In this document: positions 1 to 64,000 of the stretch, in pieces | How positions within the stretch are numbered: position 1 is the stretch's first letter | Layout: each line of letters begins with the position of its first letter | Sequence record: NC_048048.2 | DNA length: 64,000 nucleotides | Strand: one strand, 5' to 3' | Position numbers and translations under genes: made by a program | Notes under the pieces: model-generated | What the model was told of the DNA's origin: nothing | The model's database searches: none | The model's input: the letters and a program-made list of their open reading frames with translations, nothing else

Positions 1-1
1 C

Positions 2-160
2 GTCTCCTGGGTGCCTGAAGGCGCCGACCGGCGTGTGGTGCTGCATGCCCAGCGCATTGCCGTCCTGGAGGCTCGCTTGGGCCTCCTGGATGGTGAGGGC
101 AATCTGCTGGAGCGGCCCAGGACGGCGCCGAAGTTCCTGGGCTTCAGGGACGACTTCTGA
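2..160 (+). CDS. 3' end of hypothetical protein (partial)
   Basis: open frame VSWVPEG...FRDDF* running in from the window edge; next ATG 2 nt after its stop. Confidence 0.7.
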   Translation, partial: VSWVPEGADRRVVLHAQRIAVLEARLGLLDGEGNLLERPRTAPKFLGFRDDF

Positions 161-162
161 TC

Positions 163-486
163 ATGAGCGACGAAGCCGAAAGCAAACGCCTCGCCGAATG
201 GGGCTTCTACGACGCCCTACGCTACAAGGCGCCAAGTCAAGACCATCCAGCCTATCGCGCTGAGTACGAGCGCATGGCCGGCGACATGATCGATCGCCTT
301 GATCCCTGCAAGTTCTGCGGCGCCAAGATGACCGTGATCGAGCCCAATGGCGAGGACTGGACTGGCATTACCTGTGCCAATCCCCAATGCACCGGCGACG
401 TCAGGATCGGATTGACAGACCCTGACAAGCATAGACGCTGGGTGATCCTGGCGGGCGCCTGGAACAATCGGGACATGATCGGATGA
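163..486 (+). CDS. Zn-ribbon protein, Lar/restriction-alleviation-like
   Basis: DPCKFCG...ITCANPQC motif. Confidence 0.6.
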   Translation: MSDEAESKRLAEWGFYDALRYKAPSQDHPAYRAEYERMAGDMIDRLDPCKFCGAKMTVIEPNGEDWTGITCANPQCTGDVRIGLTDPDKHRRWVILAGAWNNRDMIG

Positions 487-680
487 CCGTCGACAGCTTC
501 ACACGGGATGCCTTACTCGATCTGATGTTCGCGCAGCCTTCATCCAGCATCCTGAGAGAGCGAGGCCTGCGGGACCAGCGTGCCGGGAAGCCTCGCCTCT
601 CTGGGAACGAGCACTACTTGAGAGGCTACGAACTCGGGCAGGAGCTTGAACAGCGACTTCGTGAGGGAAACACGCCATGA
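483..680 (+). CDS. hypothetical protein with Rmf-like G-x-x-D-x-x-A-G...Y-x-x-G-Y motif
   Basis: ERGLRDQRAGKP...HYLRGYELG; ATGA overlap. Confidence 0.65.
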   Translation: MTVDSFTRDALLDLMFAQPSSSILRERGLRDQRAGKPRLSGNEHYLRGYELGQELEQRLREGNTP

Positions 681-1042
681 GCACTGAAGACCTCGGCGGC
701 CCGGTCTATGGCGATGAGCGGCTCTACGCCCATGCCGCAGGCTATAAGAAGACGTTAGACCAGATCAAGAGTGAGAACCTCTTCTACAATCCCGAGAAGG
801 CCAAGAACGAGCCGATTGACTACCTGAAGCTCACGGCCCACCGTCGCGCCAACCACATCGGCATGGCCATGACGGATTATGGTCGCATCTTCGTCGGGAC
901 CGAAGCTGAGATGCGCAAGGCGGCAAGCGAGCGGAGCGAGACGCGCCGGCGCGGCGTGCCTATCGCCGAGGTCTTCATCTACGGGCTCTCGATCGCGGCC
1001 ATGCTGATCCTGGCCTGGATCGCCTGGGGACCCCACGCGTAA
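677..1042 (+). CDS. hypothetical protein, C-terminal TM helix
   Basis: VFIYGLSIAAMLILAWIAW; ATGA overlap. Confidence 0.75.
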   Translation: MSTEDLGGPVYGDERLYAHAAGYKKTLDQIKSENLFYNPEKAKNEPIDYLKLTAHRRANHIGMAMTDYGRIFVGTEAEMRKAASERSETRRRGVPIAEVFIYGLSIAAMLILAWIAWGPHA

Positions 1043-1080
1043 GAACCCTGTTGACTTCCCACGTCATGGGGCCTATCACC
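1040..1080 (+). promoter_or_regulatory. sigma70-type promoter
   Basis: AAGAACCCTG-TTGACT(1051)-N17-TATCAC. Confidence 0.6.
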
Positions 1081-1110
1081 GTGTCAACTGCAATTGCACG
1101 GAGACCCATC

Positions 1111-1392
1111 GTGAAGATGGTCATCAAGAAGACGACCGGCATCCACTTCCACTGGTTCGCCGTGCTGGTGATCGCCGCGCTGTTCTGCGGCGCCGGCTAC
1201 GTCATCGGCGTGCAGGTCACGCCCCAGCAAGTCAGCCGACCCGTACTGCCGCCGGCCCAGCCGCTGAAGATCACCGTGCTTAAGGACGGCACGCTGATCG
1301 AGGACCCGCGCACCGGCTGCGCCTGGATCGAGCGCGGCTGGATGGGCACCTCGACCCTGCGCGGCGACAACTGCGAGAAGGTGGTCCGTTGA
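1111..1392 (+). CDS. membrane-anchored protein, DPxxGCAW family (paralog of 3425)
   Basis: GGAGA SD before GTG 1111; TM helix, then IEDPRTGCAW...LRGDNC. Confidence 0.75.
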   Translation: MKMVIKKTTGIHFHWFAVLVIAALFCGAGYVIGVQVTPQQVSRPVLPPAQPLKITVLKDGTLIEDPRTGCAWIERGWMGTSTLRGDNCEKVVR

Positions 1393-1772
1393 GCATCGTC
1401 GGCTCCATCGTCCTCGCCCTGGCGGTCGCTGGCGTGATCATCTGGTGGGTGAAGACCACCAGCGACTACGAGGCCAAGTTCAAGATCGCGGTCGACGCCA
1501 AGGGCGTGCCCGAGGTCTACTCTCTGGCGTTCTTCATCAAGAACATGCGCCAGGAGTTCGTCACCGACCTCACGCGCCCCGAAGAAAGCCGGATCACCAA
1601 TCCGACCGCCTATCAGGCGCGCCTGGGACAAGCCGCTTCGATCCTCACCCTGTCGGCCGGCGCGGTCGATCGCGCCATTCGAGCCGACAATGGCGAGGTC
1701 CTGGCCGCCGCCCTGCTATTGGCCGACAGCCTCAAGGCCGTCGCCGAGGTCAAGAAGCACACCAACCCGTGA
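1389..1772 (+). CDS. hypothetical protein, N-terminal TM anchor
   Basis: IVGSIVLALAVAGVIIWWV; overlapping start/stop. Confidence 0.75.
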   Translation: MSIVGSIVLALAVAGVIIWWVKTTSDYEAKFKIAVDAKGVPEVYSLAFFIKNMRQEFVTDLTRPEESRITNPTAYQARLGQAASILTLSAGAVDRAIRADNGEVLAAALLLADSLKAVAEVKKHTNP

Positions 1773-2047
1773 CAAGCTGCGCCTGCTCCGAGAAGAAGCG
1801 TCCGCTGCCGACGGCCCTGCCGGAGGGCTCCAACGAGCGTCCCCGGCAGTGGTTTGTCCTGCGCCGCAACGAGAGCAGCAGCGCCTTCAACGGCTACCGC
1901 CGGCAGTGGTCGGACAAGTCCTATGTGCAGTGCCGTGTCTGCGGCTGCGCCTGGGACACCAAGGCCGCCTATGTCAGCGACCTCCCCAACTGCGAATACT
2001 ATCCCGAGCGGGTCGCCCCCGCCGTCGAGCCCTGGACCGATCAATGA
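1769..2047 (+). CDS. Cys-rich hypothetical protein
   Basis: GTGA overlap; CAC...QCRVCGC. Confidence 0.7.
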   Translation: MTSCACSEKKRPLPTALPEGSNERPRQWFVLRRNESSSAFNGYRRQWSDKSYVQCRVCGCAWDTKAAYVSDLPNCEYYPERVAPAVEPWTDQ

Positions 2048-2451
2048 TCACGCTGCCCGAACCCCTCAAGCCCTGCCCGTTCTGCGGCGGCCCTTTCGCG
2101 ATCAGCCAGGAGCCGCACGACAATCACCCGATCGCGGGGATGTACTACATCTACCACACCGATCGGACGACGCCGGAGCGCTGGCACTGCCGGATCAACG
2201 TCGACAACCACTTTGACTCGGTCGAGGCGGCCGTGTCGTTCTGGAACGATCGTCACGTCCCCGATGAGCGGATCATCCTGCCCAAGATCAGGGTCGCCGA
2301 ACTTTGCTATAGCATGGGCTGGACCGCCGGCTACGGGCAAGCCCTGGTCGAGAAGGGCCTGTGCTTGGCCGACGCCTGGGACCTCGACAAGCCCGAAGCT
2401 ATCGCTCGCCTCCAGGCCGGAGGCGAAGACCCCGGAGAGGAGACGCCATGA
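2044..2451 (+). CDS. Lar/restriction-alleviation-like Zn-finger protein
   Basis: LKPCPFCGG N-terminus typical of the Lar family. Confidence 0.65.
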   Translation: MITLPEPLKPCPFCGGPFAISQEPHDNHPIAGMYYIYHTDRTTPERWHCRINVDNHFDSVEAAVSFWNDRHVPDERIILPKIRVAELCYSMGWTAGYGQALVEKGLCLADAWDLDKPEAIARLQAGGEDPGEETP

Positions 2452-2654
2452 CCGCCGCTGAACAGATCGCCGAAGCCGGCAAGCGCTACCTCTACTTCAA
2501 GAACTGGCGCACCAAGGAAGTCGCGGACAATCCGATCGACGTCACCAACCGCTCCGATCGCGAGATCGAGAAGATCAAGGCCGGCATGGCCATCAACATC
2601 GGCGGCGACTGGTACATCGGCGACACGTTATATGACCGCGAGGACGTGGCGTGA
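2448..2654 (+). CDS. hypothetical protein
   Basis: GGAGA SD, ATGA overlap. Confidence 0.7.
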   Translation: MTAAEQIAEAGKRYLYFKNWRTKEVADNPIDVTNRSDREIEKIKAGMAINIGGDWYIGDTLYDREDVA

Positions 2655-2995
2655 AGAAGCCGACCAAGGCTCAACTGCGTATCTTTTCGCGCGCCTATCA
2701 GCACCCGCTGAAGCTCGCTGAGCCGCATTGGTCCTGGCAGGGCCTCAAGCGTGCCAACTGGCACGCCACCATGAGCCGGCTGGTCGCCCAGGGATGGTTC
2801 AGGACCTATCCTCACGGCGGCGGCTACGAACTCACGGAACTGGGCATTGAGGTGTCCGGCGTCGGCCGACCTGCGTTCCTGATCGTCAAAGGCCAGGAGG
2901 CGGATATCGAGCATATGCACCGGTCGCTCCAGGACCACATGAAAGAGACCTACATCATCCCACGAGACGAGGAGGACACCGATGGACCTGCATGA
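2651..2995 (+). CDS. hypothetical protein, possible winged helix
   Basis: ATMSRLVAQGWF...GYELTELG wing-like pattern. Confidence 0.6.
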   Translation: MKKPTKAQLRIFSRAYQHPLKLAEPHWSWQGLKRANWHATMSRLVAQGWFRTYPHGGGYELTELGIEVSGVGRPAFLIVKGQEADIEHMHRSLQDHMKETYIIPRDEEDTDGPA

Positions 2996-3419
2996 ACTGC
3001 GCGAAGAGATCGAGAGCGGCCGGCGCATGCTTTCGAGCGAGGCGGTCGATCATCTGCGCGAGATCGGTGAGCCCTATGTCAAGCTCCAGAACGAACTGGC
3101 CCAGGCCGGCGGCCCCGTACTGCCATCCGGTTACGAGTTCCCGATGAACGTCGAGGGCTACGAGACGTCGTTCCACAAGGGCGAGGCGTCGGTCTACATC
3201 TGGGGGTCCTGGACGCGGCGCGGCTGCACCGACCCGGAATCGTGTCATCTGCCGGTCGCCTACGTCTACGGCACGTTGTCGGAACAGGCCAACATCCTGG
3301 CCGGCATCAAGCAGCAGATCGCCGACCTCCAGGGCGCCAAGGCCGCTGCCGCCGAGAAGGCCCAGTACGCCGAATACCTGCGCCTGAAGCAAATCTACGA
3401 ACCCGCCAGCGTCGGTTGA
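2982..3419 (+). CDS. hypothetical protein
   Basis: GGAGG SD, phage codon bias. Confidence 0.75.
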   Translation: MDLHELREEIESGRRMLSSEAVDHLREIGEPYVKLQNELAQAGGPVLPSGYEFPMNVEGYETSFHKGEASVYIWGSWTRRGCTDPESCHLPVAYVYGTLSEQANILAGIKQQIADLQGAKAAAAEKAQYAEYLRLKQIYEPASVG

Positions 3420-3424
3420 CAGCG

Positions 3425-3715
3425 ATGCACACCTACAAGGAACCCAACCGCATGCGCCTGATGCAACAAATCTGCCTTGTCGTCGCCACGCCCTTGGCGA
3501 TCTTCGCCCTGATCATCAGTCTCGTGGCCATCAACGGCAAGGCTCCGCCCGTCGAGAGCCCGTCCATGTCGCCCAAGCTGCGGGTCGAGCGTCTGGACGG
3601 CGACGGGCGCAAGCAACTGATCCAGGACCCGCAGTCGGGCTGCGCCTGGGTCTCGTCGGTCGAGAACGTCTACAAGCTGCGCGGTGGCCCCGAGTGCGAG
3701 GTCAAACGCCTCTAG
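3425..3715 (+). CDS. membrane-anchored protein, DPxxGCAW family (paralog of 1111)
   Basis: TM helix, then IQDPQSGCAW...LRGGPEC. Confidence 0.75.
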   Translation: MHTYKEPNRMRLMQQICLVVATPLAIFALIISLVAINGKAPPVESPSMSPKLRVERLDGDGRKQLIQDPQSGCAWVSSVENVYKLRGGPECEVKRL

Positions 3716-3724
3716 CCACTCCAC

Positions 3725-3765
3725 AAGAAATCGGTTGACAGTCTGATCAAAGCCTCGCTAGATGG
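3725..3765 (+). promoter_or_regulatory. sigma70-type promoter
   Basis: AAGAAATCGG-TTGACA(3735)...GCTAGAT(3757), matching the Caulobacter GCTANAW -10. Confidence 0.8.
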
Positions 3766-3790
3766 GGCCTCGAACCAAGGAGGTCCTTGC

Positions 3791-4216
3791 TTGCCAGATC
3801 AAAAACTCCTGAGCCTGCTCAACGAGCTTGAGTGCCTGGAGACCCCGTCGACCGCACTCGACCTGGAGCTATGGGGCCTGCTGTGCGCCAAGCCGGAGTC
3901 GCCCGATCCGCGCAAGGTCGGCGTCAAGCCGCCGGCCTTCACCGGGCGGTTCGAGGACGCCTGCTGGCTGGCCTGCTATCTGATCAAGCCCGAGGACCAC
4001 AGACTGCGCGCGGCGGTGATCGAGGAAGCGGTCATCACCGCTACTCACCGGCTGGCCGAGGACGATTCCAAGTGCCAGGGCAAGTTCTTCCTGGAGCGCG
4101 CCGCCGTCCACGTCTGCGAGAACGCGATCAAGGCGCTCATCGATCCCGAGGCCTTCCGGGCCTTCGCCTATCGCCGCAAGCGCGACCGCGCGCACACCGA
4201 ACTGATGGTCGACTGA
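3791..4216 (+). CDS. hypothetical protein
   Basis: AGGAGG SD before TTG start. Confidence 0.75.
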   Translation: MPDQKLLSLLNELECLETPSTALDLELWGLLCAKPESPDPRKVGVKPPAFTGRFEDACWLACYLIKPEDHRLRAAVIEEAVITATHRLAEDDSKCQGKFFLERAAVHVCENAIKALIDPEAFRAFAYRRKRDRAHTELMVD

Positions 4217-4449
4217 TGAAGCGGCCCACCACCTACACCAGCACCGCCTACTTCGCCGAGGAGCTTCGACTGGAAAGCATCGACCTCGTCCAGGACGTGC
4301 TGAACAACCTCCAGCAGACCCGCGACGGCGAGGTCCGCACCAAGAACCGCAAAGGCCGGCTGCGCGAGATCGACTACGCGTCCAGCATCATCGAGGGCCA
4401 AATCCTCAAGGTCTTCCAGAACCTGACCGTGGAGGGCACGAACAAATGA
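4216..4449 (+). CDS. hypothetical protein
   Basis: TGATG overlap. Confidence 0.7.
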   Translation: MKRPTTYTSTAYFAEELRLESIDLVQDVLNNLQQTRDGEVRTKNRKGRLREIDYASSIIEGQILKVFQNLTVEGTNK

Positions 4450-4901
4450 GCGACTCCGCCATCGCTGAGATCGACGAGCTTCTTGATGTTCTCAACGGTC
4501 CCATCCACCTGGGCAATCGCCTGCTCTACAACGCGCGCATCGCCATAGCCATCGCCCCGCACCGGCATTGGACCTCGGGCGTCGTCGAGCAGAAGATCGC
4601 CAGGACCAATCCGCGCAAGATCGTCACGACCTATCGCCAATCCGACGGCTCGCTAAGCTATGGCACCGCGTGGGCGCCGGAATGGATCGAAGACGCCGAC
4701 AAGGCCCTGACCTTCATCCGCCAGTCGTTCCCGCACGCGCGCCTGACGATCCACACGCCCTGCGACCTGGATGAGGCGGTCGTCACCGCCGAGGCCGATA
4801 TCGGGCATGCGCGCATGTCGACCTTCGGCCCGACCCTGGCCCAGGCCGTGATCGGCGCGGCGCTCATGCTCATCCGCAATCGCCTGACGGATCGCACATG
4901 A
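4446..4901 (+). CDS. hypothetical protein
   Basis: ATGA overlap. Confidence 0.75.
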   Translation: MSDSAIAEIDELLDVLNGPIHLGNRLLYNARIAIAIAPHRHWTSGVVEQKIARTNPRKIVTTYRQSDGSLSYGTAWAPEWIEDADKALTFIRQSFPHARLTIHTPCDLDEAVVTAEADIGHARMSTFGPTLAQAVIGAALMLIRNRLTDRT

Positions 4902-5290
4902 CCCCCACCGAAAAGGTGCTCAAGAACGCGCGCCACATCACCCAGGCCGAGCGGCACGTCTACGCGATCGGCGACGAGTGCTGGCGCGCTGACTATGCCC
5001 GCATCGAACGCGGCGAGGTCGTGCGCCAGATGCCCTGCGACTTCGACAGCCAGGGCAACATCATCCGGCGGGGTGACGAAGGCGGAGCTTACACCCTGAC
5101 GGTCGCCAAGTTCCCCTCGGGGTACCAGGAACAGACCTACGGCTGGAAGTTCTTTCCGACCAGGGAACTGGCGATCTACGAACTCCAGATGATCATCGAG
5201 CGCCGGATCAACGACACCAAGCGAGACCTCCAGAAGCTGGAAGACTTGCGTGACGCGGCCCTGGCGATGGACGTGCAGGTTCGCGAATGA
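4898..5290 (+). CDS. hypothetical protein
   Basis: ATGA overlap. Confidence 0.75.
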   Translation: MTPTEKVLKNARHITQAERHVYAIGDECWRADYARIERGEVVRQMPCDFDSQGNIIRRGDEGGAYTLTVAKFPSGYQEQTYGWKFFPTRELAIYELQMIIERRINDTKRDLQKLEDLRDAALAMDVQVRE

Positions 5291-5688
5291 CCGAAGACGC
5301 CGACAAAGGCCCTTGGAAGTGCTTCCACTGCGGCTACATCGCCAACACCGTGCGCGAGGGCCTGGATCACTTCGGCTACGACGAGACCGAGGCGCCCGCG
5401 TGCCTCCAGGTCCTGACCGAGACCGAGAAGGCCATCGTCGAGGACCGGCGTTTCTGGCGCCACCGGGCGCTCACCGCCGAAGACCATCTGGAGCAGGCCC
5501 ACCACGAGCTTCACATGGCCCGCTACGACATCCACCACCACTTCCGCGTCCATACCCTGGCCGAGGCCGGGAACGCCTACGACAACCTCAAGGGCGAGGT
5601 CGAGGCGTTGAAGGAGCGCGTGCGCTGGGTTCCGGCCTGGATCAGGCGTCTCTTCCTGCCGAAGGGGTACTACGATGTGCAGCCGTAG
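5287..5688 (+). CDS. hypothetical protein with CxxC motif
   Basis: WKCFHCGY; ATGA overlap. Confidence 0.75.
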   Translation: MTEDADKGPWKCFHCGYIANTVREGLDHFGYDETEAPACLQVLTETEKAIVEDRRFWRHRALTAEDHLEQAHHELHMARYDIHHHFRVHTLAEAGNAYDNLKGEVEALKERVRWVPAWIRRLFLPKGYYDVQP

Positions 5689-5995
5689 GAACGAGTATCT
5701 GCCGACGATCTGGGAGCGCGTGACCAACACCCGGTGGCTCTACCACTTCGACGAGCGCTACCTGGGCATCCCCCTGCACCGTACCTTCGGCGGCGCGATG
5801 CCTTGTCGCGTCCGGGCTAAGGACATGTCGACCTCGATCGGCAACCGCACGCGCCTCATGGTCCGCGCCACCGGCGAGGTCAACCCCAACCGCCTGCCAA
5901 CGCACCGCGTCTTTGGTGGCTATGTGCCAGCCAAGATTCGAGCGCGCCACCACGTCTGGACCATTTCCTGTCCTTCCACCGGCGCACGCCTCTAA
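5675..5995 (+). CDS. hypothetical protein
   Basis: overlaps upstream gene and fills the gap to a promoter. Confidence 0.6.
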   Translation: MCSRRNEYLPTIWERVTNTRWLYHFDERYLGIPLHRTFGGAMPCRVRAKDMSTSIGNRTRLMVRATGEVNPNRLPTHRVFGGYVPAKIRARHHVWTISCPSTGARL

Positions 5996-6000
5996 CTTCG

Positions 6001-6040
6001 TGACACGGTTGACGGCGCCGTGTCATCCTGAGATGATCGA
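6001..6040 (+). promoter_or_regulatory. promoter with palindrome over the -35
   Basis: TGACACGG-N9-CCGTGTCA (6001-6025) enclosing TTGACG at 6009. Confidence 0.55.
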
Positions 6041-6057
6041 AGCCTAGCCATTACCGA

Positions 6058-6828
6058 GTGACCATGACCGACTTCGACACCGCCGAGGCCAAGTTCAACA
6101 AGCTGATCAAGCGTCTCGCCATCAAGATCGGCCAATCCCAGACGCCCGTGCCGGGCTTTGCCGTGGGCCTGTCAGGCACCGACTCGGCCCTGGCCTTCCT
6201 GGCGCTGAACGCGGCGATCAAGATCGCCTGGGCCGACTACGGGCTCAAGCCGCGCCTGATGGGCATCCACTATGTCAACGCCAATCGGCTGCGCCAGGGC
6301 GCCTTCGAGAAGGTCGGCATCCCGTGGCTGCGTCGCGAGGTCCCCGAGGCCACCATCCAGGTGATCGCCCCGCCGGGCGGCAATCACGACCAATACCGCT
6401 GGGCCGACCTGCACGTGCGCGCCCTGAAGGCGATCGATCCGGTCAGCGGTGACCTCTCGCCCCTGCCGGTCGAGGAGAGCTTCTGGGTCTCGGGCACGAT
6501 CAACGCCACCGAGCACGCCCTGGGCAAGTACAGTCTGTTCGCCAACGCCGTCTCGATCCAGCCGATCCGCTCGATGTGGAAGTCGGAGATCATGGCCCTG
6601 GCCAAGCAATGGATGCCCGAGGAGATCGTCGAGGCTGCCCGCATCCCCGACTGCCTATGCGGTCGTGACGAGGTGGCGGCCGAGAATATCGAACTGGTCG
6701 ATGCGGTCCTGCGCAACGACTATGATCCGTCCAAGGTCAAGCCCAAGCTGCTCAAGACCATCGTCGACTATATCCGCGTGACCAGGGCCGAGCACGGCTT
6801 CCGTTCGCGCATCCCCTACGTGGTGTGA
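6058..6828 (+). CDS. NAD+ synthetase (NadE)-like adenine nucleotide alpha-hydrolase
   Basis: GFAVGLSGTDSALA PP-loop-like; GTINATE...GKYS...SIQPIRSMWKSEIMALAK...IPD parallels NadE GTxNxxE...PixdLxKxeV...P. Confidence 0.7.
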   Translation: MTMTDFDTAEAKFNKLIKRLAIKIGQSQTPVPGFAVGLSGTDSALAFLALNAAIKIAWADYGLKPRLMGIHYVNANRLRQGAFEKVGIPWLRREVPEATIQVIAPPGGNHDQYRWADLHVRALKAIDPVSGDLSPLPVEESFWVSGTINATEHALGKYSLFANAVSIQPIRSMWKSEIMALAKQWMPEEIVEAARIPDCLCGRDEVAAENIELVDAVLRNDYDPSKVKPKLLKTIVDYIRVTRAEHGFRSRIPYVV

Positions 6829-7157
6829 TCATGCCGGGTTCCTATGACATCGAGACTTCGGGCCTGCATTGGCCGGGGACGCCGCGCAAGACGCTGTCCA
6901 TGAAAGTGATCGGCGCCGACAAGACCATTAGCACCCTGCGACTGACCAGCAATCGCCTGGAAGGGCTCCAGTCCTTCGTGCGTGCGATCAAGGCTGAGCA
7001 GGAACGCTCGCGCAAGCAGTTCGCCGCGCGGCGTAAGCGCTACATCCAGACCGTGGGTCATCGCGATCGCGGCGCCGGCGGCCCGCTGCGCAAGGTCGAG
7101 CGCCTGACGCGGGAGGCCCACAAGCTGCGCCGCCAGTTCCGAGCCGCCCATGGCTGA
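6825..7157 (+). CDS. basic hypothetical protein
   Basis: GTGA overlap; Arg/Lys-rich C-terminal half. Confidence 0.7.
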   Translation: MIMPGSYDIETSGLHWPGTPRKTLSMKVIGADKTISTLRLTSNRLEGLQSFVRAIKAEQERSRKQFAARRKRYIQTVGHRDRGAGGPLRKVERLTREAHKLRRQFRAAHG

Positions 7158-7425
7158 TCACCGCTTCAACGTCCTGACGCCCATCGTCGAAAAGGTCCGA
7201 GAAAAGACGGACCTCAAGGCCGTGCGCAAGGCCCTGTGGTTTGAGCAGATCGCCCGCTTGGAGGCCAGGGTGCGCGAGGCCCCTGATGCCGAAGAGACCC
7301 AAGACTGGCTACTCGCTGAAATTGTCTGCGCCGCCTACTACACGCTCCGCTCGACCTTGGGCGGAAAGCAACTTCGGGCCGATGCGTTCCGCCGGCTCAT
7401 CTATCTGAGGAGCCAATTCGCGTGA
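7150..7425 (+). CDS. hypothetical protein
   Basis: coupled ORF. Confidence 0.7.
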   Translation: MADHRFNVLTPIVEKVREKTDLKAVRKALWFEQIARLEARVREAPDAEETQDWLLAEIVCAAYYTLRSTLGGKQLRADAFRRLIYLRSQFA

Positions 7426-7859
7426 AGCTGACCGTCACCACCGTCGAAAGCGTCGAGGCCTGGGGCGACACGCTGTCCCTTGTCAAGGTCAAGGGCATCG
7501 ACAAGACCGTCGTCGCCAACCGCAAGGAAGACGACTCGTTCCGCTGGACCGTTGGTGAGCCCGTGGTCTACGTGCCCGAGAACGCCATCCTGCCCGAAGA
7601 AGTCCTCAAGGCCCGAGGCTACTGGGACGAGGTCAAGAACAAGGGCCTCCTGGGCGGCTCCAAGGGCAACCGCGTCAAGAACCGCGTCTTCGGCCGCACC
7701 GAGGACAACCCCGGCGTGGAGTCCAGCGGCCTGCTGTTCAAGGTCGCGATCGAGCAGGGCTACGAGTGGTTCGTGATCGGCGGCGCTTTGGGTAACAAGC
7801 GCGTCTTCGAGGGCGACGATGTCGCCGAGTTCCTGGGCGTGACGGAGTATGTGGCATGA
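7422..7859 (+). CDS. stand-alone N-terminal OB/tRNA-binding domain of DRB0094-type RNA ligase
   Basis: VGEPVVYVPENAILP...NRVKNRVF...ESSGLL...EGDDVAEFLGVTEY matches GDxVVYxPxDxxLP...RVKxxxxRG..SxGL...EGDDVTxxLGIxKY. Confidence 0.6.
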   Translation: MKLTVTTVESVEAWGDTLSLVKVKGIDKTVVANRKEDDSFRWTVGEPVVYVPENAILPEEVLKARGYWDEVKNKGLLGGSKGNRVKNRVFGRTEDNPGVESSGLLFKVAIEQGYEWFVIGGALGNKRVFEGDDVAEFLGVTEYVA

Positions 7860-8299
7860 CCGAAGCTGCCGAACACGCCTATCTGCACGCCAAGATCAAG
7901 CACGCCATCCTCGACATTCATCTGGTCGGCAAGCGCATCATGGGTCTGGATGAAGTCGTCGACAACGTCATCAAGATCATGGAGGAGCAAGTCCTGATCA
8001 GCAATGACGCGCGTCGCTACGACTTGCCGCCCACGATCATCCGCGCTTTGTCCAAGTGCGGCTTCGTCATCCTGGGCGTCCACAAGGGCGAGCATCCTTC
8101 CATCTACCGGATCGACTGCACAGGCCAGAAGACGGTGTCCCTGGTGCGGACCCGCCATCCCCAGGAGACCTGGATGGTCCTGGGCGCCAGCTTCCAGGTC
8201 GAGGAGGACGCGCTGTCCGCCCTGGCCACCACGATCGCCAAGGACTGGGCCGACCACATGACCCGCGTCAGGCAGACCGAAGGCAAGGTCGCCGCATGA
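7856..8299 (+). CDS. hypothetical protein, YDLP paralog family
   Basis: RYDLPPTIIRALSK...LATTIAKDW. Confidence 0.75.
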   Translation: MTEAAEHAYLHAKIKHAILDIHLVGKRIMGLDEVVDNVIKIMEEQVLISNDARRYDLPPTIIRALSKCGFVILGVHKGEHPSIYRIDCTGQKTVSLVRTRHPQETWMVLGASFQVEEDALSALATTIAKDWADHMTRVRQTEGKVAA

Positions 8300-8709
8300 G
8301 CCTGCTCGATCTCGTCTCCCGCGCCGACATCGAGCGCGCCATCGCCAAGGCCACCGCTCCGAGGGGAACGGTCGCAGCCGCCGTCACGGCCATCCAGGAC
8401 CTCATCATGAAGGCCGAGACGCGGCAGGAACTGGCCAGCCAATACGACCTTCCCGTGGCTGTCCTGGACGCCTTCACCAAGGCGGACCTGCCAATCACCG
8501 AGATCGCCAGGAACCCGACCTACGGGTTCATCTGGGAAATCAACGTGCGGGTGCTCTACAACGACGACCTCCGCGAGAGCGAGCCTTTGGTCTATCTGGT
8601 CCAGGGCGCGCATGACGGCTGGCTCGTGGCCAACGAGCGCTATGACATCCCCAACAACAAGCTTGAGGCCCTGTCCCAGGCTCTCGGAAAGGTCAAGGAC
8701 CATGGCTAA
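8296..8709 (+). CDS. hypothetical protein, YDLP paralog family
   Basis: QYDLPVAVLDAFTK. Confidence 0.75.
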   Translation: MSLLDLVSRADIERAIAKATAPRGTVAAAVTAIQDLIMKAETRQELASQYDLPVAVLDAFTKADLPITEIARNPTYGFIWEINVRVLYNDDLRESEPLVYLVQGAHDGWLVANERYDIPNNKLEALSQALGKVKDHG

Positions 8710-9013
8710 GAAGCTCGATCCGACCCTCAAGGCCGTCCTGATCGGCGCGACGATCGCCGTGGCGCCGTTCCTGGGCATGGCCTATTACGCCGGCGCGCAG
8801 GCTGCGGCCTTCACGCCCAAAGGCGCGATCGAACCGGGCGGCTTCCGCTGGCGTGGCCTCTCCGCGCCGGCCAAGGTGACCAAGGTCGCCGAGATGCCCG
8901 AAAGCGACTGCGTCGTCTATCGCGTCGATACCGAGGGCTCCAAGCTCTACATCGTGCGAGGCAACTACCAGAACTGCTCGATCACTTCGACAAACGCACA
9001 GGACGACAACTGA
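8702..9013 (+). CDS. membrane-anchored hypothetical protein
   Basis: hydrophobic N-terminus; two Cys in the C-terminal domain. Confidence 0.7.
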   Translation: MAKKLDPTLKAVLIGATIAVAPFLGMAYYAGAQAAAFTPKGAIEPGGFRWRGLSAPAKVTKVAEMPESDCVVYRVDTEGSKLYIVRGNYQNCSITSTNAQDDN

Positions 9014-9015
9014 GC

Positions 9016-9411
9016 ATGCACGCCAAGATCACCGCCTATAAGGGTCTGCTCGTCATCGAGATGACGACCCTGGAATCGATCGTCGGCGAGGTTACCTGCT
9101 CGCTCGACACGCCCGGCACCTTTGGCCAAGTCATCAATGACACCGCCAAGCATCTGGGCATCTCCGAGGAGGGCATCGCCCTCATGAAGGCCTTCAAGAC
9201 CAACCGCAGCAGCCTGGGCGATATTGACTGGTTCGCCACCGGCGAGGGCAAGCACGCCTTCGGTTGGATCGGCGGTCCCTTCGCCCTGAAGGACCCCACC
9301 ACCGACGAGGGCTCGCGCGACTACCGTGTCTTCGACGGCGCCTATGTCTCGATCCCCAACGATGTGCCGCAGGGCGCCCGTGAGGCGATCGACGCCCAGG
9401 GTGAAGCCTGA
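9016..9411 (+). CDS. hypothetical protein
   Basis: coupled ORF. Confidence 0.75.
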   Translation: MHAKITAYKGLLVIEMTTLESIVGEVTCSLDTPGTFGQVINDTAKHLGISEEGIALMKAFKTNRSSLGDIDWFATGEGKHAFGWIGGPFALKDPTTDEGSRDYRVFDGAYVSIPNDVPQGAREAIDAQGEA

Positions 9412-9767
9412 TGGACCGCAAGGACCTCGACGCCATCCTACATCTGGCCGGCATCAAGCCGCTGGGCATCTGGGAGACCGTCAACGGCTACTCCAAGACC
9501 CGCGAGGACCCCTGGTACCTCGTCCACACCGACTTCGGCATGATCCACATCGGCTGGCGCAAGCGGGTGATCAGCATCGACTGGGAGCAGACCAAGGTCC
9601 GTGTCATCGTCACCGAAGACGACGTGACCAAGGACGAGACCCAGGTCCACGCCCACAGCATGGCTGACGCCGCCGTCTATCTGCGATACTGGCGTCTCTT
9701 CGCCGAGCACACCGCCGCCGTGGCGCGGCGTGATGCAATCGACGGCGCGCCGGTGACGTCATGCTAG
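9411..9767 (+). CDS. hypothetical protein
   Basis: TGATG overlap. Confidence 0.75.
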   Translation: MDRKDLDAILHLAGIKPLGIWETVNGYSKTREDPWYLVHTDFGMIHIGWRKRVISIDWEQTKVRVIVTEDDVTKDETQVHAHSMADAAVYLRYWRLFAEHTAAVARRDAIDGAPVTSC

Positions 9768-10207
9768 ACCTCAATCTTTCCGTCGAAGAGATCACCGACA
9801 TCCTCGAACGTGAACTGTCCTCCCACGAGGACATCATCTACGGCGAGAAGAACGCGGCCCAGAGCATCATCGACTATGTCCAGGCCAAGGCCCTGATCGC
9901 CTCGCAGCATGACGCCTACGGCCTGCCGCTGTCGATCCTGGAGACCTTTCGCAAGCACAGCCTGAAGGTCGAGTATGTCAACCGCAAGGATGACCTGCCC
10001 GATGCCATGGACGTCTACTTCGAAGGCGGTCGGGAAATCACCCTGTGCCATGTCGAGGTTCCAGTCGAGTCCTGGGTCGTCGTTTCCTGGAACGGCAAGC
10101 TCAAGCGCCCCGAAGTGGAGCTTTTGGCCACCGACATGGCCAAGGCCTGGGGCGCGGAACTGAAGGCCAAGGAAGCCGGCCAGCCCAAGGGCAAGAAGGT
10201 CCGCTAG
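9761..10207 (+). CDS. hypothetical protein, YDLP paralog family
   Basis: AYGLPLSILETFRK...LATDMAKAW. Confidence 0.75.
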   Translation: MLDLNLSVEEITDILERELSSHEDIIYGEKNAAQSIIDYVQAKALIASQHDAYGLPLSILETFRKHSLKVEYVNRKDDLPDAMDVYFEGGREITLCHVEVPVESWVVVSWNGKLKRPEVELLATDMAKAWGAELKAKEAGQPKGKKVR

Positions 10208-10212
10208 GCATC

Positions 10213-10256
10213 GTGCGAGAAAGTTGTTGACATCGGTCTCCGGGCTGGCCTAGATG
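10213..10256 (+). promoter_or_regulatory. sigma70-type promoter
   Basis: TGCGAGAAAGTTG-TTGACA(10227)-N17-CTAGAT. Confidence 0.75.
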
Positions 10257-10280
10257 GGGTCAACACCAACCGGAGGCCAG

Positions 10281-10583
10281 ATGCCCTCTCTCAGCGAAGC
10301 CACCGACCTGATGCTACTCAAGCAAGGTCTCGTGTCCCTGGAGGACCTGGAGCGCAGCCCCGTGCTCCGGCCGCTGAATTGCTGGACCCTGTTCCTCGAC
10401 ACCTTCAATCTGGGCTTCAGCCACGACTGGTCGCTGCCCTTCCTGGAGAAGACCGACTGGGGTCACCTGGAGGTCCAGACCTGCCATGTCTGCGGCGCCG
10501 TGCGTCGCCCGCGCTTTGGCCCCTACTACGGCGTGGCCTCCGCGCCAATGACCCCGCTCCAGATCGAAGGACGTGCTGCATGA
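10281..10583 (+). CDS. hypothetical protein with CxxC motif
   Basis: GGAGG SD; TCHVCG. Confidence 0.7.
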   Translation: MPSLSEATDLMLLKQGLVSLEDLERSPVLRPLNCWTLFLDTFNLGFSHDWSLPFLEKTDWGHLEVQTCHVCGAVRRPRFGPYYGVASAPMTPLQIEGRAA

Positions 10584-10831
10584 TCCCCGCCATTCGTCGG
10601 TTCTTCGGCCTCTGCGAGCACGACTGGGAGCGCATGCCTCAGACCGTCTCCAAGACCCTGGTCCCGGCCAACCCCCGCGTCGACACCTGCCTGGGCTTCG
10701 ACGTGGTGGTCGTCAAGACCTTCCACCAGCGCTGCTGCCTGCGGTGCGCCAAGGTCGAGGTCACCTGCATCGGTCACGAGACTTTCCCGCTCTCCACCTG
10801 GAAGGGCGACCGCTCGGAGCTTTCGATTTGA
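10580..10831 (+). CDS. Cys-rich hypothetical protein
   Basis: CEHDW...RCCLRCAK; ATGA overlap. Confidence 0.7.
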   Translation: MIPAIRRFFGLCEHDWERMPQTVSKTLVPANPRVDTCLGFDVVVVKTFHQRCCLRCAKVEVTCIGHETFPLSTWKGDRSELSI

Positions 10832-11580
10832 ACGCCCACATCACCCACTGTTTCCAGGGCGAGTACGAAGGCTCGTGCAAGTACGGCGACGAGGACTGCC
10901 CCGCGCGGTTCGTCGCGCCGGCTCTGGCACGCAAGGCCATGGCGGATTCACGCTACTTCTCCGACGACGAGGCGCCGTTCAGCGGTCAGGTCTTCGACGG
11001 CGACAACCGCCTGCTGCTGATCGTCGGCGAGAACGCGTCGGGTAAAAGCCTGATGTTCCGCGTCCTCAATGCCTACGCCAAGCGAGACCACGACCTGACC
11101 GGCATCACCATCTCGATCCGAGAGCGCACCGATTCCTCCGTCCCGTTCCGCCGCATGTTCATGTTCGGCGACGAGGCCGAGCAATCGACCGGCGCGACCT
11201 CGTTTAGCACCATCGAGATGGGCTTCAAGACGGCCAACGGCGAAAGCCAGGGCAAGAACCTGCTGATGATCGATGAGCCCGAGATGGGCCTGTCGGATGG
11301 CTATGCCCGCGCCCTGGGCGAGTACCTGGGCGAGCGCGCCCGCGACCTTCCCGACGCCTGCCACGGTCTTGTGGTGGTGACCCACAACCGTCCCCTGGTG
11401 AAGGGCATGCTGATGGGTCTGAGCGCCACGCCTGCCTTTGTCCACATGGGCGCGACGACGCCGCTGTTCGACTGGCTGGAACACCGCGAAACCCGGTCCG
11501 TGCGCGAACTGCGCGCGCTCAAGGAAACCGCCTCCGAGCGTCGCAAGCAAACCCAGAAACTGATGAACCGCAAGGACTGA
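10828..11580 (+). CDS. stand-alone ABC/AAA-type ATPase (start uncertain)
   Basis: Walker A GENASGKS, Walker B/D-loop LLMIDEPE, H-loop VVTHN. Confidence 0.8.
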   Translation: MNAHITHCFQGEYEGSCKYGDEDCPARFVAPALARKAMADSRYFSDDEAPFSGQVFDGDNRLLLIVGENASGKSLMFRVLNAYAKRDHDLTGITISIRERTDSSVPFRRMFMFGDEAEQSTGATSFSTIEMGFKTANGESQGKNLLMIDEPEMGLSDGYARALGEYLGERARDLPDACHGLVVVTHNRPLVKGMLMGLSATPAFVHMGATTPLFDWLEHRETRSVRELRALKETASERRKQTQKLMNRKD

Positions 11581-11581
11581 C

Positions 11582-11941
11582 ATGACTGAGCAGACTGAAA
11601 TCGCCAAGGCGAAGGCCTATCTGGAAACCCTCGCTTCCGACGGGACGCGCGTTGAGTTCGATGCGAACGGCTATCTCGCGCCCGAGGGCGTCGACGCTAT
11701 CCGCACGGTCCTGGCCCACCTGGGCGCCCCCAAGGCTGGAGTCGCCAACCACGGCGTTTCGAAAGAGCACGCCTACGAGAACATCCGCTTTGCGGTGTTC
11801 GACGCCCTGATCGCCAAGATGCCGCGCGGCTCGTACGACTACCTGGAGCAGGCCGCCGAGGTCGCTGCCGAGGCGCTGAAGAACCCGGCCTTCGCCTGGG
11901 TCTTCGACGTCCTGGCCGAGAAAGAGGACGCGCCGTCGTGA
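11582..11941 (+). CDS. hypothetical protein
   Basis: coupled ORF. Confidence 0.75.
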   Translation: MTEQTEIAKAKAYLETLASDGTRVEFDANGYLAPEGVDAIRTVLAHLGAPKAGVANHGVSKEHAYENIRFAVFDALIAKMPRGSYDYLEQAAEVAAEALKNPAFAWVFDVLAEKEDAPS

Positions 11942-12492
11942 GCGACGATCGTCTCGACCCGCCGGTCCTCCAGAAGCTGATCTACAAGCACTTCTACAAC
12001 GGACCCGTGGGCGGCGCCGCGCTGCGTCTGGCCAAGATCATCAACCGCCACGCCCAGGGCCTGCCGATCATGGCCTTCGAAGAGGTCCTGAACGAGTTCC
12101 TGGTCCAGCGCCTGGGGCTAAACGAGACGACCGATCCCAAGCTGGCGGCCGAGAACAAGGAGGCCCTGGCGGCCGAGCGGGCGAGCTTCTGGAAAGCCCT
12201 GAACGGCAAGGTGGATGGCGGCATCGTCCATGACCTGATCGCCTATGCCCGCGCCAAGGACCTCTATGAGTGCTTGACCGAGAAGGTTCAGCAGTTCGAT
12301 CAGCCCGTCATCAATGCCTTTGGCATGACCGTCGACCAGACGATCGCGCACTTGCAGAGCGTCATCGCCGATCGCACTGCCGATTTGGCTGCGGCGACCG
12401 ACCCGAACAGGCGCGCTGACCTGGAGGCGGTGATCGCCGACGTCCGGGCGGCCCTGGCCAAATTGCAGCCCATAGAAGGAGTCCAATCGTGA
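11938..12492 (+). CDS. hypothetical helical protein
   Basis: GTGA overlap. Confidence 0.75.
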   Translation: MSDDRLDPPVLQKLIYKHFYNGPVGGAALRLAKIINRHAQGLPIMAFEEVLNEFLVQRLGLNETTDPKLAAENKEALAAERASFWKALNGKVDGGIVHDLIAYARAKDLYECLTEKVQQFDQPVINAFGMTVDQTIAHLQSVIADRTADLAAATDPNRRADLEAVIADVRAALAKLQPIEGVQS

Positions 12493-12905
12493 GCCAGGAC
12501 ATCGCCACCTCGACCCTGCCCTTCTTCCTGGGCGCGCTGGTCAAGTACGCCAAGGACGGTCCCAGTTCGTGGATGCTCTGCGAGCGGGCCGAGGACCAGG
12601 ACTATCTACCTGAGTTGATCAAGGGGACCTGGACGACCGACGGTCATCCCAACTGCTCCCACTTCTCGCCGGAGTTCGTCTACGGCTTCTTCGCCACCAG
12701 GGAAGAGGCCGCCAGAGCCTGGGCGGTCGCCGGCGCCGCGTGGCGCACCAACGCGCTCCTGCTTCAAAGGCTGCGCAGCCAACTGGCGCTCGCCGAGACC
12801 GAGCAACGCCAATCGGCGATCACCGTGGCCAGGGAACTGGCCACCATGATTGAAACCGTTCGCGGCGAGGACATCGTCGCGACCATCAAACTCGTGGACG
12901 TCTAA
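12489..12905 (+). CDS. hypothetical protein
   Basis: GTGA overlap. Confidence 0.75.
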   Translation: MSQDIATSTLPFFLGALVKYAKDGPSSWMLCERAEDQDYLPELIKGTWTTDGHPNCSHFSPEFVYGFFATREEAARAWAVAGAAWRTNALLLQRLRSQLALAETEQRQSAITVARELATMIETVRGEDIVATIKLVDV

Positions 12906-12906
12906 C

Positions 12907-13152
12907 ATGGGCCGCAAGCTGATCCTCACCCGTCTCAATCCAGAGCGTGAACTGTCCCGCGCCGACCAGCGCACCTTTGAGGACATCCAGGCCCTTCTGG
13001 GCAAGGCCGGGCAACTGGCCGATCGCCTCGGCCCAGACGTCTCGGTGGTCATGGAACTCTGGGACGCCGAGGAGACCGGCAACACCGTGCGTGGCCGGCT
13101 CCAATACGGCTGCTCGGGCGCCTCGATCTGCTCCTCGCGCATCGCCCCTTGA
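12907..13152 (+). CDS. hypothetical protein
   Basis: ATG 1 nt after upstream stop. Confidence 0.65.
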   Translation: MGRKLILTRLNPERELSRADQRTFEDIQALLGKAGQLADRLGPDVSVVMELWDAEETGNTVRGRLQYGCSGASICSSRIAP

Positions 13153-13190
13153 CGCTATTCATGACGCCATGCTACGGCTGGCGTCATGAA
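13149..13190 (+). promoter_or_regulatory. promoter with perfect 12-bp inverted repeat over the -10 and start codon
   Basis: TTGACG(13149); TTCATGACGCCA-N9-TGGCGTCATGAA (13158-13190). Confidence 0.65.
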
Positions 13191-13674
13191 AGAGCTTTAC
13201 CACCAGGACCTGCACGCGGTCGTCTCCGCCTCCGGTAAGAGCCGTCTCGTCTACGGCTCGGCAAAGGACGCCACGGCGCGCGCCGAGCAGCTATCGCGCC
13301 TGGAAGGTGGCTCCCTGGTCCAGACGTGGCCGGTCAGCGACGTCTACCACATCCTGCATGACACCGAGTTCAACGCCGCCGAGCGCCGGCGCGCGGTCAA
13401 CACCGTCACGCTCCTGGGACAGGCGGCCAAGTCCTCGCCGCTCACCGTCTACAAGGCGCCCGGCGACGTGCGCCCGGTCGAGCCGGATGCCTCGCGTGAG
13501 GTGACCGAGGCCGGCCTGCGCATCGACGCCGGCATGATCATCCACAAGCTCCAGAACGGCCTCTCACCTGTGACCCTGTCCCAGGCGCAGATCGACACCC
13601 TGGTCGACGCCTGGGCGCTGATGCTCCGCGATGTCGGTCGCCTGCATGATCTGGAACTGATGCAGGACGCCTGA
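13186..13674 (+). CDS. hypothetical protein, probably leaderless
   Basis: ATG lies just downstream of the -10, no SD. Confidence 0.7.
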   Translation: MKELYHQDLHAVVSASGKSRLVYGSAKDATARAEQLSRLEGGSLVQTWPVSDVYHILHDTEFNAAERRRAVNTVTLLGQAAKSSPLTVYKAPGDVRPVEPDASREVTEAGLRIDAGMIIHKLQNGLSPVTLSQAQIDTLVDAWALMLRDVGRLHDLELMQDA

Positions 13675-13717
13675 TCCGCGTTCCACCCTGGCATTAACCC
13701 TAACGACGAGACGCCCC

Positions 13718-13999
13718 GTGACCGACAGCTACTACACCGAGGATGGCGATGAGTATGCCGAGCGCGCGGCCCACTGCGAGGGCATGCTGGGCTTCTTCCG
13801 CGAGGCCGAGCAGGAGATCGCCCGTCTGTACCCGCCGATCGATCGCGCGCTGAACGAGGCCAGCTACACCATGAGCGAGATCGGCCTGTGGATCGATCAG
13901 GAGGGCGGCATCTCCATTCCGGCCATCATCCAGGCCTGGGCGCTGGTGGAGACGCTGCGCCGCAATGGCGGGCAGTTCCCCTCCAAGCTGCGGATGTAG
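13718..13999 (+). CDS. acidic hypothetical protein, AWxLVE family
   Basis: IQAWALVETLRRNG. Confidence 0.75.
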   Translation: MTDSYYTEDGDEYAERAAHCEGMLGFFREAEQEIARLYPPIDRALNEASYTMSEIGLWIDQEGGISIPAIIQAWALVETLRRNGGQFPSKLRM

Positions 14000-14003
14000 T
14001 CCC

Positions 14004-14279
14004 ATGAGCAACGCCCTCACCAGCGGCTATGTCCAGGAGATCGAGGACGCCGATCGAAAGGTCCTGGCCGAGGACCGCGACCGCTTCAATGGTCCGCTGT
14101 TCGAAGAGGCCCTGCAAGACGACACCCTCAAGCGCGAGGTCGCCAAGGGTATCGACGCCATGATCCAGTCGGGCATCTGGTTCAGCGACGCCGATCTCCA
14201 TGACGCCCTTCAGGCATGGTCGCTGGTCGAGGCCATCCGCCGCAACGGCAACACCTACCCGGCGGAGCTTGAGGCGTGA
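14004..14279 (+). CDS. acidic hypothetical protein, AWxLVE family
   Basis: LQAWSLVEAIRRNG. Confidence 0.75.
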   Translation: MSNALTSGYVQEIEDADRKVLAEDRDRFNGPLFEEALQDDTLKREVAKGIDAMIQSGIWFSDADLHDALQAWSLVEAIRRNGNTYPAELEA

Positions 14280-14713
14280 TCTCCTGGCCCGAGACCTACA
14301 GCTTCACCCGTGAGGAGATGCTGGCCTTCGTCAAGCAGCACGACGCCTATTCGGAGGCCTTCCGCTCGGCGTTCCTGGGGCTTGTGGCGGCCTCTTCGGG
14401 CGATCGCGCCATCACCATCCTGGGCTTGACCCGCGAGGGCCAGCGCGATGATCGCTTCTGCTATCTGGGCCACATCACCGGCGCCGATGAGCGGCTGCTG
14501 ATCCGCTGCTTCGAGAACGTGCGCTTTGGCGAGGCGCCGCCGGTCCTCACCGAAGAGGGCAGCAACGTGCTGCACTTCATCGCCCAGTTCTATCCCGACG
14601 AGATCAACGACCACATCGGCCCCTTCAGCAAGGCCTATGCGCACCTGCGCGCCCCACCCAAGCCCAAGGCCGACAAGAAACCCAAGAAGGACAAGACCGA
14701 TGTCGTGGTTTGA
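14276..14713 (+). CDS. hypothetical protein
   Basis: GTGA overlap. Confidence 0.75.
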   Translation: MISWPETYSFTREEMLAFVKQHDAYSEAFRSAFLGLVAASSGDRAITILGLTREGQRDDRFCYLGHITGADERLLIRCFENVRFGEAPPVLTEEGSNVLHFIAQFYPDEINDHIGPFSKAYAHLRAPPKPKADKKPKKDKTDVVV

Positions 14714-15095
14714 CGACTTCAAGGCGTGGCTGGGATACACCCGCCAGCACAAGAACCCCGAGGCCGGCGAGTTCCGCATCCACCAGTTCGCGCCCAACAG
14801 CTTCGTCGTGCAGATTTTCGATGGCGGCGATTGGAAGGGCCTTTCGCCGCTCGGCCGCATCGCCAACTTCCGGGCGCATGTCGAGTTCCACGAGAGCTTC
14901 GACCAAGCCGTCGAGAAGATGACCAACCTGCGCGCCCGCTGGTCAAGACTGTACGAGGGCGAGATCGAGCGTCTGCTGGGCAGCGAGATCAACTACTATC
15001 CCGAGAGCCTCCATCCGGTGCGCAAGCATGGCAAACGCTCGTGGAAGGTCGAGAACAAGGCCACCGAAGTCGCCCTGAAAGGGTTCGGCGGTTGA
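14700..15095 (+). CDS. hypothetical protein (paralog of 15146)
   Basis: FRIHQFAPNSFVVQ...ESFDQAVE...NYYP. Confidence 0.75.
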   Translation: MSWFDDFKAWLGYTRQHKNPEAGEFRIHQFAPNSFVVQIFDGGDWKGLSPLGRIANFRAHVEFHESFDQAVEKMTNLRARWSRLYEGEIERLLGSEINYYPESLHPVRKHGKRSWKVENKATEVALKGFGG

Positions 15096-15121
15096 CGCCA
15101 ATCGCGGCGCCATGATAGCCA
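15092..15121 (+). promoter_or_regulatory. sigma70-type promoter
   Basis: TTGACG(15092)...TGATAGCCA in the intergenic gap. Confidence 0.5.
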
Positions 15122-15145
15122 AGACGTCATAGAAAAGGAATCGAC

Positions 15146-15544
15146 ATGCCCTGGTGGTGGCCCTTCAAGCGCAAGGCCCAGGTCGAAGTGACCGAGCCCG
15201 TCCGCACGCTCCAGCCCTACGACGTCCGGGTCGTCCAGGTGGATGCCGACACCTTCTATGTCGAGGCCTACGTCGACAACGTCTGGCGTCGTATGCTCTC
15301 CATGCGCCACTCCGACTGGCGCCTGACCCTGGCCAGTGGTAAGGCCTGGAAAACCTTCGAGGAGGCCAAGGCCGCTGCCGAGGCTTTCACGGCCTACCGT
15401 GTCGACTGGATCGCCAAGGAAGCCATCCGGCTGCGCGAGCATCGCAACAACTTCTATCCGACCGAGTACGTGCGCGAGCCAGTCAACGTGGGCATGAACC
15501 ACGAGGCCAAGGCGGCTTCGAACTTCCGCCTGAGCTTCGGATGA
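15146..15544 (+). CDS. hypothetical protein (paralog of 14700)
   Basis: AAGGA SD; VRVVQVDADTFYVE...KTFEEAKA...NFYP. Confidence 0.75.
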   Translation: MPWWWPFKRKAQVEVTEPVRTLQPYDVRVVQVDADTFYVEAYVDNVWRRMLSMRHSDWRLTLASGKAWKTFEEAKAAAEAFTAYRVDWIAKEAIRLREHRNNFYPTEYVREPVNVGMNHEAKAASNFRLSFG

Positions 15545-15852
15545 GAAACCGCGCTCACCAAGTCCTGGCCCTGCTCGCCGAAGCCTCCGACGAAGGCTTC
15601 GATGATATCCTGTGCGATGGCGCCTGCTATGTCGGGCACGTTCGCATCAGCCGGGGCACGGTGACCGAGCTTCTGATCCACATGGCCATCTCGCGCGCCG
15701 ATGAGGATACCGAGCGCTACACGATCAACGCCACCGGTCTGGCCATCCACCGACGGCCGGCGCTGGCGTGCGACATCCTCAAGGCAATCGGCCAGGGCAT
15801 CGCGTTCACGGTGGACGAGAACGACCAGATCGAGGTCCTGGACTATCCTTGA
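15541..15852 (+). CDS. hypothetical protein
   Basis: ATGA overlap. Confidence 0.75.
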   Translation: MRNRAHQVLALLAEASDEGFDDILCDGACYVGHVRISRGTVTELLIHMAISRADEDTERYTINATGLAIHRRPALACDILKAIGQGIAFTVDENDQIEVLDYP

Positions 15853-16337
15853 TGGCCAAGACCCTGATCCTCGAACAGGCGATCGAACGCTTCCCGGTCC
15901 TGCTCCTCCTGGCGCAGGGCGTGGGCCGCTGGACGCGTCTGCGCGACACCAGCATCGACGAGTCTACCCTATCGGTCCTGGTCGCCGAGGGCGTTGTCGA
16001 AGTCGGCCGCTACAAGCCCGATCAGCGGGTGCGCGGACGCGTGCGGACCTTCCGGGCTCTGGCCCTGACCGCCAAGGGCGAACTGCTGTCGGCCATGCTG
16101 CGCGACGCCTTTCGCGAGCGCAATCTGGCCTGGAGCTACGGCCCAGACGATGGCATCGGGCGCGTGGCCATGCGCGCCGACTGGGGCCAGCCCAAGATCG
16201 AGTACGTCGCTGACGGATACCTGGGCCGGCGCCGTAAGGTGATCACCGCCCGGCCAGATAACCACAAGACCAAGATGAAGAAAGCCGCCCAGCAGGCCCT
16301 GGCCAAGTGGCGGCTTTGGCAGAAAGCACCGACATGA
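15852..16337 (+). CDS. hypothetical protein
   Basis: TGATG overlap. Confidence 0.75.
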   Translation: MAKTLILEQAIERFPVLLLLAQGVGRWTRLRDTSIDESTLSVLVAEGVVEVGRYKPDQRVRGRVRTFRALALTAKGELLSAMLRDAFRERNLAWSYGPDDGIGRVAMRADWGQPKIEYVADGYLGRRRKVITARPDNHKTKMKKAAQQALAKWRLWQKAPT

Positions 16338-16612
16338 GCGATTACGAGCGTCAATTCGAGGAACGGTTCGACGACCTGGAGGTCGATCGTCGCCGCGCGC
16401 GCAGCCTGATCGACGACTTCGCCACGCATGCCGTGCCCGAGGACAAGAAGGACGCGGTCGACAAGCTGATCGGGCTGGCCAACTACTTCGATCACCTGGA
16501 GATCAAGCTGGACGTGGAGACGGCGATCGCCGCCTGGGCGTTGGTCGAGGAGGCGCTGCTGTGCGCCCCCGAGGAGATCGACGACCTGATCGCCGACATC
16601 GAACGAGGCTGA
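16334..16612 (+). CDS. acidic hypothetical protein, AWxLVE family
   Basis: IAAWALVEE. Confidence 0.7.
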   Translation: MSDYERQFEERFDDLEVDRRRARSLIDDFATHAVPEDKKDAVDKLIGLANYFDHLEIKLDVETAIAAWALVEEALLCAPEEIDDLIADIERG

Positions 16613-16614
16613 AG

Positions 16615-17289
16615 ATGCAGACCGGCATCGTCGATCGCACCTTCGAGACGCGCAAGGAATACTGGGTCGCACGGGGCTTCTCAAAGAAGCTCAACTGCTA
16701 CGTCTATCCCCACCACGGTTGGTCCTGGATTTCCTGGACGCGGCAGATCGGGGACACCCACGACACCCTGGAACAGGCTCGGAACAACATCCGGGGCGGC
16801 TATATCGAGGACATGATCGAGACCCAAGAGGTCGTCGACATCGAGTTCCTGCACTACAAGCGCACCCGCCAAATCGCCGAGCATGTCGAGGTCGTGGCCT
16901 ATAATCACGATGGCGAGCCCTCGACCTTGGCGGAGCCGACCGTGGTGGTCGAGAACTGGACACTACGCCCGGACGACTACATCGGCATCGGCAGTGACGA
17001 CGGCCGCGACATTTCCATCTATGGTCGCATCACCGCCCTGCGCGATGGCAAGGCTTATATCGACGTCCTCAATGGCGGCTGGACCTTGGTCGTGCGTATG
17101 GACGGCGACAAAACCATCGTCGACGCCGAATCCGACTGCTGCCAAGGCGGCGACGAGGACGAAGAGTCCAGGGCTGGCCGGCCCGTGCGCGTCCTCTTCC
17201 AGGGCGTTCCAAATCCGAACGAGGACCCTGGCTGCTACACCACCCAGATGAACGCGTGGCGCGATCAGCAGGAGGGCGTGGCGGCATGA
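16615..17289 (+). CDS. hypothetical two-domain protein
   Basis: coupled ORF. Confidence 0.75.
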   Translation: MQTGIVDRTFETRKEYWVARGFSKKLNCYVYPHHGWSWISWTRQIGDTHDTLEQARNNIRGGYIEDMIETQEVVDIEFLHYKRTRQIAEHVEVVAYNHDGEPSTLAEPTVVVENWTLRPDDYIGIGSDDGRDISIYGRITALRDGKAYIDVLNGGWTLVVRMDGDKTIVDAESDCCQGGDEDEESRAGRPVRVLFQGVPNPNEDPGCYTTQMNAWRDQQEGVAA

Positions 17290-17618
17290 CCGAGATCGCA
17301 CACTATCGGCATCCAGCCCAAAGCACGCGTTGGGAAACGGATTTCTATGTCTTCGCCAAGGTCGAGTTTCCTTCGAGCCAGGGTAAACCGATGTTCGAGG
17401 AAGTCGTCTGGGGCTCCGACTTCGCCAGGACCGGATGGCGCAAGGTCAATGCCGAAGGTGTCAGTCCGGTCGGTTTCGCGCGCCGCGAGGATGCCGACAA
17501 GGATGTGATGTCCGATCGCGCGCGCTGGTTCAACGGCCAGGAACTCACCGCCGTCCACGATTTGCGCTTCCTCAAGCGCACCGTCGTCACCGCGACCTAT
17601 TACGAGGACGTTCCGTGA
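17286..17618 (+). CDS. hypothetical protein
   Basis: GGAGG SD, ATGA overlap. Confidence 0.75.
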   Translation: MTEIAHYRHPAQSTRWETDFYVFAKVEFPSSQGKPMFEEVVWGSDFARTGWRKVNAEGVSPVGFARREDADKDVMSDRARWFNGQELTAVHDLRFLKRTVVTATYYEDVP

Positions 17619-17917
17619 CCGCCGACCTCGAAGTGATTCTGCGCACCTACCACAAGTCCGGCCGCAACGGCGACCGGGCCATGCGCGACACGCCCTACCG
17701 CGACTACGAGGTCGTCCTGCGCCGCGTCGCCGATCGCGTCGAGGTCCCCGTCCGCCTCTTCGATGGATATGACAGTTTCAACGTTTCGATCCGCTCTGAT
17801 CAGCACCGCCTCGCCGATGCCCTGGCAAACCAGTTGGCCGACTTCTTCCACACGTCCGTCATCCGCGAAGACTATGAGCCCCAGGTCACCACGACCTGGG
17901 TCAAACGAGAACAGTAA
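17615..17917 (+). CDS. hypothetical protein
   Basis: GTGA overlap. Confidence 0.7.
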   Translation: MTADLEVILRTYHKSGRNGDRAMRDTPYRDYEVVLRRVADRVEVPVRLFDGYDSFNVSIRSDQHRLADALANQLADFFHTSVIREDYEPQVTTTWVKREQ

Positions 17918-17927
17918 GGGGGAACCC

Positions 17928-18533
17928 ATGGACCGCCGTTCATTCTTGGCCGCAGGCCTCGCTACCGCCCTGGCGCCGGCCATCGCCCAGGCCTATCCGC
18001 TCACCGATCCGACCAAGCTGATCGATAGCTTCCTGATCGACCGTGTCACCAGCGGTGATCTGGCCTTCCAGCCCAAGACGCCGGCCATGCTCTCCCTGGC
18101 CCGCAATATGACCAGTCGCCTCTTCATGGAGCCGGTGGACACCACCTCCTATCGCCTGTCCGACTGGGGCGTGCAGCGCGGTCACTTCCTGCTGGTCGAC
18201 CGTCTGTTCGATCCCTCCAAGGGTGGCGCCAAGAAGCTGATCCGTGACGTCTACGCGCTGAGCAAGGAACACCACCGTGATCCTGCGGGGCGGCGCTTCG
18301 TGCCCGTCACCGGCGGCCGTGATCGTGATCTGATCGCCCGCATGCAGTCGCGCGATCGCGCGCCCGGCGGCATCGTCACCACCACCCTGACCCGCGCCCA
18401 GGCCCAGCAGAACGACTGGCGCATGGCCTTTCTGCGCGCCGGCCGCCTGCGTCCGTCGGGCTACCTGCACACCAGCGACATCCTGCTGCTGGAGCCGACA
18501 GCGGCCTTCCCCAAGCTGACGCGTGTGGCATGA
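17928..18533 (+). CDS. Tat-signal exported protein
   Basis: MDRRSFLAAGLATALAPAIAQA/YP. Confidence 0.8.
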   Translation: MDRRSFLAAGLATALAPAIAQAYPLTDPTKLIDSFLIDRVTSGDLAFQPKTPAMLSLARNMTSRLFMEPVDTTSYRLSDWGVQRGHFLLVDRLFDPSKGGAKKLIRDVYALSKEHHRDPAGRRFVPVTGGRDRDLIARMQSRDRAPGGIVTTTLTRAQAQQNDWRMAFLRAGRLRPSGYLHTSDILLLEPTAAFPKLTRVA

Positions 18534-18847
18534 TCCCGCCTCCGATCGTCCAGGACCAGCATAAGGTCGAGACCTACTTCGTCGTCCACGCCCAGGCGCG
18601 GTCGACCAAGAACGGCAGCGTCTGGCCGATCTACCTCGCAGGTGACCGGGTCCTGAAGGGCTGGGCGCAGTATCCCTACCACATGACCGGCGACCCGCCG
18701 TTTCGGTTCCAGGCCATAGAGGCGGCTAGGGCCGCCGCCGCCAAGGACACCGTCGGCTACAAGGTCGAGAACATCGTGGTCACCGAGCACGTTGTCGATA
18801 CCCGCACCACCATCAGGACGATCGATCACCGATGCACTACGACCTGA
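18530..18847 (+). CDS. hypothetical protein
   Basis: ATGA overlap. Confidence 0.7.
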   Translation: MIPPPIVQDQHKVETYFVVHAQARSTKNGSVWPIYLAGDRVLKGWAQYPYHMTGDPPFRFQAIEAARAAAAKDTVGYKVENIVVTEHVVDTRTTIRTIDHRCTTT

Positions 18848-19086
18848 AGCAAGAACTGTGCATCATGGGCGAGGACGTGGAACGCGACCTCGACGTCCAT
18901 GGCGGCTTCGATTGGATGGTGCTGTCCTATTCTGCGACCATCTTCTCCCATCCTGTCCTTGTCGAGCGCTTCGAATCCGAGGAGATAGCGATCCTCGCGG
19001 GACGCCAGCGGATCGAAGATGGCTATCGCCATGTCGACGTCGTCAAGCAAGTCGCCTATTCCTGTGTCCCCTGGATCGAGGACTGA
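18832..19086 (+). CDS. hypothetical protein
   Basis: overlapping ORF filling the gap. Confidence 0.65.
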   Translation: MHYDLKQELCIMGEDVERDLDVHGGFDWMVLSYSATIFSHPVLVERFESEEIAILAGRQRIEDGYRHVDVVKQVAYSCVPWIED

Positions 19087-19089
19087 CCC

Positions 19090-19839
19090 ATGAGCATCAC
19101 CCGCCGCGCCATCCTGGCCTCCGCCGGCCTTGCCGGAGCCCTCTTCGCCGTGCCGGCGATCGCCAAGGCGCCGGTGAGCGAGCGCATCGAAAAGTGGCTG
19201 GCCCAGATGGTCCACGACGGCAACTACTCGGTCCATGTCCAGGCGGTCGATCCCGAGGTGCTGGAAGCCTTGCGCGCCGGCGCGCTCGCTGAGCAGCATG
19301 ACGCCTGGGTCCCTGACAGTCCCTCCAACGTCGTCACCATCTCCCGCCGCGACATGGTTCGCCTGACGCCGCGCGGCGTCGAGATGGGACAGGTCTTCCT
19401 GGCCGCCCGCCTGGGCCTGCACGCGCGCTACCTGATGGCCCAGGCGATCGACACCAAGCCCGCCAAGCCGGGCTATGCCTACAAGGTTTTGCGCGGCAGC
19501 GAGGCCGAGAACGCCAACTTCAAGCGGTTGTTCGGCAAGGCCTATTCCAACGGCGCCTTGCCGCGCACGGTCTTGACGCCCGAGCAGGCGGCCAAGGGTG
19601 ACTGGCGCATGGTCCTGCTGCGCGAGGCCTATCTTCGCTCCGTCGCCGCTGGCTCGACTCTCATCGCCCTGGAGCGCACACCCGCCGGGCAGGACTGGTA
19701 TCAGGCCTGCCTGATCGACCAGCAGTACGATCGCGTCGAGGCGCGCCTCAAGAAGATGGGCATCAAACCTGTCTTCGACATGAACCGGGCCGAGGCCTTC
19801 ATGGTCGACTTTGGTCGCGGCAAGATCGTGGGCGCCTGA
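19090..19839 (+). CDS. Tat-signal exported protein (paralog of 17928)
   Basis: MSITRRAILASAGLAGALFAVPAIAKA/PV; LTPEQAAKGDWRM shared with 17928. Confidence 0.8.
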   Translation: MSITRRAILASAGLAGALFAVPAIAKAPVSERIEKWLAQMVHDGNYSVHVQAVDPEVLEALRAGALAEQHDAWVPDSPSNVVTISRRDMVRLTPRGVEMGQVFLAARLGLHARYLMAQAIDTKPAKPGYAYKVLRGSEAENANFKRLFGKAYSNGALPRTVLTPEQAAKGDWRMVLLREAYLRSVAAGSTLIALERTPAGQDWYQACLIDQQYDRVEARLKKMGIKPVFDMNRAEAFMVDFGRGKIVGA

Positions 19840-20165
19840 TGATCGATCGTCGCGCCCTCCTGGCGGGCCTCTTCACCGCACCCGTGACCCTGCCGGCCAT
19901 CGCCCAGGCCCTGCCCGTCGATCCCGATCCGGGGCCGGGCAAGATGTACCTTGGCGTTGATCCAGGCGCCCGCGACTTCGGCACCGCGATCTGGATGGTG
20001 CAAGACACGAACGGCGCCTACAGGATCACCTGCCACAAGAGCCAAGGTGGGACCTGGGACGACGCCGTCTACCTCTCGACCGACGGTGTCAACCAAACCA
20101 AGCTGATGCCCGGTCAGAGCCTGATCCTGCGCGGTAACGGCGTCATGGAGCACCTGCGTCGATGA
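19839..20165 (+). CDS. Tat-signal exported protein
   Basis: MIDRRALLAGLFTAPVTLPAIAQA/LP. Confidence 0.75.
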   Translation: MIDRRALLAGLFTAPVTLPAIAQALPVDPDPGPGKMYLGVDPGARDFGTAIWMVQDTNGAYRITCHKSQGGTWDDAVYLSTDGVNQTKLMPGQSLILRGNGVMEHLRR

Positions 20166-20548
20166 CCGAGCAATTCACCGTCGAGGAGATCGACCGCTTC
20201 CGCCAGTGGTACAACCACATGGAGGACAGCAATTTCGACTACATCGAGGCCGAGGACGCGCAGTTGGCGATCAAGGTCCACGACCTCGTGGGCCGGCGCG
20301 TCAGCAGCCGCACGCGCGACCTTGCCTTCCCGCCCAAGCACTTCCTGCTCTCCTTCGACGAGGAGGACATGCGCGCCCAGGACTCGGTGTCGGTGACCCT
20401 GACCCTGATCACCATCCTCAAGCACCGAGGCATCGCCTTCGACATCACTTCGGAGTCGACGATCACCCTGGCCTGCGCCGCCGAGACGCTCGACGAGATC
20501 ATGCCCGATCTCCCCGGCTGGCGTCACGCGCCTCTCTACCAGTTCTGA
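20162..20548 (+). CDS. hypothetical protein
   Basis: ATGA overlap. Confidence 0.75.
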   Translation: MTEQFTVEEIDRFRQWYNHMEDSNFDYIEAEDAQLAIKVHDLVGRRVSSRTRDLAFPPKHFLLSFDEEDMRAQDSVSVTLTLITILKHRGIAFDITSESTITLACAAETLDEIMPDLPGWRHAPLYQF

Positions 20549-20560
20549 GCGGACCTGCCC

Positions 20561-20779
20561 GTGACCATCTTCATCGATCAAGTCATCCCGGCCGCTGCGC
20601 GCACGCCCCTTTTCGTGGTCTGCCTGACGCCGCTGAACGAAACCGCGCCGCTCGTCTATGAAACGCGTCCCACCCGCAAGGAGGCCGAGGACTTCGCCTA
20701 TGCCAGCCTGAGCCGAGGCTACCGCCGCGCCGATGTCTTCGAACAGGTTCCCGTCGCTTCCTATAGGATCGAGCGATGA
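20561..20779 (+). CDS. hypothetical protein
   Basis: GTG start, coupled downstream. Confidence 0.65.
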   Translation: MTIFIDQVIPAAARTPLFVVCLTPLNETAPLVYETRPTRKEAEDFAYASLSRGYRRADVFEQVPVASYRIER

Positions 20780-21114
20780 GCGCGCCCGCACCGCCCGGCG
20801 ATCTCGTCGGCAATGGCGACGCCGTCTGGGGATGGGCCGATCGCCTGTCCAGACATACCCACGACCTGCACAAGAGCCGCGAGCTTTGGCAGCAGATCGT
20901 CCAGGGCGACATGTTCTGCGGCTCGTGTCGGCTGTGGATGACCAAGTCCTGTCCCCGTGAGCACAATGACGGTCTCTCCGGCTACAGCCGAGGTCCGTCC
21001 AGCGGAGCCTTGAAGTGCAGTCAGTACCAGATCAGCCCGTCGGCGGCGAAGCTCCTGGAGGAGCGCAAGGCGCAGTACCAGGAAGTGAGCCTGCGCCTCA
21101 AGGCTGGTGGGTAG
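20776..21114 (+). CDS. Cys-rich hypothetical protein
   Basis: FCGSC...SCP...KCSQY. Confidence 0.7.
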   Translation: MSAPAPPGDLVGNGDAVWGWADRLSRHTHDLHKSRELWQQIVQGDMFCGSCRLWMTKSCPREHNDGLSGYSRGPSSGALKCSQYQISPSAAKLLEERKAQYQEVSLRLKAGG

Positions 21115-21488
21115 ACTGGTCCTATGAGGACGGTCTTCGCCAGCAGGAGGCTCGCCGCGAGAAGTGGTTCCAGAACCTGCTGATCAACGCCTCCTGGGAC
21201 GCCTTGGCCAAGATCGCCTGCCCCGACGAAGGGCTGCGCGGCATCGCCCATGATGGTCAACTCTTCTGGTGGAACCCCTGGCTGGCCACCCACGGCGACG
21301 CCATGCGTTGGCTGGACAAGCGCGGTTTCGAGGGCCGCGACGCCTGCATCGAGATGCACTTCGACGAGGACGGCAGGCTCTATCTGACGGCCTGGGACCA
21401 GACGACCTATGACGAGGCCCTGGCCCACCCGTCGCTGAATGGCAAGACCTGCAAGCCCTACCGGGCGCGGCGAGGCCTGCCGCGCTAG
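21015..21488 (+). CDS. Trp-rich hypothetical protein (true start unclear, probably near 21110)
   Basis: phage-like codon use from about 21110; no clean start codon at the junction. Confidence 0.55.
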   Translation: MQSVPDQPVGGEAPGGAQGAVPGSEPAPQGWWVDWSYEDGLRQQEARREKWFQNLLINASWDALAKIACPDEGLRGIAHDGQLFWWNPWLATHGDAMRWLDKRGFEGRDACIEMHFDEDGRLYLTAWDQTTYDEALAHPSLNGKTCKPYRARRGLPR

Positions 21489-21503
21489 TCTGGCACGAGC
21501 CGC

Positions 21504-21545
21504 TTGACAGCCCTCCGGCACTGTGCGAGAAAGCTGTTGACGCAG
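21504..21545 (+). promoter_or_regulatory. promoter of the cassette class
   Basis: TTGACA(21504)-N14-TGCGAGAA followed by a second GCTG-TTGACG. Confidence 0.65.
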
Positions 21546-21562
21546 CCGCCCGGAGGACCTCG

Positions 21563-22069
21563 ATGATCACCGCACTTCAGCTTCAGAACGCCCTGGGCGC
21601 CAACGGCTTCGTGCATGTTCGCACGTCCAAGCCCGGCCAGATCGTCAAGCTGATGCGCACCGTCGAGGGTCTGGCGGTCAAGACGCCCCAGGGCGAGTTC
21701 AAGGAATTTTCCGCCAACGCCTGGAAGCGCGTCGCCGCCTTCGTCAACAAGCAGTTTGGCCTGCGGCGCCCGCCGGCTCCGCGCCTGGACGCGGACGAGC
21801 GCTTCGAGCGCGATCGCCGACTGGCCGACCAAGCCGATGATCGGCTGCGCGAGTTCGACTACACCCTGATGTGGCGTAATCAATACGCCAGCGGCTCCGA
21901 TCATCGTTCGTTCGGGGCATGCCACGCCGTCGATCGCAGGGGGCTCAATACCCTCTGTGGCCGCAAGGTCCCCCAGCACCTGACCACCTACGAGGTCGAC
22001 AATCTCGACTGCCGTCAGTGCATCAAGATCGAGCGCAAGCTGAAATCCCTGGTCTCCAAGGTCTACTAA
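21563..22069 (+). CDS. hypothetical protein with C-terminal Zn finger
   Basis: GGAGG SD; CH...LCG...DCRQC. Confidence 0.75.
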   Translation: MITALQLQNALGANGFVHVRTSKPGQIVKLMRTVEGLAVKTPQGEFKEFSANAWKRVAAFVNKQFGLRRPPAPRLDADERFERDRRLADQADDRLREFDYTLMWRNQYASGSDHRSFGACHAVDRRGLNTLCGRKVPQHLTTYEVDNLDCRQCIKIERKLKSLVSKVY

Positions 22070-23149
22070 GTGCTGCCTGTCGACACCCACGCCAAACTCC
22101 TCACCCGCGACCAGTTCCGCGAGGGCGTCTTCGCGCGCGATGGATACGCCTGCGTCTTCTGCAAGCGCACCGCCGAGGAGACCAAGGAAGGCAAGCTCGA
22201 CGCCCACCACATCCTGGAGCGCCGGCTGTTCCAGGCCCCGCACGAGAAGGGCGGCTATTTCCTCAACAACGGCGCCACGGTCTGCGAGCACCATCATCGC
22301 CTGTGCGAAGCGACGCAAATCTCCACCGACGAGGTCTATGCCGCCTGCGGCATCACGCGGCGCGTCCTGCCCGATCACCTCTACAGCGACTTCGACTACG
22401 ACAAGTGGGGCAACATCGTTCTGCCGACCGGCGAGCGCCTGAAGGGCGAACTCTTCAGCGACGAGTCGGTCCAGAAGGTCATGGCCGAGGCCTCGCCGCT
22501 GCCGGTCTTCAAGCACTACGTCAAGTACCCCCGCACCAATCACCTGCCCTGGTCGCCCGGCCTCAACGACGATGACCGGGTGCTCAAGGACATGGGCGCC
22601 TTCATAGGCGAGCGGGTGATCGTCACCACCAAGATGGACGGCGAGCAGACCAACATGTACCGGGACCACTTCCACGCCCGGTCGGTCGAGAGCGCCCACC
22701 ACGAAAGCCAGGGCTGGGCCAAGAACTTCTGGTCGCAGATTTGCGGTGACATTCCCGAGGCATGGCGCGTCTGCGGCGAGAACCTCTACGCCAAGCACTC
22801 GATCGCCTACGACAACCTGCCCACCTACTTCATGGGCTTTGGCGTCTGGACCGATCTCAACGTCTGCCTCTCCTGGGACGACACCCTGGAATGGTTCGAG
22901 CTTCTGGGCGTCACGCCCGTGCCGGTGATCTATGACGGCGTCTATGACGAGAAGCTGATCCGGGGGCTCTACGACGAGAAGACCTGGGACACCTGCGAGG
23001 GCTATGTCATGCGCGTGGCGCGGTCCTTCTCCTATGGCGAGTTCCGTTCCTGCGTGGGCAAGTTCGTCCGCGCCGGCCACGTCCAGACCACCAAGCACTG
23101 GAAGCACGGGCAGCGGGTCGAGAAGAACGGCCTGCTGGTCAGCCCTTGA
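22070..23149 (+). CDS. HNH domain-RNA ligase fusion
   Basis: N-term REGVFARDGYACVFC...DAHHI...NGATVCEHHH; C-term KYPRTNHLPWSPG, motif I TTKMDGE, CGENLYAKHSIAY, EGYVMR, KFVRAGHVQT. Confidence 0.85.
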   Translation: MLPVDTHAKLLTRDQFREGVFARDGYACVFCKRTAEETKEGKLDAHHILERRLFQAPHEKGGYFLNNGATVCEHHHRLCEATQISTDEVYAACGITRRVLPDHLYSDFDYDKWGNIVLPTGERLKGELFSDESVQKVMAEASPLPVFKHYVKYPRTNHLPWSPGLNDDDRVLKDMGAFIGERVIVTTKMDGEQTNMYRDHFHARSVESAHHESQGWAKNFWSQICGDIPEAWRVCGENLYAKHSIAYDNLPTYFMGFGVWTDLNVCLSWDDTLEWFELLGVTPVPVIYDGVYDEKLIRGLYDEKTWDTCEGYVMRVARSFSYGEFRSCVGKFVRAGHVQTTKHWKHGQRVEKNGLLVSP

Positions 23150-23613
23150 CGCAGGACCTCCTGGCCCTGGCGCGCCAACGGCGCGAGGAGATGTACGCGC
23201 GCATCGCCGCGCGGATGAACGTCGACTACGCCGTTCAGGCGCCGCCCCCGGAGGCTGGTGACCAAGGCCACTGGCGTCGGCGCCCCGGCGACAAGACGCG
23301 CCTCTCCCTGGTCCGCGAGGTCCAGAAGAACCGCTGCTATCTGTGCGGCAATCCGATGTCGCCAAAGGCCCGTCGCAAAGCCTCCGCCAGTCGCGACCAT
23401 GTCGTGGCCAAGGCGCGCGGCGGCAAGAACGCCGAAAACATCCTCCTGGCCCACACCCGTTGCAACAGCGAGCGAGGCTCCCGCCGCGCCTATCCGTGCG
23501 AACTGATCTATCTCCAGGCCGTCAATCTCGTGCTCGACGCGAGGATGAGGCGCAACAAGCCGCGCGGACATCGCTTCGCCGCCAAGCTGCGCGCCTTGAT
23601 GGAGGGCTCGTGA
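23146..23613 (+). CDS. HNH endonuclease
   Basis: CYLCG...SRDHVVAKARGG...NILLAHTRCNSERG. Confidence 0.85.
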   Translation: MTQDLLALARQRREEMYARIAARMNVDYAVQAPPPEAGDQGHWRRRPGDKTRLSLVREVQKNRCYLCGNPMSPKARRKASASRDHVVAKARGGKNAENILLAHTRCNSERGSRRAYPCELIYLQAVNLVLDARMRRNKPRGHRFAAKLRALMEGS

Positions 23614-24725
23614 AGACCTTTAGGACCAATCGCATCCGTCTAGGCCAGTTTCGCATCCGCGATCGTAGCAACCAGCGCGCCAAGACCGCGATCATGGGCG
23701 CGGTGATCGAAGCCCAGGGTAAGCCGCGCAAGCGCGCCGCCATGCTGGAGGCGGAAAACCACGCCAAGCGCTATCGAGCCCCGCGCGACCTGGGCGAGGT
23801 CCTGCCCAAGCACGGGCCGCCGGCCCCAGAGCCGCCTCCCCCGGAAAAGAACTGGCGCTCCAAGCCTCGGCCTCGATACGACATCGACCATCTGGTGTCG
23901 GTCTATCTTGATCACCGCCGATCGCTGGCCAGAGCCGCGCGCGCCCTGGAGATGCACCCCTCGACCCTGCAAGCCAACCTCAAGCGCCATAGGCCCGAGG
24001 TCCTCCTGCCGAAGGGTCAGCGCTACGATCACGACGCCGCGCTCGAATGGCTCCAGGCCGGCGGGCAGATCGAGGACGTCGCCGCCGCCTTCGCCGTCAC
24101 GCCGACCATGATCGAGGCGATGCTGAAGGCCCGCGCGCCTGACCTCCTGCCGACCAAGCGTGAAGTCGACGAAGACGCCGTCCGCGCCGCCTATCTCGTC
24201 TCGGACCTGGACTTTGGCGACTTCGCCAAGCAGCAGGGCTTGACTCCGCACCGCGCGCGTCGGATCACCAAAGGCCTGAAGCGGCCCTATCGGCGCCACA
24301 AAGCCTACACGATCTCCGCGCGCGACGTGGCGATCCTGGCCAAGTTCGATCAGGAAGGCCTGTCGACACGCACCCTGGCCAAGGTCTTCGGAGTAAGCGC
24401 CCAGCGCATTTCTCAAATCCTGCTCAAGCACGGTCGCAGCCCCAGCCACCATAAACAGCAGAATCAATTCGCCGAACGTCACGCCCGCAAGGAAGCCAAG
24501 GCCAAGGCGCGCGCCGCCCAGAAGGCGGCCTTCAAGGCCAAGCGCGACGCCGACGGGTTCAGGCGCTACGACATCGCCAAGGCCCGCGCCCTCTATCTGG
24601 AGGGGCTGTCCCAGACCGAGGTCGCCCGCCGCGTCGGCGTCCATCCCGTGACCATTCACCTCATGGTCCATCGCGACTTTCCCGAGATCGTCGCCGAACG
24701 CGCCCGTCTGCGAAAGAAGGCTTGA
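23610..24725 (+). CDS. tandem multi-HTH DNA-binding protein
   Basis: five HTH-like segments, e.g. LSTRTLAKVFGVSAQRISQIL and LSQTEVARRVGVHPVTIH. Confidence 0.75.
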   Translation: MKTFRTNRIRLGQFRIRDRSNQRAKTAIMGAVIEAQGKPRKRAAMLEAENHAKRYRAPRDLGEVLPKHGPPAPEPPPPEKNWRSKPRPRYDIDHLVSVYLDHRRSLARAARALEMHPSTLQANLKRHRPEVLLPKGQRYDHDAALEWLQAGGQIEDVAAAFAVTPTMIEAMLKARAPDLLPTKREVDEDAVRAAYLVSDLDFGDFAKQQGLTPHRARRITKGLKRPYRRHKAYTISARDVAILAKFDQEGLSTRTLAKVFGVSAQRISQILLKHGRSPSHHKQQNQFAERHARKEAKAKARAAQKAAFKAKRDADGFRRYDIAKARALYLEGLSQTEVARRVGVHPVTIHLMVHRDFPEIVAERARLRKKA

Positions 24726-24760
24726 CCTTGCTCCGGCATCGTGCGAGAACCCTGTTGACA
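24722..24760 (+). promoter_or_regulatory. promoter of the cassette class
   Basis: TTGACC(24722)-N14-TGCGAGAA then CCTG-TTGACA. Confidence 0.6.
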
Positions 24761-24798
24761 CGCCGACAGGCGCCAACCGCGAACGGAGGGCCAAGACC

Positions 24799-24972
24799 AT
24801 GAAGACCGCTGACCTGGGCCAGGGCTGGTACGCCAACGCCAACGACGATGGCAGCTTCACGATCCGCAATCCCGACAAGGGCCAGCGCATCAACATGACC
24901 GGCGAGGAGGCCAAGCGCTTCGTCGCCCTCTATCGCGAAGCCGAGGCGGAAGTCGCGGGTAAGGCCGACTAA
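24799..24972 (+). CDS. 57-aa hypothetical protein
   Basis: GGAGG SD; MKTADLGQGWY...GKAD*. Confidence 0.7.
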   Translation: MKTADLGQGWYANANDDGSFTIRNPDKGQRINMTGEEAKRFVALYREAEAEVAGKAD

Positions 24973-24974
24973 TC

Positions 24975-25427
24975 ATGAAGCTTGGCCCCAACGACATGTT
25001 CGTCGTCCGTGATGTCATGGGCGGCGTCGCCGTGGCCTTCCGCTCGGAGAGCGTCAGCGGCAACCAGAGCCACTCTCTGGACATCGCCCGCTTCGCCTTC
25101 GCGACCTATCCGACGATCGGGGCGGCCCAGGACGCCGCCCTGGCCCTGCGCAACAAGCTCAACGAGGCCCTGGTCAGCGAACGTCTGGCCAGTCTCGTCC
25201 TGACCTCGCCCGAGTGGGACCCCTTGCAGGTCTACATCACGGGCGATCAGGTCGCCTACAACGGCGAGGTCTTCGAGTATTGCGAGGCCGAGCCGACCCG
25301 GCTGGGGAGCGCTCGCCCCGACTACTCGCCCCGCTGGGAGAACGTCAAGAACATCGGCCGGCTCAACCATCGCCGCGCCGAACTGATCCGCCAAAACGCC
25401 ACGCCAGAAGAGGAGTCTGCGTCGTGA
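24975..25427 (+). CDS. protein with CBM5/12 (chitin-binding type 3)-like C-terminal module
   Basis: EWDPLQVYITGDQVAYNGEVFE...RPDYSPRWE. Confidence 0.65.
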   Translation: MKLGPNDMFVVRDVMGGVAVAFRSESVSGNQSHSLDIARFAFATYPTIGAAQDAALALRNKLNEALVSERLASLVLTSPEWDPLQVYITGDQVAYNGEVFEYCEAEPTRLGSARPDYSPRWENVKNIGRLNHRRAELIRQNATPEEESAS

Positions 25428-25942
25428 ACCACAACGAAATGGCCGTCCTCTACGTCACCGACCGCTGCGATGACGACGGCGACACCTACATCTTCCTGAC
25501 CTTCGACAACGAAGACGAGGCCAATGCCCTGGAGCGCCGGCTGTCGTCGGCCCTGTCGCGCACCCACAGCAACGACGGCCTCTCGTACGAGGCCTATCGC
25601 CGCCGGCGCCTTGCCGCGCTCGTCGAGGTCGAACCGGCCCTGGACAGCTTCTCGCCTTTCCACGAGATGAACCACCAGCGCATGTCGTTCCACGTCGACG
25701 TGGTCCCGCTGCGGCAGGCGCCGCGCACTCGCATGCAGGTCAGCCAGCACCAGCCCTCGGCGATCGCCCAGGACATCGGCCGCCAGGAGATCGACTCGCT
25801 GCGCCTCGCCGGCATGAACGTCGAGCGCGCCCTGCTGGAGCACGCCTATCACATCCTGCTGGCGGACATGCCTCGGCATGAGATCAACGACAGCGCCACC
25901 ATGGCCGCCATCCGCGCGGTCGTCATCGACAAGGTTGCCTGA
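25424..25942 (+). CDS. hypothetical protein
   Basis: GGAG SD, GTGA overlap. Confidence 0.75.
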   Translation: MNHNEMAVLYVTDRCDDDGDTYIFLTFDNEDEANALERRLSSALSRTHSNDGLSYEAYRRRRLAALVEVEPALDSFSPFHEMNHQRMSFHVDVVPLRQAPRTRMQVSQHQPSAIAQDIGRQEIDSLRLAGMNVERALLEHAYHILLADMPRHEINDSATMAAIRAVVIDKVA

Positions 25943-25943
25943 C

Positions 25944-26261
25944 ATGGACATGTTCGAAAACGCCACCAACATCGCCTGCGCCGTGATGGCCGTATGGTTC
26001 GCCGGCGCCGTCTGCTATCTGGTCGTCATGATCGCCCTGGCGTTGATTTCCAATGCGATCAGCGCGACGTTCAAGTGCGAGAGCGCCCTGACCGCCGCGA
26101 TCGGCGTGCAGATGGACCGCTTCGGCTACGACGCCAACGCCCTGACGGTCGCGGCCGTCTGGTTCATCGCTGTCCCGTTCCACATCCTGTGGACGATCAC
26201 CGACACGATCAAGGCCCTGCGCGCCAAGAAGCCCTCGGAGCCCTACCAGGGCTGCGTCTGA
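25944..26261 (+). CDS. two-TM membrane protein
   Basis: two hydrophobic segments. Confidence 0.7.
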   Translation: MDMFENATNIACAVMAVWFAGAVCYLVVMIALALISNAISATFKCESALTAAIGVQMDRFGYDANALTVAAVWFIAVPFHILWTITDTIKALRAKKPSEPYQGCV

Positions 26262-26264
26262 CCC

Positions 26265-26444
26265 ATGATCACCGCGCAGGAAGAACGCGACGCCCGCGAG
26301 GAGGGCTGGCAGGCGGCCAAGGCCGGCAAGCGCAAGTCCTCCAATCCCCACTTCGGGACGCGCGGGCGCGCCTGGGCGCAAGGCTGGATCGCCGGCAAGG
26401 ATGACAGCGAGACGCCGCAGCGGCCTGACCTCGACGAGGCGTGA
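26265..26444 (+). CDS. Rmf/CrpP-like small protein
   Basis: EEGWQAAKAGKRKSSNPH...RAWAQGWIAG. Confidence 0.65.
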   Translation: MITAQEERDAREEGWQAAKAGKRKSSNPHFGTRGRAWAQGWIAGKDDSETPQRPDLDEA

Positions 26445-26541
26445 GATCGTGATGGCCTGAGGCCGTGACGAAGTGAGAGTTTGAAGTCGCGAGCGGGTCG
26501 CCGAAGGCGGCGCGTGATGCGTCCATAAGCAAGGAACCCAG

Positions 26542-27456
26542 ATGACAGACGCTGTGACGGGCAAGGACCTCTACGAGCAGGAGGTCAACAACGCCAACAT
26601 CCACTCCAACCGCATGTACGCCTGGGACGAACTGACGCCCCTGCTCAAGGCGGAGTGGAACCACAAGGCCGCCCAGATGGCAGCCAACAAGGCCCCGCCC
26701 GTCGAGCCGCCAATCACCCCGCTCGACCGCGACATCCTCGACCTCTTCCAGGAAGAGGGCGCCGAGACGATCCTGGAGCTTATCCCGCTCCTGCTGCAAC
26801 TGATCCGCGCCATCGCCCAGGTCCAGAAGACCGCCTCCAAGGTCCAGCGCTTCGGCAACGTCAAGAACCCGTTCGCCGGCGACGGCGTCAAGCCCAACTT
26901 CGAACTGCTGGAGGACGAGCTTGGCGACATGCTGACCCTGGCCGGCATCCTCGGTTCGCGCGGCATCATCAACAAGGAGCGCGTCGACGCCCGCATCGCC
27001 TGGAAGACCGGCATGCTCAAGACCCACGGCTCGATCGACTGGACCAAGCTCGACCTGCCCGAGAACCAGCCGCGCACCTTGAAGGACGCCACCGACGAGG
27101 ACTTGGCCGGCCCGAACTTCGGCGGCTATGTCAACAAGGCGCCCTACCAGGAAATGCGGCTGCGCCAAGCCATGACCGGCAACAACGCGCCGGCCGAGAA
27201 GGACTGGGTCGAGGCCCTGAAGGTCCTCAACGCCTTCCTGCGCCTGACGCCCGAGGAACTGGGCCACCGCCAGGAAATGGCGATCGTGCGCAAGGGCAGC
27301 GGCTTCCCGGCCAGGGACTTCAACGACTACCCACTCGAACACCAGAACGAGATCAAGCGCCGAGGCGCGGCGATCCTGGACATGCTGTTCGACCGCAACA
27401 TCGCCGATGCGCTGGGCCTGTCCGCCGACGACTTCACGTCGCAAGAAAACGGTTGA
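26542..27456 (+). CDS. multidomain protein with central MazG-like pyrophosphatase segment
   Basis: QVQKTASKVQRFG...NFELLEDELGDMLTL. Confidence 0.6.
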   Translation: MTDAVTGKDLYEQEVNNANIHSNRMYAWDELTPLLKAEWNHKAAQMAANKAPPVEPPITPLDRDILDLFQEEGAETILELIPLLLQLIRAIAQVQKTASKVQRFGNVKNPFAGDGVKPNFELLEDELGDMLTLAGILGSRGIINKERVDARIAWKTGMLKTHGSIDWTKLDLPENQPRTLKDATDEDLAGPNFGGYVNKAPYQEMRLRQAMTGNNAPAEKDWVEALKVLNAFLRLTPEELGHRQEMAIVRKGSGFPARDFNDYPLEHQNEIKRRGAAILDMLFDRNIADALGLSADDFTSQENG

Positions 27457-27480
27457 CACCCTCCGCCTAGCGTGGGACAA
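27441..27480 (+). promoter_or_regulatory. promoter of the cassette class
   Basis: GCAAGAAAACGG-TTGACA(27453)-N14-TGGGACAA. Confidence 0.6.
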
Positions 27481-27512
27481 GGGCGCATCGCTGAACAACC
27501 AAGGAGACGCCC

Positions 27513-27884
27513 GTGCTGCAAATGGTGAAACTGGACCCACGCATCGGCGTGCTTCAGACCGAACGCGGCACGGCCTTCTACGCCTATCCCGGCGGCTATG
27601 ACGCCCCGCCCGTGCGCGGCAGCCGCGAGAAGGTCGAGTACGCCCTGGGCCTGCGCCGGCGCTTCAATGCGCTGGGCGACGTCCCCTTCGGTCCCTACCT
27701 GACCGTCTATGACGTCGAGGTCACGGTGCGCTACCGCCATCGGCGCGTCAGCCGCGCGCCCTTCCGGTTCGAAGGTATCCGCGCCCCGTCCAAGTCGGCC
27801 GCCAACCAGGAAGCCCGTCGCCTGCTAAAGCACGGTCACGGCGGCCTGCCGTTGTGCAAGGCCACCCTGCGCGTGGAGCACTAA
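27513..27884 (+). CDS. hypothetical protein
   Basis: AAGGAG SD before GTG. Confidence 0.75.
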   Translation: MLQMVKLDPRIGVLQTERGTAFYAYPGGYDAPPVRGSREKVEYALGLRRRFNALGDVPFGPYLTVYDVEVTVRYRHRRVSRAPFRFEGIRAPSKSAANQEARRLLKHGHGGLPLCKATLRVEH

Positions 27885-27887
27885 GCC

Positions 27888-28256
27888 ATGAAGACGACCC
27901 ACAAGCTCACCCAGGAAGAAGCCAACCTGATCCGCACCACCGCCTGCAAGAAGGTCGGGCGCGGGCGCGTCAAGCTGGAAGTCAACGTCCGCGCCGACGA
28001 CTTCGGCGGCGAGGGCTTCAACATGCTGGCCATGAACGGCCAACACGAGATGATCGACACCGTGCCCTGGAGCCGGTTCCGCAGCCGTGTCTTCCCGCTG
28101 GTCGACGGCGCCGCCATGCTCGACGTGGCGATCCAGTCCTCGCACAACGATGGCGACGGCCCCGAACTGCTCGACCATGTCAAGCCGGTCTGGGAGAACG
28201 GCGTGCTGGTGCGGATCGAAGGCTATCAGCGCATCCTGTGGCAGCGCGCCGCGTGA
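27888..28256 (+). CDS. hypothetical protein
   Basis: coupled ORF. Confidence 0.75.
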   Translation: MKTTHKLTQEEANLIRTTACKKVGRGRVKLEVNVRADDFGGEGFNMLAMNGQHEMIDTVPWSRFRSRVFPLVDGAAMLDVAIQSSHNDGDGPELLDHVKPVWENGVLVRIEGYQRILWQRAA

Positions 28257-28483
28257 GTCGCCTGGACCCCAAGGACCGGTTCTGGGCCGGCGGCAGCGGC
28301 GAAGGCTGGTTCGTCAAGTTCCACCGCGAGCCGTCCTGGCATCCGGGCGCGCCCGAGGAAAGCACGATCGCCGTCTTCGCCGCGCGCGACTACGTCGATG
28401 GCGAAACGGGCGCCGCCAAGGCCGCCAGCGCCCTGGCCGCCGATCTGAATCAAGCCCTGGACAAGGTGCGTACGAGCGCATGA
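28253..28483 (+). CDS. hypothetical protein
   Basis: GTGA overlap. Confidence 0.65.
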   Translation: MSRLDPKDRFWAGGSGEGWFVKFHREPSWHPGAPEESTIAVFAARDYVDGETGAAKAASALAADLNQALDKVRTSA

Positions 28484-28953
28484 CCGAGCCCGTCATTCCT
28501 TCCCTGACGCTTCTGGCCCTGCTGCGCGAGGCCCAGTCGAGCGTGATCCTGTCCTGCGGGACCGAGATCAACTACATCGACGCCGACGTGCTGGTGGCCA
28601 ACGTGGCCGAGTACATCAGCGATCACACCGTCTCCTGGCTGGAGCACCTGCTGGTCGGCGTCCACGTCACCGAGGCCGAGCAAGAACTGTCGATCGGGCA
28701 GAACGACCCGGAGTTCCCGACCTATGTGGGCCTGCGCATCTGGGCGCACCGCGTCGAGGGCAAATGGAACCGTGACTTTCTCACCATGCTGCGCGCCCGG
28801 CCGGTCCAGCAGTCTCCCGCCATCAAGGATGCCCTGGCCGACCCCGACCCCGCCGACTGGGCGGTCAAGCGCTACCTGAACAAGGGAGACGTCATCGTCC
28901 GCCTCAACAAGGACGGCGTGATCGTCGACGTCGAGGCCGTCAAGCTGGTCTGA
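28480..28953 (+). CDS. hypothetical protein
   Basis: ATGA overlap. Confidence 0.75.
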   Translation: MTEPVIPSLTLLALLREAQSSVILSCGTEINYIDADVLVANVAEYISDHTVSWLEHLLVGVHVTEAEQELSIGQNDPEFPTYVGLRIWAHRVEGKWNRDFLTMLRARPVQQSPAIKDALADPDPADWAVKRYLNKGDVIVRLNKDGVIVDVEAVKLV

Positions 28954-28955
28954 CG

Positions 28956-29189
28956 ATGAACCGCAAGCCCCGTCCCGTCAGCGTGCGCGGCAAGGCCGAA
29001 CTGGTCGAGGGCACCAAGGTGCGCTTCATCTGTCCGCTGGGCCACACCCAGGTCGAGGACCTGGGCCGCAAATCCTTGCCGCTGCCCAGGCGCTACTCGG
29101 CCGAGGCGGTCAAGCGGCTGGCCCACTGGTGGCGCCAGGGCGTCACCTTCGACTGCAAGCGCTGCACCAGGGACAACCACAAGACTTAG
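28956..29189 (+). CDS. small Zn-ribbon-like protein
   Basis: FICPLGH...FDCKRC. Confidence 0.7.
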   Translation: MNRKPRPVSVRGKAELVEGTKVRFICPLGHTQVEDLGRKSLPLPRRYSAEAVKRLAHWWRQGVTFDCKRCTRDNHKT

Positions 29190-29251
29190 GTCGATTAAAT
29201 AGACTCGATACTGTCAATCACGTCACGGTGTCATTTCGGCTTGCATAGTCG

Positions 29252-29266
29252 TTAATCATGCCTTAA
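29252..29266. promoter_or_regulatory. CtrA-type site upstream of a Tat-protein gene
   Basis: TTAA-TCATGCC-TTAA (exact N7). Confidence 0.6.
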
Positions 29267-29296
29267 AAGGGACCCTAAATCCAGAGGGACCTTCAC

Positions 29297-30079
29297 ATGA
29301 CCACCCGCCGCGCTCTCCTCTCCGCTGGTATGGCCCTGGCCGCCACGTCGGCCATACCGGGTATGGCTGCCGCCAAGACCCTGAAAAACAAGGACGATTT
29401 CGATAAACGCGTCCTCGACGTCCTGGCCAACGGCGCCAAGACGGGCGGCGGGTTCCAGGAAAATCTCGACCGCGATGTCGCCGACTATCTGGTCAAGCAT
29501 ACCCTGGCCTACGGCATCACCCTCAAGAGCTTCGGCGACTACCACGTCGCCAACACCACCAAGCCCACGACCGTCGACATCTACGGCCTGACCAAGGAAG
29601 GCCTCCAGGCCGGCAACATCGTCCTGGCCGATCGCCTCTCGCCTGACGCCGGCGCCATGCTGCGCAAAGCCTTCGCCCACCGGGTCCCCGCCGGCGCGAG
29701 CCCTTGGGGCACGCGGGCCGACGTCGTGCGCAACCTCTACGCCCACTTGACCGGTCCCACCCACGAGGGCCGCTTGCCGGTCGCGCCTCTGGTCCTGAAC
29801 GAGACCACCTACCGCAAGGACTACATCCTCGAAAATCTGGAGAAGGGCGCCCTGCGGCCGGCCAAGTGGTCGGGGGATTCCTACGCCGAAGGCGGCATCC
29901 TCTGGGTCGAGCGCACCCCCACCTTCCTGATCGGCCGGGACTTCCACGACGGCATACACTGGGAGATCGACTCCGTCGCCCTCAACAAGGACATCGTCCA
30001 GTTCCAATCCCTGCCGGCCCACGAGCGCGACACCTACCGCCGCCTGATCACCGCGTACGCGCCCGGCCTGTTCGGCTAG
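29297..30079 (+). CDS. Tat-signal exported protein
   Basis: MTTRRALLSAGMALAATSAIPGMAAA/KT. Confidence 0.8.
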   Translation: MTTRRALLSAGMALAATSAIPGMAAAKTLKNKDDFDKRVLDVLANGAKTGGGFQENLDRDVADYLVKHTLAYGITLKSFGDYHVANTTKPTTVDIYGLTKEGLQAGNIVLADRLSPDAGAMLRKAFAHRVPAGASPWGTRADVVRNLYAHLTGPTHEGRLPVAPLVLNETTYRKDYILENLEKGALRPAKWSGDSYAEGGILWVERTPTFLIGRDFHDGIHWEIDSVALNKDIVQFQSLPAHERDTYRRLITAYAPGLFG

Positions 30080-30275
30080 CAGCGCATCCCGCGACGCGGT
30101 TCGCCCACCTCAGGGTCGAAGTGTGCCGCGCGAAGCGCTCGCGTTATGGTATTTCAAAGTTGCCTAACGGTTGCCGTATCAACAGGTTTTCTCAATTTCT
30201 GAGAGTCATCGCCCGGCGGCCGTCTTGGCACGCCCCCGCGAGGCGATCTCTCATGACCCGAGCCCAGGAGGTCCC

Positions 30276-30542
30276 ATGCCACGCGGCGGCGTCCATCGCT
30301 ATGTGATCGGCCAGCGCTGGTACTCCAGCCAGGAAGTCCAGAGCCTGATCGTCGAGACCCTGCCCAAGCTGCCGGCCGGCGGGCGCACAGCCGCCAAGCT
30401 CGATCTGGCGTTCGGCTCGGTCGATCTGGCCCAGACCACCATCTCGGCCATGCTCAAGAAGCTCGCCGCCCAGGGCCGCGTGCGCAAGGTGCGGCACGGT
30501 CACTACGAACTCCCCTCCCGAACCAGGGCCTCCCATGACTGA
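30276..30542 (+). CDS. winged-helix protein
   Basis: AGGAGG SD; TTISAMLKKLAAQGRVRKVRHGHYEL. Confidence 0.7.
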   Translation: MPRGGVHRYVIGQRWYSSQEVQSLIVETLPKLPAGGRTAAKLDLAFGSVDLAQTTISAMLKKLAAQGRVRKVRHGHYELPSRTRASHD

Positions 30543-31707
30543 ACCCAAGAAGCGCGGCCGACCTCCCGGCGAAGCCAACCTCAAGCGCCGCGTCGCCGGC
30601 AAGGCCTACGGCACCCGCGAGTTCAAGAACCTCGTGCTGGAGACGATCAAGCAGGTCCCGACCGGCGAGCAGACCATCGACGGCATCCTGAAAATCTGGG
30701 GCGACCCGCTCTGGCACGAGGCCGAAGCCAAGCTCGACCTGCGCCGGGTGATCAGCCGCTTCCACGACCAGGGCAACCTGATCCGCATCGATCGCGGCGT
30801 CTACGAGGTCGCCGAAATCCTCAAGCTGACCGCCAGCCACGACATCCAGCTTCTCGCCGAGCAGGCCCTGCGCGAGGCCGGCGGCTTCATGAAGGCCAAG
30901 GCCCTGCGCAAGGCGCTCGGCTATAGCTCCCAGGACGCGGTCAACGCCAATCTGTTCACCGCCCTGCGCATGGAAGGCTCGCGCATCCGCCGCGACTGCC
31001 ACGAGCGCTACACCTACAACCTGCCCGAACCGGACCTCAAGCGCCTGATCCTGCCGCCGATCTGGGCCAGCGCCTACTATCGCGGCGTCTATCTCGGCGC
31101 GGCCCCCTCCCCCGAGCCGGGCGCGACGCCGTGGATGGAGTTCTTCGACAGCCACATCGCCAAGGTCGGCGAAGCCCTCTACCTGTCGCGCAAGGCCGCC
31201 GGCGCCGAACTGGAAGACGTCCTCGACTATCCGGCCATCACCAAGGCCCTGGACGCCGCGCGCATCCGCAACCCCGCGCGCCTGACCAATCGCGAGATCA
31301 TCCGCCAGATCGAGGAGATGCCCGACAACATCATCGTCGTGGGTCACCGCGAGACGCGGGCCGGCAAGCTGGTCGAGATCAGGGCCACCACGCCGCGCGA
31401 CGAAAGTGATCCGCGCCTCGTCGACATCCGCAACGTCCGCCTCGACATCCTGGCCAACCTGGAAAGCCCGCGCCCCGACCAGCTTCATCCTGAGCACTTC
31501 GACCGCTTCGACTACGAGAGCCTGGGCCGCGACTTCTTCGAAGCCTGGGGCAGCGTGTTCCATATCGACCCCGTCGCCCTGTCGTGGGGGAACCTTGGCC
31601 TGCGCGAAGACGGCGGCTGGCACAGCGTCAAGGGCAGCAAGCTGACCACCAACGTCACGGCGCTGGACGGCGGCTGGGAAGAGGAGCCCGACGCCGAAGG
31701 CGATTAA
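30535..31707 (+). CDS. tandem winged-helix DNA-binding protein
   Basis: LRRVISRFHDQGNLIRIDRGVYE and a second ALRKALG...RIRRD...RYTY unit. Confidence 0.65.
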   Translation: MTEPKKRGRPPGEANLKRRVAGKAYGTREFKNLVLETIKQVPTGEQTIDGILKIWGDPLWHEAEAKLDLRRVISRFHDQGNLIRIDRGVYEVAEILKLTASHDIQLLAEQALREAGGFMKAKALRKALGYSSQDAVNANLFTALRMEGSRIRRDCHERYTYNLPEPDLKRLILPPIWASAYYRGVYLGAAPSPEPGATPWMEFFDSHIAKVGEALYLSRKAAGAELEDVLDYPAITKALDAARIRNPARLTNREIIRQIEEMPDNIIVVGHRETRAGKLVEIRATTPRDESDPRLVDIRNVRLDILANLESPRPDQLHPEHFDRFDYESLGRDFFEAWGSVFHIDPVALSWGNLGLREDGGWHSVKGSKLTTNVTALDGGWEEEPDAEGD

Positions 31708-31839
31708 GGGCGCGCCTCACCAGCAAAAATCAGCAGTTCAATCCAGTTGTTGACTATAAGCATAGAATAAAGACTAGGCTCCGAGCCCCAGCAAACACTG
31801 GGCCGGGGCCTATTTGCTGCGCCCAGGGCTGCGCGCCGC

Positions 31840-32140
31840 ACACCACCTTCCCCCAGAAAGCTAGACGCATATATTGTAGATTAAAAGACGAGCATAAAGG
31901 CTAGGGCAGGAGGGCTGAACACCACCTTCCCCCAGAAAGCTAGACACACATATTGTCGATTAAACGTAGAACATAAAGGCTAATGGGATGCAGGCCCATC
32001 TGTGGGACACAGGGCTTGCCCCAGAAAGCTAGACACACATATTGTCATCTAAACGTATAGCATAAAGGCTAATGCACCTCACACCATACAGGGCATAGGC
32101 TGTGCCTTTCAATGAACCACACTACCATTTAGCCTTTATC
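31840..32140. repeat. AT-rich region with three imperfect 55-64 bp direct repeats (candidate origin)
   Basis: CCCCAGAAAGCTAGAC..ATATTGT..TAAA..CATAAAGGCTA at about 31840, 31919 and 32019; inverted TAGCCTTTAT near 32130. Confidence 0.8.
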
Positions 32141-32516
32141 TTCTACTTATAAATAACAATATTCTCACTCTATGGGGTAAGGAAAATAGGAATCTAGTAT
32201 AGAAGAGAGTAGTAGGGATTGTGCAGCGTATGGTTGTATGGTTGCCAGATCGAATGGGCGTCAGGGAGACACGGAAGAGGCCCGCTCCGCGTAGGACGAC
32301 ACTGAGGGGTCGGTTTGAACTTCCGCTGAAATGCGCACTCAGACTGCTCAAATTCGGTAATCCCTAAACCGGGGACGGTCGACACCAGAAGACGCGACCG
32401 GCGAAGGAGGGCGCAGCCCGAGTGAGGTGGGAGGCGTAGCAAACCTATGGACCTCTGCTTCCCAACCATAGGACCTCCTGGTTCAAACCTCTGGACCTCC
32501 TGGCGTAGCGACGCTC

Positions 32517-32561
32517 GAAGATGGAGGCCCTGAAGATGGCGGCCCTGAAGATGGAGGCCCG
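32517..32561. repeat. 3 x 15-bp tandem repeat
   Basis: GAAGATGG(A/C)GGCCC(T/G) three times. Confidence 0.85.
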
Positions 32562-32702
32562 ACCGGCGATCGAGGCGCAGCCGAGGAGACGGGATGGGAT
32601 GGGAAAGGATTCATGACCCGATGTCGCGTTTCTTGACGTGTGTCACGTGACGTGTCATGAAGGTTACCGAAGATGGTTAATGCGCCATCCAAGGACCACC
32701 CG

Positions 32703-33428
32703 ATGTTCACCTCCATCCGCGCCGCCGATCCGCAAGACCCGCGTCCCCAACTGACGGACGAGGCCACCCTGCGCGCGGCGATCGCCACCACCCTGCCGCT
32801 CTACGTGGCCCTGGCCAAGACGCGCGGCGCCGATCTCGTCGGCGACCAGATCAGCTTCGCCCTCGAAGTGGCCTTGAAGAAGGCGCGCACCTCTGACGGC
32901 GACTGGGCCTGGAACGCCGCGCGGCTGATGGAGGACGCCTTCGGTCTGCCGGGCGATGGCAAGCTGCTCGCCCTGGTCGAGACGACCATCGCCCGGCTGA
33001 AGATCGAGTGGGAGAGCCTGACCCGCGCCTGGGTCATGCGCACCGGCTACCGCATCCCCGCCGCGCTCGACGAGAAGGTCGAGGCCGTGGTCAATGGGGT
33101 TCCGGTGGTGGGCAAGATCGTCGGCGTCTCTCGCGCGCTCGGCGTGGCCTACATGGACAACGAGGCCCACACCGAGACCTACCGCATCGACGGCGAGGAC
33201 ATCATCGCCAACTACACCCAGGGCCGCTTCTCGCCCGAGACCCCGGTCCTGGGCTCGCGCTACGAGGACGCCCCCGCGCTCGCCGCTGCGGCCGAAGCCG
33301 CCCGAGGCAAGACCCGCAAGCTGCCGGCCGCGCCGTCCGATGATGCGGCCTCGCGTCAGCAGCGCATCGCCGACGCCTATCGCAATGGCTCGTTCGGCGC
33401 TGATCTCGACGGACCCGGAGCGGCCTGA
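32703..33428 (+). CDS. hypothetical protein
   Basis: AAGGA SD before ATG 32703. Confidence 0.8.
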   Translation: MFTSIRAADPQDPRPQLTDEATLRAAIATTLPLYVALAKTRGADLVGDQISFALEVALKKARTSDGDWAWNAARLMEDAFGLPGDGKLLALVETTIARLKIEWESLTRAWVMRTGYRIPAALDEKVEAVVNGVPVVGKIVGVSRALGVAYMDNEAHTETYRIDGEDIIANYTQGRFSPETPVLGSRYEDAPALAAAAEAARGKTRKLPAAPSDDAASRQQRIADAYRNGSFGADLDGPGAA

Positions 33429-33547
33429 TGATCGACACCAACACCTTCCTGTTCAGCATGGGCATGATGGCCGCCGTGGTCATCGCCCTGACCCTGCTGA
33501 TCCGCGTCGCCGACGCCCGCTACGACTATGAGCGGGGTGTCAAGTGA
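33428..33547 (+). CDS. 39-aa single-TM peptide
   Basis: MIDTNTFLFSMGMMAAVVIALTLLIRV...; TGATG overlap. Confidence 0.7.
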   Translation: MIDTNTFLFSMGMMAAVVIALTLLIRVADARYDYERGVK

Positions 33548-33642
33548 TCGGCCTGACCTTCCTGGCCGTGCTGGCCTTCGGGGCCTTCTTCCTGTGGCTG
33601 CTGGGCTTCGACTTCGAGTTCACCGGACCGGACGCCGCCTGA
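33544..33642 (+). CDS. 32-aa single-TM peptide
   Basis: MIGLTFLAVLAFGAFFLWLLGF...; GTGA overlap. Confidence 0.65.
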   Translation: MIGLTFLAVLAFGAFFLWLLGFDFEFTGPDAA

Positions 33643-33800
33643 TGGACACCCTTGGCCTCATCCTGCTGCTGATCGTCGCGGTGCTGATCCTCGCCATCGC
33701 GCTCGGCTTCTGGGCCACCATCGCCCTGGTCAACATCCTGGCCAAGGAGGTGCGCGTGGTCATCGCCGACCAGCGCCATCTTCCCAAGGAGGCCTCGTGA
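33642..33800 (+). CDS. 52-aa TM peptide
   Basis: MDTLGLILLLIVAVLILAIALGFW...; TGATG overlap. Confidence 0.7.
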   Translation: MDTLGLILLLIVAVLILAIALGFWATIALVNILAKEVRVVIADQRHLPKEAS

Positions 33801-33946
33801 TCAACGCCCTCCTGATCCTGGCCATCCTGTGCCTGGGGCCGTTCGCCCTCCTGGCGGCGATCCTGCTGTTTTCGGCCCTGTTCTCCTGGGCGGCCTTCCG
33901 CCACGCCGACGTGCAGAAGACCCTGACCGTCAAGGTGGGGCCGTAA
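33797..33946 (+). CDS. 49-aa TM peptide
   Basis: AGGAGG SD; MINALLILAILCLGPFALLAAILLFS... Confidence 0.7.
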   Translation: MINALLILAILCLGPFALLAAILLFSALFSWAAFRHADVQKTLTVKVGP

Positions 33947-33947
33947 G

Positions 33948-34136
33948 ATGGAAGTCCTGGCCCTGATGGGCGCGATCCTTGGCGTGGCCTTCGCCCTGCT
34001 GTTTGGCGCGGCGGCCGTCTATCTGGCCCTGCTGCTGGGCGCGATCGTGCTGGGCTTCCTGGCCCTGTTCATTTCCGGGTTCGCCATGATGGTCGACGAG
34101 ATCGTCGACATGGTGCGCGACCACTACCGCCGGTGA
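33948..34136 (+). CDS. 62-aa two-TM peptide
   Basis: MEVLALMGAILGVAFALLFG... Confidence 0.7.
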   Translation: MEVLALMGAILGVAFALLFGAAAVYLALLLGAIVLGFLALFISGFAMMVDEIVDMVRDHYRR

Positions 34137-34210
34137 GCATCGTCACGGCCCTGATGGCCGCGTCGCTGATCGCCATCCTCTACCACCTCAAGCCGGGCGC
34201 GCACCGATGA
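34133..34210 (+). CDS. 25-aa TM peptide
   Basis: MSIVTALMAASLIAILYHLKPGAHR; overlaps at both ends. Confidence 0.55.
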   Translation: MSIVTALMAASLIAILYHLKPGAHR

Positions 34211-34377
34211 GCACCTTCCTGCAAGTCTCCCTGGTCCTGGCCGGCGTCCTGATGGTCATCGGCCTGTCCTGGGCCATGGGCCATTTCGAGGAGTTCATGC
34301 GCGGCTCCCTGGGCGCCCCGGAGCTTCCGGCCCACGACCTGCCCGATGAACCCGAGTTCGGATCGGAGCGTCCGTGA
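34207..34377 (+). CDS. 56-aa TM peptide
   Basis: MSTFLQVSLVLAGVLMVIGLSW...; ATGA overlap. Confidence 0.7.
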   Translation: MSTFLQVSLVLAGVLMVIGLSWAMGHFEEFMRGSLGAPELPAHDLPDEPEFGSERP

Positions 34378-34460
34378 CGGAGATCATCTTCCCCGCCTGC
34401 GTGGCGCTGGCCCTGGTCATCGCGATCTTCCGCCTGATCGACCACTACGACGGGACCTGA
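34374..34460 (+). CDS. 28-aa TM peptide
   Basis: MTEIIFPACVALALVIAIFRLIDHYDGT; GGAG SD, GTGA overlap. Confidence 0.6.
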   Translation: MTEIIFPACVALALVIAIFRLIDHYDGT

Positions 34461-34465
34461 CGTCC

Positions 34466-34537
34466 GTGAGCCTGCTTCTCGTCGCCGCCTTCATCGTCTG
34501 GCTGGCCTACGCCGCCGCCCGCAATCTTCGAGTCTGA
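34466..34537 (+). CDS. 23-aa TM peptide
   Basis: MSLLLVAAFIVWLAYAAARNLRV. Confidence 0.55.
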   Translation: MSLLLVAAFIVWLAYAAARNLRV

Positions 34538-34541
34538 TCCG

Positions 34542-34700
34542 ATGACCTATTTCGCTCTCGTCCTGGCCCTGTCGCTGGTCAACACCGGCGCCCAGATCAC
34601 CACCGCCTATCGCAACTGCGAGGAAGGTCAGGTCGCCTGGGGCGTTATCCTGGCCCTGGCCCAGGCCATCGCCCTGGCCGTCTACAAGGCGCCCGCATGA
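34542..34700 (+). CDS. 52-aa two-TM peptide
   Basis: MTYFALVLALSLVN...WGVILALAQAIALAVY. Confidence 0.65.
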   Translation: MTYFALVLALSLVNTGAQITTAYRNCEEGQVAWGVILALAQAIALAVYKAPA

Positions 34701-34876
34701 CCGGCTTTGTCGTCACCCTGCTGATCACCGCGATCGTCTATCACGCCCTGATCCTGCGCGATGTCTTCTGCGAGTTCTCGCGCGACGAGGGCCAGCAGCT
34801 TTTCCACGGCGTCGCCGCCGGCCTGCTGCTGATGTTCGAGATCGTCGCCGTCGGTAGCCTCTGGATGGGCAAGTAA
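34697..34876 (+). CDS. 59-aa two-TM peptide
   Basis: MTGFVVTLLITAIVY...GLLLMFEIVAVGSLW; ATGA overlap. Confidence 0.7.
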   Translation: MTGFVVTLLITAIVYHALILRDVFCEFSRDEGQQLFHGVAAGLLLMFEIVAVGSLWMGK

Positions 34877-34879
34877 GCC

Positions 34880-35089
34880 ATGGCGCTCGCCTACGTCCTC
34901 GCCGACATTCTGGCCATCGCCGCCGGCGTCTATGGTGCGATCACCGGCGCCGTCTGCACCATGGACGATACGCTCAATCGTGAGCACAGCCTGCTGGTCG
35001 GCCTGTGGGTCCTGATCTGCCTGGGTTCGGCGACCATCGCCGCCCTGGGCGTGGTCGATCTGGTCATGAGGCTGCCGCCCGCGTCATGA
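34880..35089 (+). CDS. 69-aa two-TM peptide
   Basis: MALAYVLADILAIAAGVY...LLVGLWVLICLG. Confidence 0.7.
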   Translation: MALAYVLADILAIAAGVYGAITGAVCTMDDTLNREHSLLVGLWVLICLGSATIAALGVVDLVMRLPPAS

Positions 35090-35111
35090 CCCGTATCTCG
35101 GCCGCTTTGTC

Positions 35112-35303
35112 GTGGAGCCTTCCGTCGTGAGTGTGGCGGCAGCAGGCGCGGTGGGGGCTTACGCCGCCCAGCGTATGCGTGAGGGAGGCTACCCGCCTCT
35201 CGCGCCCATGACCCGCGCCGAGAAGTGGGGTCTCGTAGGGGAGGCTGTGGTCATCGTCATGATCTTCGCCGCCCTGGCCTGGGTCTACAGTCTGGGGTCC
35301 TGA
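35112..35303 (+). CDS. TM peptide (start uncertain)
   Basis: KWGLVGEAVVIVMIFAALAWVY; TGATG overlap with the resolvase gene. Confidence 0.55.
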   Translation: MEPSVVSVAAAGAVGAYAAQRMREGGYPPLAPMTRAEKWGLVGEAVVIVMIFAALAWVYSLGS

Positions 35304-35821
35304 TGTCTAGAATTCTCGGCGTCGACCCCGGCGTCAAGGGCGCCCTGGCCCTGCTCGACACCACCAACTGGACCATCGCCATCCGCGACATGCCCCTGGA
35401 GATCGGCACCAAGGGCAAGGAGAAGGTCTCCGCGCGCGGTCTGCTCGATGCGATCGCCGCCGCCAAGCCCGACGCGGCTTTCCTCGAAGAGGTCTACGCC
35501 TCGCCGCAGATGGGCGTGACCTCGGCCTTCTCGTTCGGCGACGGCTTTGGCTGCACCCGCACCGCGATCCTGGCCTATGGCTGCGTCCTTTGGCCGATCC
35601 GTCCCCAGGTGTGGAAGGCGGCCATGAAGGTCCCCAAGGACAAGAAGCAGGCCACCACCCGCGCCAGCCAGCTTGTCCCGGCCGCCCACGGCCTGTTCTT
35701 CGGCCCGCGCGGCGGCGCCTTCGATGGCCGAGCCGAAGCTGCGCTCCTGGCCCTCTATGGCTGCTTCCACCTGAAATCCACGCCCCCCAGGCCTCTCAAG
35801 GTCGTCGAGTTCCCCGAGTAG
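35303..35821 (+). CDS. RuvC-like Holliday junction resolvase
   Basis: ILGVDPG, FLEEV, FSFG, WK, DGRAEAALLA: the RuvC D-E-D/E acidic set. Confidence 0.85.
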   Translation: MSRILGVDPGVKGALALLDTTNWTIAIRDMPLEIGTKGKEKVSARGLLDAIAAAKPDAAFLEEVYASPQMGVTSAFSFGDGFGCTRTAILAYGCVLWPIRPQVWKAAMKVPKDKKQATTRASQLVPAAHGLFFGPRGGAFDGRAEAALLALYGCFHLKSTPPRPLKVVEFPE

Positions 35822-35829
35822 TACCCAGT

Positions 35830-36339
35830 ATGACCTTTTTCACCGTCCAGCCCTACCGGGTCCGCCAGCGCAAGACGCGGCTGAAGATCAAGAGCGCCCT
35901 GGAGCGCATCGACCTGATGCCGCGCCCGCAGGCCACAGTCCACCCGTTCGCGCCCAAGAAAAAGCGCGCCCGACTGACCGGGCCATACCAACCGGTGACC
36001 GGCCATACCCGGCCCTACCAAGTGATCGGCGGCGTCCATCCGGTCTATGACGAGTGCTTCGCCACCGCCGACCACGTCTACGAGGAACCGCGCAGCCCCC
36101 AGATCGTCCCGACCGGCATCCTCGACGAGCGCGGGATCATGCTCTGCCGCGTCTCCATGCCGATCAAGCAGCAGATGGGCTTTTGCACCGGCGGCAACGC
36201 CTGGACCGGTGACTTCGACGAGGAGGTCGAGGCCCTGATGCCGGCCGACATGCTGCGCATCTCCACCGGCGGCGGCGGGGTCAGCGAGATCGACGCCTCC
36301 GAGTTCGACGAGGACTTCGACGACGAGGACGAGGACTGA
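35830..36339 (+). CDS. hypothetical protein with acidic tail
   Basis: ends SEFDEDFDDEDED. Confidence 0.75.
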   Translation: MTFFTVQPYRVRQRKTRLKIKSALERIDLMPRPQATVHPFAPKKKRARLTGPYQPVTGHTRPYQVIGGVHPVYDECFATADHVYEEPRSPQIVPTGILDERGIMLCRVSMPIKQQMGFCTGGNAWTGDFDEEVEALMPADMLRISTGGGGVSEIDASEFDEDFDDEDED

Positions 36340-36566
36340 TGGCCTATTTCAACGACCGCGATTGGCAGATGGCCGGCCTGATGCTCGCCCTGGGCATGGT
36401 CACCCTGTTCGCCATCATCGGCGCGGCTATCGGCGCCGTCGTCGCCCTGCCGTTCATGCTCTGGTACCACGACTTTTTGCCGCTGCCGGCCTTTCTGGCC
36501 GTTGGCGCCGGGGCGGGCGTGGTCTTCACCGGCGTGGCCATGCGCCCCTGGGACATCCTGGCATGA
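36339..36566 (+). CDS. two-TM membrane protein
   Basis: TGATG overlap; two hydrophobic segments. Confidence 0.7.
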   Translation: MAYFNDRDWQMAGLMLALGMVTLFAIIGAAIGAVVALPFMLWYHDFLPLPAFLAVGAGAGVVFTGVAMRPWDILA

Positions 36567-36886
36567 CCCGCGCCACCGATGCGATGCTCAAGCTCGCCGC
36601 CGAGATCGAGGAGGCCGAAAGCCGCCTGTCGGCCGCCACCGACTACTGGGCCGATCGCCAGAAGGACTACCTCAACGCCACCGAGGAGACCGACGACGCC
36701 AAGGTCCTGGCCGCCATTCAACTCAAAGCCCTGGTCGCCTATGAGCAGGTGGTCGACGCCATCGCCTTCAAGGGCGTGATGGTCGTCCAGCTTCGACGCC
36801 TCCAGAAGGCCCGCAGCGACGAGATCGCCCGCCGGGGCCAAGCCCGCAAGCGCCTGGGCGGCGCCGACGATCGCGAGGCGGCCTGA
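36563..36886 (+). CDS. coiled-coil hypothetical protein
   Basis: ATGA overlap. Confidence 0.75.
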   Translation: MTRATDAMLKLAAEIEEAESRLSAATDYWADRQKDYLNATEETDDAKVLAAIQLKALVAYEQVVDAIAFKGVMVVQLRRLQKARSDEIARRGQARKRLGGADDREAA

Positions 36887-36887
36887 C

Positions 36888-37610
36888 ATGCCCGTGCTCG
36901 CCAACGCCAAGCAGGAGCTTTACTGCAAGCACCGCGCCAACGGCTTCGTGCCCAAGAAGGCCGCCCAGGCCGCCGGCTACGCCACCGGCAGCGCCGTCTA
37001 CCAGGGCCTGGAGGAAGACGCCGATGTCGTCGCCCGCATCCATGAACTGATCGACGAGCGCAATGAGGCGAAAGCCGCGCGCATGGCCGCCGCCCAGGCC
37101 AAGGCGCTCGCCGAGGGCCACACCGTCGGCACCATGACCGGCGTCTCCCACGCCTGGGTCATCGAGCAATTGAAGATGAACGCCGAGGACGCGCGCGAGA
37201 GCGGCGACTTCAAGGAAAGCAACGCGTCCCTGAAGCTGATCGGCGAAGCCTTGGGCATGTGGGGCGGAGGCCTTGCCGGCAAGGACGGCGCCGGCCCTGG
37301 CCTGCTCAATGGACCGGGCGAAGGCCCGACCCTGATCGACATCGACTCGATCGAGAAGCTGATCGGCGTCACCGACCAGTTCCACCAAGCCGCCTTGGCC
37401 GCGCCCGCCGAACTCAGTGTCGAGGACCGCGACATCGCCATGAACCTGATCGCGGGCCAGGGCTCGAAGAATCTGGCTGGCGATCGCCAGCTTTCCACCG
37501 GCAGCGAGACCGACGTCGCCCTGCAACTGCTCGACGCCCTTGACGAGGGCGAGAGCGAAATCGCCGCGCGCGAGATCATCCCGCCGCCGCCCTATCAAGA
37601 CGAGGACTAG
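36888..37610 (+). CDS. terS: terminase small subunit
   Basis: LANAKQELYC...KKAAQAAGYA...VVARIHEL (Terminase_2-type N-terminus); upstream of TerL. Confidence 0.75.
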   Translation: MPVLANAKQELYCKHRANGFVPKKAAQAAGYATGSAVYQGLEEDADVVARIHELIDERNEAKAARMAAAQAKALAEGHTVGTMTGVSHAWVIEQLKMNAEDARESGDFKESNASLKLIGEALGMWGGGLAGKDGAGPGLLNGPGEGPTLIDIDSIEKLIGVTDQFHQAALAAPAELSVEDRDIAMNLIAGQGSKNLAGDRQLSTGSETDVALQLLDALDEGESEIAAREIIPPPPYQDED

Positions 37611-37615
37611 AGATC

Positions 37616-37765
37616 ATGGGCCAGCCCAACTTCGCTCCCAATTCGCCGCTGGTCGGCTTCAAGAAGTTCCTGCTCGGCGGCACGGCCGTCTATCGCCTCG
37701 CCATGACCGAGACCACCGTCAAGTCGGCCTATGGCGAGATCAAGGCCTGGGGCGTGCGGGGCTGA
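37616..37765 (+). CDS. 49-aa hypothetical protein
   Basis: MGQPNFAPNS...WGVRG*, coupled downstream. Confidence 0.55.
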   Translation: MGQPNFAPNSPLVGFKKFLLGGTAVYRLAMTETTVKSAYGEIKAWGVRG

Positions 37766-37914
37766 TGCGCGCGCGTCTGGCCCTCCTCCTGGCCGGGATC
37801 ACCGGCGCTCTGGTCTTGTCGCTCACCCGCCCGGTCAGCGCCAGGACCAAGCTGATCTCCCTGGCCGCGCGTCCGCCCTGGGTGGGCAGAAAGCTCCCCG
37901 CCCACACCGCCTGA
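37765..37914 (+). CDS. 49-aa protein with signal/TM segment
   Basis: MRARLALLLAGITGALVLSL; TGATG overlap. Confidence 0.5.
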   Translation: MRARLALLLAGITGALVLSLTRPVSARTKLISLAARPPWVGRKLPAHTA

Positions 37915-38001
37915 AACCTTTCAAGGCCCGCCCGATCAACGAGGCGGGCCAAACCCATTTTCGATGACGAGTAGCCCTCACCAACCTGGACTGCTCATCC
38001 T

Positions 38002-40818
38002 GTGACCCTTAGTACCCTTAAGCCCCCCGTTTCGCCCTATCCCCACGAGGAGCGCGCCAAGCGTCGCGCCGGCGTGCGCCGCATGCGCAAGCTCGCCGAG
38101 GACATCCGCGACGATCACGTCCGGGGCCGGGACCAGGACCCCCAGCGCGCCACCGCCGCCACCGCCATCACCGGCGTGTCCGAGCCCCGGCACCAAGTCG
38201 CCGTGCTGGAGCAGATCGCCGACAAAATCCAGACCGAGCACCTGGACAAGCTCTATCCGCTGGCGCGCGACGACTTCTCGGCCTTCTGCGAGGTCATCAG
38301 CCCCGAGGAGCCGCCCGAAAGCCCCTGGCACATCTGGCTGACAAATTTCCTGCAAGAGGTCGAGCTTTCGCCCGATCTCAACAAGGTCGTGCTCAACGTG
38401 CCGCCCGGCCACGCCAAGCCCCTGCACGAGGACACCCTGGTGCTGATGGGCGATGGCGCCTATCGGCCGCTCAAGGACATCGCCGTCGGCGATACGGTCT
38501 GGACCCATGCCGGCCGCGCCCGCCCCGTCACCGCCGTCCACGAGCAGGGCAAGCTTTCCACCGTCGAGATCGTCACCGAGGCCGGCCGTATCGTGCGCGC
38601 CGCCCCCGACCACCCGTTCCTGGTCAAGCTGGGGACCAGGGACGATGGGACCCCGATCGCCGAGTGGATCAACGCCGGCGACCTGCGGCCGGGCATGCCC
38701 GTGGTGCTCTCGGCCCACAAGCCGCCGAGCATTGAGCGCCTGCGCTATGACGGCGACCACACCACGCCCGAGACCTACGACAAGCACCTGCGCCGGGCCG
38801 AGGCGCTGGGCTACATGGCGCTGGGCGGCGCCCTGCACTGGCAGAAGTCCAAGACCCAGGTCACCCCCTCGCCGGACTTTAGGCTGTCGACCCACAAGCG
38901 CGCGCTGATGAAGCACATCGTCAAGCTGGTCAAGACCGGCCTTGGCCATCACATCAGCGTCTGCAAGGTCGCCTCCCAGAACACCTTCGTCGCGCGCCTG
39001 GGCGTCAAGGGCTTTCGCGATCTCAACGCCGGCGACTGGTTCACCTACGAGCCCGAAAAGCGCCGCGTCCCGCCGGTCATCTTCACGTCGAGCAAGGACG
39101 AGATCGCCGCCTTTCTGGGCGCGGCCTTCTCCCTGCGCGGCGAGGTCATCCGCCGGCTGCGCGGCAAGAACCTGCGCCTCTACCATCGCTCGATGGACCT
39201 GCTGCTGGACGTGCAGAAGTTGTGTGCGACGCTGGGGGCCACAGGAAGCCTCGACAGGGGCGATCCTGATTTTGGCGGCCGACCCTGCCTGAACCTCGAC
39301 TTCGCCGCTGTGGAGGCCCTCCAGGCGGCCGGAGTGACCTTCGACGGCGAGACCGACATCGACCTCGTCAACCAGCCGCCCTTCACCATGCTGATCCCGC
39401 GTCCGAGCGACACCGACGCGGTCGTCTCGGTGCTGCCGGCCAAGAAGGCCCGCTGCCTGTGCCTGACCGTCGAGGAGGACCACAGCTTCACGGCCGAGAC
39501 CCTGGTGGTCAAGAACTCCACCTACGCCTCGCGCCTGTTCGTGGCGTGGCGCCTGGGCCGCGATCCCAACCAGCGCATCATCGGCGGCGGCCACAGCCAG
39601 AACTTCGTCGAAAACGAGTTCTCGGCCAAAATCCGCAACATCGTCGAGAGCCCCGAGTTCCAGCGCGTCTTCCCCGGCATCACCGTCGACCACAAGACCA
39701 ACGCCAAGCAGCAGTGGGCGATCGCCGGCTACAAGGGCCAGTACGTGGCGCGCGGCGTGGGCCAGGGCATCCACGGTTTCCGCGCCACCTTCATCTGCGT
39801 CGACGACCCCTACTCCAAGATCGAGGACGCCAACAGCCCCGTCCACCGCCGCAAGGTCGAGCAGTGGTTCGACGCCGATATCGGCTCTCGCGCCCTGCCC
39901 AACTGCAAGACCTTCCTCATCATGACCCGCTTCCATGGCGAGGATTTGACTAATCACCTGGAGGAGATGAATAAGGTCCTCCCCGACAATGCAAAGTGGA
40001 AGATCGTTACTGTTCCGGCGATCTGTTTTGATGAAGAGACTGATCTTCTAGGCCGCAAGATCGGGGAATTTTTGTGGGATTACTATCCGTTGTCCTACTT
40101 TGTTGACAAGAAGATTCAGTTTGGATTTTTGGGTTTCGCCCTCACCTACCAACAGGTGTCGTCTGCCGCAAATCCCGACAACATCGCCAGCAAGTTCAAC
40201 TTCTACGATTTTCTGCCCCACGAGTCGCCTGAAGCCAAGGCCCGCGCGCCGCTCGACCAGTTCGGTCGGCCGCAGATTAACGAGAGTGATTTTTACCGGC
40301 GCACCATCGTCTCGGTCGACACCGCCTCCAAGACCACCGAACGGGCCGACTACACCGTCGTCCAGGTCTGGCGCGAGGATTTCAAGGGCAAGCACTATCT
40401 CGTCCATCAGGATCGCCGGAAGGTTGAGTTCAACGATCTGATCTCGATGATCGAGGCGCCGGCCATCAAGTACCGGGCCGATCAAATCCTTGTCGAGGAC
40501 AAGGGCTCGGGCACCCAGTACCTCCAGAACCGGGGCTCGACCGACAACCAGAAGCGTCAGGCCCCCTGCCCGCTGGTGGCGGTCAATCCGGGCGTGGCCG
40601 GCAAGAGCTTCCGCTTCGATGGGGTCACGCCGATGATCGAGGCCGGCGATGTCTGGCTGCCCAAGGACGCCCCCTGGATCGAGCAGCTTCTGGTCGAGGT
40701 GGGCCAGTTCCCCGACAGCGCCCACGATGACCAAGTCGACGCCATGAGCCAGTACCTCAACCACGCCAAGAAGAACCGCACCCGTTACGGCAGCCGCAAG
40801 ATCACCAAGCACACCTGA
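38002..40818 (+). CDS. terL: terminase large subunit, intein-containing (start uncertain)
   Basis: Walker A VPPGHAK/ST split by intein; Walker B ICVDDP; IMTRFH; nuclease SVDTAS, VEDKGSG and HDDQVDAMSQ. Confidence 0.95.
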   Translation: MTLSTLKPPVSPYPHEERAKRRAGVRRMRKLAEDIRDDHVRGRDQDPQRATAATAITGVSEPRHQVAVLEQIADKIQTEHLDKLYPLARDDFSAFCEVISPEEPPESPWHIWLTNFLQEVELSPDLNKVVLNVPPGHAKPLHEDTLVLMGDGAYRPLKDIAVGDTVWTHAGRARPVTAVHEQGKLSTVEIVTEAGRIVRAAPDHPFLVKLGTRDDGTPIAEWINAGDLRPGMPVVLSAHKPPSIERLRYDGDHTTPETYDKHLRRAEALGYMALGGALHWQKSKTQVTPSPDFRLSTHKRALMKHIVKLVKTGLGHHISVCKVASQNTFVARLGVKGFRDLNAGDWFTYEPEKRRVPPVIFTSSKDEIAAFLGAAFSLRGEVIRRLRGKNLRLYHRSMDLLLDVQKLCATLGATGSLDRGDPDFGGRPCLNLDFAAVEALQAAGVTFDGETDIDLVNQPPFTMLIPRPSDTDAVVSVLPAKKARCLCLTVEEDHSFTAETLVVKNSTYASRLFVAWRLGRDPNQRIIGGGHSQNFVENEFSAKIRNIVESPEFQRVFPGITVDHKTNAKQQWAIAGYKGQYVARGVGQGIHGFRATFICVDDPYSKIEDANSPVHRRKVEQWFDADIGSRALPNCKTFLIMTRFHGEDLTNHLEEMNKVLPDNAKWKIVTVPAICFDEETDLLGRKIGEFLWDYYPLSYFVDKKIQFGFLGFALTYQQVSSAANPDNIASKFNFYDFLPHESPEAKARAPLDQFGRPQINESDFYRRTIVSVDTASKTTERADYTVVQVWREDFKGKHYLVHQDRRKVEFNDLISMIEAPAIKYRADQILVEDKGSGTQYLQNRGSTDNQKRQAPCPLVAVNPGVAGKSFRFDGVTPMIEAGDVWLPKDAPWIEQLLVEVGQFPDSAHDDQVDAMSQYLNHAKKNRTRYGSRKITKHT
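38419..39516 (+). mobile_element. 366-aa intein with degenerate LAGLIDADG domain
   Basis: block A PLHEDTLV, block B AAPDHPF, block F RCLCLTVEEDHSF, block G VVKN/S; block C LGYMALGG and block E FLGAAFSLRG. Confidence 0.9.
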
Positions 40819-41258
40819 TGACCACCCTGGCTTACAAGGACGGCGTCCTGGCCGCCGACACCCGCATCTGCGACGGCACCCTGATGCTGGGCGTCTTCAC
40901 CAAGATCAGGCGCATCGGCCCGGTCTTGACGGCCGGCTGCGGCAACGCCCAGGACGTGGCCAAGTTCAACGCCTGGGTCAGCAGCGGGATGGAGGGCGAG
41001 TTCAGTATGGGCGAAAGCGAGTGCTGGCTGATCGCCCCCGGCCAGCCTGTCCTGATCTACGAGAACGACACCTTCCTGCGCATCGACGCGCCGTTCTACG
41101 CCAGCGGCACGGGCGGCGAGATCGCCCGAGGCGCCATGGCGATGGGGGCCGACGCGGTCACGGCCGTGCGCCAAGCCATCCTCCACGACAGCGCCACAGG
41201 CCCGCCGATCGACGTCCTCTACCTGGACGGCCGCCCCGGCGAGCGGCTGGCGGCCTGA
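40818..41258 (+). CDS. HslV/proteasome-beta-like Ntn hydrolase
   Basis: MTTLAY...LAADT...TKI...AGCG...ASGTGGEIARGAM...D..TG. Confidence 0.8.
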   Translation: MTTLAYKDGVLAADTRICDGTLMLGVFTKIRRIGPVLTAGCGNAQDVAKFNAWVSSGMEGEFSMGESECWLIAPGQPVLIYENDTFLRIDAPFYASGTGGEIARGAMAMGADAVTAVRQAILHDSATGPPIDVLYLDGRPGERLAA

Positions 41259-41330
41259 TCCGCCCAAGACCACGATCGGCGACATCTTCAGACAGTCGCC
41301 GATCGTCGACTTTGCCCCCTGTGGGGCGCG

Positions 41331-41371
41331 TTAACCATGTTTGTTTACCCTCTTTGGCCCGTTAACCTTAA
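41331..41371. promoter_or_regulatory. CtrA-type half sites
   Basis: TTAACCAT at 41331 and TTAACCTTAA at 41362 in the intergenic gap. Confidence 0.5.
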
Positions 41372-41434
41372 TAAAATCCCTGGTAGTACCAAGTAGGACC
41401 GGCACTACCAGCGGTAATACCGGAGAAAACGCCC

Positions 41435-41998
41435 GTGTTTCGCTACATCGCTGCCCTTTTCGACCACATCGTCCACTACAAGCTCGCCCCCGCCCACCTG
41501 AAGGTGGAGAACCAGGGCGCCCTGGAGCGGCTCCAGGCGGCCGATCGCCAGATCGAGGCCGGCGTCTATGCCGGCAGCGACGTGCGCGGCACCCGCGCCT
41601 ACGCCTTCCACCACATCCCGCCGCGCGAGCGCCTGATCGCCGCCAACAAGGGCCGCGACGTCACCAGCCTCACCCCGCGCCGCGAGCGTCGCCTGTCGGT
41701 GGCCGGCAAGAAGCCCTGGGAGCCGCTGCTGGTCACCGAGCCGCCGCGTGATCCCGAGGAACTGGCGCGCGAGCGCGAGGATGAGGCCCGTGCCCTGCGC
41801 GACAGCGCCGAGCATCTGGCCAAGCGCGCGGCCACGCGTCTGGCGCGCCAGCGGATGCGCGAACGCTACGCGCCTTATCGCAGCGCGGGTCAGGAGGTGC
41901 TGAGCAACGTCGGCCTGGACGCCACCTGGGTGCGGGCTGGCTATCAGCAGGCCATCGACGACGCCCATCCGATCGCCGAGACCCCGGACGAAGTCTAG
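41435..41998 (+). CDS. hypothetical protein
   Basis: GGAGA SD before GTG. Confidence 0.75.
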   Translation: MFRYIAALFDHIVHYKLAPAHLKVENQGALERLQAADRQIEAGVYAGSDVRGTRAYAFHHIPPRERLIAANKGRDVTSLTPRRERRLSVAGKKPWEPLLVTEPPRDPEELAREREDEARALRDSAEHLAKRAATRLARQRMRERYAPYRSAGQEVLSNVGLDATWVRAGYQQAIDDAHPIAETPDEV

Positions 41999-42100
41999 GG
42001 ACCCTCGTCCCAACCGCTCGGGGACCCGGCCGGAAAAAGGCCAGGGACCCTGGCGGAAAAACCTCCAGGGACCCTGCGCCAGACGAGCCAGGGACCCTGG
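41996..42100. repeat. GGGACCC repeat cluster
   Basis: five GGGACCC, three as CCAGGGACCCTG (42041, 42065, 42088). Confidence 0.8.
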
Positions 42101-42138
42101 CCAAAATCGCTTCCAACCCAGACGGAAATTCGTAAGCC

Positions 42139-42285
42139 ATGCCCCACGACCTCCTCGCCCTCGTCTATTTCACCCTGGCCAGCCTCCTGGCGCTCGCCAT
42201 CCTCTTTGGCGAACTCGACTGGGATATCGACGGCCGCCGGGGCAGCCTCAAAGGCCCGCTCGCCCCGCCCGGTCCTAGTTCATAG
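42139..42285 (+). CDS. 48-aa TM peptide
   Basis: MPHDLLALVYFTLASLLALAILFG. Confidence 0.55.
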   Translation: MPHDLLALVYFTLASLLALAILFGELDWDIDGRRGSLKGPLAPPGPSS

Positions 42286-42922
42286 TTTTCGTGACAACAT
42301 TTGATTTCATTGGGCTTTTTGGCCTGCTGTCACGATTCAAAAGGTTTCACGCGTGCCCCGAGCCCTGCAAATCCACCCAAAATGGGCGATTTTGATCGAT
42401 CTCGGGCTCTGGCTGATCGTCAGGATCATCGCATTGGTCCACAATGCGAGGCCGGAGGCCGGTGCGCCACCCACCAAAGCGTGAGACATGTCAAGCCCCC
42501 TGGCTTGGCGTGTCATAGTTTGTCCGAAAGGTGACAGGGCGGGCGCAAAAGAAATCCGGTTGACTCCGCAAACCCAGGCCAGACTTGACGTTGCGCCATT
42601 CTCCGCAGGTCTTGCGGCGATTGCCCAGGCTATTCTCCGCACGTGTCCGCAAAACCGCCTATGTGACGCCCTGCTTGACACGGCGGGGGCGCTGTGACAC
42701 ACAAAAGGCTCGGGCGTGCGCTCGGATGGAAAGCCCCGCTGTCGGCTTCACGCCAAGGCCTGGGTGGACCACCAGCGCTAGACCTGCCCGCCGGCGCCCT
42801 CGACCCCATGCGATCGCCGGCGGGACCCCACCGCCTTGGCCTGCCACACCCGGCGAGGACCCAGGGCGAGAAACGCCCACCAGAGCCCGCCGCCCTGGTG
42901 GGCGTTTTGGTGTCCGGGCCTG

Positions 42923-43125
42923 GACTTGACGTCGGCCCATTTCGCCGCCGACTTGACGCCGGATCATTTGCCCGGCCGACTTGACGCCAGCGCATTTCCC
43001 CCAGACTTGACGCGAACGCATTTCGAATTTGACGCGAGCGCGTTTCCTTCCCAAATTTGACGCGAGTCCATTTCAAACTTGACTTGACGTCATTTCATTT
43101 CCTTGACCTGACGCCGTTCCGTTCC
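42923..43125. repeat. array of 8 TTGACG-N6-CATTT units
   Basis: hexamer at 42926, 42953, 42981, 43007, 43029, 43057, 43084 and (CTGACG) 43108. Confidence 0.9.
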
Positions 43126-43133
43126 GCCGGGCC

Positions 43134-43360
43134 TTAAGGTTAACGGCGGATTAACCATACGGCGAGTAAGGTTAATTTTCAAGGTTAACGGGTAGGATGA
43201 ACGAACGTGGTTAACGGGCCTTAAGGTTAAATCTTAAGGTTAACAGGCGTTAAGGTTAACGCTTAGGGTGAAAAATTAAGGTTAACGCGCCCGGCCGGAC
43301 CGCCCAGGCCCTACCGGCGCCGTTAAGGTTAACGCCAGGGGTCGAATCGTTAAGGTTAAC
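43134..43360. repeat. dense TTAAGGTTAA / CtrA-type cluster
   Basis: about ten AGGTTAA/TTAAGGTTAA copies, including TTAA-N7-TTAACCAT. Confidence 0.85.
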
Positions 43361-43364
43361 ACCC

Positions 43365-43481
43365 AAAAACAGCGAAAATCAGCAAAAATCGTCCAAAAAC
43401 AGTGAAAATCAGCGAAAAATAGCGCTTTTCAGCCTGAAAATCGCAAAAAATCCGTGTTTTGGCCCATTTTTGGGTCATTTT
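43365..43481. other. helically phased A/T tracts (intrinsic bend)
   Basis: A4-6 at 43365, 43375, 43384, 43395, 43405, 43415, 43437, 43445; T tracts at 43426, 43457, 43467, 43478. Confidence 0.8.
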
Positions 43482-43550
43482 CGCGCTCTGACCCGCTTCT
43501 GGGCCAGCCCGAACGGGCGCCGGCCGGGTCGTGATCCCCCGGCCGGTGGG

Positions 43551-43613
43551 TCAGTGGAGAATCCAGAGCAACAGCGCCAGAGCCGCCAGTGACCAGCCGT
43601 TCAGCAATTTCAG
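43551..43613 (-). CDS. 20-aa hydrophobic peptide (KLL...LLWxLH family), CTG start
   Basis: (L/M)KLLNGWSLAALALLLWILH*; GAGAGG SD; similar to 53876 and 57615. Confidence 0.5.
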   Translation of the reverse strand: MKLLNGWSLAALALLLWILH

Positions 43614-43756
43614 GTGTGCGCCTCTCTCGTCTGCCGTGGCCGCTCGCCACGCTTCCTTCATCGCATACAAGAAAACTGTTGCCAAGCCCCAAAGATCGCT
43701 TGACAGCATAAAAGCCCAATGCGACAAGGGGACATCCAAACGGGAGACACCCCCCA

Positions 43757-44329
43757 ATGACCACCGAAACCCTCGACCTCCTCTATCCGGTCCTGATGCT
43801 GGAGCAGAAGATTCCCCACCGCGAAGGCATGTTGCGGCTGGCCATCGTCCTGCGCGACTTCGGCCCCAAGGCGCCCCATCGCTACGTCACCCACCTGCGG
43901 GCTGAAAACCCCGTGCCGGGCTCTGACCACGCCTTCACCTACAGCTATGAGCATGGCACCTATTCGGCCGACCTGCGCCGCGCCCTGGCCGTCTATTTCG
44001 AGCGCGTCACCGAGCGGGTCATGACCGCCATGGTCGTGCTCCACGACCTGCCCGAGGTCGCGCCGCCGGCGCCGACCGTCACCGTGCCGCTCGAACTGGC
44101 CCAGACCGCCTATGGCCTGATCGATGACAACGAACTGGACCTCTCCAAGGCCTGCGGCAACGTCACCTTGGTCGAGGCCGCCATTACCGGTCTGGCCGCC
44201 GTCCTGGGACCGCGCCGCTACTTCCGCGATGTCGAGGAAGGCAACGCCAAGCTTCTGGAGGCCTTCGAAGCCCAGCAAGCCGCGCGTGACGCGGCCCTAG
44301 AAGCCGAATCCGAAGAGGAAGAGGCCTAA
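43757..44329 (+). CDS. cassette gene, hypothetical
   Basis: GGGAGACACCCC leader. Confidence 0.8.
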   Translation: MTTETLDLLYPVLMLEQKIPHREGMLRLAIVLRDFGPKAPHRYVTHLRAENPVPGSDHAFTYSYEHGTYSADLRRALAVYFERVTERVMTAMVVLHDLPEVAPPAPTVTVPLELAQTAYGLIDDNELDLSKACGNVTLVEAAITGLAAVLGPRRYFRDVEEGNAKLLEAFEAQQAARDAALEAESEEEEA

Positions 44330-44499
44330 AAAGCCCGCCCAGGCCTCCCCGGCCTGGGCGTGAGCCCTCCAGGGGCCGTTAAGGTTAACGCCAGGGGCCG
44401 GGACGTTAAGGTTAAGGCCGAAAATAGTGCGAGAAACCTGTTGACACGCATTGCGGCCCTATGCGAGAACAAGGCTCCACTTCATGAGGAGCGCCAAGC

Positions 44500-45126
44500 A
44501 TGGCCCTGCCCGATCACTTCCTGGTTTCCGTCGACGGCTCGCTCTATGACACGCGGGTGCAAGGCTGGAACCAAGCCGCGCCGCTGCGGATCAATTACCG
44601 GATCGTCAATCGCGACATCCACGGCATGAGCGAGGTCAAGGCCGCCTTGCGCTGCGGCGCCTTTACCGACATCGGCGGCTATCCGCTGTATTTCGTCACG
44701 CAGGACGGCCGCGCCCTGTCCTTCGACAGCGCCCGCAAGATGCTCTATCAGATCGCCGACGATTTCCAGCATGGCGCCTCGACCGGCTGGCGGATCACCG
44801 GCGCCCTCATCAACTACGAGGATCACGACCTCGTCTGCGATCACAGCGGCGAGAAGATTCCGGCCGCCTATGATCCGGTGCAATGGGCCGCAGGCTGCAA
44901 TGTCTCGGGCTTCATGCCCGACAGCGAGCCTTCCCACCATGCGACCTGGGAAGAGGCCAAGGAAGACTTGCGCGCCCAGGTCGAACTGGCGCGCGAGCCC
45001 TACGAGATCGGTTCGGACGAGGACGACGCCCTAGCCCGCGTCGCCCGCGCCCTGGAGGCCCTTAAGGAAGGCCAAGAGCTTAACATGGGCGCCATCGGCT
45101 ATCGCTGGTGGGTCGAACGCCTGTAA
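44500..45126 (+). CDS. cassette gene, hypothetical
   Basis: GAGGAG SD; YPLYFVTQDG...CDHSGEKIPAAY. Confidence 0.8.
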   Translation: MALPDHFLVSVDGSLYDTRVQGWNQAAPLRINYRIVNRDIHGMSEVKAALRCGAFTDIGGYPLYFVTQDGRALSFDSARKMLYQIADDFQHGASTGWRITGALINYEDHDLVCDHSGEKIPAAYDPVQWAAGCNVSGFMPDSEPSHHATWEEAKEDLRAQVELAREPYEIGSDEDDALARVARALEALKEGQELNMGAIGYRWWVERL

Positions 45127-45147
45127 ACCAAGGAAAGGACCCCTTCC

Positions 45148-45294
45148 ATGTTCATTCTCATCGTCGGCAATCCCAGCGACGGCTTCACTTATTACGGCCC
45201 CTTCGACGAGCATGACGACGCCGTCACCTATGCCGAGGCGACCGGCACCGAGGGCAACCCCTGGTGGGTCGCGCCCCTGGAAGCGGCGGACTAG
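45148..45294 (+). CDS. 48-aa hypothetical protein
   Basis: AAGGA SD; MFILIVGNPSDGFTYYGPF. Confidence 0.7.
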   Translation: MFILIVGNPSDGFTYYGPFDEHDDAVTYAEATGTEGNPWWVAPLEAAD

Positions 45295-45300
45295 CCCGTC

Positions 45301-45435
45301 ATGACCGCTCTCGAAAAGCGCGGCTACAAGGCCGCCCAGGCGGGCGTCAAGTGGTGGAACAACCCCCACCCCAGCGGCTCCCCGGCCGCCTATCAGTGGG
45401 ACAAGGGCCACACCCGCCACCGCCTCGGACGCTAG
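45301..45435 (+). CDS. 44-aa Rmf/CrpP-like protein
   Basis: KRGYKAAQAG...NPHPSGSPAAYQWDKG. Confidence 0.6.
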   Translation: MTALEKRGYKAAQAGVKWWNNPHPSGSPAAYQWDKGHTRHRLGR

Positions 45436-45614
45436 CCGAGCCCAGGCCTTCGCGCCTGGGCTTTGCCCGCCCCCTGGGCGTTAAGGTTAAGGCCGAAAAT
45501 AGTTCAAGAAACCTGTTGACACGCATCAGGCTCCCATGCGAGAACAGGATCAGACGAAACGACAAGACCACAAAGGAGGCCGCCATGAAGTAGCGACAAT
45601 CTGGAGCACAACTC

Positions 45615-46001
45615 ATGGAATTCTTCGTCCGCACCACGCTGGTCAGCATCGCCCGCCACTGGGAGGACGGCGCCGACGTGATCGCCACCTGCTATTGCGT
45701 CTGTGTCGAGTACCCGGACGGCGCCCGCTATGTCCACGACTATCAGCCGGTCGACCGCTATGTCAGCGCCGACGACGAAGGCGAGCCCATCTATCCCTGG
45801 CGGGACGGCGAGGCCATCAAGGCCAAGCTGGACGCCTTGCGCGATGAGATCGCCGCCCACGTCGCCGCTGGCGGGAGCCTCGATCCTGGCCACTGGTTCG
45901 AGGTCGATCCGCGCTACGGCTCCCCGGCCTATATGGGCCTGGACGCCTTCGGGTTCTTCCGGGCGCGCGAAAAGCAAGAGGCCGCCGAGCGCGGCGACTG
46001 A
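45615..46001 (+). CDS. cassette gene, hypothetical
   Basis: GGAG SD; ...DPRYGSPAY. Confidence 0.8.
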   Translation: MEFFVRTTLVSIARHWEDGADVIATCYCVCVEYPDGARYVHDYQPVDRYVSADDEGEPIYPWRDGEAIKAKLDALRDEIAAHVAAGGSLDPGHWFEVDPRYGSPAYMGLDAFGFFRAREKQEAAERGD

Positions 46002-46008
46002 CACCCAA

Positions 46009-46036
46009 AAGGCCCGCCCATCCGGCGGGCCTTTTT
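46009..46036 (+). terminator. intrinsic terminator
   Basis: AAGGCCCGCC-loop-GGCGGGCCTTTTT. Confidence 0.8.
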
Positions 46037-46055
46037 CCTTGACCACCGCCTGGGG

Positions 46056-46082
46056 TTAACCTTAAGGCCGCGTTAAGGTTAA
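46056..46082. promoter_or_regulatory. extended CtrA-type box (example; exact N7 copies also near 47122, 47797, 49537, 51660, 54325, 56380, 57734, 63014)
   Basis: TTAACC-TTAA-N7-TTAA-GGTTAA. Confidence 0.8.
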
Positions 46083-46183
46083 GCCCGCCCAGGCCCGTAA
46101 AAAGATGCAAGAAACCTGTTGACACGCATGGAAGGCCTATGCGAGAACAGGGCTCAACACCAACGCCAGCCGGGAGACACCCC

Positions 46184-46774
46184 ATGGCCCTCGTCACCGA
46201 ATCCTTTGTCGTCGATCTGGCCTGCGGGCGCGCCCTGACCAACGGCGAGCGCCGCATGGTCGCCGCCGTGATCGACTCGCTTCTCGACCCGCATTTCAAG
46301 TCGACCGCCTGGGTCAAGGGCGGCGACCATCGCGAGGCCGTCCACTACTGCGACCGCGTGACGCCCTACAGCCTGCACGGCGAGAACGCCAACGCCGCGC
46401 GCGTGCGCACCGAGGCCCTGACCACCCGCGACCATGACGCCCCCGTCCTGCTGTCGCTGTCGGTCGGCGACACCATCGGCGAAATCGCCCGCTTCTACAC
46501 CATCGCCGCCGCTGTCGAATATCTCGACGGCAACCCCGATATCGATCCGACCTCGCTGCACATGGGCGCCTACACCATTGACGCCCCGTTCGGCGTGGCC
46601 AATGACATCGAGGCTGACAAGCTCCTCTATGACCTGGGCTATCGCCTGCACGCCATGGCCGGCGGGTCCTGGACCTACAGCGATCCGCAGGGCCGCCTGT
46701 GGGACGGCGGCGGCAAGCGCGAAGCCGTGGTCATGATCGCTCTGAAGCAAGCCGCCGACGCTGAAGAGGCCTAA
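46184..46774 (+). CDS. cassette gene, hypothetical
   Basis: GGGAGACACCCC leader. Confidence 0.8.
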   Translation: MALVTESFVVDLACGRALTNGERRMVAAVIDSLLDPHFKSTAWVKGGDHREAVHYCDRVTPYSLHGENANAARVRTEALTTRDHDAPVLLSLSVGDTIGEIARFYTIAAAVEYLDGNPDIDPTSLHMGAYTIDAPFGVANDIEADKLLYDLGYRLHAMAGGSWTYSDPQGRLWDGGGKREAVVMIALKQAADAEEA

Positions 46775-46779
46775 GGCCC

Positions 46780-47103
46780 GTGAAGCGCCGTCACGCCCTC
46801 TTCCTGTCGGTGATCGCTTCGGCGCCCGACGTGGTGATCCTGCAAGCTCCGGCGCACTTCCTGCGCTGGAGCGACCACCGCAAGGCCATCCTGGCGTTCA
46901 TGCGCCAGACCTACGGCGTCAAGGCCGCCGACGTTCACGCCGTCGAAGGCGTCGCCGGCTATGCCGAACCCGACCCGACCGACGACCCCGCCGTCCTGGC
47001 GCGCTTTCAAGCCGCCTTCGCCGGGTCTGACAACTTCCCCAAGGTCGCCCTGGCGGCCTGGGACGGGCAGGCCTATCGGCTGGTCCGCCGGCCTCTGGCG
47101 TGA
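46780..47103 (+). CDS. hypothetical protein
   Basis: GTG start after upstream stop. Confidence 0.65.
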   Translation: MKRRHALFLSVIASAPDVVILQAPAHFLRWSDHRKAILAFMRQTYGVKAADVHAVEGVAGYAEPDPTDDPAVLARFQAAFAGSDNFPKVALAAWDGQAYRLVRRPLA

Positions 47104-47227
47104 GGCCGCCACCGCCCAGGCTTAACCTTAACGTGGCGTTAAGGTTAAGGCCGAAAATAGTTCAAGAAAGCTGTTGACAGCATAGGAGGCTTATGCGAGA
47201 AAGGCTCATCGAAACGGGAGACACCCC

Positions 47228-47743
47228 ATGGACGACACCTATCCGCCCCTGACCCCCGGCCAGCAAGCCGCCCTGGTCGCCTTCGCCGACCAGCATGGCG
47301 GCCTGGGCGAGGCCTGGAAAGAGGCCCTGAGCGACGCCTGGAGGACGTGCAGCGAGCCCGATGCGCTCAAGGCCGACCTGCGGACCATCCGCAACACCTA
47401 TGGCCCCTCCTGGCTCTATGACGAATACGCCTGGGGCTGGCGCCCGACCCTTCCCGACTGGGAGCGCGCCGGCCGCTGGACCGACACCCCGCCGCAGCCG
47501 ACGCCGGGCAAGGCTCGCTGGAGCGCCGCCTTCGACCCGCCGGCCATCGGCGACCGGGTGCGCGTGACCACCAACGGCCTGGGCTGGGCGCGGGTCACCG
47601 GCTACTTCGTCGAAGCCGACTGGCTGGGCGTGATTGTCAAGCTGGAGGCCCCGGCCGACTGGTATGTCAAACAGAACGGCGGCAACGTCCCCGGCCACAG
47701 CTTCGGGACCGAGATCGCCCTGACCGACCCCGCGACCGACTGA
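47228..47743 (+). CDS. cassette gene, Trp-rich hypothetical with SH3-like C-terminus
   Basis: conserved leader; PAIGDRVRVTTNGLGWARV. Confidence 0.8.
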   Translation: MDDTYPPLTPGQQAALVAFADQHGGLGEAWKEALSDAWRTCSEPDALKADLRTIRNTYGPSWLYDEYAWGWRPTLPDWERAGRWTDTPPQPTPGKARWSAAFDPPAIGDRVRVTTNGLGWARVTGYFVEADWLGVIVKLEAPADWYVKQNGGNVPGHSFGTEIALTDPATD

Positions 47744-47923
47744 CCTGGACGGCCCTGGCTGGGAGACCAGCCGGGGCGAGGCCTAACCCGGCGCGGTTAA
47801 CCTTAACCGCCCATTAAGGTTAACCGCCGGCGCCCTGGGGCGGGCGAAAGAAAATGCAAGAAAACTGTTGACACGCATCTGAGGGCTATGCGAGAAAGGG
47901 CCATCGAACAACGGAGGCCCCTC

Positions 47924-48766
47924 ATGGCCAAGCTATTCAGCGACCTTCAGGACCTTGCCAACTCGACCTATGTCGTGCGCATCGTCGACAATGGCGGCCA
48001 GAGCGCCGACCGCTACACGATCGTCACCGCCGATGGCGACTATTACGCCTACAGCGCCAATCCCGCCCATCCCCAAGGCGTGGGCCTGAGCGGCGAGGGC
48101 ATCGACCCGCAAGTGCTGGTCGACTGGGTGGAGCGCGGCGAAGCCGTCGACCTGACCATCGGCGAGCTACCCGAGGCCGCCGCCCGCTGTCTGCTGGCGT
48201 CGATCAACGCCAGCGTCGAGGACTTCCTGTCGGCTGTCGAGGACCCGACCAGCAACGCCGTGGCCCCGACCCGCGAAAAGGCGGAGATCAATGACGGCGT
48301 GATGGATTGCTTCGGCAAGGGCATCTATCGCGTGGGCGAGGGTTTCGCCGTGCGCATGGATGGCCTGGACGCGGGCGATGATCGCGGCCCCTTCATGAGC
48401 GCTGTCGAGGCGGTCAAGGCCACCCTCCCCGATGAATACGCCTGGGCTGGCGAGGAATACCTGTCGCCGCGCGACATGACCAAGATCACGCCCGAAGCCA
48501 AGCCGCTCGTTCTGGTCCACGCCCTGGAGGCCATTCGCGACTATGAATATCAGCGCGACAACCCCGGCTCGTTCTTCGACGGGCTGAACGAGGACGACAC
48601 TGACGCGGGCCTGGGCATCGTGCGCCGCACGCGCTACCTGTCCAAGGTCACCGATGATGCGACCATCGTCGGGCTGATCGGCGAGGCGCCGGCCTTCGCC
48701 CTGGCCCATGAATGTCTCGACCAACTGTGGACCCTGGCGCAAGAGCGGTGGGAGGCGGGCCAGTGA
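47924..48766 (+). CDS. cassette gene, hypothetical
   Basis: GGAGG SD; RIVDNGGQSADRYTIV. Confidence 0.8.
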   Translation: MAKLFSDLQDLANSTYVVRIVDNGGQSADRYTIVTADGDYYAYSANPAHPQGVGLSGEGIDPQVLVDWVERGEAVDLTIGELPEAAARCLLASINASVEDFLSAVEDPTSNAVAPTREKAEINDGVMDCFGKGIYRVGEGFAVRMDGLDAGDDRGPFMSAVEAVKATLPDEYAWAGEEYLSPRDMTKITPEAKPLVLVHALEAIRDYEYQRDNPGSFFDGLNEDDTDAGLGIVRRTRYLSKVTDDATIVGLIGEAPAFALAHECLDQLWTLAQERWEAGQ

Positions 48767-48966
48767 GCGCCCGCGAACGCCGCGCCCTCTCCGAACTGCT
48801 GGCCCTGTTCCACGCGGTCAACAGCGGCCACGTCAAGGGCCGCAACCCCTACGCCTTCCCGGCCGTCAAGCTCGCCAACGAGGTATTGACGGGCGACCCG
48901 CTGGACGGGGTTTCCACGTCGCCGAAGCCCTGGACCGGCATCGCGAGGCGGACGGCAAGGCCTTGA
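48763..48966 (+). CDS. hypothetical protein
   Basis: GGAGG SD, GTGA overlap. Confidence 0.65.
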   Translation: MSARERRALSELLALFHAVNSGHVKGRNPYAFPAVKLANEVLTGDPLDGVSTSPKPWTGIARRTARP

Positions 48967-49070
48967 TTTTCGAGGTCGGCGGTTGCCCGGACGGCTGCTT
49001 GCTGTCCTACAGCGGCGCGGTTCCGCGCTGCGTCAACTGCGACACCGAATATCCCGAAGAAAACGGTTGA
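48963..49070 (+). CDS. 35-aa Cys-rich peptide
   Basis: TTGA overlap; GCPDGC...RCVNC. Confidence 0.45.
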   Translation: MIFEVGGCPDGCLLSYSGAVPRCVNCDTEYPEENG

Positions 49071-49121
49071 CAGCATAAGGGAGCTATGCGAGAAAGGGTC
49101 ATCAACGGAGACACCCCGCCC

Positions 49122-49262
49122 ATGTGGACCGAAAAGACCTTCAAGACCCGCGCCGCCAAGGAGGCCTGGATCGCCCGCAATGAAGACCGCTATCAGATCG
49201 TCGAGATCGTGGTCTGCAACGCCTACGGCGTGACCTACAAGCCCCTCCGACGCGTCTACTAG
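49122..49262 (+). CDS. 46-aa cassette gene
   Basis: conserved leader; MWTEKTFKTRAAKEAW. Confidence 0.75.
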   Translation: MWTEKTFKTRAAKEAWIARNEDRYQIVEIVVCNAYGVTYKPLRRVY

Positions 49263-49272
49263 GAGACCTCGC

Positions 49273-49464
49273 ATGATCCCCGACTCGGTCCGTAACCCGC
49301 AAGATCATTGGACCCCCATCGCCACCCGCGCCAAGGCTGACGCCCTGGCCTATCGCTACAACCAAGATGACGCCGGCCCCGGCCTCTACGAGGTCCACGA
49401 AAAGGGCGAAAGCTTCGCCATCGCCTACTATGACGAAGACGGCGCCTTCTGCGGCTACGTCTAA
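49273..49464 (+). CDS. 63-aa hypothetical protein
   Basis: AGGAG SD. Confidence 0.75.
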   Translation: MIPDSVRNPQDHWTPIATRAKADALAYRYNQDDAGPGLYEVHEKGESFAIAYYDEDGAFCGYV

Positions 49465-49481
49465 CCCGCTCCTGTCAACTT

Positions 49482-49518
49482 GAAGGCCGGCGCCGCTCTC
49501 CTGGCGCCGGCCTTTTTC
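49482..49518 (+). terminator. intrinsic terminator
   Basis: AAGGCCGGCGCC-loop-GGCGCCGGCCTTTTT. Confidence 0.85.
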
Positions 49519-49673
49519 TTGCCCGCCGCCTGGGTCTTAACCTTAAGGCGAGATTAAGGTTAACGCCGCCTTAAGGTTAACCGGTGCCCCGCATCCCGCC
49601 CGGATGCAAAAAACCTGTTGACACGCATTTCGACCCTATGCGAGAAAGGCGACGAACACGGGAGACACCCCTT

Positions 49674-50672
49674 ATGACCACGACCATTCCCGGCGCCGAG
49701 CATACGATGATCGGACAAGCCGCCTATCGCTCGACCAAGCGCCCCGACCAAGTGCGCGAGATGGCCTATGGCGCGTTCCCGGCCGCGACGTCGGACTCGC
49801 CCTTCGCCGTCAAGCCGGCCTGTGGCAAGGTCCCGAGCGCGCGCGTGCTGGAGGACTTCGACCCCGCCGACGTCTTCACGACCAGAGCCAATGATCGCGG
49901 CGGCTTCTATGCCTCCGCCAACTTCGGCGGCTCTGAGGTGTCGTGGATCAGCATCGCCGGCTATGGCGACACCGAGGAGGCCGCCCGCGCCGATCTCATG
50001 GCCCGGTTCATCGCCGACCGCGACGGCAAGGGCAAATTTGGCCCTCACCATCCCCTGGTCGGCTATGACTGGGGCTATAAGCTCGCCCCGTTCTGGGACA
50101 TGCTGGAGCGCGAGGCCGCCATTCGCCAGCCCTTCAAGCGCCAGCTTTACCTGGGCAAGCTGAAGTCCGGCCGCCCTAATCCCAAGGGCTTTGACGTGTT
50201 CGTCGATGTCGAATGGACCGGCGTGCGCCTGTCGCTGTCGGGCGTCATCGGCCCCAAGGCCAATGGCAACGCCTGGGACGGCGCAGGCCAGATCGTCGGC
50301 AGTCTCAAGCGCAAGGACTTTCTGGAGTTCGCCCCGTCCTGGCATTATGGATCGGCCCTTGACGGTCTGGTCCAGGCCTGGACCCGCTGGCACCTGAACG
50401 ACCTGCGCGCCGGCACGCTTCGGCAGGAAGACCACCTGCGCGGCTATGAGGCCAAGCGCAACATTGAGCAGGCCAAGGCCGCCGGCGCCCATTCTCTCGA
50501 CGCCACCCGCGCCGAACTGGCGCGCGTCCATATGGAGCCCGACACCTGGGAGCGCCACAACGGCCGGCCCTATAGCTACGGCTCCGCATGGCTTCGCGAG
50601 GAGGTCCCCACCTACGTTCTCGACTTCCTGCGCAATCTCCCCGCCCCCACCAAAATCAGCCCCTGGAGGTAA
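49674..50672 (+). CDS. cassette gene, hypothetical multidomain
   Basis: conserved leader; WTRWHLNDLRAG...YSYGSAWLREEVP. Confidence 0.8.
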   Translation: MTTTIPGAEHTMIGQAAYRSTKRPDQVREMAYGAFPAATSDSPFAVKPACGKVPSARVLEDFDPADVFTTRANDRGGFYASANFGGSEVSWISIAGYGDTEEAARADLMARFIADRDGKGKFGPHHPLVGYDWGYKLAPFWDMLEREAAIRQPFKRQLYLGKLKSGRPNPKGFDVFVDVEWTGVRLSLSGVIGPKANGNAWDGAGQIVGSLKRKDFLEFAPSWHYGSALDGLVQAWTRWHLNDLRAGTLRQEDHLRGYEAKRNIEQAKAAGAHSLDATRAELARVHMEPDTWERHNGRPYSYGSAWLREEVPTYVLDFLRNLPAPTKISPWR

Positions 50673-50679
50673 CCCGCCC

Positions 50680-51114
50680 ATGGCCATCAACACCGCCGGC
50701 CTCGTCGGCAAGCTCAAGGAAGCCCTCGCCGCCGCCCCCAACCTGACCCTATGGGCCAAGGAACGCGGCCTCTTCCATCAGAACGTTTCGGCCGCCGCGC
50801 GCGGCGACACCGTGCCGCAAGAAAGCATCGCCAAGGCCCTGGGCTTCCGACGCGTCCACGTCCAGGCCTATCTGGCGCCGGGCGAAGCCCTGCCGCTCCT
50901 GCCGCCCGGCTGGGAGGAGGTGCTTCCCGGTTCGGCGACCCCGGTCGACTGGAAGCCCCGCGACAAGGCCGCCGCCCCCGCCCCGCGCCGGGTCGGTTCG
51001 CCCGACCAGATGGCCAAGGCCCGCGACGCGCGCCGGCCGCGTTCCGCGCCGGTCCAGCCCCCGGCCCAAACCGCCGGCAAGCCTCGCCGCAAGAAAGTGC
51101 AAGAAACCGGTTGA
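50680..51114 (+). CDS. XRE/Cro-type HTH protein
   Basis: NLTLWAKERGLFHQNVSAAARGDTVPQESIAKALGF. Confidence 0.7.
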   Translation: MAINTAGLVGKLKEALAAAPNLTLWAKERGLFHQNVSAAARGDTVPQESIAKALGFRRVHVQAYLAPGEALPLLPPGWEEVLPGSATPVDWKPRDKAAAPAPRRVGSPDQMAKARDARRPRSAPVQPPAQTAGKPRRKKVQETG

Positions 51115-51164
51115 CAGCATAAGGCGGCTATGCGAGAAAGGCTCATCACTTCTGGAGCAAGCCC

Positions 51165-51374
51165 ATGGCCGCCTTCATCTGCACCGCCGATCTCAACGCC
51201 CTGGTCGAGGACATCGCCTATGACGTGGAGATGGAAGACCGCGCCGCCGAGGAACTCGACGGCCTGGACTTTGGCGACCGCTGTTACTACGGCGACCGCG
51301 CTTACCATGGCCAGCTTGAGCTTGCCCGGATCATCGAGACGGCCGTCGCCGCTCATCCCATCCTGTACGCCTAG
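51165..51374 (+). CDS. acidic 69-aa cassette gene
   Basis: GGAG SD downstream of promoter. Confidence 0.75.
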   Translation: MAAFICTADLNALVEDIAYDVEMEDRAAEELDGLDFGDRCYYGDRAYHGQLELARIIETAVAAHPILYA

Positions 51375-51390
51375 CAGAGGAGGCGCCGCT

Positions 51391-51603
51391 TTGCCACGCT
51401 ACCGCACCGACTACAGCGAAGACGACGGAAAAACCGTCATCATCGAGGAAGGCCTGACGAGGACGCAGGCCATGCAAAAGGCCGCGATCCTGTCGCGCAA
51501 GCACGGGACCGCCTACGCCGTCGCCTCCGACGACAAGGGCCGCGACACCGGCCAAAGGGTCTATGCTGACGGCCGGTTCAGCTACCAAGACGACAAGTTC
51601 TAA
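51391..51603 (+). CDS. 70-aa hypothetical protein
   Basis: AGGAGG SD before TTG. Confidence 0.7.
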   Translation: MPRYRTDYSEDDGKTVIIEEGLTRTQAMQKAAILSRKHGTAYAVASDDKGRDTGQRVYADGRFSYQDDKF

Positions 51604-51606
51604 GGC

Positions 51607-51634
51607 AAGAGGCCCGGAGCGATCCGGGCCTTTT
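51607..51634 (+). terminator. intrinsic terminator
   Basis: AGGCCCGG-loop-CCGGGCCTTTT. Confidence 0.8.
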
Positions 51635-51779
51635 GTCTGTCCCCCGCCCGGCGATAACCTTAACGCCGCGTTAAGGTTAACCCCCTGGGACGGGGGGCGC
51701 CGCCGCAAAAACTGCAAGAAAACTGTTGACACGCATTTCGACCCTATGCGAGAAAGGCGCATCAACCACGGAGGACAAC

Positions 51780-52511
51780 ATGTCCACGCACCCGCTGATC
51801 GCCGCCGCCCTGGCCAATCTTCGCGAAGGCCCGGCCATGGTCGCCGGCCCCGACCACGTCACCAAGGTCACGTCCTACGAACTGACCCGCGCGGTCATGT
51901 TCAAGGCCGCCGACCAGATCGAACGGGCTCTGAGCGATTTCCCCGCCCCGCCCGCCTGCCTGGGCGCCTTCCTGATGACCGAGTTCGACCGCCTGGGCGA
52001 CAACTGGGGCGCCCTGGGCGACGCCATCACCGAAGGCGAGGCCCTGGCCAATGCTGAAACCGTCCTGGCGTGGTACTTCAACGCCACCCGTGACGACGGC
52101 GACCCGGACGGCTACACGCTCAAACTCGCTGGCGCCCTGCCCAACGACGCCGAGGCCGCCCGCATCCGCCGCGACTACGCCGCCGCCCTGGAGGCGCAAG
52201 AGCAGGCCAAGGCCGCCGAGGCTCGCGCCTTCGCCGACCGTCACGCCGCCCTAGGTTCGGCCGAAGCCGTCGCCGACCTCCTGGGCTCGCTGTTCGACAC
52301 GCCGCGCACCGCCGCCGAGGCCCTGGGCTACAGCTTCCATTTCGTCCCGGTGATCGGCGGCGAGATCGAGGGCGAACGCGCCTGGATCGGCGAGGACAAG
52401 GCCGGCGAGCGCGTCCATGGCGACTACGCCAGCGCCGACCAAGCCGCCCGCGCCGCCCTCATCTACCACGTGCGCGCCAACCAAGCCGCCCAAATCGTCA
52501 AGGACGCCTGA
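51780..52511 (+). CDS. cassette gene, Ala-rich hypothetical
   Basis: GGAGG SD. Confidence 0.8.
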
Positions 52512-52513
52512 CC

Positions 52514-53140
52514 ATGACCGCCGCCGCATCCCTCTTCGAACAAGCCCAGATCGAGGCCGCTCAAGCCGCCATCGACGCCAACACCGCGCGCGTTGGGCTG
52601 GAGACCGAGGACGCCACGCCCGGAACCGACCTTTTCCACCTGCTGGGCTCGCTGCTGACCTGGGCCGACGCCTGGGCCGTGGACTTCGACGACATCCTGT
52701 CTCAGGTCCGCGAACCGGTGAACCTCTCCAAGACCGTGACCCGCTTTGATCCGGCCACCTATGGCCAAGACCAGCGGCTTGCGGCCATCCGCGCCAATCT
52801 CGACCAGCGCAACACCCCTTCCGTTCCGGTCCTGACCCGCGACGAGGCCGAAACCGAGGCCATGCGCGATCTCGCCGCCGTGGTCGGCAAGGTGATCAAG
52901 GTCCACGATATCACCGGCTATTTCGGCGAGACGGGCCAAGAGGACTTGCGCCCCCACGACGGCGCGCCGGCCTTTTCGGTGATCGTCCTGCCGTCCGACC
53001 GGGACGACGTGATCTACTGGAATGACGAGCATCTGGACGTTCGGTGGAACGTCACCCCCGCGCCGGGCGAAACCCGCCTCTACGAACTGCGCTCGCTCTG
53101 GGTGTTCGGGCGCGGCTATGTCATCGAAGGCGAGGGCTGA
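52514..53140 (+). CDS. hypothetical two-domain protein
   Basis: coupled ORF; DLFHLLGSLLTWAD. Confidence 0.75.
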   Translation: MTAAASLFEQAQIEAAQAAIDANTARVGLETEDATPGTDLFHLLGSLLTWADAWAVDFDDILSQVREPVNLSKTVTRFDPATYGQDQRLAAIRANLDQRNTPSVPVLTRDEAETEAMRDLAAVVGKVIKVHDITGYFGETGQEDLRPHDGAPAFSVIVLPSDRDDVIYWNDEHLDVRWNVTPAPGETRLYELRSLWVFGRGYVIEGEG

Positions 53141-53142
53141 TC

Positions 53143-53451
53143 ATGGCCATGCCCCTGGGCTTGCGGACCACCGCCACCAGCTACGCCATTGACGTGGACG
53201 ATGACCAGTTTCTGGCCATGATCCAGGCCGAAGGCTACAAGGGCGGTGATTTCGAGCCGTCCCTGTTCGACAAGCTGCAAAAGACCCCCGCCCGCGACAT
53301 CGAATATAACGGCCACTTCGGCGCGTCGGTCTATTTCACCCTCACCGAGGAAGACGACACCCCCGCCCTACGCGCCGAGCTTGGCCGGATGATCGCCGAA
53401 CACCTAACCCTCTGCGTCGCCCACATGGCGACCTACGACAAGGACGCCTGA
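53143..53451 (+). CDS. hypothetical protein
   Basis: coupled ORF. Confidence 0.75.
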   Translation: MAMPLGLRTTATSYAIDVDDDQFLAMIQAEGYKGGDFEPSLFDKLQKTPARDIEYNGHFGASVYFTLTEEDDTPALRAELGRMIAEHLTLCVAHMATYDKDA

Positions 53452-53453
53452 CC

Positions 53454-53759
53454 ATGCTGAATATCGAGGACCAGACGATTCGCCTTCGCGAGGAAGGCAA
53501 GAACAAGACCACCACCGTCATTGGCGGGGTGCTGCTGTTCTTCTCCTATTCGACCCTGGTCGGCTTTCGCTGTCCGCGCCTGGGGATGGTGATCAACCCG
53601 GCCGCCAAGAGCTACGGCGTCACCACCGCCCGCCACGTCGGCGAATTTGGCCTAGGCGCGCCGGGCGTGGGTAAAACCGCCACCGAAGAAGACTTTCAGC
53701 GCCTCGCCATGGGCGCGGTCATGGGTTCGTCCGGGCCTGACTACCTACTGTTGAATTAA
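53454..53759 (+). CDS. hypothetical protein
   Basis: AAGGA SD; LFFSYSTLVG...YGVTTARHV. Confidence 0.75.
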   Translation: MLNIEDQTIRLREEGKNKTTTVIGGVLLFFSYSTLVGFRCPRLGMVINPAAKSYGVTTARHVGEFGLGAPGVGKTATEEDFQRLAMGAVMGSSGPDYLLLN

Positions 53760-53875
53760 GCCCCGAGACGAGCACTAGGGCTGTCACGAATCCCCTCATC
53801 TATGACAGCTTAAGAGCCCGTTTAGTCTTCCCTGTACTCTGTTGCGCCAGTATCGGCGCGGAAAGTGATGCGCCT

Positions 53876-53938
53876 ATGAAGCTCCTCGAAGGTGGCGGAC
53901 TGCTGGCCCTGTGCTTCCTTTTCTGGCTCCTCCACTGA
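53876..53938 (+). CDS. 20-aa hydrophobic peptide
   Basis: MKLLEGGGLLALCFLFWLLH*; near-identical protein at 57615. Confidence 0.65.
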   Translation: MKLLEGGGLLALCFLFWLLH

Positions 53939-54002
53939 CAAGGCTGTTGACAGCATCAAGGCCCTATGCGAGAAAGGCTCATCGCCACCGGAGACACCCG
54001 CG

Positions 54003-54269
54003 ATGACCGATTACGACGATTGGGGCCAAGAGGCCTATATGGACCACCTCCATGATCAGGCCGTTGACGAGGCTTTCGAGCGCCACGCCGACGACGCCTA
54101 TGAGGACGACCTGGGCGCCGAAGACCCGGACCTCGAATTCCCCGATGAGGCGGACGACGAGGAAGACCTTCGCCGGGCCGAAGGGCTCATGCCCTGGGCG
54201 ACCCCCGAGGGCGTCGAGCCTGGGCAGTTCCCCCGCCGGGCCTATGACGACGACGAAATCCCGTTCTGA
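54003..54269 (+). CDS. acidic protein ending in an SSB-like C-terminal tip
   Basis: very D/E-rich 88 aa ending RRAYDDDEIPF*. Confidence 0.8.
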   Translation: MTDYDDWGQEAYMDHLHDQAVDEAFERHADDAYEDDLGAEDPDLEFPDEADDEEDLRRAEGLMPWATPEGVEPGQFPRRAYDDDEIPF

Positions 54270-54282
54270 CCTCCTCCCTTCG

Positions 54283-54310
54283 AAAGGCCCCGCGCGGGCC
54301 TTTCTTTTTG
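54283..54310 (+). terminator. intrinsic terminator
   Basis: GAAAGGCCC-loop-GGGCCTTTCTTTTT. Confidence 0.8.
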
Positions 54311-54479
54311 CCCCGCGCCTGGGGTTAACCTTAACGCCGCCTTAAGGTTAACCCGGCCGGATCGTTTTTCGTCTTTTGTGTCGGGCCGTCTTTCGTTTTC
54401 CGTGTCGAGGTGCAAGAAAGCTGTTGACAGCATAAAAGCCCTATGCGAGAAAGGCTCATCGCAACCAAGGAGCCCGACC

Positions 54480-54671
54480 ATGGGACTCAAGATCGAAATC
54501 GACACCGGCAACGAGGCCTTCCAAGGCGTGGCCGGCGAGCATTGCGCCACCCTCCTGCATGAGGTCGCCCGCAAGCTCGATCAAGGCGCCCGCGCCGGCA
54601 ATATCTACGACGGCAACGGCAACAAGGTCGGGACCTACGAACTCGACCACACCGACGCCCCGGAGTCGTGA
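54480..54671 (+). CDS. 63-aa cassette gene
   Basis: AAGGAG SD; IYDGNGNKVG. Confidence 0.75.
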   Translation: MGLKIEIDTGNEAFQGVAGEHCATLLHEVARKLDQGARAGNIYDGNGNKVGTYELDHTDAPES

Positions 54672-54674
54672 GCC

Positions 54675-55001
54675 GTGGCCAGCTACGTCATCCAGATCAG
54701 CGTGAACGTGGAGGTCGATGACCTCCCCGTTCTGTTGGCCGCCGCCATGGCCAAGGCCACGGGCGACGACGGCCTGACCGAAGATCAAGCCCGCGATATC
54801 CTGACCAACTCCGACCCTCTGGGCCGGCCGGATGTCAAGGCCTGTCTGACCATGCTGTTTGATCCGGGCGTCAGCCCGGACGGCACGTCGATCAATGACA
54901 GCATCGTCACCCGCGAGGACTACGACCAAGACGAGGCCATGGACGCCTATGAGGCCGCCCACGGCGAGGACGAGGAAGGGGAAGGCGATGACGAGGACTA
55001 G
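54675..55001 (+). CDS. acidic hypothetical protein
   Basis: GGAG SD; D/E-rich tail. Confidence 0.75.
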   Translation: MASYVIQISVNVEVDDLPVLLAAAMAKATGDDGLTEDQARDILTNSDPLGRPDVKACLTMLFDPGVSPDGTSINDSIVTREDYDQDEAMDAYEAAHGEDEEGEGDDED

Positions 55002-55338
55002 GAGCAAGAAGCGCGTCCCGCAACGCCTGCTTCTGGCCAATCGCGCGCCCCTGGTCGCCGGGCCTGACCCCGCCACCCGCCGCCACTGGTGGGAGCTTCT
55101 GGAGAGCGTCGGCGAGCCGCGCGACCTTGAGGCCCTGCTGGTCGTGGCGATTGACCAAGACGCGGCCGAAACCGTCGCCGGGGTCTTTCCGCTCGCCGGC
55201 GCCGACTATGAAGCCCAGAGCCGCAAGGCCGACGCCCTGGCCGCCGCCACCACCCGCCCCCGCAGCCCTGGCCAGCGCGACGCGCTCAACGCCTATGTGC
55301 TGCACGTCAATGACCCGAACGCCGAGCATCATCCATGA
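54988..55338 (+). CDS. hypothetical protein
   Basis: overlapping coupled ORF. Confidence 0.65.
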   Translation: MTRTRSKKRVPQRLLLANRAPLVAGPDPATRRHWWELLESVGEPRDLEALLVVAIDQDAAETVAGVFPLAGADYEAQSRKADALAAATTRPRSPGQRDALNAYVLHVNDPNAEHHP

Positions 55339-55586
55339 GCTATTCCGGCCCGATCACCATCGCCCAAGGCCAGCGCTTCCAACTAGACAGCTACGGCAAC
55401 GGCGCGGCCTATGCCTTCTATGACCGCACCGCCGGCGCCAGCGTCTGGCTGGACGGCGACGACGCCACCCAGTTTCGCGCCGACTTCGACAACGCCGAAG
55501 ACCGCCGCCCCCATGACGGGCCTGACCAGATCATGGCCCATCTGTGGGACGAACACGACTACGGCGCCGCCGCCACGCCGCTCTAA
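55335..55586 (+). CDS. hypothetical protein
   Basis: ATGA overlap. Confidence 0.75.
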   Translation: MSYSGPITIAQGQRFQLDSYGNGAAYAFYDRTAGASVWLDGDDATQFRADFDNAEDRRPHDGPDQIMAHLWDEHDYGAAATPL

Positions 55587-55590
55587 GTCA

Positions 55591-55620
55591 AGGCCCGCCC
55601 ATCCCCCTGGGCGGGCCTTG
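55591..55620 (+). terminator. intrinsic terminator
   Basis: AAGGCCCGCCCA-loop-TGGGCGGGCCTT. Confidence 0.7.
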
Positions 55621-55729
55621 TCCTGGGCGATCGGCGTTAACCTTAACGCGCAAGAAAACTGTTGACACGCATTGCAGCCCTATGCGAGAAAGAGCGCCTA
55701 GGCCGCTTTGGCCCCTGGAGACTTGCGTC

Positions 55730-56311
55730 ATGGAACACCGCGACTTCGTTCCCCACATCATCACCGCCCGCACCGTGGATGGAACCGTCTACTACGAGTC
55801 CAGCCACTGCACCGCCTTCCATCTGGGCTATGCCCGCGCCATGGACAAGGCCGACGCCGAGCGCCGGGCCGCCGCCTGGAAGCGCGCGGAAAAGGACGGC
55901 GCCCCGCAAGCCACCATCGACGAGGGAACCTATGGGATCACCGTCGTGGCCACCACCTGGGAGGCCCTGGACAAGGCCCGCGCCCATCGCGCCGAGCTTG
56001 AGCGCCTGGAGGCCAATTTCCTCGCCGAGGAGGCCCATGACGACCAGTTCGACGACTATGAAGAACCGGTCATGAGCCCCGAGGATATCGCTGCCGAGGA
56101 AGAGGCCGCCCGCGACTATCTGGCCACCATCCAGCCCCATAAGGCCGGCGACGTGGTGCGGATCACCGACGAGGGCCATCCCCATTTCGGGGCGCTGGCC
56201 ACCGTCGCCGAGGCCGAATGGAGCGGCTATCTCGTCCTTGACCTGGGCGCGGGCCTGACCTGGGGCTGGGCGACGGGCGTGCAATCGACGGCCGATTTCC
56301 CCCAGCCTTGA
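55730..56311 (+). CDS. cassette gene with KOW/SH3-like C-terminus
   Basis: GGAGA SD; KAGDVVRITDEGHPHFGALATV. Confidence 0.75.
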   Translation: MEHRDFVPHIITARTVDGTVYYESSHCTAFHLGYARAMDKADAERRAAAWKRAEKDGAPQATIDEGTYGITVVATTWEALDKARAHRAELERLEANFLAEEAHDDQFDDYEEPVMSPEDIAAEEEAARDYLATIQPHKAGDVVRITDEGHPHFGALATVAEAEWSGYLVLDLGAGLTWGWATGVQSTADFPQP

Positions 56312-56331
56312 AAGCTGGCCTCGCGCCAGCA

Positions 56332-56362
56332 AAAAGGCCCGTCCCCTGGCGGGGCGGGCCTT
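56332..56362. terminator. terminator between convergent genes
   Basis: AAAAAGGCCCG...CGGGCCTT hairpin. Confidence 0.65.
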
Positions 56363-56419
56363 GTCCGGTCCGATCGGGATTAACCTTAACGAGAGATTAA
56401 GGTTAACGCGCCCTTAAGG

Positions 56420-56665
56420 TTAACTGGTGGCGTTCTTGCGCGTCGTGGCCTGGGGATTGGCCTTGAGCCATGCGTCGGCTTCCGTGCGGGTCGAGAACGG
56501 CGCCCCGCCAATGCCCTGCGTGCCGTCATCCCATTGAATGGTCCAACCCACGTCCTTGATTTCCCAATCCTCCGCCACGCCATGGGGAATCGGCGTATGA
56601 AGCGCGATGCGGGTAAAGGGCGCGCGCTTGAGTTGACGGATGCGCGCCGGAATGACTTGCGGCAT
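56420..56665 (-). CDS. 81-aa hypothetical protein on the minus strand
   Basis: AAGGA SD; own minus-strand promoter TTGACA(56744)-N16-TACATT. Confidence 0.75.
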   Translation of the reverse strand: MPQVIPARIRQLKRAPFTRIALHTPIPHGVAEDWEIKDVGWTIQWDDGTQGIGGAPFSTRTEADAWLKANPQATTRKNATS

Positions 56666-56843
56666 GTGTGGAATTTCCTTGACAAAGGCCTTGCCCCATG
56701 GGCGGCCCGAAAGGCGAATGTAGCAAGCGGCGCTTTCGTGTCAAGAAATGCGACATGGGCTAGAATCCTGTTGACACGCATTGCGGTCCTATGCGAGAAA
56801 GATCGGGCAAAGGCGCATCCCGCGCCGCTGGGAGACACCCCGC

Positions 56844-57614
56844 ATGGACCTGACCACCTTTACGGCCAAGGCTGATTTCGTGCTCTGCAATGAGCCGGTG
56901 ACCATCACCGTCAAGCCCGCCGGCCGCCCGCTCTACCTGTCGTTTTCCATCGACCAGATCGGCATGATCGGCGGCGCCGAGGAGCTTTACGCCAAGGCCG
57001 AACAACACGGCGTCGAGGACCTGATAACGGTTCTCAACATTTCCAACGTCCTGTCGCTGAAGTCCATCGAGACCTATGACGACGAAGACCGCGAGGCCGT
57101 CGAAAGCCTGCGCTACGCCCTGCTCATGCTCGACGGCGAGCGCTACGCTTCGGATGTCCAGTTCGAGGACGTGGACGAGGCCGAGTTTTCCAACCGCGAC
57201 GACACCATTGACAGCCGGCAAATCGTCGAGCGGGTCGAGGTGCTTCGGAGCGCCCTGGAAACCGCCGGCTTCGACACCGCCGACCTGTCCGCCCTGGAAG
57301 ACCTCGACGCCGACGAAGCCGTCAAGGACGCCGACCAGCGCGACGCCTTCAACGCCATCCGCGAGGAATTCCTGATCCTGGCGCGCATGGTCGAGGAGGG
57401 CGGCAACTACGGCGAGGATTGGCGGTTCGGCGCGACTCTGGTCCGCGAATCCTACTTCACCGAGTTCGCGCAAGAAGAGTGCGAAAGCCTGGGCTTCATC
57501 TCCAAGGACTTCCCGTCCTGGATCGCCATCGACTGGGAAAAGACCGCCGAAACGATGCTACACGACTACACCGAAATCGACTTCGACGGCGTGAGCTACT
57601 ACGTCCGCGCCTAG
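56844..57614 (+). CDS. acidic ArdA-like antirestriction/DNA-mimic protein
   Basis: D/E-rich; C-terminal YFTEFAQE...SWIAIDWEKTAETMLHDYTEIDFDGVSYY resembles the ArdA C-terminal IDYExxARDL pattern. Confidence 0.55.
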   Translation: MDLTTFTAKADFVLCNEPVTITVKPAGRPLYLSFSIDQIGMIGGAEELYAKAEQHGVEDLITVLNISNVLSLKSIETYDDEDREAVESLRYALLMLDGERYASDVQFEDVDEAEFSNRDDTIDSRQIVERVEVLRSALETAGFDTADLSALEDLDADEAVKDADQRDAFNAIREEFLILARMVEEGGNYGEDWRFGATLVRESYFTEFAQEECESLGFISKDFPSWIAIDWEKTAETMLHDYTEIDFDGVSYYVRA

Positions 57615-57677
57615 GTGAAGCTCCTCGAAGGCGGCGGCCTGCTCGCGCTCTGCTTCCTCCTCTGGTTGCTTCACTAA
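57615..57677 (+). CDS. 20-aa hydrophobic peptide
   Basis: MKLLEGGGLLALCFLLWLLH*; GTG directly after the upstream TAG. Confidence 0.65.
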   Translation: MKLLEGGGLLALCFLLWLLH

Positions 57678-57716
57678 ACCCGGCCGGCGTCCATGACCTG
57701 GGCGCCGGCCTTTTCT
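57678..57716 (+). terminator. intrinsic terminator
   Basis: GGCCGGCG-loop-CGCCGGCCTTTT. Confidence 0.75.
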
Positions 57717-57774
57717 TACCGCGCCGATCGGGGTTAACCTTAACGCCGTCTTAAGGTTAACGGCGGGCCTGGAG

Positions 57775-57877
57775 GCGAGGGCGTCAAGGCCGCGAGCTAG
57801 GATTACACGCGATGGCTTAGCCGGCGTCCAGCCGGCGGCGCCTTCGACCACCGCGAGGCGGCCTTGACCCTCGCAAT
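57775..57877 (-). ncRNA. candidate structured ~100-nt small RNA
   Basis: 17-bp closing stem with a 2-nt bulge, 9-bp inner stem with G-U pairs only on the minus strand, GCCGGC hairpin; minus-strand TTGACA-N16-CGAGAT promoter at 57903-57876. Confidence 0.6.
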
Positions 57878-57988
57878 CTCGCCGATCCGCGACCAAGTGT
57901 CAACCGTTTTCTTTTTCCAAGAAACCTGTTGACACGCATCGAACGCCTATGCGAGAAAGACTCAACGTCAACGCCTGGAACCCTATCC

Positions 57989-58645
57989 ATGCCCCGCACC
58001 GTCACCAAACAGGTCTACACCTTCAAGGAACTGAATCCCAAGGCCAAGCAAAAGGCCATCGAGTGGTATCGTGGCCTGAACGATCAAGACTCCGGTTGGT
58101 GGGATTTCGTCTATGACGAAGCCGACCGCATCGCCGAAGCCTTCGGGATCACCCTGCGCCGCAAGGAAGCCGGCAAGCCCAATAGCGGCCCGGACATCAT
58201 GTTCACCGGCTTCTGGAGTCAAGGCGACGGCGCCTGTTTCCAAGGCCGCTACGAGTCGCCCCAAACCCCGGCCGTCGAAGCCTTCGCCGCCCTGGGGATC
58301 GAAGACGCCACGCTCAAGGCTCTGGCCGCCCGCCTCGACGCCCTGAGCGCCAAGGTGCGCTTGATCAGCACGGTCAAGCACTCCGGTCACTACTATCACG
58401 AGTATTGCACCGACTTCGAAACCGAGCGCATGGTTCCCGACGACGCCGGCGACGACTTCGATATCTACGATTTCGACCACGAGGACGAAAAGGAACTGAT
58501 CGACATTCTTCGCAGCTTCATGAAGTGGATTTATCGCCAGCTTGAGGCCGTGGACGAAGATCGCAATTCCGATGAGACGATCAGCGAAACCCTGACCGAC
58601 TCCGATTACGAATTCGAGGCGGACGGCTCGCCGACCAACGACTAG
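57989..58645 (+). CDS. acidic cassette gene of a widespread mobile-element family
   Basis: VYTFKEL...AKQKAIEW...WWDFVY...FTGFWSQGDGACF...YEFEADG. Confidence 0.8.
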   Translation: MPRTVTKQVYTFKELNPKAKQKAIEWYRGLNDQDSGWWDFVYDEADRIAEAFGITLRRKEAGKPNSGPDIMFTGFWSQGDGACFQGRYESPQTPAVEAFAALGIEDATLKALAARLDALSAKVRLISTVKHSGHYYHEYCTDFETERMVPDDAGDDFDIYDFDHEDEKELIDILRSFMKWIYRQLEAVDEDRNSDETISETLTDSDYEFEADGSPTND

Positions 58646-58700
58646 GCCAAGCCCGCCGCGCCCGGCCTCAACGCCGGGCGCGTGTCGGGTTTTGGTTTTT
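58646..58700 (+). terminator. intrinsic terminator
   Basis: GCGCCCGGC-loop-GCCGGGCGC followed by T-rich tail. Confidence 0.6.
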
Positions 58701-58819
58701 CAAGGTCCTGTTAAGGTTAACGAAAAAAGCCCTCGGACGGCCTGAGAAAAACGCAAGAAAACTGTTGACACGCATCCAAGCCCTATGCGAGAAAGGCTCA
58801 TCGCAACGGGAGACACCCC

Positions 58820-59107
58820 ATGACGACCCAAGCCAAGAAGCGCCGCAAGCGCTACCCGCCCAAGAGCGACGCGGCCAAGGCCCGCGCCGCCGCCAAGAGC
58901 AAGGCGTTCTTCGCCCGTCACGCGCTCAAGGCCACCGAGGCCACGATTGCCGCCATGAAGGCCGGCGATCAAAAGGCCGTCCAACGCCACGCCAAGGACG
59001 CCCGGCGCCTGACCCGCTGGATGAACCACAAGCGCGACATCGCCGCCGCCTTCGCGGCCGTCTTCAACATTCGGGCCGCCGCCCAAGCCCTGAGAGCCGC
59101 CGCATGA
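58820..59107 (+). CDS. basic Ala/Lys/Arg-rich cassette gene
   Basis: conserved leader. Confidence 0.8.
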   Translation: MTTQAKKRRKRYPPKSDAAKARAAAKSKAFFARHALKATEATIAAMKAGDQKAVQRHAKDARRLTRWMNHKRDIAAAFAAVFNIRAAAQALRAAA

Positions 59108-59319
59108 CCCGTCGCCCTGCCTTTCTGACCGTCCTGGGCGGGATTGGCCTCATCCTGGCCAGCTTCGTCCTTTCGGCCGCCAGCGCCCCGGAAAAGCGGG
59201 TTCTCGTGGGTCAATACTGCGACGGCGACCCCGTGCGCCTCTACGGCCTGGAAGACGGCGAGGAAGCCGCGCAAGCGTGCGCCATCGTCGAAGTCCACGC
59301 CCTGCCCAAGGGCTTCTGA
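59104..59319 (+). CDS. small secreted or membrane protein
   Basis: MTRRPAFLTVLGGIGLILASFVLSAASA; two Cys. Confidence 0.65.
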   Translation: MTRRPAFLTVLGGIGLILASFVLSAASAPEKRVLVGQYCDGDPVRLYGLEDGEEAAQACAIVEVHALPKGF

Positions 59320-59321
59320 CC

Positions 59322-59579
59322 ATGGCCGCCCCGAACGACAGCCGCGAGGAGCCGGTCAAGGTCGAAGACCTCAAGGGCGGCATGATGTGCGATCTTGAGG
59401 GCGACATGTACGCCGACAACGCCGGGCGCTTCCCGGAATTCGAGTTCGCCTATGCCGTCGTCGTCGAAGTCGACACGGCCCCGCGCTACGAGGCGCCGGG
59501 GACGGTCCTGGTCGAGTTCGACAAGATCACCGTGGCCTTTCCCAAGGGCCACACCCTGCCGACCATCAAGGAACCCTAG
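59322..59579 (+). CDS. hypothetical protein
   Basis: coupled ORF. Confidence 0.75.
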   Translation: MAAPNDSREEPVKVEDLKGGMMCDLEGDMYADNAGRFPEFEFAYAVVVEVDTAPRYEAPGTVLVEFDKITVAFPKGHTLPTIKEP

Positions 59580-59581
59580 AC

Positions 59582-60115
59582 ATGGAACGCCTCAACGTCC
59601 ACGTGCTGACCGTCACCTATGACAGCGGCAACCCCGTCCCGCCGTTCGTCGCCCTGGGCATGTCCAAGGAGGAACTTGACGACACCCTGGAGGCCCTGGC
59701 GCGCGAGGAAGTCGATAACCGCTATTTCGAGGAAGAAGACCTCTTAGACGACCTCGCCAAGTTCCTGACCGCCGAACGCGTCGCCGAGCTTGAGCCCCTG
59801 GGCCTGGACGCCATCGGCCTACTGACTCCGGTCGAAATCGTCGACATGGCCAAGCGCTTCGCCTCGATCACGCCAAGCTTTGACGTGCTCCCGCTCTACC
59901 GCGACCCGCCGCCCGTCCGCGCCTTCGATCTCGACGACCGCGAAGCCGCCGCCGTCCTGACCGGCCTGCGCATGATCCAAGCCCAAGGCGTCCCGGACGA
60001 TCTCGACGACCTCGCCACCAATGGCGGCGCCTTCGAGCCCCTGGACGGCGACGCCATCGACGGGCTCTGTGTGCGGATCAATTTCGACGTGACCGGCGAG
60101 GCGCCGGCCTCCTGA
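59582..60115 (+). CDS. acidic hypothetical protein
   Basis: AAGGA SD. Confidence 0.75.
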   Translation: MERLNVHVLTVTYDSGNPVPPFVALGMSKEELDDTLEALAREEVDNRYFEEEDLLDDLAKFLTAERVAELEPLGLDAIGLLTPVEIVDMAKRFASITPSFDVLPLYRDPPPVRAFDLDDREAAAVLTGLRMIQAQGVPDDLDDLATNGGAFEPLDGDAIDGLCVRINFDVTGEAPAS

Positions 60116-60195
60116 CGCAAGAAAGCTGTTGACAGCATAATCCGCCTATGCGAGAAAAGGCTGTCAACGGCGATCCCCGCCGCATGGAGACACCC

Positions 60196-60540
60196 ATGAA
60201 GTTCATCAAGACCGACATCCTCGACCACGGCCGCGCCTCGACCCTGCGCAACGCCCTGGGCACGGCCCTGGAGCGCTACACCGAAATCGGCAAGGAATTC
60301 GAGGGCTACCTGAACGACTATCAGGCCCTGGACGAGGCGGGCAAGGAAGCCTGGAAGGCCCGCAACCACTGGATCAACCCGCGCGCCCTGCCCGACCTCA
60401 AGACCCAGTTCGAGCGCCAAGCCGCCGACGTGCAAGACCTCATCAACTGGCTTGACGGCGACAAGTTCATGAACGAAGACGGCGATTTCCCCAAAGGGAC
60501 CGAGTTCACCATTGTCGCCGGCCTGATCCGCGACTTCTAA
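60196..60540 (+). CDS. cassette gene, hypothetical
   Basis: GGAGACACCC leader. Confidence 0.8.
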   Translation: MKFIKTDILDHGRASTLRNALGTALERYTEIGKEFEGYLNDYQALDEAGKEAWKARNHWINPRALPDLKTQFERQAADVQDLINWLDGDKFMNEDGDFPKGTEFTIVAGLIRDF

Positions 60541-60550
60541 ACGCCCTGGT

Positions 60551-60579
60551 CAAGGCCCGCCCTCACGGCGGGCCTTTTC
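60551..60579 (+). terminator. intrinsic terminator
   Basis: AAGGCCCGCC-loop-GGCGGGCCTTTT. Confidence 0.8.
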
Positions 60580-60734
60580 CTTGACCTCGCGCCGTTGTTA
60601 ACCTTAACGTGCAATCGTTCGCCTGTTAACCTTAACGGGACATGCCTGATCCGTTAACCATAGCCTGCAAAAAAGCTGTTGACTCGCATCCAAGCCCTAT
60701 GCGAGAAAGGGTCATCAGCAACGGGAACGATCCC

Positions 60735-61133
60735 ATGACCCAAGAATACACCGCCGAAGAACGCCAAGCCAAGTTGACCGAAATGGCCGATCACTGGCGC
60801 GAGCAACTGAAGGACGCCCAAGCCCGCCTGGACATGACCGTCCTCGTCGGTCAAGGATTCGTCTGCGCTCTGGAGCGCGATCTTTCCATGGCTATCCGCG
60901 CTGACGGTCCCGACCGCTATCGCCTGTGGCCAGTATCGGCGCGCATGGTTCCCATCCTCCACTTCACCAAACTTGACGCCATGCGGGTCGCCGCGCACTG
61001 GAATGGCAACCTCCCCGACGATAAGCAGGACCTGCGAGTCGTCGCCACCCATTACCGCGACGTGCTTCAAGCCTATGTCGAGACCGCAACGGCGCAAATC
61101 GCCTGGATCGAAGGCGGCTGCAAGGCCGCCTGA
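60735..61133 (+). CDS. cassette gene, hypothetical
   Basis: GGGA SD after promoter. Confidence 0.8.
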   Translation: MTQEYTAEERQAKLTEMADHWREQLKDAQARLDMTVLVGQGFVCALERDLSMAIRADGPDRYRLWPVSARMVPILHFTKLDAMRVAAHWNGNLPDDKQDLRVVATHYRDVLQAYVETATAQIAWIEGGCKAA

Positions 61134-61323
61134 CCTTGACGCCCTCCGGCTCCGGCCGGAGGGTTAATTTCTGCCCAGCCCGCGTTAAGGTTAACCCGCC
61201 GCCGGCCTGGGATTAACCTTAACCCGCAACCGTTTGCGGGTTAACCATTCGATGCAAGAAAGGTGTTGACACGCATTTAGGCCCTATGCGAGAAACGCCT
61301 ATCAGCAACCGGGAAACACCCCC

Positions 61324-61887
61324 ATGCCGCAATTCGTTCTCGACACTTCGGGCAAGGCCCGTGTTGGCGCCACCAAGAATTTTCCGAACGGCGTCACCAT
61401 CAACTGGAATGATCTCGACGCCTTCACCCAAGGCTATATCGAGGCGCTGTTTTTCACCGAAAATTCCCCGGCCTTCACGTCGGACGAATGGCACGGCGAG
61501 GAATGTCAAGCCGCGCTTGAGGCCGGCACGTCTGACGGCTCGCTCCCCGGTGACGCCGGTTTCGCCGACCTTCATGAAACCGCCCTGGCCACCATCGTCG
61601 AGGAGTGCGCCGCCTTCCAACGCGAAAACGCCGACCTGTTGGCGCAAGCCTATGGCCACAACTTCCCGGCGCGGGTGATCGGCGACGGCACCTTGCCCGA
61701 TTCCCACCGCCCGGCGTGGGACTATGACGAGGCGGCGGCGGGGCGGGATTTCTGGTACACTCGCAACGGCCATGGCGTCGGCTTTTGGGATCGCGGCCTA
61801 GGCGAGGTCGGCGACAAGCTTTCCGACGCCTGCCGTTACTCTGAGGTTTACGTGTCGTTCGAGGCTGACGGCAAGGTTCATCTCTAA
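61324..61887 (+). CDS. cassette gene, conserved phage hypothetical
   Basis: conserved leader; FTQGYIEAL...GRDFWYTRNGHGVGFWDR. Confidence 0.8.
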   Translation: MPQFVLDTSGKARVGATKNFPNGVTINWNDLDAFTQGYIEALFFTENSPAFTSDEWHGEECQAALEAGTSDGSLPGDAGFADLHETALATIVEECAAFQRENADLLAQAYGHNFPARVIGDGTLPDSHRPAWDYDEAAAGRDFWYTRNGHGVGFWDRGLGEVGDKLSDACRYSEVYVSFEADGKVHL

Positions 61888-61893
61888 CCCGGC

Positions 61894-61921
61894 AAAGGCC
61901 CGCTTGACAGCGGGCCTTTTT
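61894..61921 (+). terminator. intrinsic terminator
   Basis: AAAGGCCCGCT-TGAC-AGCGGGCCTTTTT. Confidence 0.85.
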
Positions 61922-62049
61922 CGTGCCTGCCCCACCTGGGTTAACCTTAACGCCAGCCCGCTTCGCCTTAACGCTCTTTTTGCAAGAAAACAGTTGACTC
62001 GCATCCAAGCCCCATGCGAGAAAAGGTCATCAACCACGGAGCGCCGCAC

Positions 62050-62424
62050 ATGGCCAAAACCGAAACCGTCGACCTCGCCCTGGTCATGCTCGATGAGCAA
62101 AAGGCCGCCCTGGGCGCCTCCCGGACCTTCACCTTTCACGAAGTCCGCGCGGCGTTCATCGACGCCAAGGCCCTGACCACGCTTGAGGCCACCTTGCACA
62201 AGATCGCTGAACACGAGTGCAACGGCTATCGCAGCGACATCACCGAACGTTTCGACATCCGCCGCCGCGACAAGGCGCAAGCCGCCGCCACGGCCATTGC
62301 CGAGCGCTACGGCCTGACGCTCGATTTCAACGGCGACCCGCGCGGTTCGGCCCTGAAGATCAAGACCCCGCACACCGGCCGTTACAACGGCTTTGGCGGG
62401 CGTGAGGATGGATGGTGCGTCTAG
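62050..62424 (+). CDS. cassette gene, hypothetical
   Basis: GGAG SD; IAEHECNG...FNGDPRG. Confidence 0.8.
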   Translation: MAKTETVDLALVMLDEQKAALGASRTFTFHEVRAAFIDAKALTTLEATLHKIAEHECNGYRSDITERFDIRRRDKAQAAATAIAERYGLTLDFNGDPRGSALKIKTPHTGRYNGFGGREDGWCV

Positions 62425-62493
62425 CGCCATCCTGACCCCCTTCCACCCCCTGTAGCGCGTCCCTCTCAAACCCCTGGCCCTAGGAGACACCCC

Positions 62494-62664
62494 ATGGCCC
62501 GCACCACCACCCACACCCGCACCGACAAGGCCAAGCGCGAGACGCTGGCGCCGTGGGAATATGACCGCCAGCACAAGGCGGACAAGAAAGCCGCCAAGGC
62601 GTGGCGCACCGATCGCCAAGGCCGCCGCGCCCTGGCCTCTTCGGACGCCTTCAAGGCCCACTAG
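62494..62664 (+). CDS. 56-aa basic protein
   Basis: AGGAGACACCCC leader; MARTTTHTR. Confidence 0.7.
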   Translation: MARTTTHTRTDKAKRETLAPWEYDRQHKADKKAAKAWRTDRQGRRALASSDAFKAH

Positions 62665-62757
62665 GCGGGCTCGAAAAAAGTTCGGCTCGATGCGAGAAAG
62701 CTGTTGACTCGCATCGAGCCCCTATGCGATAAAGGGTCATCAAACGGAGACACCGAC

Positions 62758-62922
62758 ATGACCCACCTGCAACGCGCCACCACCGACCAAGTCACCGTCG
62801 AGCACTACGCCGTTTCGGGCGGTCAACTGACCGTCACCCGCGCCCCCGCCCGCGCCCCGATCTATCGCCTGAACGGCTTCAAGATCACCTACTTCGAGGC
62901 CAAGCGTAAGCTCGCCGCCTAA
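62758..62922 (+). CDS. 54-aa cassette gene
   Basis: conserved leader. Confidence 0.75.
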   Translation: MTHLQRATTDQVTVEHYAVSGGQLTVTRAPARAPIYRLNGFKITYFEAKRKLAA

Positions 62923-62936
62923 GACCCCTCCCCGAT

Positions 62937-62966
62937 AAGGCCCCCTCCCTGGAGCGGGGCCTTTTT
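62937..62966 (+). terminator. intrinsic terminator
   Basis: AAGGCCCC...GGGGCCTTTTT. Confidence 0.7.
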
Positions 62967-63156
62967 CGTGGCCGTTAGCCAAGCGTTAAGGTTAACCCGT
63001 AGGGTTGATTTCGTTAACCTTAATGGGGCGTTAAGGTTAACGGGCCGGCCCAGGCTGTTAACCCTGCGGGCGAAGAAAGTGCGATCCTGTGCAAGAAAGC
63101 TGTTGACTGCATAAGCGTCCTATGCGACAAAGGGTCATCAACAACGGAGCTACCCG

Positions 63157-63327
63157 ATGTCCTTCCGCCTGACCCTCACTGACGAAGCCCGCTTCACCGC
63201 CGCGCGCGGCGCGGTCCGCACCGTCCGCGAACAGGCCCGCCCTGAGCCGGCCAAGGACGGCTCGGGCAAGTACGTCCTGGCCTCGCAAGACGCTCTGTCG
63301 CGCATCCGCGCCGTGCTGGGCAACTAA
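63157..63327 (+). CDS. 56-aa cassette gene
   Basis: GGAG SD after promoter. Confidence 0.7.
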   Translation: MSFRLTLTDEARFTAARGAVRTVREQARPEPAKDGSGKYVLASQDALSRIRAVLGN

Positions 63328-63330
63328 GCC

Positions 63331-63516
63331 ATGAAGGTCACGGCGCACTATGGCAACGGGCTCTCGCGGGTGATCCCCTGCGAGACGCCGCAAGCCGCTC
63401 TGGACGCGATCAAAGCCGCGCTGCGCTATGATCGTTCGGCGACCTTCACGGTTGACAAGCGCCTCACCCAAGGCGCGCCGACCCGCGCGGCCTCCGAACG
63501 GGTTTGGCTGCTGTAG
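63331..63516 (+). CDS. 61-aa hypothetical protein
   Basis: coupled ORF. Confidence 0.65.
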   Translation: MKVTAHYGNGLSRVIPCETPQAALDAIKAALRYDRSATFTVDKRLTQGAPTRAASERVWLL

Positions 63517-63602
63517 AAGAAAAAAGCGAGTCGACGCAAAAAAGCTGTTGACTCGCATAAGGCCCGTATGCGATAAAAGGTCATCAGCAACGGAGACACC
63601 CG

Positions 63603-63800
63603 ATGACCTTCCACCACACCATGATGAGCAAGCTGGACGCGGCCCAACAGTCGGGCGAACTGTCCTATGCCCAGCACGCCGACATGCGCGCCACCCTGCG
63701 CGAGGCGAACATGCGCGGTCAGGTCTTCACCTCGATGATCGAACTGCGCCAAGCCTGCAAGGGCGCGGGCCGCGACTATCAGGGCCGCTTCGCCAGCTAA
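63603..63800 (+). CDS. 65-aa cassette gene
   Basis: conserved leader. Confidence 0.75.
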   Translation: MTFHHTMMSKLDAAQQSGELSYAQHADMRATLREANMRGQVFTSMIELRQACKGAGRDYQGRFAS

Positions 63801-63833
63801 GGCGGCCCAAACCCTCCCAAAGCCCCGACCCCT

Positions 63834-63860
63834 AGGCCCGCCCTTCGAGGCGGGCCTTTT
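63834..63860 (+). terminator. intrinsic terminator
   Basis: AGGCCCGCC-CTTCGA-GGCGGGCCTTTT. Confidence 0.85.
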
Positions 63861-64000
63861 GGCGTCTGCGCCTCGGGGAGGCTCCAAGCCCCCGCCCGCC
63901 GGCGACGGTAAATAAGAAGGTTCCAAGAAAGTATGGCCCTACCGGAAGGGGTCCAGGGACCCAAGGCCGGGGTCTGTTGCATTTCTGCCACAGGCCCCTC

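Follow-up and report, generated by a model that had tools for sequence, protein, structure and literature searches.

Caulobacter phage CcrSC encodes a family of micropeptides of 17 to 20 amino acids that, on the evidence of comparisons within and between phage genomes, is under strong purifying selection at the protein level. The best explanation for this family, to which we assign a probability of roughly 0.55, is that its members are translated, Bertelyvirus-specific micropeptides, made early, that would act in host takeover as a minimal helix at the inner membrane of the host. The window analyzed here is a 64,000-nt stretch of NC_048048.2 corresponding to the right end of the CcrSC genome, and coordinates are positions in this stretch unless marked "genome". 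The original prediction placed three such ORFs in the window, and all three were located there (c1, c2 and c3, Table 1). They fall within the 23,946-bp terminal repeat of CcrSC (40055-64000), so that each occurs twice per genome. The fourth paralog, c4 (MRLITFLICCFVLWLLH-stop, genome 182059-182112, minus strand), lies beyond the window; a family HMM run on the CcrSC genome returned four loci with E ≤ 3.6e-9, the next match having E = 4.6. The members start with ATG, GTG or CTG and share a layout in which M-[KR]-L-[LI] leads to 1 to 4 small or polar residues, then to a run of 11 hydrophobic residues with W at -4, and finally to H-stop. The C-terminus and stop codon are the best conserved parts, with W17 and H20 invariant and the C-terminal heptad nearly invariant across paralogs otherwise diverged to pN ∼0.36; the opening M-[KR]-L-[LI] is kept too, as is the general hydrophobicity.

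Table 1. Micropeptide genes c1 to c3 and neighboring features in the window
Feature	Position	Strand	Remarks
Micropeptide gene c3, (M/L)KLLNGWSLAALALLLWILH-stop	43551..43613	-	CTG start
Hairpin past c3 stop	43520..43546	-	4 nt after stop; about -29 kcal/mol; no U-tract
c3 leader	43621..43650	-	Hairpin and SD
c3 promoter, TTGGCAAC-N10-TATGCGATGAAGG	43655..43685	-	Degenerate copy of the early promoter of the terminal repeat
Early promoter of gp021-gp024 cassette	51726..51760	+	Promoter consensus match
Palindrome CTGTCA-N16-TGACAG	53781..53808	.	Between gp024 and c1
Micropeptide gene c1, MKLLEGGGLLALCFLFWLLH-stop	53876..53938	+	ATG start; unannotated; between gp024 and gp025 promoter
Early promoter of gp025	53947..53985	+	Begins 9 nt past c1 stop
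Early cassette promoter for gp032 and c2	56771..56805	+	Promoter consensus match
gp032	56844..57614	+	Acidic protein; upstream partner of c2
Micropeptide gene c2, MKLLEGGGLLALCFLLWLLH-stop	57615..57677	+	GTG start; final ORF of gp032 cassette
Intrinsic terminator	57682..57710	+	12-bp stem then TTTTCTT; 4 nt past c2 stop

Selection on the encoded peptides

Over 57 internal nucleotides, the c1 and c2 genes of CcrSC show 10 differences, of which 8 fall at codon position 3, and their peptides differ by the single change F16L, a pattern with P = 1.5e-5 under random placement. The c1 and c2 genes of CcrBL9 also show 10 nucleotide differences and encode an identical peptide, a pattern reached in 0 of 200,000 simulations. 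Between c2 and c1, pS is 0.54 to 0.62 and pN 0.02 to 0.05; between CcrSC and RB23 the corresponding values are 0.69 and 0.155 for c1, where the in-frame sequence upstream is unrelated, and 0.65 and 0.145 for c3. These comparisons are few, as the genomes fall into no more than about three independent lineages, namely CcrSC, CcrBL9 and the RB23 group, whose members are nearly identical. The reading frame, whose conservation in relatives the original prediction had named as a test, and the stop are preserved in 22 of 22 extracted copies (one per locus per genome). The position of the stop is constant though its codon varies (TGA, TAA, TAG), and just beyond the ORF boundaries there are indels whose lengths are not divisible by three. 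The proposal of selection on the protein, made from the synonymous differences between c1 and c2, is therefore borne out.

It is scarcely credible that these loci are instead an untranslated conserved DNA or RNA element with a chance open frame. Two compensatory pairs are predicted within the c3 ORF, as such an element might have, but the differences cluster at third positions (9 of 10 for CcrBL9 c1 versus c2), Leu codons alternate between CTN and TTR among copies while the peptide stays near-identical, the frame and stop are never lost, and an Rfam search of the whole terminal repeat gave no match. Together, the sequence comparisons show that the conserved entity is the peptide sequence and not the DNA or RNA.

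Distribution among Bertelyviruses

The family is found at syntenic sites in all nine sequenced Bertelyviruses (zero or one match for a reversed control pattern), with four loci in CcrSC and CcrBL9 and two in the RB23 group; none of the nine deposited genomes annotates it. Orthologs of c1 occupy the same place in all nine, and c2 is confined to CcrSC and CcrBL9. The claim of a phage micropeptide family thus held, with orthologous positions in 9 of 9 genomes, though not by the tblastn comparison across Caulobacter phages that had been suggested: tblastn with the 20-mer on phage records returned nothing, probably owing to the low-complexity filter and the short query, and it was DNA patterns and the HMM, used in its place, that recovered the family. 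Neither pattern nor HMM matched phiCbK, CcrColossus or CcrRogue (best E = 0.12, within a 191-aa ORF), and Pfam, NCBIfam and PHROGs held no match to the family at E ≤ 10.

Back-translated patterns, run on IMG/VR, 185,579 species genomes, JGI metagenomes and 401 genomes of one alphaproteobacterial order, returned only CcrBL9 and chance matches (many with internal stops, none in Caulobacter); the genome and metagenome scans required ATG, and the fixed-spacing scans also exactly 20 codons, so that divergent members could escape them. Soil and wastewater metagenome reads indicate that relatives exist, on contigs too short for orthologs. One metagenome contig end reads L-L-H-stop.

Expression context of the four loci

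The terminal repeat is an array of ∼17 co-oriented cassettes with a host-type early promoter, whose consensus CTGTTGACA(C)GCAT-N9-CTATGCGAGAAAGG occurs 17 times per repeat and is almost absent elsewhere; this custom consensus was used because a generic sigma-70 scan misses the phage's own promoters. The cassettes probably hold anti-defense genes. The neighbors of the micropeptide genes are acidic, anti-defense-like proteins, namely gp025, which ends DDDEIPF, and the ArdA-like gp032, whose C-terminal half resembles proteins of other phages annotated as ArdA-like antirestriction (tblastn) and which has no Pfam match.

The mode of expression differs from copy to copy. The c1 ORF stands at a cassette end and has an ATG start and no clear SD. 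Read-through from the upstream promoter at 51726 is the likeliest source of its transcription; no terminator-like site was scored in the gp024-c1 interval. The palindrome in that interval is found at this locus only, once per terminal-repeat copy, with arms unchanged and loop diverged in RB23, and may fold as a hairpin or serve as an operator or weak promoter. The c2 ORF belongs to the cassette that the 56771 promoter drives and is stop-coupled, its GTG following the TAG of gp032 without a gap, again with no clear SD; the gp032 homolog of RB23 has the same terminator directly after its stop, with no c2 between. The c4 ORF, with a strong SD and ATG, is located in the leader of a gene for a secreted protein, and its stop is 6 nt upstream of the SD of the next gene (gp254c).

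The stand-alone c3 is the sole minus-strand unit in its part of the terminal repeat, and the SD, divergent promoter and downstream hairpin that had been proposed for it proved to be real. Its promoter fits the early consensus as a degenerate copy and stands back to back with that of gp005. The leader contains the hairpin GTGGC-GAGCG-GCCAC (43636-43650), which is invariant, and the SD GAGAGAGG (43621-43628; AAGGAGG in RB23), 7 to 8 nt upstream of the CTG. The stem of the hairpin past the stop covaries, being rebuilt from different bases in RB23 with the loop GGATCACGA kept. We considered whether c3 is the tail of a longer ORF and rejected this, as single-nucleotide indels immediately ahead of it give the leader a different frame in each of CcrSC, CcrBL9 and RB23. 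These differing leader frames, together with a K-L-L kept via synonymous changes, point to translation starting at the invariant CTG.

In the host, CTG accounts for 0.7% of starts, and 75% of genes have no SD (PMC4117421). SDs are present at c3 and c4. The lack of a clear SD at c1 and c2, and the need for a rare CTG start at c3, weigh against our preferred explanation.

The position of the stops, 4 nt before strong hairpins at c2 and c3 and 6 nt before the next SD at c4, would suit cis-acting regulatory mini-ORFs resembling leader or arrest peptides, in which the nascent peptide or the terminating ribosome controls a downstream element (the terminator at c2, the hairpin at c3, the gp254c SD at c4), as would the concentration of conservation in the C-terminus and stop codon. 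We nevertheless consider this reading quite improbable. One peptide appears in four unrelated contexts, and a regulated element does not follow every copy, c1 being followed only by a promoter. RB23 keeps the terminator geometry without c2 and the promoter-to-SD arrangement without c4, and arrest motifs would not need the conserved M-[KR]-L-[LI] and hydrophobicity.

The original prediction had likened the peptides to type I toxins and pointed to antisense RNAs. Type I toxin-antitoxin modules, in which the mRNA for a toxic peptide is checked by an antisense RNA (general features in PMC8309996), would account for a multi-copy family of small hydrophobic peptides, here well below 60 aa. Two further observations could be read in their favor: in a consensus fold, some of the c3 SD region is paired with sequence lying 3' of the hairpin, by pairs that are invariant and hence uninformative, and a minus-strand promoter with a ∼100-nt structured RNA lies ∼100 nt downstream of c2. 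This RNA (57775-57905) was set aside as an antitoxin candidate; RB23, though lacking c2, conserves it just as well, and the duplexes it is calculated to form with the four mRNAs are no stronger than those with control windows (a fraction of 0.07 to 0.70 of the controls being as good). On the antisense strand of c1, c3 and c4, no -35-like element with a matching -10 was found. No match to models of described toxin families (Ibs, Ldr, Hok, TisB, Fst and others) was obtained. The analogy comes down to size and hydrophobicity, and an addiction module is of no obvious use to a lytic jumbo phage. Such modules are, in our view, very doubtful here.

Membrane location and comparison with known systems

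As for the host membrane, on which the original prediction had the peptides act, a membrane location is plausible from composition. GRAVY values are 1.3 to 2.1, residue 2 is K or R, and Trp and His stand at the C-terminus. The distance from K/R2 to H20 is 18 residues (15 in c4), and in c1 to c3 a Gly/polar linker at residues 5 to 8 leaves a hydrophobic core of ∼11 residues, short for a full membrane span. We envisage that host RNA polymerase would make the peptides early and that each would enter the inner membrane and act there in host takeover, forming a minimal helix whose N-terminal K/R is cytoplasmic and whose C-terminal W-x-L-H lies at the periplasmic interface. The dose may be set by the multiple copies with their ATG, GTG and CTG starts.

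The size and hydrophobicity, like those of Ibs- or TisB-type peptides, and the several copies would also fit a generic membrane-damaging peptide (pore formation, depolarization or thinning) serving superinfection exclusion, host shut-off or lysis timing. Such a peptide would work by bulk hydrophobic insertion and oligomerization, with no specific partner, and the weak starts of c2 (GTG, no SD) and c3 (CTG) would suit a product kept low. We regard this as unlikely; c4 has a strong SD and ATG, and the invariant W17 and H20 with the near-invariant C-terminal heptad argue for sequence-specific recognition. The invariance of these two residues suggests a specific membrane-protein partner rather than non-specific leakage.

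A bolder and, we think, unlikely extension is that the ∼60-nt ORF is a self-contained, movable mini-gene whose product inhibits a single machine of the host inner membrane in a sequence-specific way. It would have inserted between stop and terminator (c2), between promoter and SD (c4) or at a cassette end (c1), with the variety of start codons and the doubled terminal repeat tuning dose; possible targets include the divisome, as with SidA, or the pilus/flagellar entry route, for superinfection exclusion. If this is true, few phage effectors with a defined target would be smaller.

Returning to early-made membrane micropeptides as the preferred reading, genes this short escape annotation pipelines, and yet the family is among the most strongly constrained sequences of the early region. 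An identical peptide across saturated synonymous divergence offers a clean benchmark for micropeptide gene finders, and a 20-mer is a compact reagent, synthesizable or inducible, with which to probe what happens to the Caulobacter envelope during the first minutes of infection by a jumbo phage.

The family is new; the kind of gene is already known. The Ibs/Sib type I toxins are enterobacterial peptides of 18 to 19 aa, for example IbsC. Shared with them are the length of ∼19 to 20 residues, the M-[KR]-L-hydrophobic start, the nearly all-hydrophobic composition, the several paralogs and the default lack of annotation. In contrast to Ibs/Sib, the phage family has no sequence homology to them and no antisense partner was found for it; it sits within ordinary expression cassettes in the early region of a lytic phage, and the invariant C-terminal W-x-L-H is not known as an Ibs feature.

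SidA, a 29-aa division inhibitor of Caulobacter, binds FtsW, so the host divisome is controllable by a peptide of this kind. MgrB is a small single-span regulator of a membrane protein (PMC2789325). By analogy, the phage peptides may resemble both as tiny inner-membrane helices, and MgrB and SidA function needs specific residues and a larger membrane-protein partner; unlike the phage family, these two are host-encoded and stress-induced. PhiNM1 Gp11 is reported to be an early phage small membrane protein that hits host envelope functions (PMC11237401), and to that extent may offer a parallel as an early gene for a small membrane protein in host takeover. Compared with typical annotated phage membrane proteins, the present peptides are far shorter (17-20 aa), multi-copy and in a terminal repeat.

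CcrSC also carries an array of 13 micro membrane-protein genes (33428-35303), which shares with the family confinement to the same genus, tiny hydrophobic products and a lack of known relatives; one array member contains FFLWLL. The array differs in that its products are 23 to 69 aa and its genes tandem, translationally coupled and outside the terminal repeat. The family HMM misses the array, and hhalign gives 46% probability over 9 columns only. The family adds to the evidence that the Bertelyvirus genus invests heavily in tiny membrane peptides.

Micropeptide genes in CcrSC and its relatives

The window covers the final 64 kb of Caulobacter phage CcrSC (MH588547.2, 317,489 bp, genus Bertelyvirus). 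This phage possesses identical 23,946-bp terminal repeats, the right copy of which corresponds to window positions 40055-64000. The three ORFs claimed in the original prediction to encode hidden hydrophobic peptides of about 20 aa (here c1, c2 and c3) all lie within this repeat and are therefore present twice per genome. Their sequences were confirmed as written, apart from start-codon refinements for c2, which begins with a GTG directly abutting the TAG stop codon of gp032, and c3, which begins with CTG; all three are unannotated in CcrSC and in every relative. Searches of all six frames of the CcrSC genome, using a regular expression and then a family HMM, returned these loci and a fourth paralogue, c4 (MRLITFLICCFVLWLLH followed by a stop codon), at E<=3.6e-9 (next best open frame, E=4.6), and no further member. 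The family alignment comprises M-[KR]-L-[LI], 1-4 polar or small residues, 11 hydrophobic residues and H-stop, with M1, L3, W17, L19 and H20 invariant.

Features of the micropeptide loci and their surroundings (window numbering unless marked genome)
Feature	Position	Strand	Description
c1	53876-53938	+	ATG start; between gp024 and gp025 promoter
c2	57615-57677	+	
c3	43613-43551	-	
c4	genome 182059-182112	-	outside window
c4-headed block	genome 176000-182700	-	outside window; gp254c (signal peptide), gp253c, gp252c, then TerD/TerC-like tellurite-resistance cluster
Early promoters	44441-61300	+	17 sites, e.g. 53947, 54424, 56771, 57929
Palindrome	53781-53808		CTGTCA-N16-TGACAG; this locus only, once per terminal-repeat copy
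gp025	54003-54269		88 aa, extremely acidic, C-terminal DDDEIPF
TTAAGGTTAAC sites	41371-63031		29 per repeat; dense at 43134-43350
Annotation-free stretch	42285-43550		1.3 kb
Structured RNA	~57775-57905	-	early-promoter copy GGTTGACAC-N16-GAGATTGCGAGGG, ~100-nt GC-rich RNA

In the eight other sequenced Bertelyviruses, W-[LIF]-L-H-stop, searched as a degenerate pattern of 15 nt, matches orthologous positions only (the reversed pattern, used as a control, gave 0 or 1 match per Bertelyvirus genome). CcrBL9 contains all four loci, and RB23, BL47, C1, C2, J4, CcrC3 and CcrBL1 contain c1 and c3 only. In RB23, the end of the gp032 homologue runs directly into the terminator that follows c2 in CcrSC, and the gp254c homologue has its SD directly after its upstream promoter; c2 and c4 are therefore clean insertions or deletions of the mini-ORF alone. 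No family member was found by pattern or HMM in phiCbK, CcrColossus or CcrRogue. Pattern scans of IMG/VR and JGI metagenomes, of 185,579 prokaryotic species (one genome each) and of 401 genomes of one alphaproteobacterial order returned just CcrBL9 or chance-like strings; some of these scans required an ATG start and some also a fixed 20-codon length, so divergent relatives could escape them. Relatives of the micropeptide region are present in soil and wastewater metagenomes, and one metagenomic contig ends in L-L-H-stop, the RB23-like form. The family is confined to a single phage genus, Bertelyvirus.

Selection on the encoded peptides

The synonymous divergence of c1 and c2 described in the original prediction was seen in CcrSC, where 10 nucleotide differences produce a single F/L change; in CcrBL9 the two copies have 10 internal nucleotide differences, 9 of them at third positions, and encode identical peptides. 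Between CcrSC and RB23, 17 nucleotide differences in c1 cause 4 conservative residue changes, and 16 in c3 cause 4 residue changes. Across the compared pairs, which cover effectively three independent lineages, pS is 0.54-0.69 (near saturation) vs a pN of 0.02-0.155, and random placement of equal numbers of substitutions matches the observed pattern in 0 to 3.4e-4 of trials.

The reading frame is also conserved in relatives, a check proposed with the original prediction: ORF frame and stop codon (as TGA, TAA or TAG) are retained and the flanks are frame-broken. In the CcrSC-RB23 comparison, the sequence upstream of c1 is barely alignable and an 11-nt insertion lies beyond its stop codon. Single-base indels just 5' of the c3 CTG place an invariant leader block in three different frames across three lineages, and within the ORF K-L-L is retained despite three synonymous codon changes, which together fix the start of c3 at the CTG, 7-8 nt downstream of GAGAGAGG (AAGGAGG in RB23). 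The weak start signals of c1 and c2 are not disqualifying, as the host lacks an SD at 75% of its genes and uses CTG for 0.7% of its start codons (PMC4117421). As far as sequence can show, the micropeptide ORFs are coding. A purely nucleic-acid element was considered and is excluded by the synonymous-biased change within the ORFs and the frame-breaking indels outside them. The proposal of a phage micropeptide family thus finds support in four paralogous loci, orthologues in eight other Bertelyviruses and this synonymous bias.

Expression context and regulatory readings

A single stereotyped promoter of host type, CTGTTGACA(C)GCAT-N9-CTATGCGAGAAAGG, is present 17 times in the terminal repeat, always on the plus strand; across the other 270 kb of the genome it has only one loose match. 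The promoter at 56771 drives the cassette in which c2 is the final ORF, and a strong intrinsic terminator comes 4 nt after c2. c1 follows the gp021-gp024 cassette and a conserved palindrome, whose arms are invariant and whose loop has diverged in RB23, with the next promoter starting 9 nt after the end of c1. The palindrome half-site TGACAG also occurs within every early -35 region. c3 is a free-standing minus-strand unit. Its own degenerate early-promoter copy and the gp005 promoter stand back to back, and the unit continues with an invariant 5' hairpin, SD, ORF and a second hairpin of -29 kcal/mol; the SD, divergent promoter and downstream hairpin described for this copy are all present. The loop of the 3' hairpin is conserved in RB23 and its stem completely rebuilt. 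c4 has a GGAGG SD and an ATG; it is located within the gp254c leader, and the tellurite-resistance-like cluster lies downstream. Upstream of this block, gp255c is nucleoside 2-deoxyribosyltransferase-like (Pfam E=6e-35).

The repeat neighbours of the micropeptide genes look like anti-defence or takeover proteins: gp032 is similar to proteins that carry an ArdA-like annotation, gp004 is a membrane protein of 48 aa, and gp025 is extremely acidic with DDDEIPF at its carboxy-terminus. This ending is similar to the SSB C-terminal tail of bacteria, and gp025 may be a decoy for SSB-binding host proteins. From the repeat promoters, the cassette placement and these takeover-like neighbours, we infer that the peptides are probably expressed early by host RNA polymerase.

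The suggestion that the peptides are type I toxins, small membrane peptides whose mRNAs are checked by antisense RNA, fares poorly. Antisense promoters were looked for at c1, c3 and c4 and not found, and the peptides match no known toxin family. Near c2 lies a minus-strand RNA with a long closing terminal stem (-57 kcal/mol). It shows high conservation in RB23, a phage without c2, and its pairing with the four micropeptide mRNAs is no better than its pairing with control windows. A role as cis-acting leader or arrest peptides is likewise weakened, since the same peptide is found in four unrelated contexts, two of which are unchanged in RB23 without the ORF.

Most early promoters are preceded by a TTAAGGTTAAC motif, usually ~55 nt upstream; 58 of its 59 occurrences in the genome lie in the two repeats, often as inverted pairs. 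In the annotation-free stretch, ACTTGACG-N5-7-CATTT occurs as 5-8 direct repeats (42924-43100) followed by a TTAAGGTTAAC cluster, both kept in CcrBL9 and RB23; the stretch is a candidate for a replication origin or for a regulatory hub. A perfect TTAA-N7-TTAAC (CtrA-type) box occurs at 43140/43154. Elsewhere, window 33428-35303 contains 13 tiny membrane-protein genes, back-to-back ORFs for hydrophobic proteins of 25-69 aa. One of them contains FFLWLL; homology between this array and the micropeptide family could not be demonstrated.

Proposed function and relation to known systems

The micropeptides are very hydrophobic (GRAVY 1.3-2.1), and each would form a minimal inner-membrane helix, with K/R2 predicted to be cytoplasmic and the carboxy-terminal W-x-L-H to lie at the outer interface. 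Paralogues that have otherwise diverged to a pN of ~0.36 share an almost invariant C-terminal heptad, and for this reason a specific protein target may be preferred, only modestly, to bulk membrane damage.

The family is notable for its size, paralogy and graded start codons, and for its location in DNA that is likely to enter the cell first. Phage T7 uses transcription-assisted DNA entry, and CcrSC, with strong promoters that all point the same way at its leading genome end, is reminiscent of that system. Small hydrophobic peptides are already known in phages and bacteria; the Bertelyvirus family is new.

Follow-up and report, generated by a model that had tools for sequence, protein, structure and literature searches.

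Promoter-headed gene cassettes in the terminal repeat of Caulobacter phage CcrSC

The cassette array and its setting

The window, the whole 64,000-nucleotide stretch analyzed here, is 100% identical to Caulobacter phage CcrSC and represents the final 64 kb of this already sequenced genome. CcrSC is a jumbo siphophage of Caulobacter, genus Bertelyvirus, within the Dolichocephalovirinae. An initial annotation of the window proposed an array of about 23 cassettes in a terminal repeat, and both its extent and its setting are borne out: 23 promoters, all on the plus strand, lie between 43700 and 63576, entirely within the annotated direct terminal repeat of CcrSC, the right copy of which spans 40055..64000 on the plus strand (23,946 bp; GenBank repeat_region of MH588547.2 mapped to the window). 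The left end of the CcrSC record carries the identical repeat sequence, and the repeat start (40055) falls within the large terminase gene. Immediately left of the array is a gene-free control region (42286..43699, plus strand) containing about 10 iterons (42560-43110), seven exact copies of a TTAA 10-mer (43134-43359), phased A-tracts (43363-43424), and a hairpin with a T run (43460-43485).

The 23 units hold 41 annotated plus-strand genes encoding 44 to 332 aa, one to four per unit; all cassette coordinates below refer to the plus strand. Cassette 1 (43700..44329) consists of a promoter (43700-43727) and gp505 (43757-44329). Cassette 2 (44379..45435) opens with direct TTAA 10-mers at 44379 and 44406, followed by the promoter (44441-44469), gp506 (44500-45126), gp507 (45148-45294), and gp508 (45301-45435), and cassette 3 (45481..46001) has one 10-mer at 45481, a promoter (45516-45544), and gp509 (45615-46001). 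A terminator (46011-46031) and an inverted box pair (46056-46082) begin cassette 4 (46011..47103), ahead of the promoter (46119-46147), gp510 (46184-46774), and gp511 (46780-47103). Box pairs also open cassette 5 (47122..47743; pair 47122-47148, promoter 47174-47201, gp512 47228-47743) and cassette 6 (47797..48966; pair 47797-47823, promoter 47868-47896, gp513 47924-48766, gp514 48763-48966). The promoter of cassette 7 (49067..49464; promoter 49067-49094) is followed by gp515 (49122-49262) and gp516 (49273-49464), and cassette 8 (49485..51114) comprises a terminator (49485-49512), three 10-mers (49537-49580), a promoter (49618-49646), gp517 (49674-50672), and gp518 (50680-51114). Cassette 9 (51111..51603), without box or terminator, has a promoter (51111-51138) that overlaps the gp518 stop, then gp519 (51165-51374) and gp520 (51391-51603). 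Cassette 10 (51611..53759) runs from a terminator (51611-51630) through a box (51660-51680) and promoter (51726-51754) to gp521 to gp524 (51780-53759), and cassette 11 (53947..54269) holds a promoter (53947-53974) and gp525 (54003-54269).

Cassette 12 (54282..55586) starts with a terminator (54282-54304) and a box pair (54325-54351), ahead of its promoter (54424-54451) and gp526 to gp529 (54480-55586), and is followed by cassette 13 (55637..56311; 10-mer 55637, promoter 55662-55690, gp530 55730-56311). The sole minus-strand ORF of the array, gp531c (56420-56665; feature 56380..56665), is overlapped at its 3' end by three TTAA 10-mers (56380-56423), and a tool scan found a minus-strand sigma-70-like site at 56744 to 56717. 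Next are cassette 14 (56771..57614; promoter 56771-56799, gp532 56844-57614), cassette 15 (57682..58645; terminator 57682-57710, box pair 57734-57760, promoter 57929-57957, gp533 57989-58645), and cassette 16 (58711..60115; 10-mer 58711, promoter 58765-58793, gp534 to gp537 58820-60115). The promoter of cassette 17 (60129..60540; promoter 60129-60156, gp538 60196-60540) begins 13 nt past the gp537 stop. Terminators lead cassette 18 (60554..61133; terminator 60554-60574, 10-mers 60598 and 60626, promoter 60679-60707, gp539 60735-61133), cassette 19 (61142..61887; terminator 61142-61163, 10-mers 61185 and 61213, promoter 61266-61294, gp540 61324-61887), and cassette 20 (61897..62664; terminator 61897-61916, 10-mer 61941, promoter 61994-62022). 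The last encodes gp541, annotated at 62014-62424 with a start (62014) that falls inside the promoter, and gp542 (62494-62664). The array finishes with cassette 21 (62704..62922; promoter 62704-62732, gp543 62758-62922), cassette 22 (62986..63516; 10-mers 62986, 63014, and 63031, promoter 63103-63130, gp544 63157-63327, gp545 63331-63516), cassette 23 (63548..63800; promoter 63548-63576, gp546 63603-63800), and a last terminator with its T run (63835..63856, plus strand).

Shared promoters, terminators, and TTAA boxes

A near-identical promoter of about 52 bp heads each of the 23 co-oriented units. A search for the pattern TTGAC-N(12-18)-ATGCGANAA returned 23 matches in the window, all on the plus strand and all within 43700-63576, with none in positions 1-43699 and none on the minus strand; TGCGAGAA is present in 26 copies where 2.5 would be expected. 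The 28/29-mer core is embedded in a conserved block spanning -13 to +10. Its -35 element is TTGAC plus two bases, separated by a spacer of 17-18 from the -10 block GCGAGAAA, which agrees at five of seven specified positions with the -10 of the published Caulobacter sigma-73 promoter consensus (PMC13004042, PMC8144410); the sole variable column of the conserved block is the N position of that -10 consensus. By sequence, the shared promoter fits the sigma-73 consensus. An E. coli-type promoter scan flagged none of these sites because their -10 departs from TATAAT. All 23 copies carry a conserved dyad in the spacer (arms of 4-5 bp), for which sigma-73 recognition gives no account. Six relatives have an equal grammar, with 22-32 promoters per repeat and none outside the terminal repeat, and an IMG/VR search with the specific promoter pattern matched CcrSC and CcrBL9 only (25 matches in CcrSC, where 26 were expected from two repeat copies).

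The leader of each unit is short and contains a Shine-Dalgarno sequence; the leader GGGAGACACCCC (at most one mismatch) occurs nine times against 0.64 expected, always directly ahead of a start codon. The array contains nine strong intrinsic terminators, each closing a unit; eight of them were found by strict criteria on its plus strand (none in the first 43 kb) and the ninth, at 57682-57710, by a tool scan. The TTAA-N2-TTAA 10-mer TTAACCTTAA is present 38 times on either strand (0.00 expected), all within the terminal repeat, and TTAA-N7-TTAA 13 times (0.01 expected), with 12 copies inside the repeat. Promoter, leader, and TTAA repeats all exceed chance expectation. The array is under a single regulatory code, as had been proposed, and chance is a very unlikely source of the pattern. 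As also anticipated, some cassettes lack parts: a 10-mer lies within 140 nt upstream of 15 of the 23 promoters and is absent at the other eight. The boxes sit 25-117 nt upstream of promoters without fixed helical phase, the distance from terminator to 10-mer is fixed at 21-25 nt, and the terminators are located 78-120 nt upstream of promoters, outside the promoter itself.

Together the 10-mers make 12 canonical CtrA boxes; in CcrSC and unrelated phages alike, they are preferentially arranged as inverted pairs at 17 bp, which yields an exact TTAA-N7-TTAA. The exact composite box also occurs within the flagellin gene cluster of eight Methylopila/Hansschlegelia genomes, 55-83 nt upstream of the flagellin start in at least five of them, and on seven unrelated uncultivated phage contigs, all without a CcrSC-type promoter. 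Clustering of CtrA sites in the terminal repeats of this phage group, CcrSC included, is already published, and CtrA has been shown experimentally to bind and regulate promoters of the phiCbK repeat (PMC9437464). In the phiCbK promoters tested, a CtrA box occupies the -35 position, so this result does not transfer directly to CcrSC. The initial annotation did not recognize the TTAA box as an operator of CtrA type, a kind of site documented for the phage group in PMC9437464.

Cargo genes and rearrangement among relatives

The cargo consists of unrelated orphan genes, with no paralogs among array genes at E<1e-3. Among the 45 repeat-encoded proteins we found no recombinase family, no DNA-binding family, and no match to a known anti-defense family (Pfam, NCBIfam, PHROGs). 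Only gp516 has a homolog in the phiCbK repeat. Homologs of gp533 are encoded on alphaproteobacterial mobile elements, in islands that resemble leading regions; in elements of Paracoccus and Brucella these homologs adjoin antirestriction and toxin-antitoxin genes, with a ParB_N protein on one side and a large helicase on the other. This setting is a circumstantial hint of anti-defense cargo, the single one of its kind, and a putative role of the cargo in host takeover or counter-defense is plausible.

The initial annotation had cast the boundary repeats as recombination joints and had suggested aligning breakpoints across relatives. Such comparisons uphold part of this idea. Two of three tandem duplications in BL47 have junctions in promoter-bearing repeats: that of a 1428-bp duplication lies within a promoter repeat of about 75 bp, and an 885-bp unit in five copies is bounded by a 330-bp promoter-plus-paralog repeat. 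The unit of cassette 23 is amplified in BL47, which might in principle result from misassembly, and has two paralogous copies in RB23. Whole cassettes are permuted between CcrSC and the RB23 lineage (RB23 order in CcrSC numbering: 7,2,1,4,3,new,5,6,8...), where the cassette 7 unit stands first. Of 19 homology blocks, 6 start no more than 25 nt upstream of a promoter, where 3.2% would be expected (p=2e-5). In the RB23 lineage, the promoter copies show a concerted change at two columns, one of them, inside the -10, being the unspecified N position; instead of gene conversion, co-evolution of the promoters with a trans-acting factor could account for this. The sole small indel among five near-identical relatives (17 bp) lies in a TTAA box. 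Other observations run against the joint idea. CcrSC and CcrBL9 are colinear throughout, and at their 3' ends homology blocks show no clustering at promoters. The third BL47 duplication (454 bp) is gene-exact, inside an operon, and without repeat or flanking homology, and gp536 is missing from CcrBL9 through a gene-exact indel inside an operon, again without repeat. CcrBL9 has a different cargo gene at the gp530 position (cassette 13), and differential genes adjoin promoter regions no more than expected (13/18 observed, 34/41 expected).

Interpretation and comparison with known systems

We interpret the array, with a probability of roughly 0.7, as a host-RNA-polymerase-driven expression region in the CcrSC terminal repeat whose cassette plasticity is a by-product of homologous recombination. 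We infer promoter use, start sites, and timing in CcrSC: host sigma-73 polymerase would fire all units without any phage factor, probably early, with transcription starting some 6-8 nt beyond the -10 block, in the conserved TCATC block, and the terminators would insulate adjacent units. With some 50-150 bp of regulatory sequence present in 23 direct copies, ordinary homologous recombination between them would reshape the array, duplicating, deleting, reordering, and homogenizing cassettes.

Two alternatives concern the signals themselves. That the promoters are something other than simple early host promoters seems quite improbable: the ubiquitous dyad, which the sigma-73 consensus does not need, and the paired column changes in RB23, as co-evolution with a trans-factor predicts, speak for it, but the -35 and -10 agree with sigma-73, the dyad arms are short, the concerted -10 column is unspecified, and the repeat encodes no recognizable DNA-binding family. 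The 10-mers might instead be sites for a different host or phage factor (SciP, MucR, a nucleoid or phage protein) or serve replication, packaging, or DNA entry. The repeated unit is indeed the N2 form (38 copies, against 12 of the N7 form), its first seven bases are those with which the predicted SciP motif (PMC4083442) begins, its distance is fixed to terminators and not to promoters, and seven exact copies adjoin the iterons and phased A-tracts of the gene-free region. We nevertheless regard this as unlikely, given the exact N7 box produced by inverted pairs in CcrSC and unrelated phages, the identical composite ahead of flagellin genes, which are classic members of the CtrA regulon, and the experimental CtrA binding at phiCbK repeat sites (PMC9437464).

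The other two concern plasticity. The boundary repeats could exist as recombination joints of an integrase-free, integron-like anti-defense library, as first proposed; rearrangements tied to repeats, concerted evolution of promoter copies, and the resemblance of the gp533 homolog setting to anti-defense leading regions of plasmids (PMC11541004) favor this. We doubt it, since colinearity with CcrBL9, gene gain and loss unenriched beside repeats, and repeat-free, gene-exact indels oppose it, as does the empty anti-defense search, and the ordinary expression role of every repeat suffices for its conservation. The integron-like part fails, with neither recombinase nor attC-like site found and a promoter in each cassette. 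Alternatively, the repeats could be expression signals only, with plain phage mosaicism arising by illegitimate recombination and subsequent selection for intact units. The gene-exact events without flanking homology and the same lack of enrichment make this a tentative possibility, yet one we judge rather unlikely against the 75-bp and 330-bp junction homologies in recent BL47 duplications, the indel in a TTAA box, and the concerted promoter change. We read the plasticity as a probable by-product, as in the PeSL cassettes discussed below, and not as the work of a dedicated integron-like machine.

Like integrons, the CcrSC array is an ordered series of small, unrelated, co-oriented gene cassettes, but it has no integrase, attC, or attI site, carries a promoter in every cassette instead of one common promoter, and would recombine by ordinary homology-based exchange. 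The T5 pre-early terminal repeat and the SPO1 host-takeover module are long direct repeats with strong host-recognized promoters and many small takeover-type genes. The CcrSC repeat shares the many small genes and, as predicted, the strong host-recognized promoters, and we found no sequence or family link to either phage. To our knowledge, two-step DNA entry has not been described for CcrSC, and we know of no host cell-cycle regulator input in T5 or SPO1. Anti-defense leading regions of conjugative plasmids (PMC11541004) likewise place co-oriented small genes, expressed early (in CcrSC probably so), at a DNA end, and the gp533 family is common to the CcrSC array and leading-region-like islands of alphaproteobacterial elements; the CcrSC array differs in element type and in having double-strand, not single-strand, promoters.

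Already known, then, are the CcrSC genome, the CtrA-site clustering in repeats (PMC9437464), and comparable cassette plasticity in T4-type phages. Within the same subfamily, the CtrA-rich repeats of phiCbK-like phages, linked to 'lytic deferment' in a study that names CcrSC (Mascolo et al. 2022, PMC9437464), resemble those of CcrSC in that TTAA-N7-TTAA is concentrated intergenically, upstream of genes of unknown function; the parts of the study consulted here contain no description of the 23-fold promoter, the composite box, or the cassette rearrangements. In phiCbK the CtrA box takes the -35 place, whereas the CcrSC promoter has a consensus -35 of its own, and its composite 10-mers stand farther upstream, at a set distance from terminators. 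Among known systems, the promoter-early stem-loop (PeSL) cassettes of T4-type phages (PMC2839356, PMC4122927) come nearest. The CcrSC array differs from these in belonging to a Dolichocephalovirinae siphophage as one 20-kb run inside a terminal repeat, in its sigma-73 form of promoter, in terminators upstream of the promoter and not within it, in the added host CtrA-type boxes, and in gene gain and loss that is not enriched beside repeats. Both systems have numerous strong host-type early promoters, whose -35 is preceded by an A/T-rich tract, together with terminator stem-loops. In both, small orphan genes are flanked by the repeats where the genome is most plastic, and related phages are set apart by indels, replacements, and duplications whose joints fall in repeats.

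The array within the CcrSC terminal repeat

The window is 100% identical to the last 64 kb of MH588547.2 (Caulobacter phage CcrSC, Bertelyvirus SC, 317,489 bp). The annotation of that record places the right terminal repeat at 293544–317489, equivalent to window 40055–64000, and the left end of the CcrSC record carries identical repeat sequence. The array (43700–63860) therefore lies wholly within a known direct terminal repeat, the setting that the initial annotation had invoked. Its picture of about 23 cassettes built from shared parts, some of them incomplete, is also accurate: we count 23 promoters, of which 8 are without the 10-mer TTAA-N2-TTAA in the 140 nt upstream and 14 without a terminator. 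The 23 units hold 41 genes, one to four per unit, encoding proteins of 44–332 aa that are annotated as hypothetical throughout, and no paralogs were found among them. No Rfam family was detected in window 40000–64000.

The large terminase gene (38002–40818) spans the left edge of the repeat at 40055, and is reported to cross the repeat boundary likewise in phiCbK, a phage of the same subfamily (PMC3556154). Within the repeat but left of the array is a gene-free region of 1.4 kb (42286–43699) that contains about ten iterons of ~26 bp beginning TTGACGC and, past these, seven exact TTAA 10-mers, mostly direct, followed by A-tracts with a 10-bp phase. The region resembles one that controls an origin, packaging or DNA entry, and six TTGAC words occupy the corresponding place in phiCbK.

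All 23 copies of the promoter pattern are on the plus strand between 43700 and 63576, with none in the first 43.7 kb of the window and none on the minus strand. TGCGAGAA occurs 26 times (2.5 expected by chance) and the leader word nine times (0.64 expected). Column counts over the 23 copies delimit a conserved block of ~52 bp, from 13 nt before TTGAC to ~10 nt past the 28/29-mer. The Caulobacter sigma-73 consensus is TTGaCgS at −35 and GCtANAWC at −10 (PMC13004042, PMC8144410). The −35 of the array, TTGAC plus two bases, agrees with it, and the GCGAGAAA block agrees with five of the seven specified positions of the −10, its sole variable column coinciding with the N. We infer that the GCGAGAAA block is the −10 element; in a hexamer view the spacer is 17–18, with TG just upstream of the −10. 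A TCATC block, conserved 5–9 nt further on, is likely the start region of transcription. The A run directly upstream of the −35 is nearly invariant, with A in 18–23 of the 23 copies at positions −10 to −5, save for a G-dominated column at −8. The 23 units went undetected in an E. coli-type promoter scan.

Start codons lie 25–44 nt past the promoter unit, mostly 25–30, in all cassettes but 20, and the element first described as a leader is a ribosome-binding site. The annotated start of gp541 (62014) falls within promoter 20 (61994–62022); an ATG further on, near 62050, has the usual spacing from the promoter and is more likely to be the true start. All 23 promoters also have a short inverted repeat in the spacer (for example 47174–47201), with arms of only 4–5 bp. 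The published sigma-73 consensus includes no requirement for such a dyad, which may be an operator for some factor.

Six relatives (CcrBL9, RB23, BL47, J4, C1, and C2) have 22–32 such promoters in each repeat, and none in the DNA fetched beyond it (32 kb per genome); terminal repeat length among relatives is 22.3–30.2 kb. The specific promoter form is found in IMG/VR in CcrSC and CcrBL9 only, with a stricter pattern in use, the loose one being swamped by chance single matches. Two copies of the repeat would give 26 matches in CcrSC, which accounts for the 25 seen there.

Terminators, TTAA boxes and CtrA

The number of terminators in a tool scan was not above shuffled expectation, and a stricter hairpin rule was adopted instead. 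Under this rule the plus strand of the array has eight terminators and the remaining 43 kb of the window has none; a ninth (57682–57710) comes from the tool scan. These nine strong terminators lie 78–120 nt upstream of promoters. The first 10-mer follows the terminator stem by 21–25 nt in eight of nine cases, whereas the distance from box to promoter is variable (25–117 nt), and we therefore recognize two repeated modules, terminator-linker-box and promoter-leader.

The 10-mer is present in 38 copies against 0 expected, all within the terminal repeat, and 15 of the 23 promoters have one no more than 140 nt upstream. TTAA-N7-TTAA, the form of the CtrA box, occurs 12 times in the repeat and once in the other 40 kb of the window (29252–29266), against 0.01 expected. 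Most of the 12 canonical sites are created by 10-mers facing each other 17 bp apart, a pair to which we refer as the composite. The sites are intergenic throughout, save those overlapping gp531c, and this intergenic clustering in the repeat is that of the CtrA-regulated repeats of phiCbK-like phages. A role for the inverted pair as an RNA hairpin was rejected because many copies are single or direct.

The gene gp531c (56420–56665) is the only minus-strand ORF of the array, and relatives have a minus-strand ORF at this position too. Three TTAA 10-mers overlap its 3′ end (region 56380–56744), and a minus-strand site of sigma-70 type close to consensus, from 56744 to 56717, points at it.

A link between CtrA and these repeats is already published: Mascolo et al. 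(PMC9437464) showed that the terminal repeats of phiCbK-like phages, CcrSC being named, contain clusters of predicted CtrA sites, and that CtrA binds and activates the gp5 and gp18 promoters of phiCbK, binding and activation being demonstrated for these two only. A different promoter, of ~60 bp, is repeated within the phiCbK repeat, and there a CtrA box takes the place of the −35 (2384–9511 of L008, the phiCbK sequence). Promoter codes repeated within the terminal repeat are thus general in the subfamily, their sequence differing between genera. Unlike those of phiCbK, the CcrSC promoters have a consensus −35 with boxes upstream, and because the architecture differs, the regulatory outcome in phiCbK is not simply transferable to CcrSC.

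The exact composite occurs in IMG/VR in 16 copies in CcrSC, eight per repeat and none elsewhere, and also in CcrBL9 and seven uncultivated contigs (48–66% GC), the latter without the CcrSC promoter. Facing at 17 bp is again the commonest arrangement in the composite-bearing contigs, and the bases flanking the 10-mer are purine and pyrimidine in at least 100 of 101 copies. Among GTDB genomes, taken at one per species, the composite is absent from Caulobacter. Eight Methylopila/Hansschlegelia genomes carry it in their flagellin gene cluster, and in at least five it precedes a flagellin start by 55–83 nt (locus L038, 2414–2440, and loci L040, L042, L045, and L046). Since PMC9437464 describes motility genes as the ancestral CtrA regulon, this location supports the reading of the composite as a CtrA-type operator. 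The predicted SciP motif (PMC4083442) opens with the same seven bases as the extended 12-mer, and the CtrA sites upstream of the pilA promoter indicate that delay is possible as well as activation (PMC11264516). A literature search for the 10-mer returned nothing relevant.

Cargo genes and differences among relatives

We scanned all 45 repeat-encoded proteins with Pfam, NCBIfam and PHROGs, with individual scans on 30. No Pfam or NCBIfam family reaches the cut-off for any of the 45; PHROGs gives 19 matching families, almost all of which have no assigned function. Only gp516 has a homolog in the phiCbK repeat. Sequence searches of the PDB with gp513, gp517, gp533, and gp540 gave nothing significant.

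The gp533 family (window 57989–58645; loci L167 and L171) is widespread in phages and in alphaproteobacterial mobile-element islands, which also contain genes for antirestriction and toxin-antitoxin functions. It numbers ~235 relatives; many come from genomes of Alphaproteobacteria and there bear the NCBI name ‘antitoxin of toxin-antitoxin stability system’. His131, His137, Cys140, and Asp80 are conserved in the family, and the structural model of gp533 is confident (pLDDT 93.4), matching uncharacterised viral proteins only and no PDB fold. In Paracoccus and Brucella the relatives have a ParB_N protein on one side and a large AAA_34/helicase protein on the other; in Paracoccus, PIN/MazE, ParDE, a nuclease, and an antirestriction gene are neighbours as well. 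The setting is like that of plasmid leading regions (PMC11541004). This context hints at a counter-defence setting, a pointer short of a function.

The initial annotation took the repeated boundary sequences to be recombination joints, and alignment across relatives bears this out in part. All genes shared with CcrBL9 (88% identity) are colinear with CcrSC, whereas cassettes are permuted in RB23 (79% identity), where their order in CcrSC numbering is 7,2,1,4,3,new,5,6,8,9... The moved cassette 7 aligns to RB23 from its first promoter base to just before the next promoter (49066–49584). Six of the 19 homology blocks of at least 240 bp between CcrSC and RB23 start no more than 25 nt upstream of TTGAC (3.2% expected, p=2e-5), as 5 of 22 between CcrBL9 and RB23 start at a promoter edge (p=6e-4), with the caveat that all promoters are alike, so any block reaching one extends through it. 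Block ends show no clustering at promoters. Relative to four near-identical genomes, BL47 has three tandem duplications: one of 454 bp that covers exactly two genes without flanking homology, one of 1428 bp with its junction in a ~75-bp promoter-spanning repeat, and an 885-bp unit that is present five times and is bounded by a 330-bp repeat of promoter plus paralog. Apart from these, a single indel of at least 9 bp separates the five genomes, one of 17 bp in a TTAA box. RB23 (~4014 of its sequence, L003) is without this 17-bp unit of a TTAA box pair, which is present in C1, C2, J4, and BL47 (25 kb compared).

Eight genes differ between CcrSC and CcrBL9: gp507–gp508, gp511, gp530, and gp536 in CcrSC and three in CcrBL9. 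Some of the homology limits coincide with promoters: similarity stops where promoter 19 ends (61294), and promoter 3 lies in an island of 190 bp with 91% identity, whereas the cargo there has only 42% of residues in common. Others, such as those of gp536 (59322–59579), are gene-exact inside an operon. Differential genes adjoin an intergenic region in 13 of 18 cases versus 34 of 41 expected by position alone, which is no enrichment. Two of the three BL47 duplications, the cassette permutations and the block starts at promoter edges argue for the joints, while the distribution of differential genes and the gene-exact indels argue against them.

The promoter copies show concerted change. In CcrSC one column is T in 20 of the 23 copies and a second is G in 19, with about the same counts in CcrBL9; in RB23 both are mostly C, in 14 and 17 of its 22 copies respectively. 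When the labels were permuted 2000 times, an excess as large as the observed one arose at most once.

Overall reading and known systems

We give a probability of about 0.3 to the reading of the array as a host-cell-cycle-gated, self-shuffling library of early genes with cargo that partly serves counter-defence, a PeSL-like evolvability device coupled to host developmental sensing. CtrA, and perhaps SciP, would be recruited by the composite operator of four half-sites, which also stands in identical form before flagellin genes of Alphaproteobacteria, and would time the 23 sigma-73 promoters. The uniformity of the code would come from gene conversion and unequal exchange between the promoter and terminator-box modules, and the same processes would turn over the orphan cargo, part of which would counter host defences. 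Several features appear to be new: a sigma-73-type promoter code in 23 copies that is confined to Bertelyvirus repeats; the composite box, together with its fixed spacing from terminators and its identity with a flagellin operator; the concerted change of promoter copies; and the documented cassette duplications and permutations.

If the regulatory logic proposed for the array holds, one short promoter code and a host cell-cycle operator would control all the genes of the terminal repeat in a phage of 317 kb. The array would then offer 23 strong Caulobacter promoters from nature, almost identical in sequence and differing in whether a CtrA-type box is present, a comparative set in which to study the influence of upstream CtrA sites on a promoter of consensus type. 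Modular shuffling of the PeSL type, which is known in T4-type myoviruses, would extend to an unrelated phage lineage and to terminal repeats, and one cargo family would be tied to leading-region islands of conjugative elements.

The proposed likeness to integrons fails on their defining features. Integrons have a site-specific integrase next to the array and promoterless cassettes with one common promoter and attC ends, whereas no recombinase family was found among the 45 proteins encoded in the CcrSC repeat, each of the 23 units has its own promoter, and the repeated elements are terminators and TTAA boxes rather than attC-like sites. As to the T5-type pre-early region, marked by its pre-early proteins and by first-step DNA transfer, no CcrSC cargo protein matched any named family, pre-early proteins included. 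The close precedent for the proposed mechanism is the promoter-early stem-loop (PeSL) cassettes of T4-type phages (PMC2839356, PMC4122927). In these the stem-loop and promoter form one composite motif; in CcrSC nine promoters have a strong terminator 78–120 nt upstream, 14 have none, and the spacer dyad has arms of only 4–5 bp. PeSL cassettes are further marked by differences between relatives with joints in the motif and by circular excision products (mini-circles). The array shares with them many promoters of the host housekeeping sigma type (23 copies, as judged by sequence alone), an A/T-rich tract upstream of the −35, and orphan genes in the most variable region, here 41 cargo genes without a Pfam family above cut-off.

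Follow-up and report, generated by a model that had tools for sequence, protein, structure and literature searches.

The window, a stretch of 64,000 nt from record NC_048048.2, corresponds to the right end of the genome of the giant Caulobacter phage CcrSC, whose terminal repeat measures 23.9 kb against a unique part of 270 kb. The repeat carries an array of 23 small early-gene units (cassettes), each headed by the same host-type promoter with the dyad GCAT-N9-ATGC (Table 1). The window contains 25 copies of the dyad, with 1.06 expected (100 shuffles, maximum 5), and 23 of the 25 lie on the plus strand in this one promoter type, where TTGAC is followed by 1 or 2 nt, the dyad and GA(G/T/C)AA; the earlier note, which placed the motif in 23 promoter spacers, was therefore right. 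Across the whole genome of CcrSC, 25 dyads are found per terminal repeat and only four in the 270-kb unique part, which is chance level, and among gaps from N5 to N13 no excess was seen except at N9 (0–6 sites for the others). Counting both terminal repeats, there are 46 promoter copies per genome. The distance from the end of the dyad to the first ATG of the cassette is 31–50 nt, with one exception of 76 nt and one of 477 nt, the latter traced to a misannotated start at 62014.

Table 1. Promoters of the cassette array and associated features, in window coordinates
Feature	Position	Strand	Spacer (bp)	Dyad	Remarks
Right direct terminal repeat of CcrSC	40055..64000	.			identical to record positions 1-23946; contains entire array
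P01	43700..43728	+	17	43706-43722	
P02	44441..44470	+	18	44448-44464	
P03	45516..45545	+	18	45523-45539	left arm degraded in RB23 and CcrBL9 orthologues
P04	46119..46148	+	18	46126-46142	
P05	47174..47202	+	17	47180-47196	
P06	47868..47897	+	18	47875-47891	
P07	49067..49095	+	17	49073-49089	
Second dyad, upstream of gp017-gp018 cassette	49591..49607	+			centre 34 bp before spacer-dyad centre; conserved in CcrBL9 at 8861
P08	49618..49647	+	18	49625-49641	promoter of gp017-gp018 cassette
gp017	49674..50672	+			332 aa; first gene of two-dyad cassette; no recognisable family
gp018	50680..51114	+			144 aa; annotated ORF; candidate Cro-like dimeric regulator
P09	51111..51139	+	17	51117-51133	
P10	51726..51755	+	18	51733-51749	
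P11	53947..53975	+	17	53953-53969	
P12	54424..54452	+	17	54430-54446	
P13	55662..55691	+	18	55669-55685	
P14	56771..56800	+	18	56778-56794	
P15	57929..57958	+	18	57936-57952	
P16	58765..58794	+	18	58772-58788	CcrBL9 orthologue: 17-bp spacer, identical N9
P17	60129..60157	+	17	60135-60151	
P18	60679..60708	+	18	60686-60702	6-bp arms
P19	61266..61295	+	18	61273-61289	
P20	61994..62023	+	18	62001-62017	6-bp arms
P21	62704..62733	+	18	62711-62727	6-bp arms
P22	63103..63131	+	17	63109-63125	
P23	63548..63577	+	18	63555-63571	6-bp arms

The consensus of Caulobacter RpoD (sigma-73) consists of a -35 box TTGaCgS and a -10 box GCtANAWC (cited in PMC8144410). All 23 cassette promoters possess TTGAC (TTGACA in 18 and TTGACT in five), and GCGAGAAA agrees with the -10 box at six of eight positions (five of the seven specified ones): GCGA(G/C/T)AAA matches G, C, A, N, A and W and departs at the weakly conserved t and the final C, with 14–15 bp between the -35 7-mer and the -10 8-mer. 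The -10 region TG-C-GAGAA had been called unusual, which is true by E. coli standards, and an E. coli-type promoter scan misses all these sites because it requires a T at hexamer position 6, but it is not true for Caulobacter RpoD. The same -10 is indeed present without the dyad at 21524 and 24742, but at those positions it doubles as an upstream element (TGCGAGAAA-N4-TTGAC) for a second promoter; about 30 other CcrSC promoters have this element. With their A-rich upstream element, TTGACA and GC-GA-N-AAA -10 box, the cassette promoters look like strong host-type promoters. A T4 MotA-type middle promoter, in which an activator box at -30 replaces the -35, was rejected, the -35 hexamer being intact in 23 of 23; the 'middle transcription regulatory protein' of a relative gave no MotA match in Pfam.

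The dyad fills the -35/-10 spacer, which is 17 bp long in eight promoters and 18 bp in 15, and ends at the base immediately preceding the -10 hexamer. Its right arm, ATGC, shares bases with the RpoD -10 box (the G and C) and with an extended -10 (the TG); a separate explanation is therefore required for the left arm only, and half of the symmetry could be polymerase contact. It is conceivable, if rather unlikely, that very strong early promoters have a longer consensus, that host RNA polymerase needs nothing but RpoD to recognise it, and that this consensus accounts for the entire conserved block. ATGC would then comprise the extended -10 and, from the -10 box, its GC; GCAT would act in the spacer, by contact or through DNA shape, at a distance set by the -10; and the symmetry would be incidental. 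The overlap of the right arm with the known -10 box would agree with this, as would the equal conservation of the upstream TGCAAGAAA, of CTG before the -35 and of the start region TCATC, and the asymmetric conservation within N9 (GCCC(T/C) beside the right arm only); well-studied phage early promoters, such as those of T4, also carry consensus beyond the host hexamers. However, the approximately 30 other RpoD-type promoters of CcrSC combine the same upstream element and TTGACA with a CCTAGA-type -10 and have neither GCAT nor ATGC, host genomes likewise lack the combination, and the conserved spacer 4-mer and the 4-mer preceding the -10 hexamer are exact reverse complements, for which we estimate a chance of about 1/256 per register.

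Substitutions were counted in 16 orthologous promoter pairs of CcrSC and CcrBL9. GCAT had changed at 0 of 64 positions and ATGCGA at 1 of 96, N9 at 32 of 144, the leader at 43 of 416 and the upstream DNA at 123 of 384 (Fisher tests: GCAT vs N9, 4e-6; GCAT vs leader, 0.003). N9 is variable, as had been claimed, and the left arm is under selection. The promoters clearly form one family spread by duplication, so that a dyad with no function could have been copied along in 23 duplications of one ancestral promoter. This reading is disfavoured by the counts and tests above, and we find it hardly credible: N9 has diverged freely (22% between orthologues) while GCAT has not, and although the phages compared share only about 79% identity, 79 of their 83 promoters retain GCAT.

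These 83 non-identical promoters come from four Bertelyviruses (sister phages), and in the same 79 of them GCAT stands exactly 9 nt before ATGC, with 1 nt (36 promoters) or 2 nt (43) linking TTGAC to the dyad. The 9-nt gap is the same with 17- and 18-bp spacers, in accordance with the claim that it is kept when the distance to the -35 shifts by one base; in one orthologous pair the junction to the -35 differs by just such a base and N9 is unchanged. The extension to TCGCAT-N9-ATGCGA, also described earlier, is confined to four promoters (P18, P20, P21 and P23). An outer fifth pair (CGCAT..ATGCG) is present in 40 of 45 promoters with an 18-bp spacer and cannot be carried by those with a 17-bp spacer, because the base belongs to the -35; an inner fifth pair occurs in 25 of 38 promoters with a 17-bp spacer vs 5 of 45 with an 18-bp spacer (p 2e-7, not corrected for relatedness). 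Retention of a fifth complementary pair on one side or the other speaks against a purely polymerase-intrinsic element, as does a second, promoter-less dyad before one cassette; the pattern could also stem from two promoter lineages and not from compensation. With inverted half-sites at a fixed spacing, selected and geometrically rigid in every cassette promoter, the dyad looks as the operator of one dimeric regulator would look, which supports such a role.

The dyad is confined to the genus Bertelyvirus. In sister genera the same kind of array is driven by CtrA-box promoters: in phiCbK, CcrPW and the Brevundimonas relative Marchewka, the promoters of the equivalent cassettes have their -35 covered by a CtrA box, and two cassette promoters of phiCbK were activated by CtrA in reporter assays (PMC9437464). 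The ancestral logic of the arrays thus relies on a promoter core that contains a site for a host factor, and the dyad might by analogy have been co-opted as the target of a Caulobacter transcription factor whose chromosomal sites are few, tying array expression to the state of the host, as CtrA does in sister phages. We consider this improbable. TTAA-N7-TTAA overlaps the -35 in none of the 23 CcrSC cassette promoters, and strict CtrA boxes lie 46–93 bp upstream in only seven of them. The dyad is not enriched in three Caulobacter genomes, with 24–28 sites in each against an estimate of about 37 from base composition alone, and TTGAC plus dyad gave 14 single matches in 151 Caulobacteraceae genomes, which is not above chance. 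We know of no Caulobacter regulator motif that matches the dyad. For the RtrA/Cdx/TgrL XRE group the motif resembles CAAC and not GCAT (PMC10688885 supplement). The dyad, its selection, its rigid geometry and its restriction to these promoters and this phage genus are established here.

In three phages, extra dyads adjoining a promoter were found only at the gp017-gp018 cassette promoter. The ORF that the earlier note regarded as an XRE/Cro HTH gene exists and is annotated as gp018, but its family assignment found no support in Pfam or PHROGs: up to an E of 10 the only Pfam family matching gp018 is an irrelevant one, and the protein has no PHROG, no PDB sequence match and nothing above cut-off with the HTH_3, HTH_26 and Cro profiles. 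Weaker evidence came from ESM-Atlas, where neighbours of residues 1–70 belong to HTH_3, HTH_26 and Cro/C1 clusters (score 0.94, 149 shared features), and from Foldseek, where the top matches are HipB, 434 Cro, SinR and C-proteins, almost all of them XRE/Cro domains at TM(target) 0.5–0.6 and E of at least 1; the AF2 monomer model is poor (pLDDT 48), with four N-terminal helices at pLDDT 50–66. A symmetric homodimer is predicted with a score of 0.73 (best of 3 controls 0.00); 20 of 30 proteins solved as one-chain pairs attained this mark, as did 1 of 23 solved single chains. Contact agreement between runs was at least 97% and partner pLDDT at least 87, and the predicted interface (residues 55–67 and 77–86) is the invariant alignment block. 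Homologues of gp018 were found only in nine Bertelyvirus genomes, always within the repeat and only in phages with the dyad. The -35 hexamer of P09 contains the stop codon of gp018, and in a Logan contig a homologue with 61–69% identity is directly followed by the same promoter and dyad. In the records of BL47 and J4 the homologue lacks one base of a C run, and this frameshift removes the first helices (real or a sequencing error); these phages keep all dyads despite this. CcrSC has other HTH candidates, namely a CI-like HTH_3 protein, ORF119 and gp410, and such proteins could serve as the regulator instead. Four weaker lines favour gp018: the Cro/XRE-like neighbours, the predicted homodimer, the dyad-matched range and the only promoter with two dyads.

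The dyad is most likely the docking site of one dimeric regulator that would switch all units together, possibly gp018, a small Cro-like protein encoded in the array. In our main reading, to which we assign a probability of roughly 45%, it is an operator through which a phage-encoded dimer, most likely gp018, represses all 23 cassette promoters together. A symmetric DNA-binding dimer of the phage would occupy about -29 to -13 of each of them and, because it would extend over the spacer into the upstream edge of the -10 box, would keep off host RNA polymerase with RpoD. As the promoters look strong and host-type, they should fire as soon as DNA enters the cell; once the regulator accumulated, all host-takeover cassettes would be shut off together. 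The regulator would be gp018, a Cro-like helix-turn-helix protein dimerising via the conserved beta-strand block, and its production from the sole two-dyad cassette would provide negative feedback. We infer that a protein binds the dyad, that it acts as a repressor and that the protein in question is gp018; the site may alternatively turn the cassettes on or only tune the polymerase. The earlier proposal of one regulator for all cassettes is partly supported by the selected, rigid dyad and circumstantially by gp018, but the right arm provides ordinary RpoD contacts, and gp018 has no HMM family and is frameshifted in two sister-phage records.

A phage dimer in the spacer, MerR-like or otherwise, might instead be needed for promoter function, so that the array would be a delayed class and not the first. 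MerR-type activators do bind in the spacer, and the CTA-type -10 boxes of other CcrSC promoters have a T at -12 that is missing from the hexamer GA(N)AAA. However, the spacers are 17–18 bp long and not the 19–20 bp that define MerR-type promoters, no MerR-family protein above cut-off is encoded by the phage (best MerR_1 match E 0.014, 14 bits), the -35, the upstream element and six of eight -10 box positions fit RpoD unaided, and genes in the terminal repeat are the first to enter the cell, no matter which end goes in front. An activator site is consequently, in our estimation, very improbable.

The proposed repression through the dyad has parallels elsewhere. Like the dyad, the Cro/CI operators of lambdoid phages and the operators of HipB and LexA are short inverted half-sites at a fixed distance over the core promoter, and theirs are bound by a symmetric HTH dimer; HipB (TATCC-N8-GGATA) and LexA (CTGT-N8-ACAG) show that 4–5-bp arms 8–9 bp apart are a workable geometry, and in fold comparisons gp018 comes closest to HipB and 434 Cro. 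Cro/CI-type systems have extra operators at the regulator's own promoter, comparable to the second dyad at the gp017-gp018 promoter. CcrSC differs from them in having one putative operator type in 23 promoters of a virulent jumbo phage and not in one immunity region, and in that gp018 lacks HMM-level XRE family membership. Multi-copy operators comprise the early-promoter inverted repeats of the Streptomyces phage phiC31, the KorA sites at the -10 of several RK2 promoters and the stoperators of mycobacteriophage L5, where one repressor acts at many short sites in or beside many promoters for a coordinated shut-off that resembles our proposal for CcrSC; these are, however, temperate phages or plasmids with known repressors, the L5 sites are asymmetric, and sequence, spacing and host group are different. 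The host-takeover module of SPO1 and the pre-early region of T5, like CcrSC, have many small genes of no assigned function in a long terminal repeat, with a strong host-type promoter per unit, and from this likeness a later shut-off would be expected. To our knowledge, neither has a common operator in the promoter spacer. The pre-early shut-off of T5 is discussed in PMC3556154.

A further comparison is with phiCbK, Colossusvirus and the Brevundimonas relatives (PMC9437464), which belong to the same subfamily and have the same kind of cassette array at the same genome position, with a regulator site in each promoter core; theirs is TTAA-N7-TTAA over the -35 for the host activator CtrA, whereas Bertelyvirus has a full TTGACA -35 and the dyad in the spacer. 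It is possible, though doubtful, that in Bertelyvirus the ancestral control of the cassettes by host CtrA has been replaced by a self-contained phage circuit, in which gp018, as a new Cro-like dimer expressed from the array, would gate all the constitutive RpoD promoters, autoregulate via a double operator and shut the 46 promoter copies, whose activity would thereby become a timed pulse.

The window matched the Bertelyvirus phage CcrSC (317,489 bp) with 100% identity and includes the right copy of its 23,946-bp direct terminal repeat. Most of this repeat is taken up by the array of 23 cassettes (41 annotated genes), and each genome therefore carries two copies of the array. The GCAT-N9-ATGC palindrome (hereafter, the dyad) that the earlier note had described in the array promoters was confirmed: the window holds 25 sites against 1.06 expected, 23 of them in one common context and all of these on the plus strand. 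Across the whole genome there are 25 dyads per repeat versus four in the 270-kb unique part, all four within coding sequence, and the other spacings from N5 to N13 gave 0–6 sites each. The array promoters consist of an A-rich upstream element (consensus TGCAAGAAA), N-CTG, TTGAC(A/T), zero or one extra base, the dyad and GA(G/C/T)AAA, followed by a start region that is also conserved, a short leader containing a GGAG-type ribosome site, and ATG. As previously observed, the 9-nt gap is the same in promoters with 17-bp (8) and 18-bp (15) spacers, and the arms reach 6 bp in four promoters. The distance from dyad end to ATG is 31–50 nt, with a single case of 76 nt; an apparent 477 nt is an artefact of the misannotated start of gp041, which falls within the dyad of promoter P20. 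A downstream in-frame ATG gives approx. 33 nt, the promoter distance common to other cassettes, so that the start was probably annotated 12 codons too far upstream.

Several other features were seen in the terminal repeats. A stand-alone dyad lacking both -35 and -10, its arms 6 bp long (TCGCAT-N9-ATGCGA), is situated between gp004 and an iteron-like array; it is kept in CcrBL9 and missing from RB23 and BL47. The only minus-strand gene of the array, gp031, has an E. coli-like promoter upstream (TTGACA, 16 nt, TACATT with TG). At the inner end of the BL47 repeat, a unit of approx. 885 bp, comprising two dyad promoters along with three small genes, is present in five tandem copies, which is a recent cassette amplification.

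Selection on the dyad was assessed across CcrSC, CcrBL9, RB23 and BL47, with repeats 79–88% identical, which together provided 83 non-identical promoters. GCAT stands exactly 9 nt ahead of ATGC in 79 of the 83, the junction between TTGAC and the dyad being 1 nt in 36 promoters and 2 nt in 43, and thus all variation in spacer length falls outside the dyad; in one orthologous pair the junction differs by one base and the N9 is identical. Among 16 orthologous CcrSC/CcrBL9 pairs, substitutions numbered 0/64 in GCAT, 1/96 in ATGCGA, 32/144 in N9 (GCAT versus N9, p = 4e-6), 43/416 in the leader and 123/384 in upstream DNA. Constraint on the left arm therefore equals that on the -35 hexamer, and N9 has almost none. 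Furthermore, a fifth complementary pair is found on the outer side (CGCAT..ATGCG) in 40 of the 45 promoters with an 18-bp spacer, and on the inner side in 25 of the 38 whose spacer has 17 bp, the outer base there being part of the -35; this favours symmetry as such, it being noted that the 17- and 18-bp classes may be two lineages.

The earlier note had called the -10 unusual, which holds by E. coli rules but not by those of the host. The Caulobacter RpoD boxes have been published as TTGaCgS (-35) and GCtANAWC (-10) (PMC8144410), and the array promoters fit the -35 box fully and the -10 box, with GCGAGAAA, at six of eight positions. A generic E. coli-type promoter scan detected none of them, because their -10 departs from E. 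coli rules. A search for RNA-type sequencing runs containing the window found none. The right arm of the dyad falls on the TG and GC, bases preferred in RpoD promoters in any case, and this is the weak point of reading the dyad as an operator; strictly, a separate explanation is needed for GCAT only. The 3' half of N9 is, in addition, conserved asymmetrically. The main rival explanation is that the dyad is an element intrinsic to the polymerase, which we regard as improbable, though well short of negligible. Approximately 30 other promoters in the unique part share the upstream element and TTGACA (TGC(A/G)AGAAA-N-CTG-TTGACA), but their -10 is of the CCTAGA type and their spacer is not conserved; on both strands, they stand ahead of operons containing nucleotide-metabolism genes and unknown genes. 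The phage thus possesses two RpoD-type classes, one of them marked by the dyad, which is therefore not a general requirement of the polymerase. The palindrome-less elements at 21524 and 24742 belong to the context of the second class. They lie in two homologous tandem promoter-like pairs, in which TTGAC-N17-GAGAAA is directly followed by CTG-TTGAC and a second -10, so that the TGCGAGAAA element is at once a -10 and the following promoter's upstream element. A further dyad around the -10 (GCCCT..AGGG) was rejected, its covariation being unconvincing.

GCAT exactly complements the four bases that precede the -10 hexamer, their spacing is fixed and a fifth pair extends the match; together these features favour a dimeric protein. 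The single dimeric regulator proposed earlier would suit a site that is selected, rigid and symmetric, and is, provisionally, the best reading available. We would put the probability that the dyad is a protein operator, of whichever sign, at roughly 0.55; that it is specifically the site of a phage repressor seems to have slightly less than an even chance.

The dyad does not mark a visible host regulon, as judged from genome sequences. Three Caulobacter genomes contain 24–28 dyads each, i.e. approx. 6 per Mb versus approx. 1000 per Mb in the repeat, which is not above the estimate from base composition, and four AT-rich host instances had no consistent context. Across 151 Caulobacteraceae genomes, TTGAC plus dyad gave 14 scattered single matches, the level of chance, and among the IMG/VR matches listed clusters occurred only in the CcrBL9 record. 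The dyad is confined to Bertelyvirus and has no copies in the repeats of phiCbK, CcrColossus and CcrPW. In contrast to CcrSC, the cassettes of these three phages and of Brevundimonas phage Marchewka have a TTAA-N7-TTAA box over the -35 and then a CTAGGGT-type -10, with 13–19 copies per array in CcrPW and Marchewka and about five in the shorter phiCbK repeat; no TTGACA-plus-dyad promoters were found in the phiCbK, CcrPW and Marchewka arrays. For two of the phiCbK promoters of this type, experiments have demonstrated activation by CtrA (PMC9437464). These CtrA boxes suggest that Bertelyvirus swapped an activator-dependent -35 for a full TTGACA and gained the spacer dyad. Strict CtrA boxes are still present 46–93 bp upstream of 7 of the 23 CcrSC array promoters.

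The earlier note had proposed as regulator an XRE/Cro protein, gp018 (144 aa). It cannot be assigned to that family by the family's own standard, since it matched no Pfam or PHROG family; its neighbour gp017 gave nothing in family searches, and none of 34 further proteins of the terminal repeat scanned against Pfam (32 from the array, two from upstream of it) showed a DNA-binding family. Weaker evidence suggests that gp018 may be Cro/XRE-like: its AF2 model has four N-terminal helices (pLDDT about 50–66), the ESM-Atlas clusters nearest residues 1–70 (score 0.94) are small viral HTH_3, HTH_26 and Cro/C1 proteins, and the top Foldseek matches, all with E of at least 1, are HipB, 434 Cro and repressor, SinR and restriction-modification controller (C) proteins. 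Homodimer prediction for residues 1–100 scored 0.73 versus 0.00 for the best control; of proteins with solved structures, 20 of 30 one-chain pairs and 1 of 23 single chains reached that mark. Contact agreement between runs was at least 97% and pLDDT at least 87. The predicted interface, residues 55–67 and 77–86, corresponds to the block that is invariant in an alignment of four sequences, and supports a putative dimerisation. Homologues occur only in nine Bertelyvirus genomes, always in the repeat, and in one Logan contig with an array-type promoter and dyad 3' of the gene. Autoregulated repressors typically have extra operators at their own promoter. Among dyad-like sites with up to one mismatch in three terminal repeats, only the gp017–gp018 cassette has an extra one at its promoter. 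In CcrSC and CcrBL9 this is a second, perfect dyad that lies 27 bp upstream of the -35, and in RB23 and BL47 it is a second, overlapping near-dyad. Against gp018 counts a one-base deletion in a C run of the BL47 and J4 records, which shifts the frame after codon 19 and would remove the first helices. Altogether, gp018 is a tentative and rather doubtful candidate for the dyad binder. Its stop codon lies within the -35 hexamer of the next promoter, P09, whose A-rich upstream element encodes its basic C-terminal residues, and the two cassettes are not separated by a terminator.

There are other potential binders. A CI-like HTH_3 protein aligns along its whole length with the PHROG family 'transcriptional repressor' and is present in all genera (26–31% identity); its CI/LexA-like architecture, HTH_3 plus a C-terminal domain, is kept across the subfamily in a phage regarded as virulent. 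A 119-aa HTH protein, also in all genera, is encoded in an operon behind a second-class promoter together with a 195-aa protein found in all Dolichocephalovirinae (46–48% identity between genera). The latter is named 'middle transcription regulatory protein' in one relative's record; it had no MotA Pfam match and only weak winged-helix matches. Protein gp410 is annotated as an HTH protein. A TgrL-like XRE protein is an unlikely binder, as the published motif of its group is CAAC-like and the host has no dyad enrichment. The T5 A1 homologue was set aside, being present in all genera, dyad-less ones included, and gp217 (371 aa; tandem HTH_23, HTH_3, HTH_30, HTH_38 and Sigma70_r4_2 modules) was ruled out as present in CcrSC only; with the preceding HNH-like ORF it therefore looks like a mobile insertion of homing-endonuclease type. 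No genes for sigma factors, GcrA, ribbon-helix-helix or HTH_17 proteins were found in the phage.

Coordinates of the features discussed (CcrSC unless another phage is named)
Feature	Window	Phage record	Remark
Window		253490–317489	
Right terminal repeat	40055–64000		
Second-class promoters	10214 (example)	about 165–281 kb; 263703 (example)	
Tandem promoter-like pairs	21504–21570; 24722–24790		
HNH-like ORF and gp217	23146–23613; 23610–24725		together 23146–24725
Stand-alone dyad	42431–42447	CcrBL9 1599	
Iteron-like array	42923–43125		
Second dyad, gp017–gp018 cassette	49591–49607		
gp018	50680–51114		stop codon 51112–51114
-35 hexamer of P09	51111–51116		
gp031	56420–56665		minus strand
gp031 promoter	56744–56717		minus strand
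P20	61994–62023		
gp041 start	62014		in-frame ATG at 62050
CI-like protein		147164–147880	
119-aa HTH protein		164554–164910	operon 164554–165513, minus strand
TgrL-like protein		171613–172038	
Frameshifted gp018 homologue		BL47 11927–12045	
Tandem units		BL47 25739–29984	
CtrA-box promoter array		phiCbK 2296–6466	
CtrA-box promoter array		CcrPW 2995–18000	
CtrA-box promoter array		Marchewka 1–26500	minus strand

No description of Bertelyvirus promoters or of the dyad was found in the searchable literature, the original CcrSC genome paper lying outside that search. If the operator reading is true, the dyad would be one point of control for the entire host-takeover programme of a giant phage that infects a model bacterium: 23 units, in two copies per genome, comprising 41 genes of unknown function. 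One operator and one small protein would then allow the array to be switched experimentally, making the timing and purpose of its genes testable, and the array promoter, at approx. 45 bp, could be used in Caulobacter genetics as a small regulated part, whether the dyad is included or not. Set beside the sister genera, which use host CtrA-dependent promoters in the same kind of array, Bertelyvirus would represent a clear case of regulatory rewiring within the subfamily.
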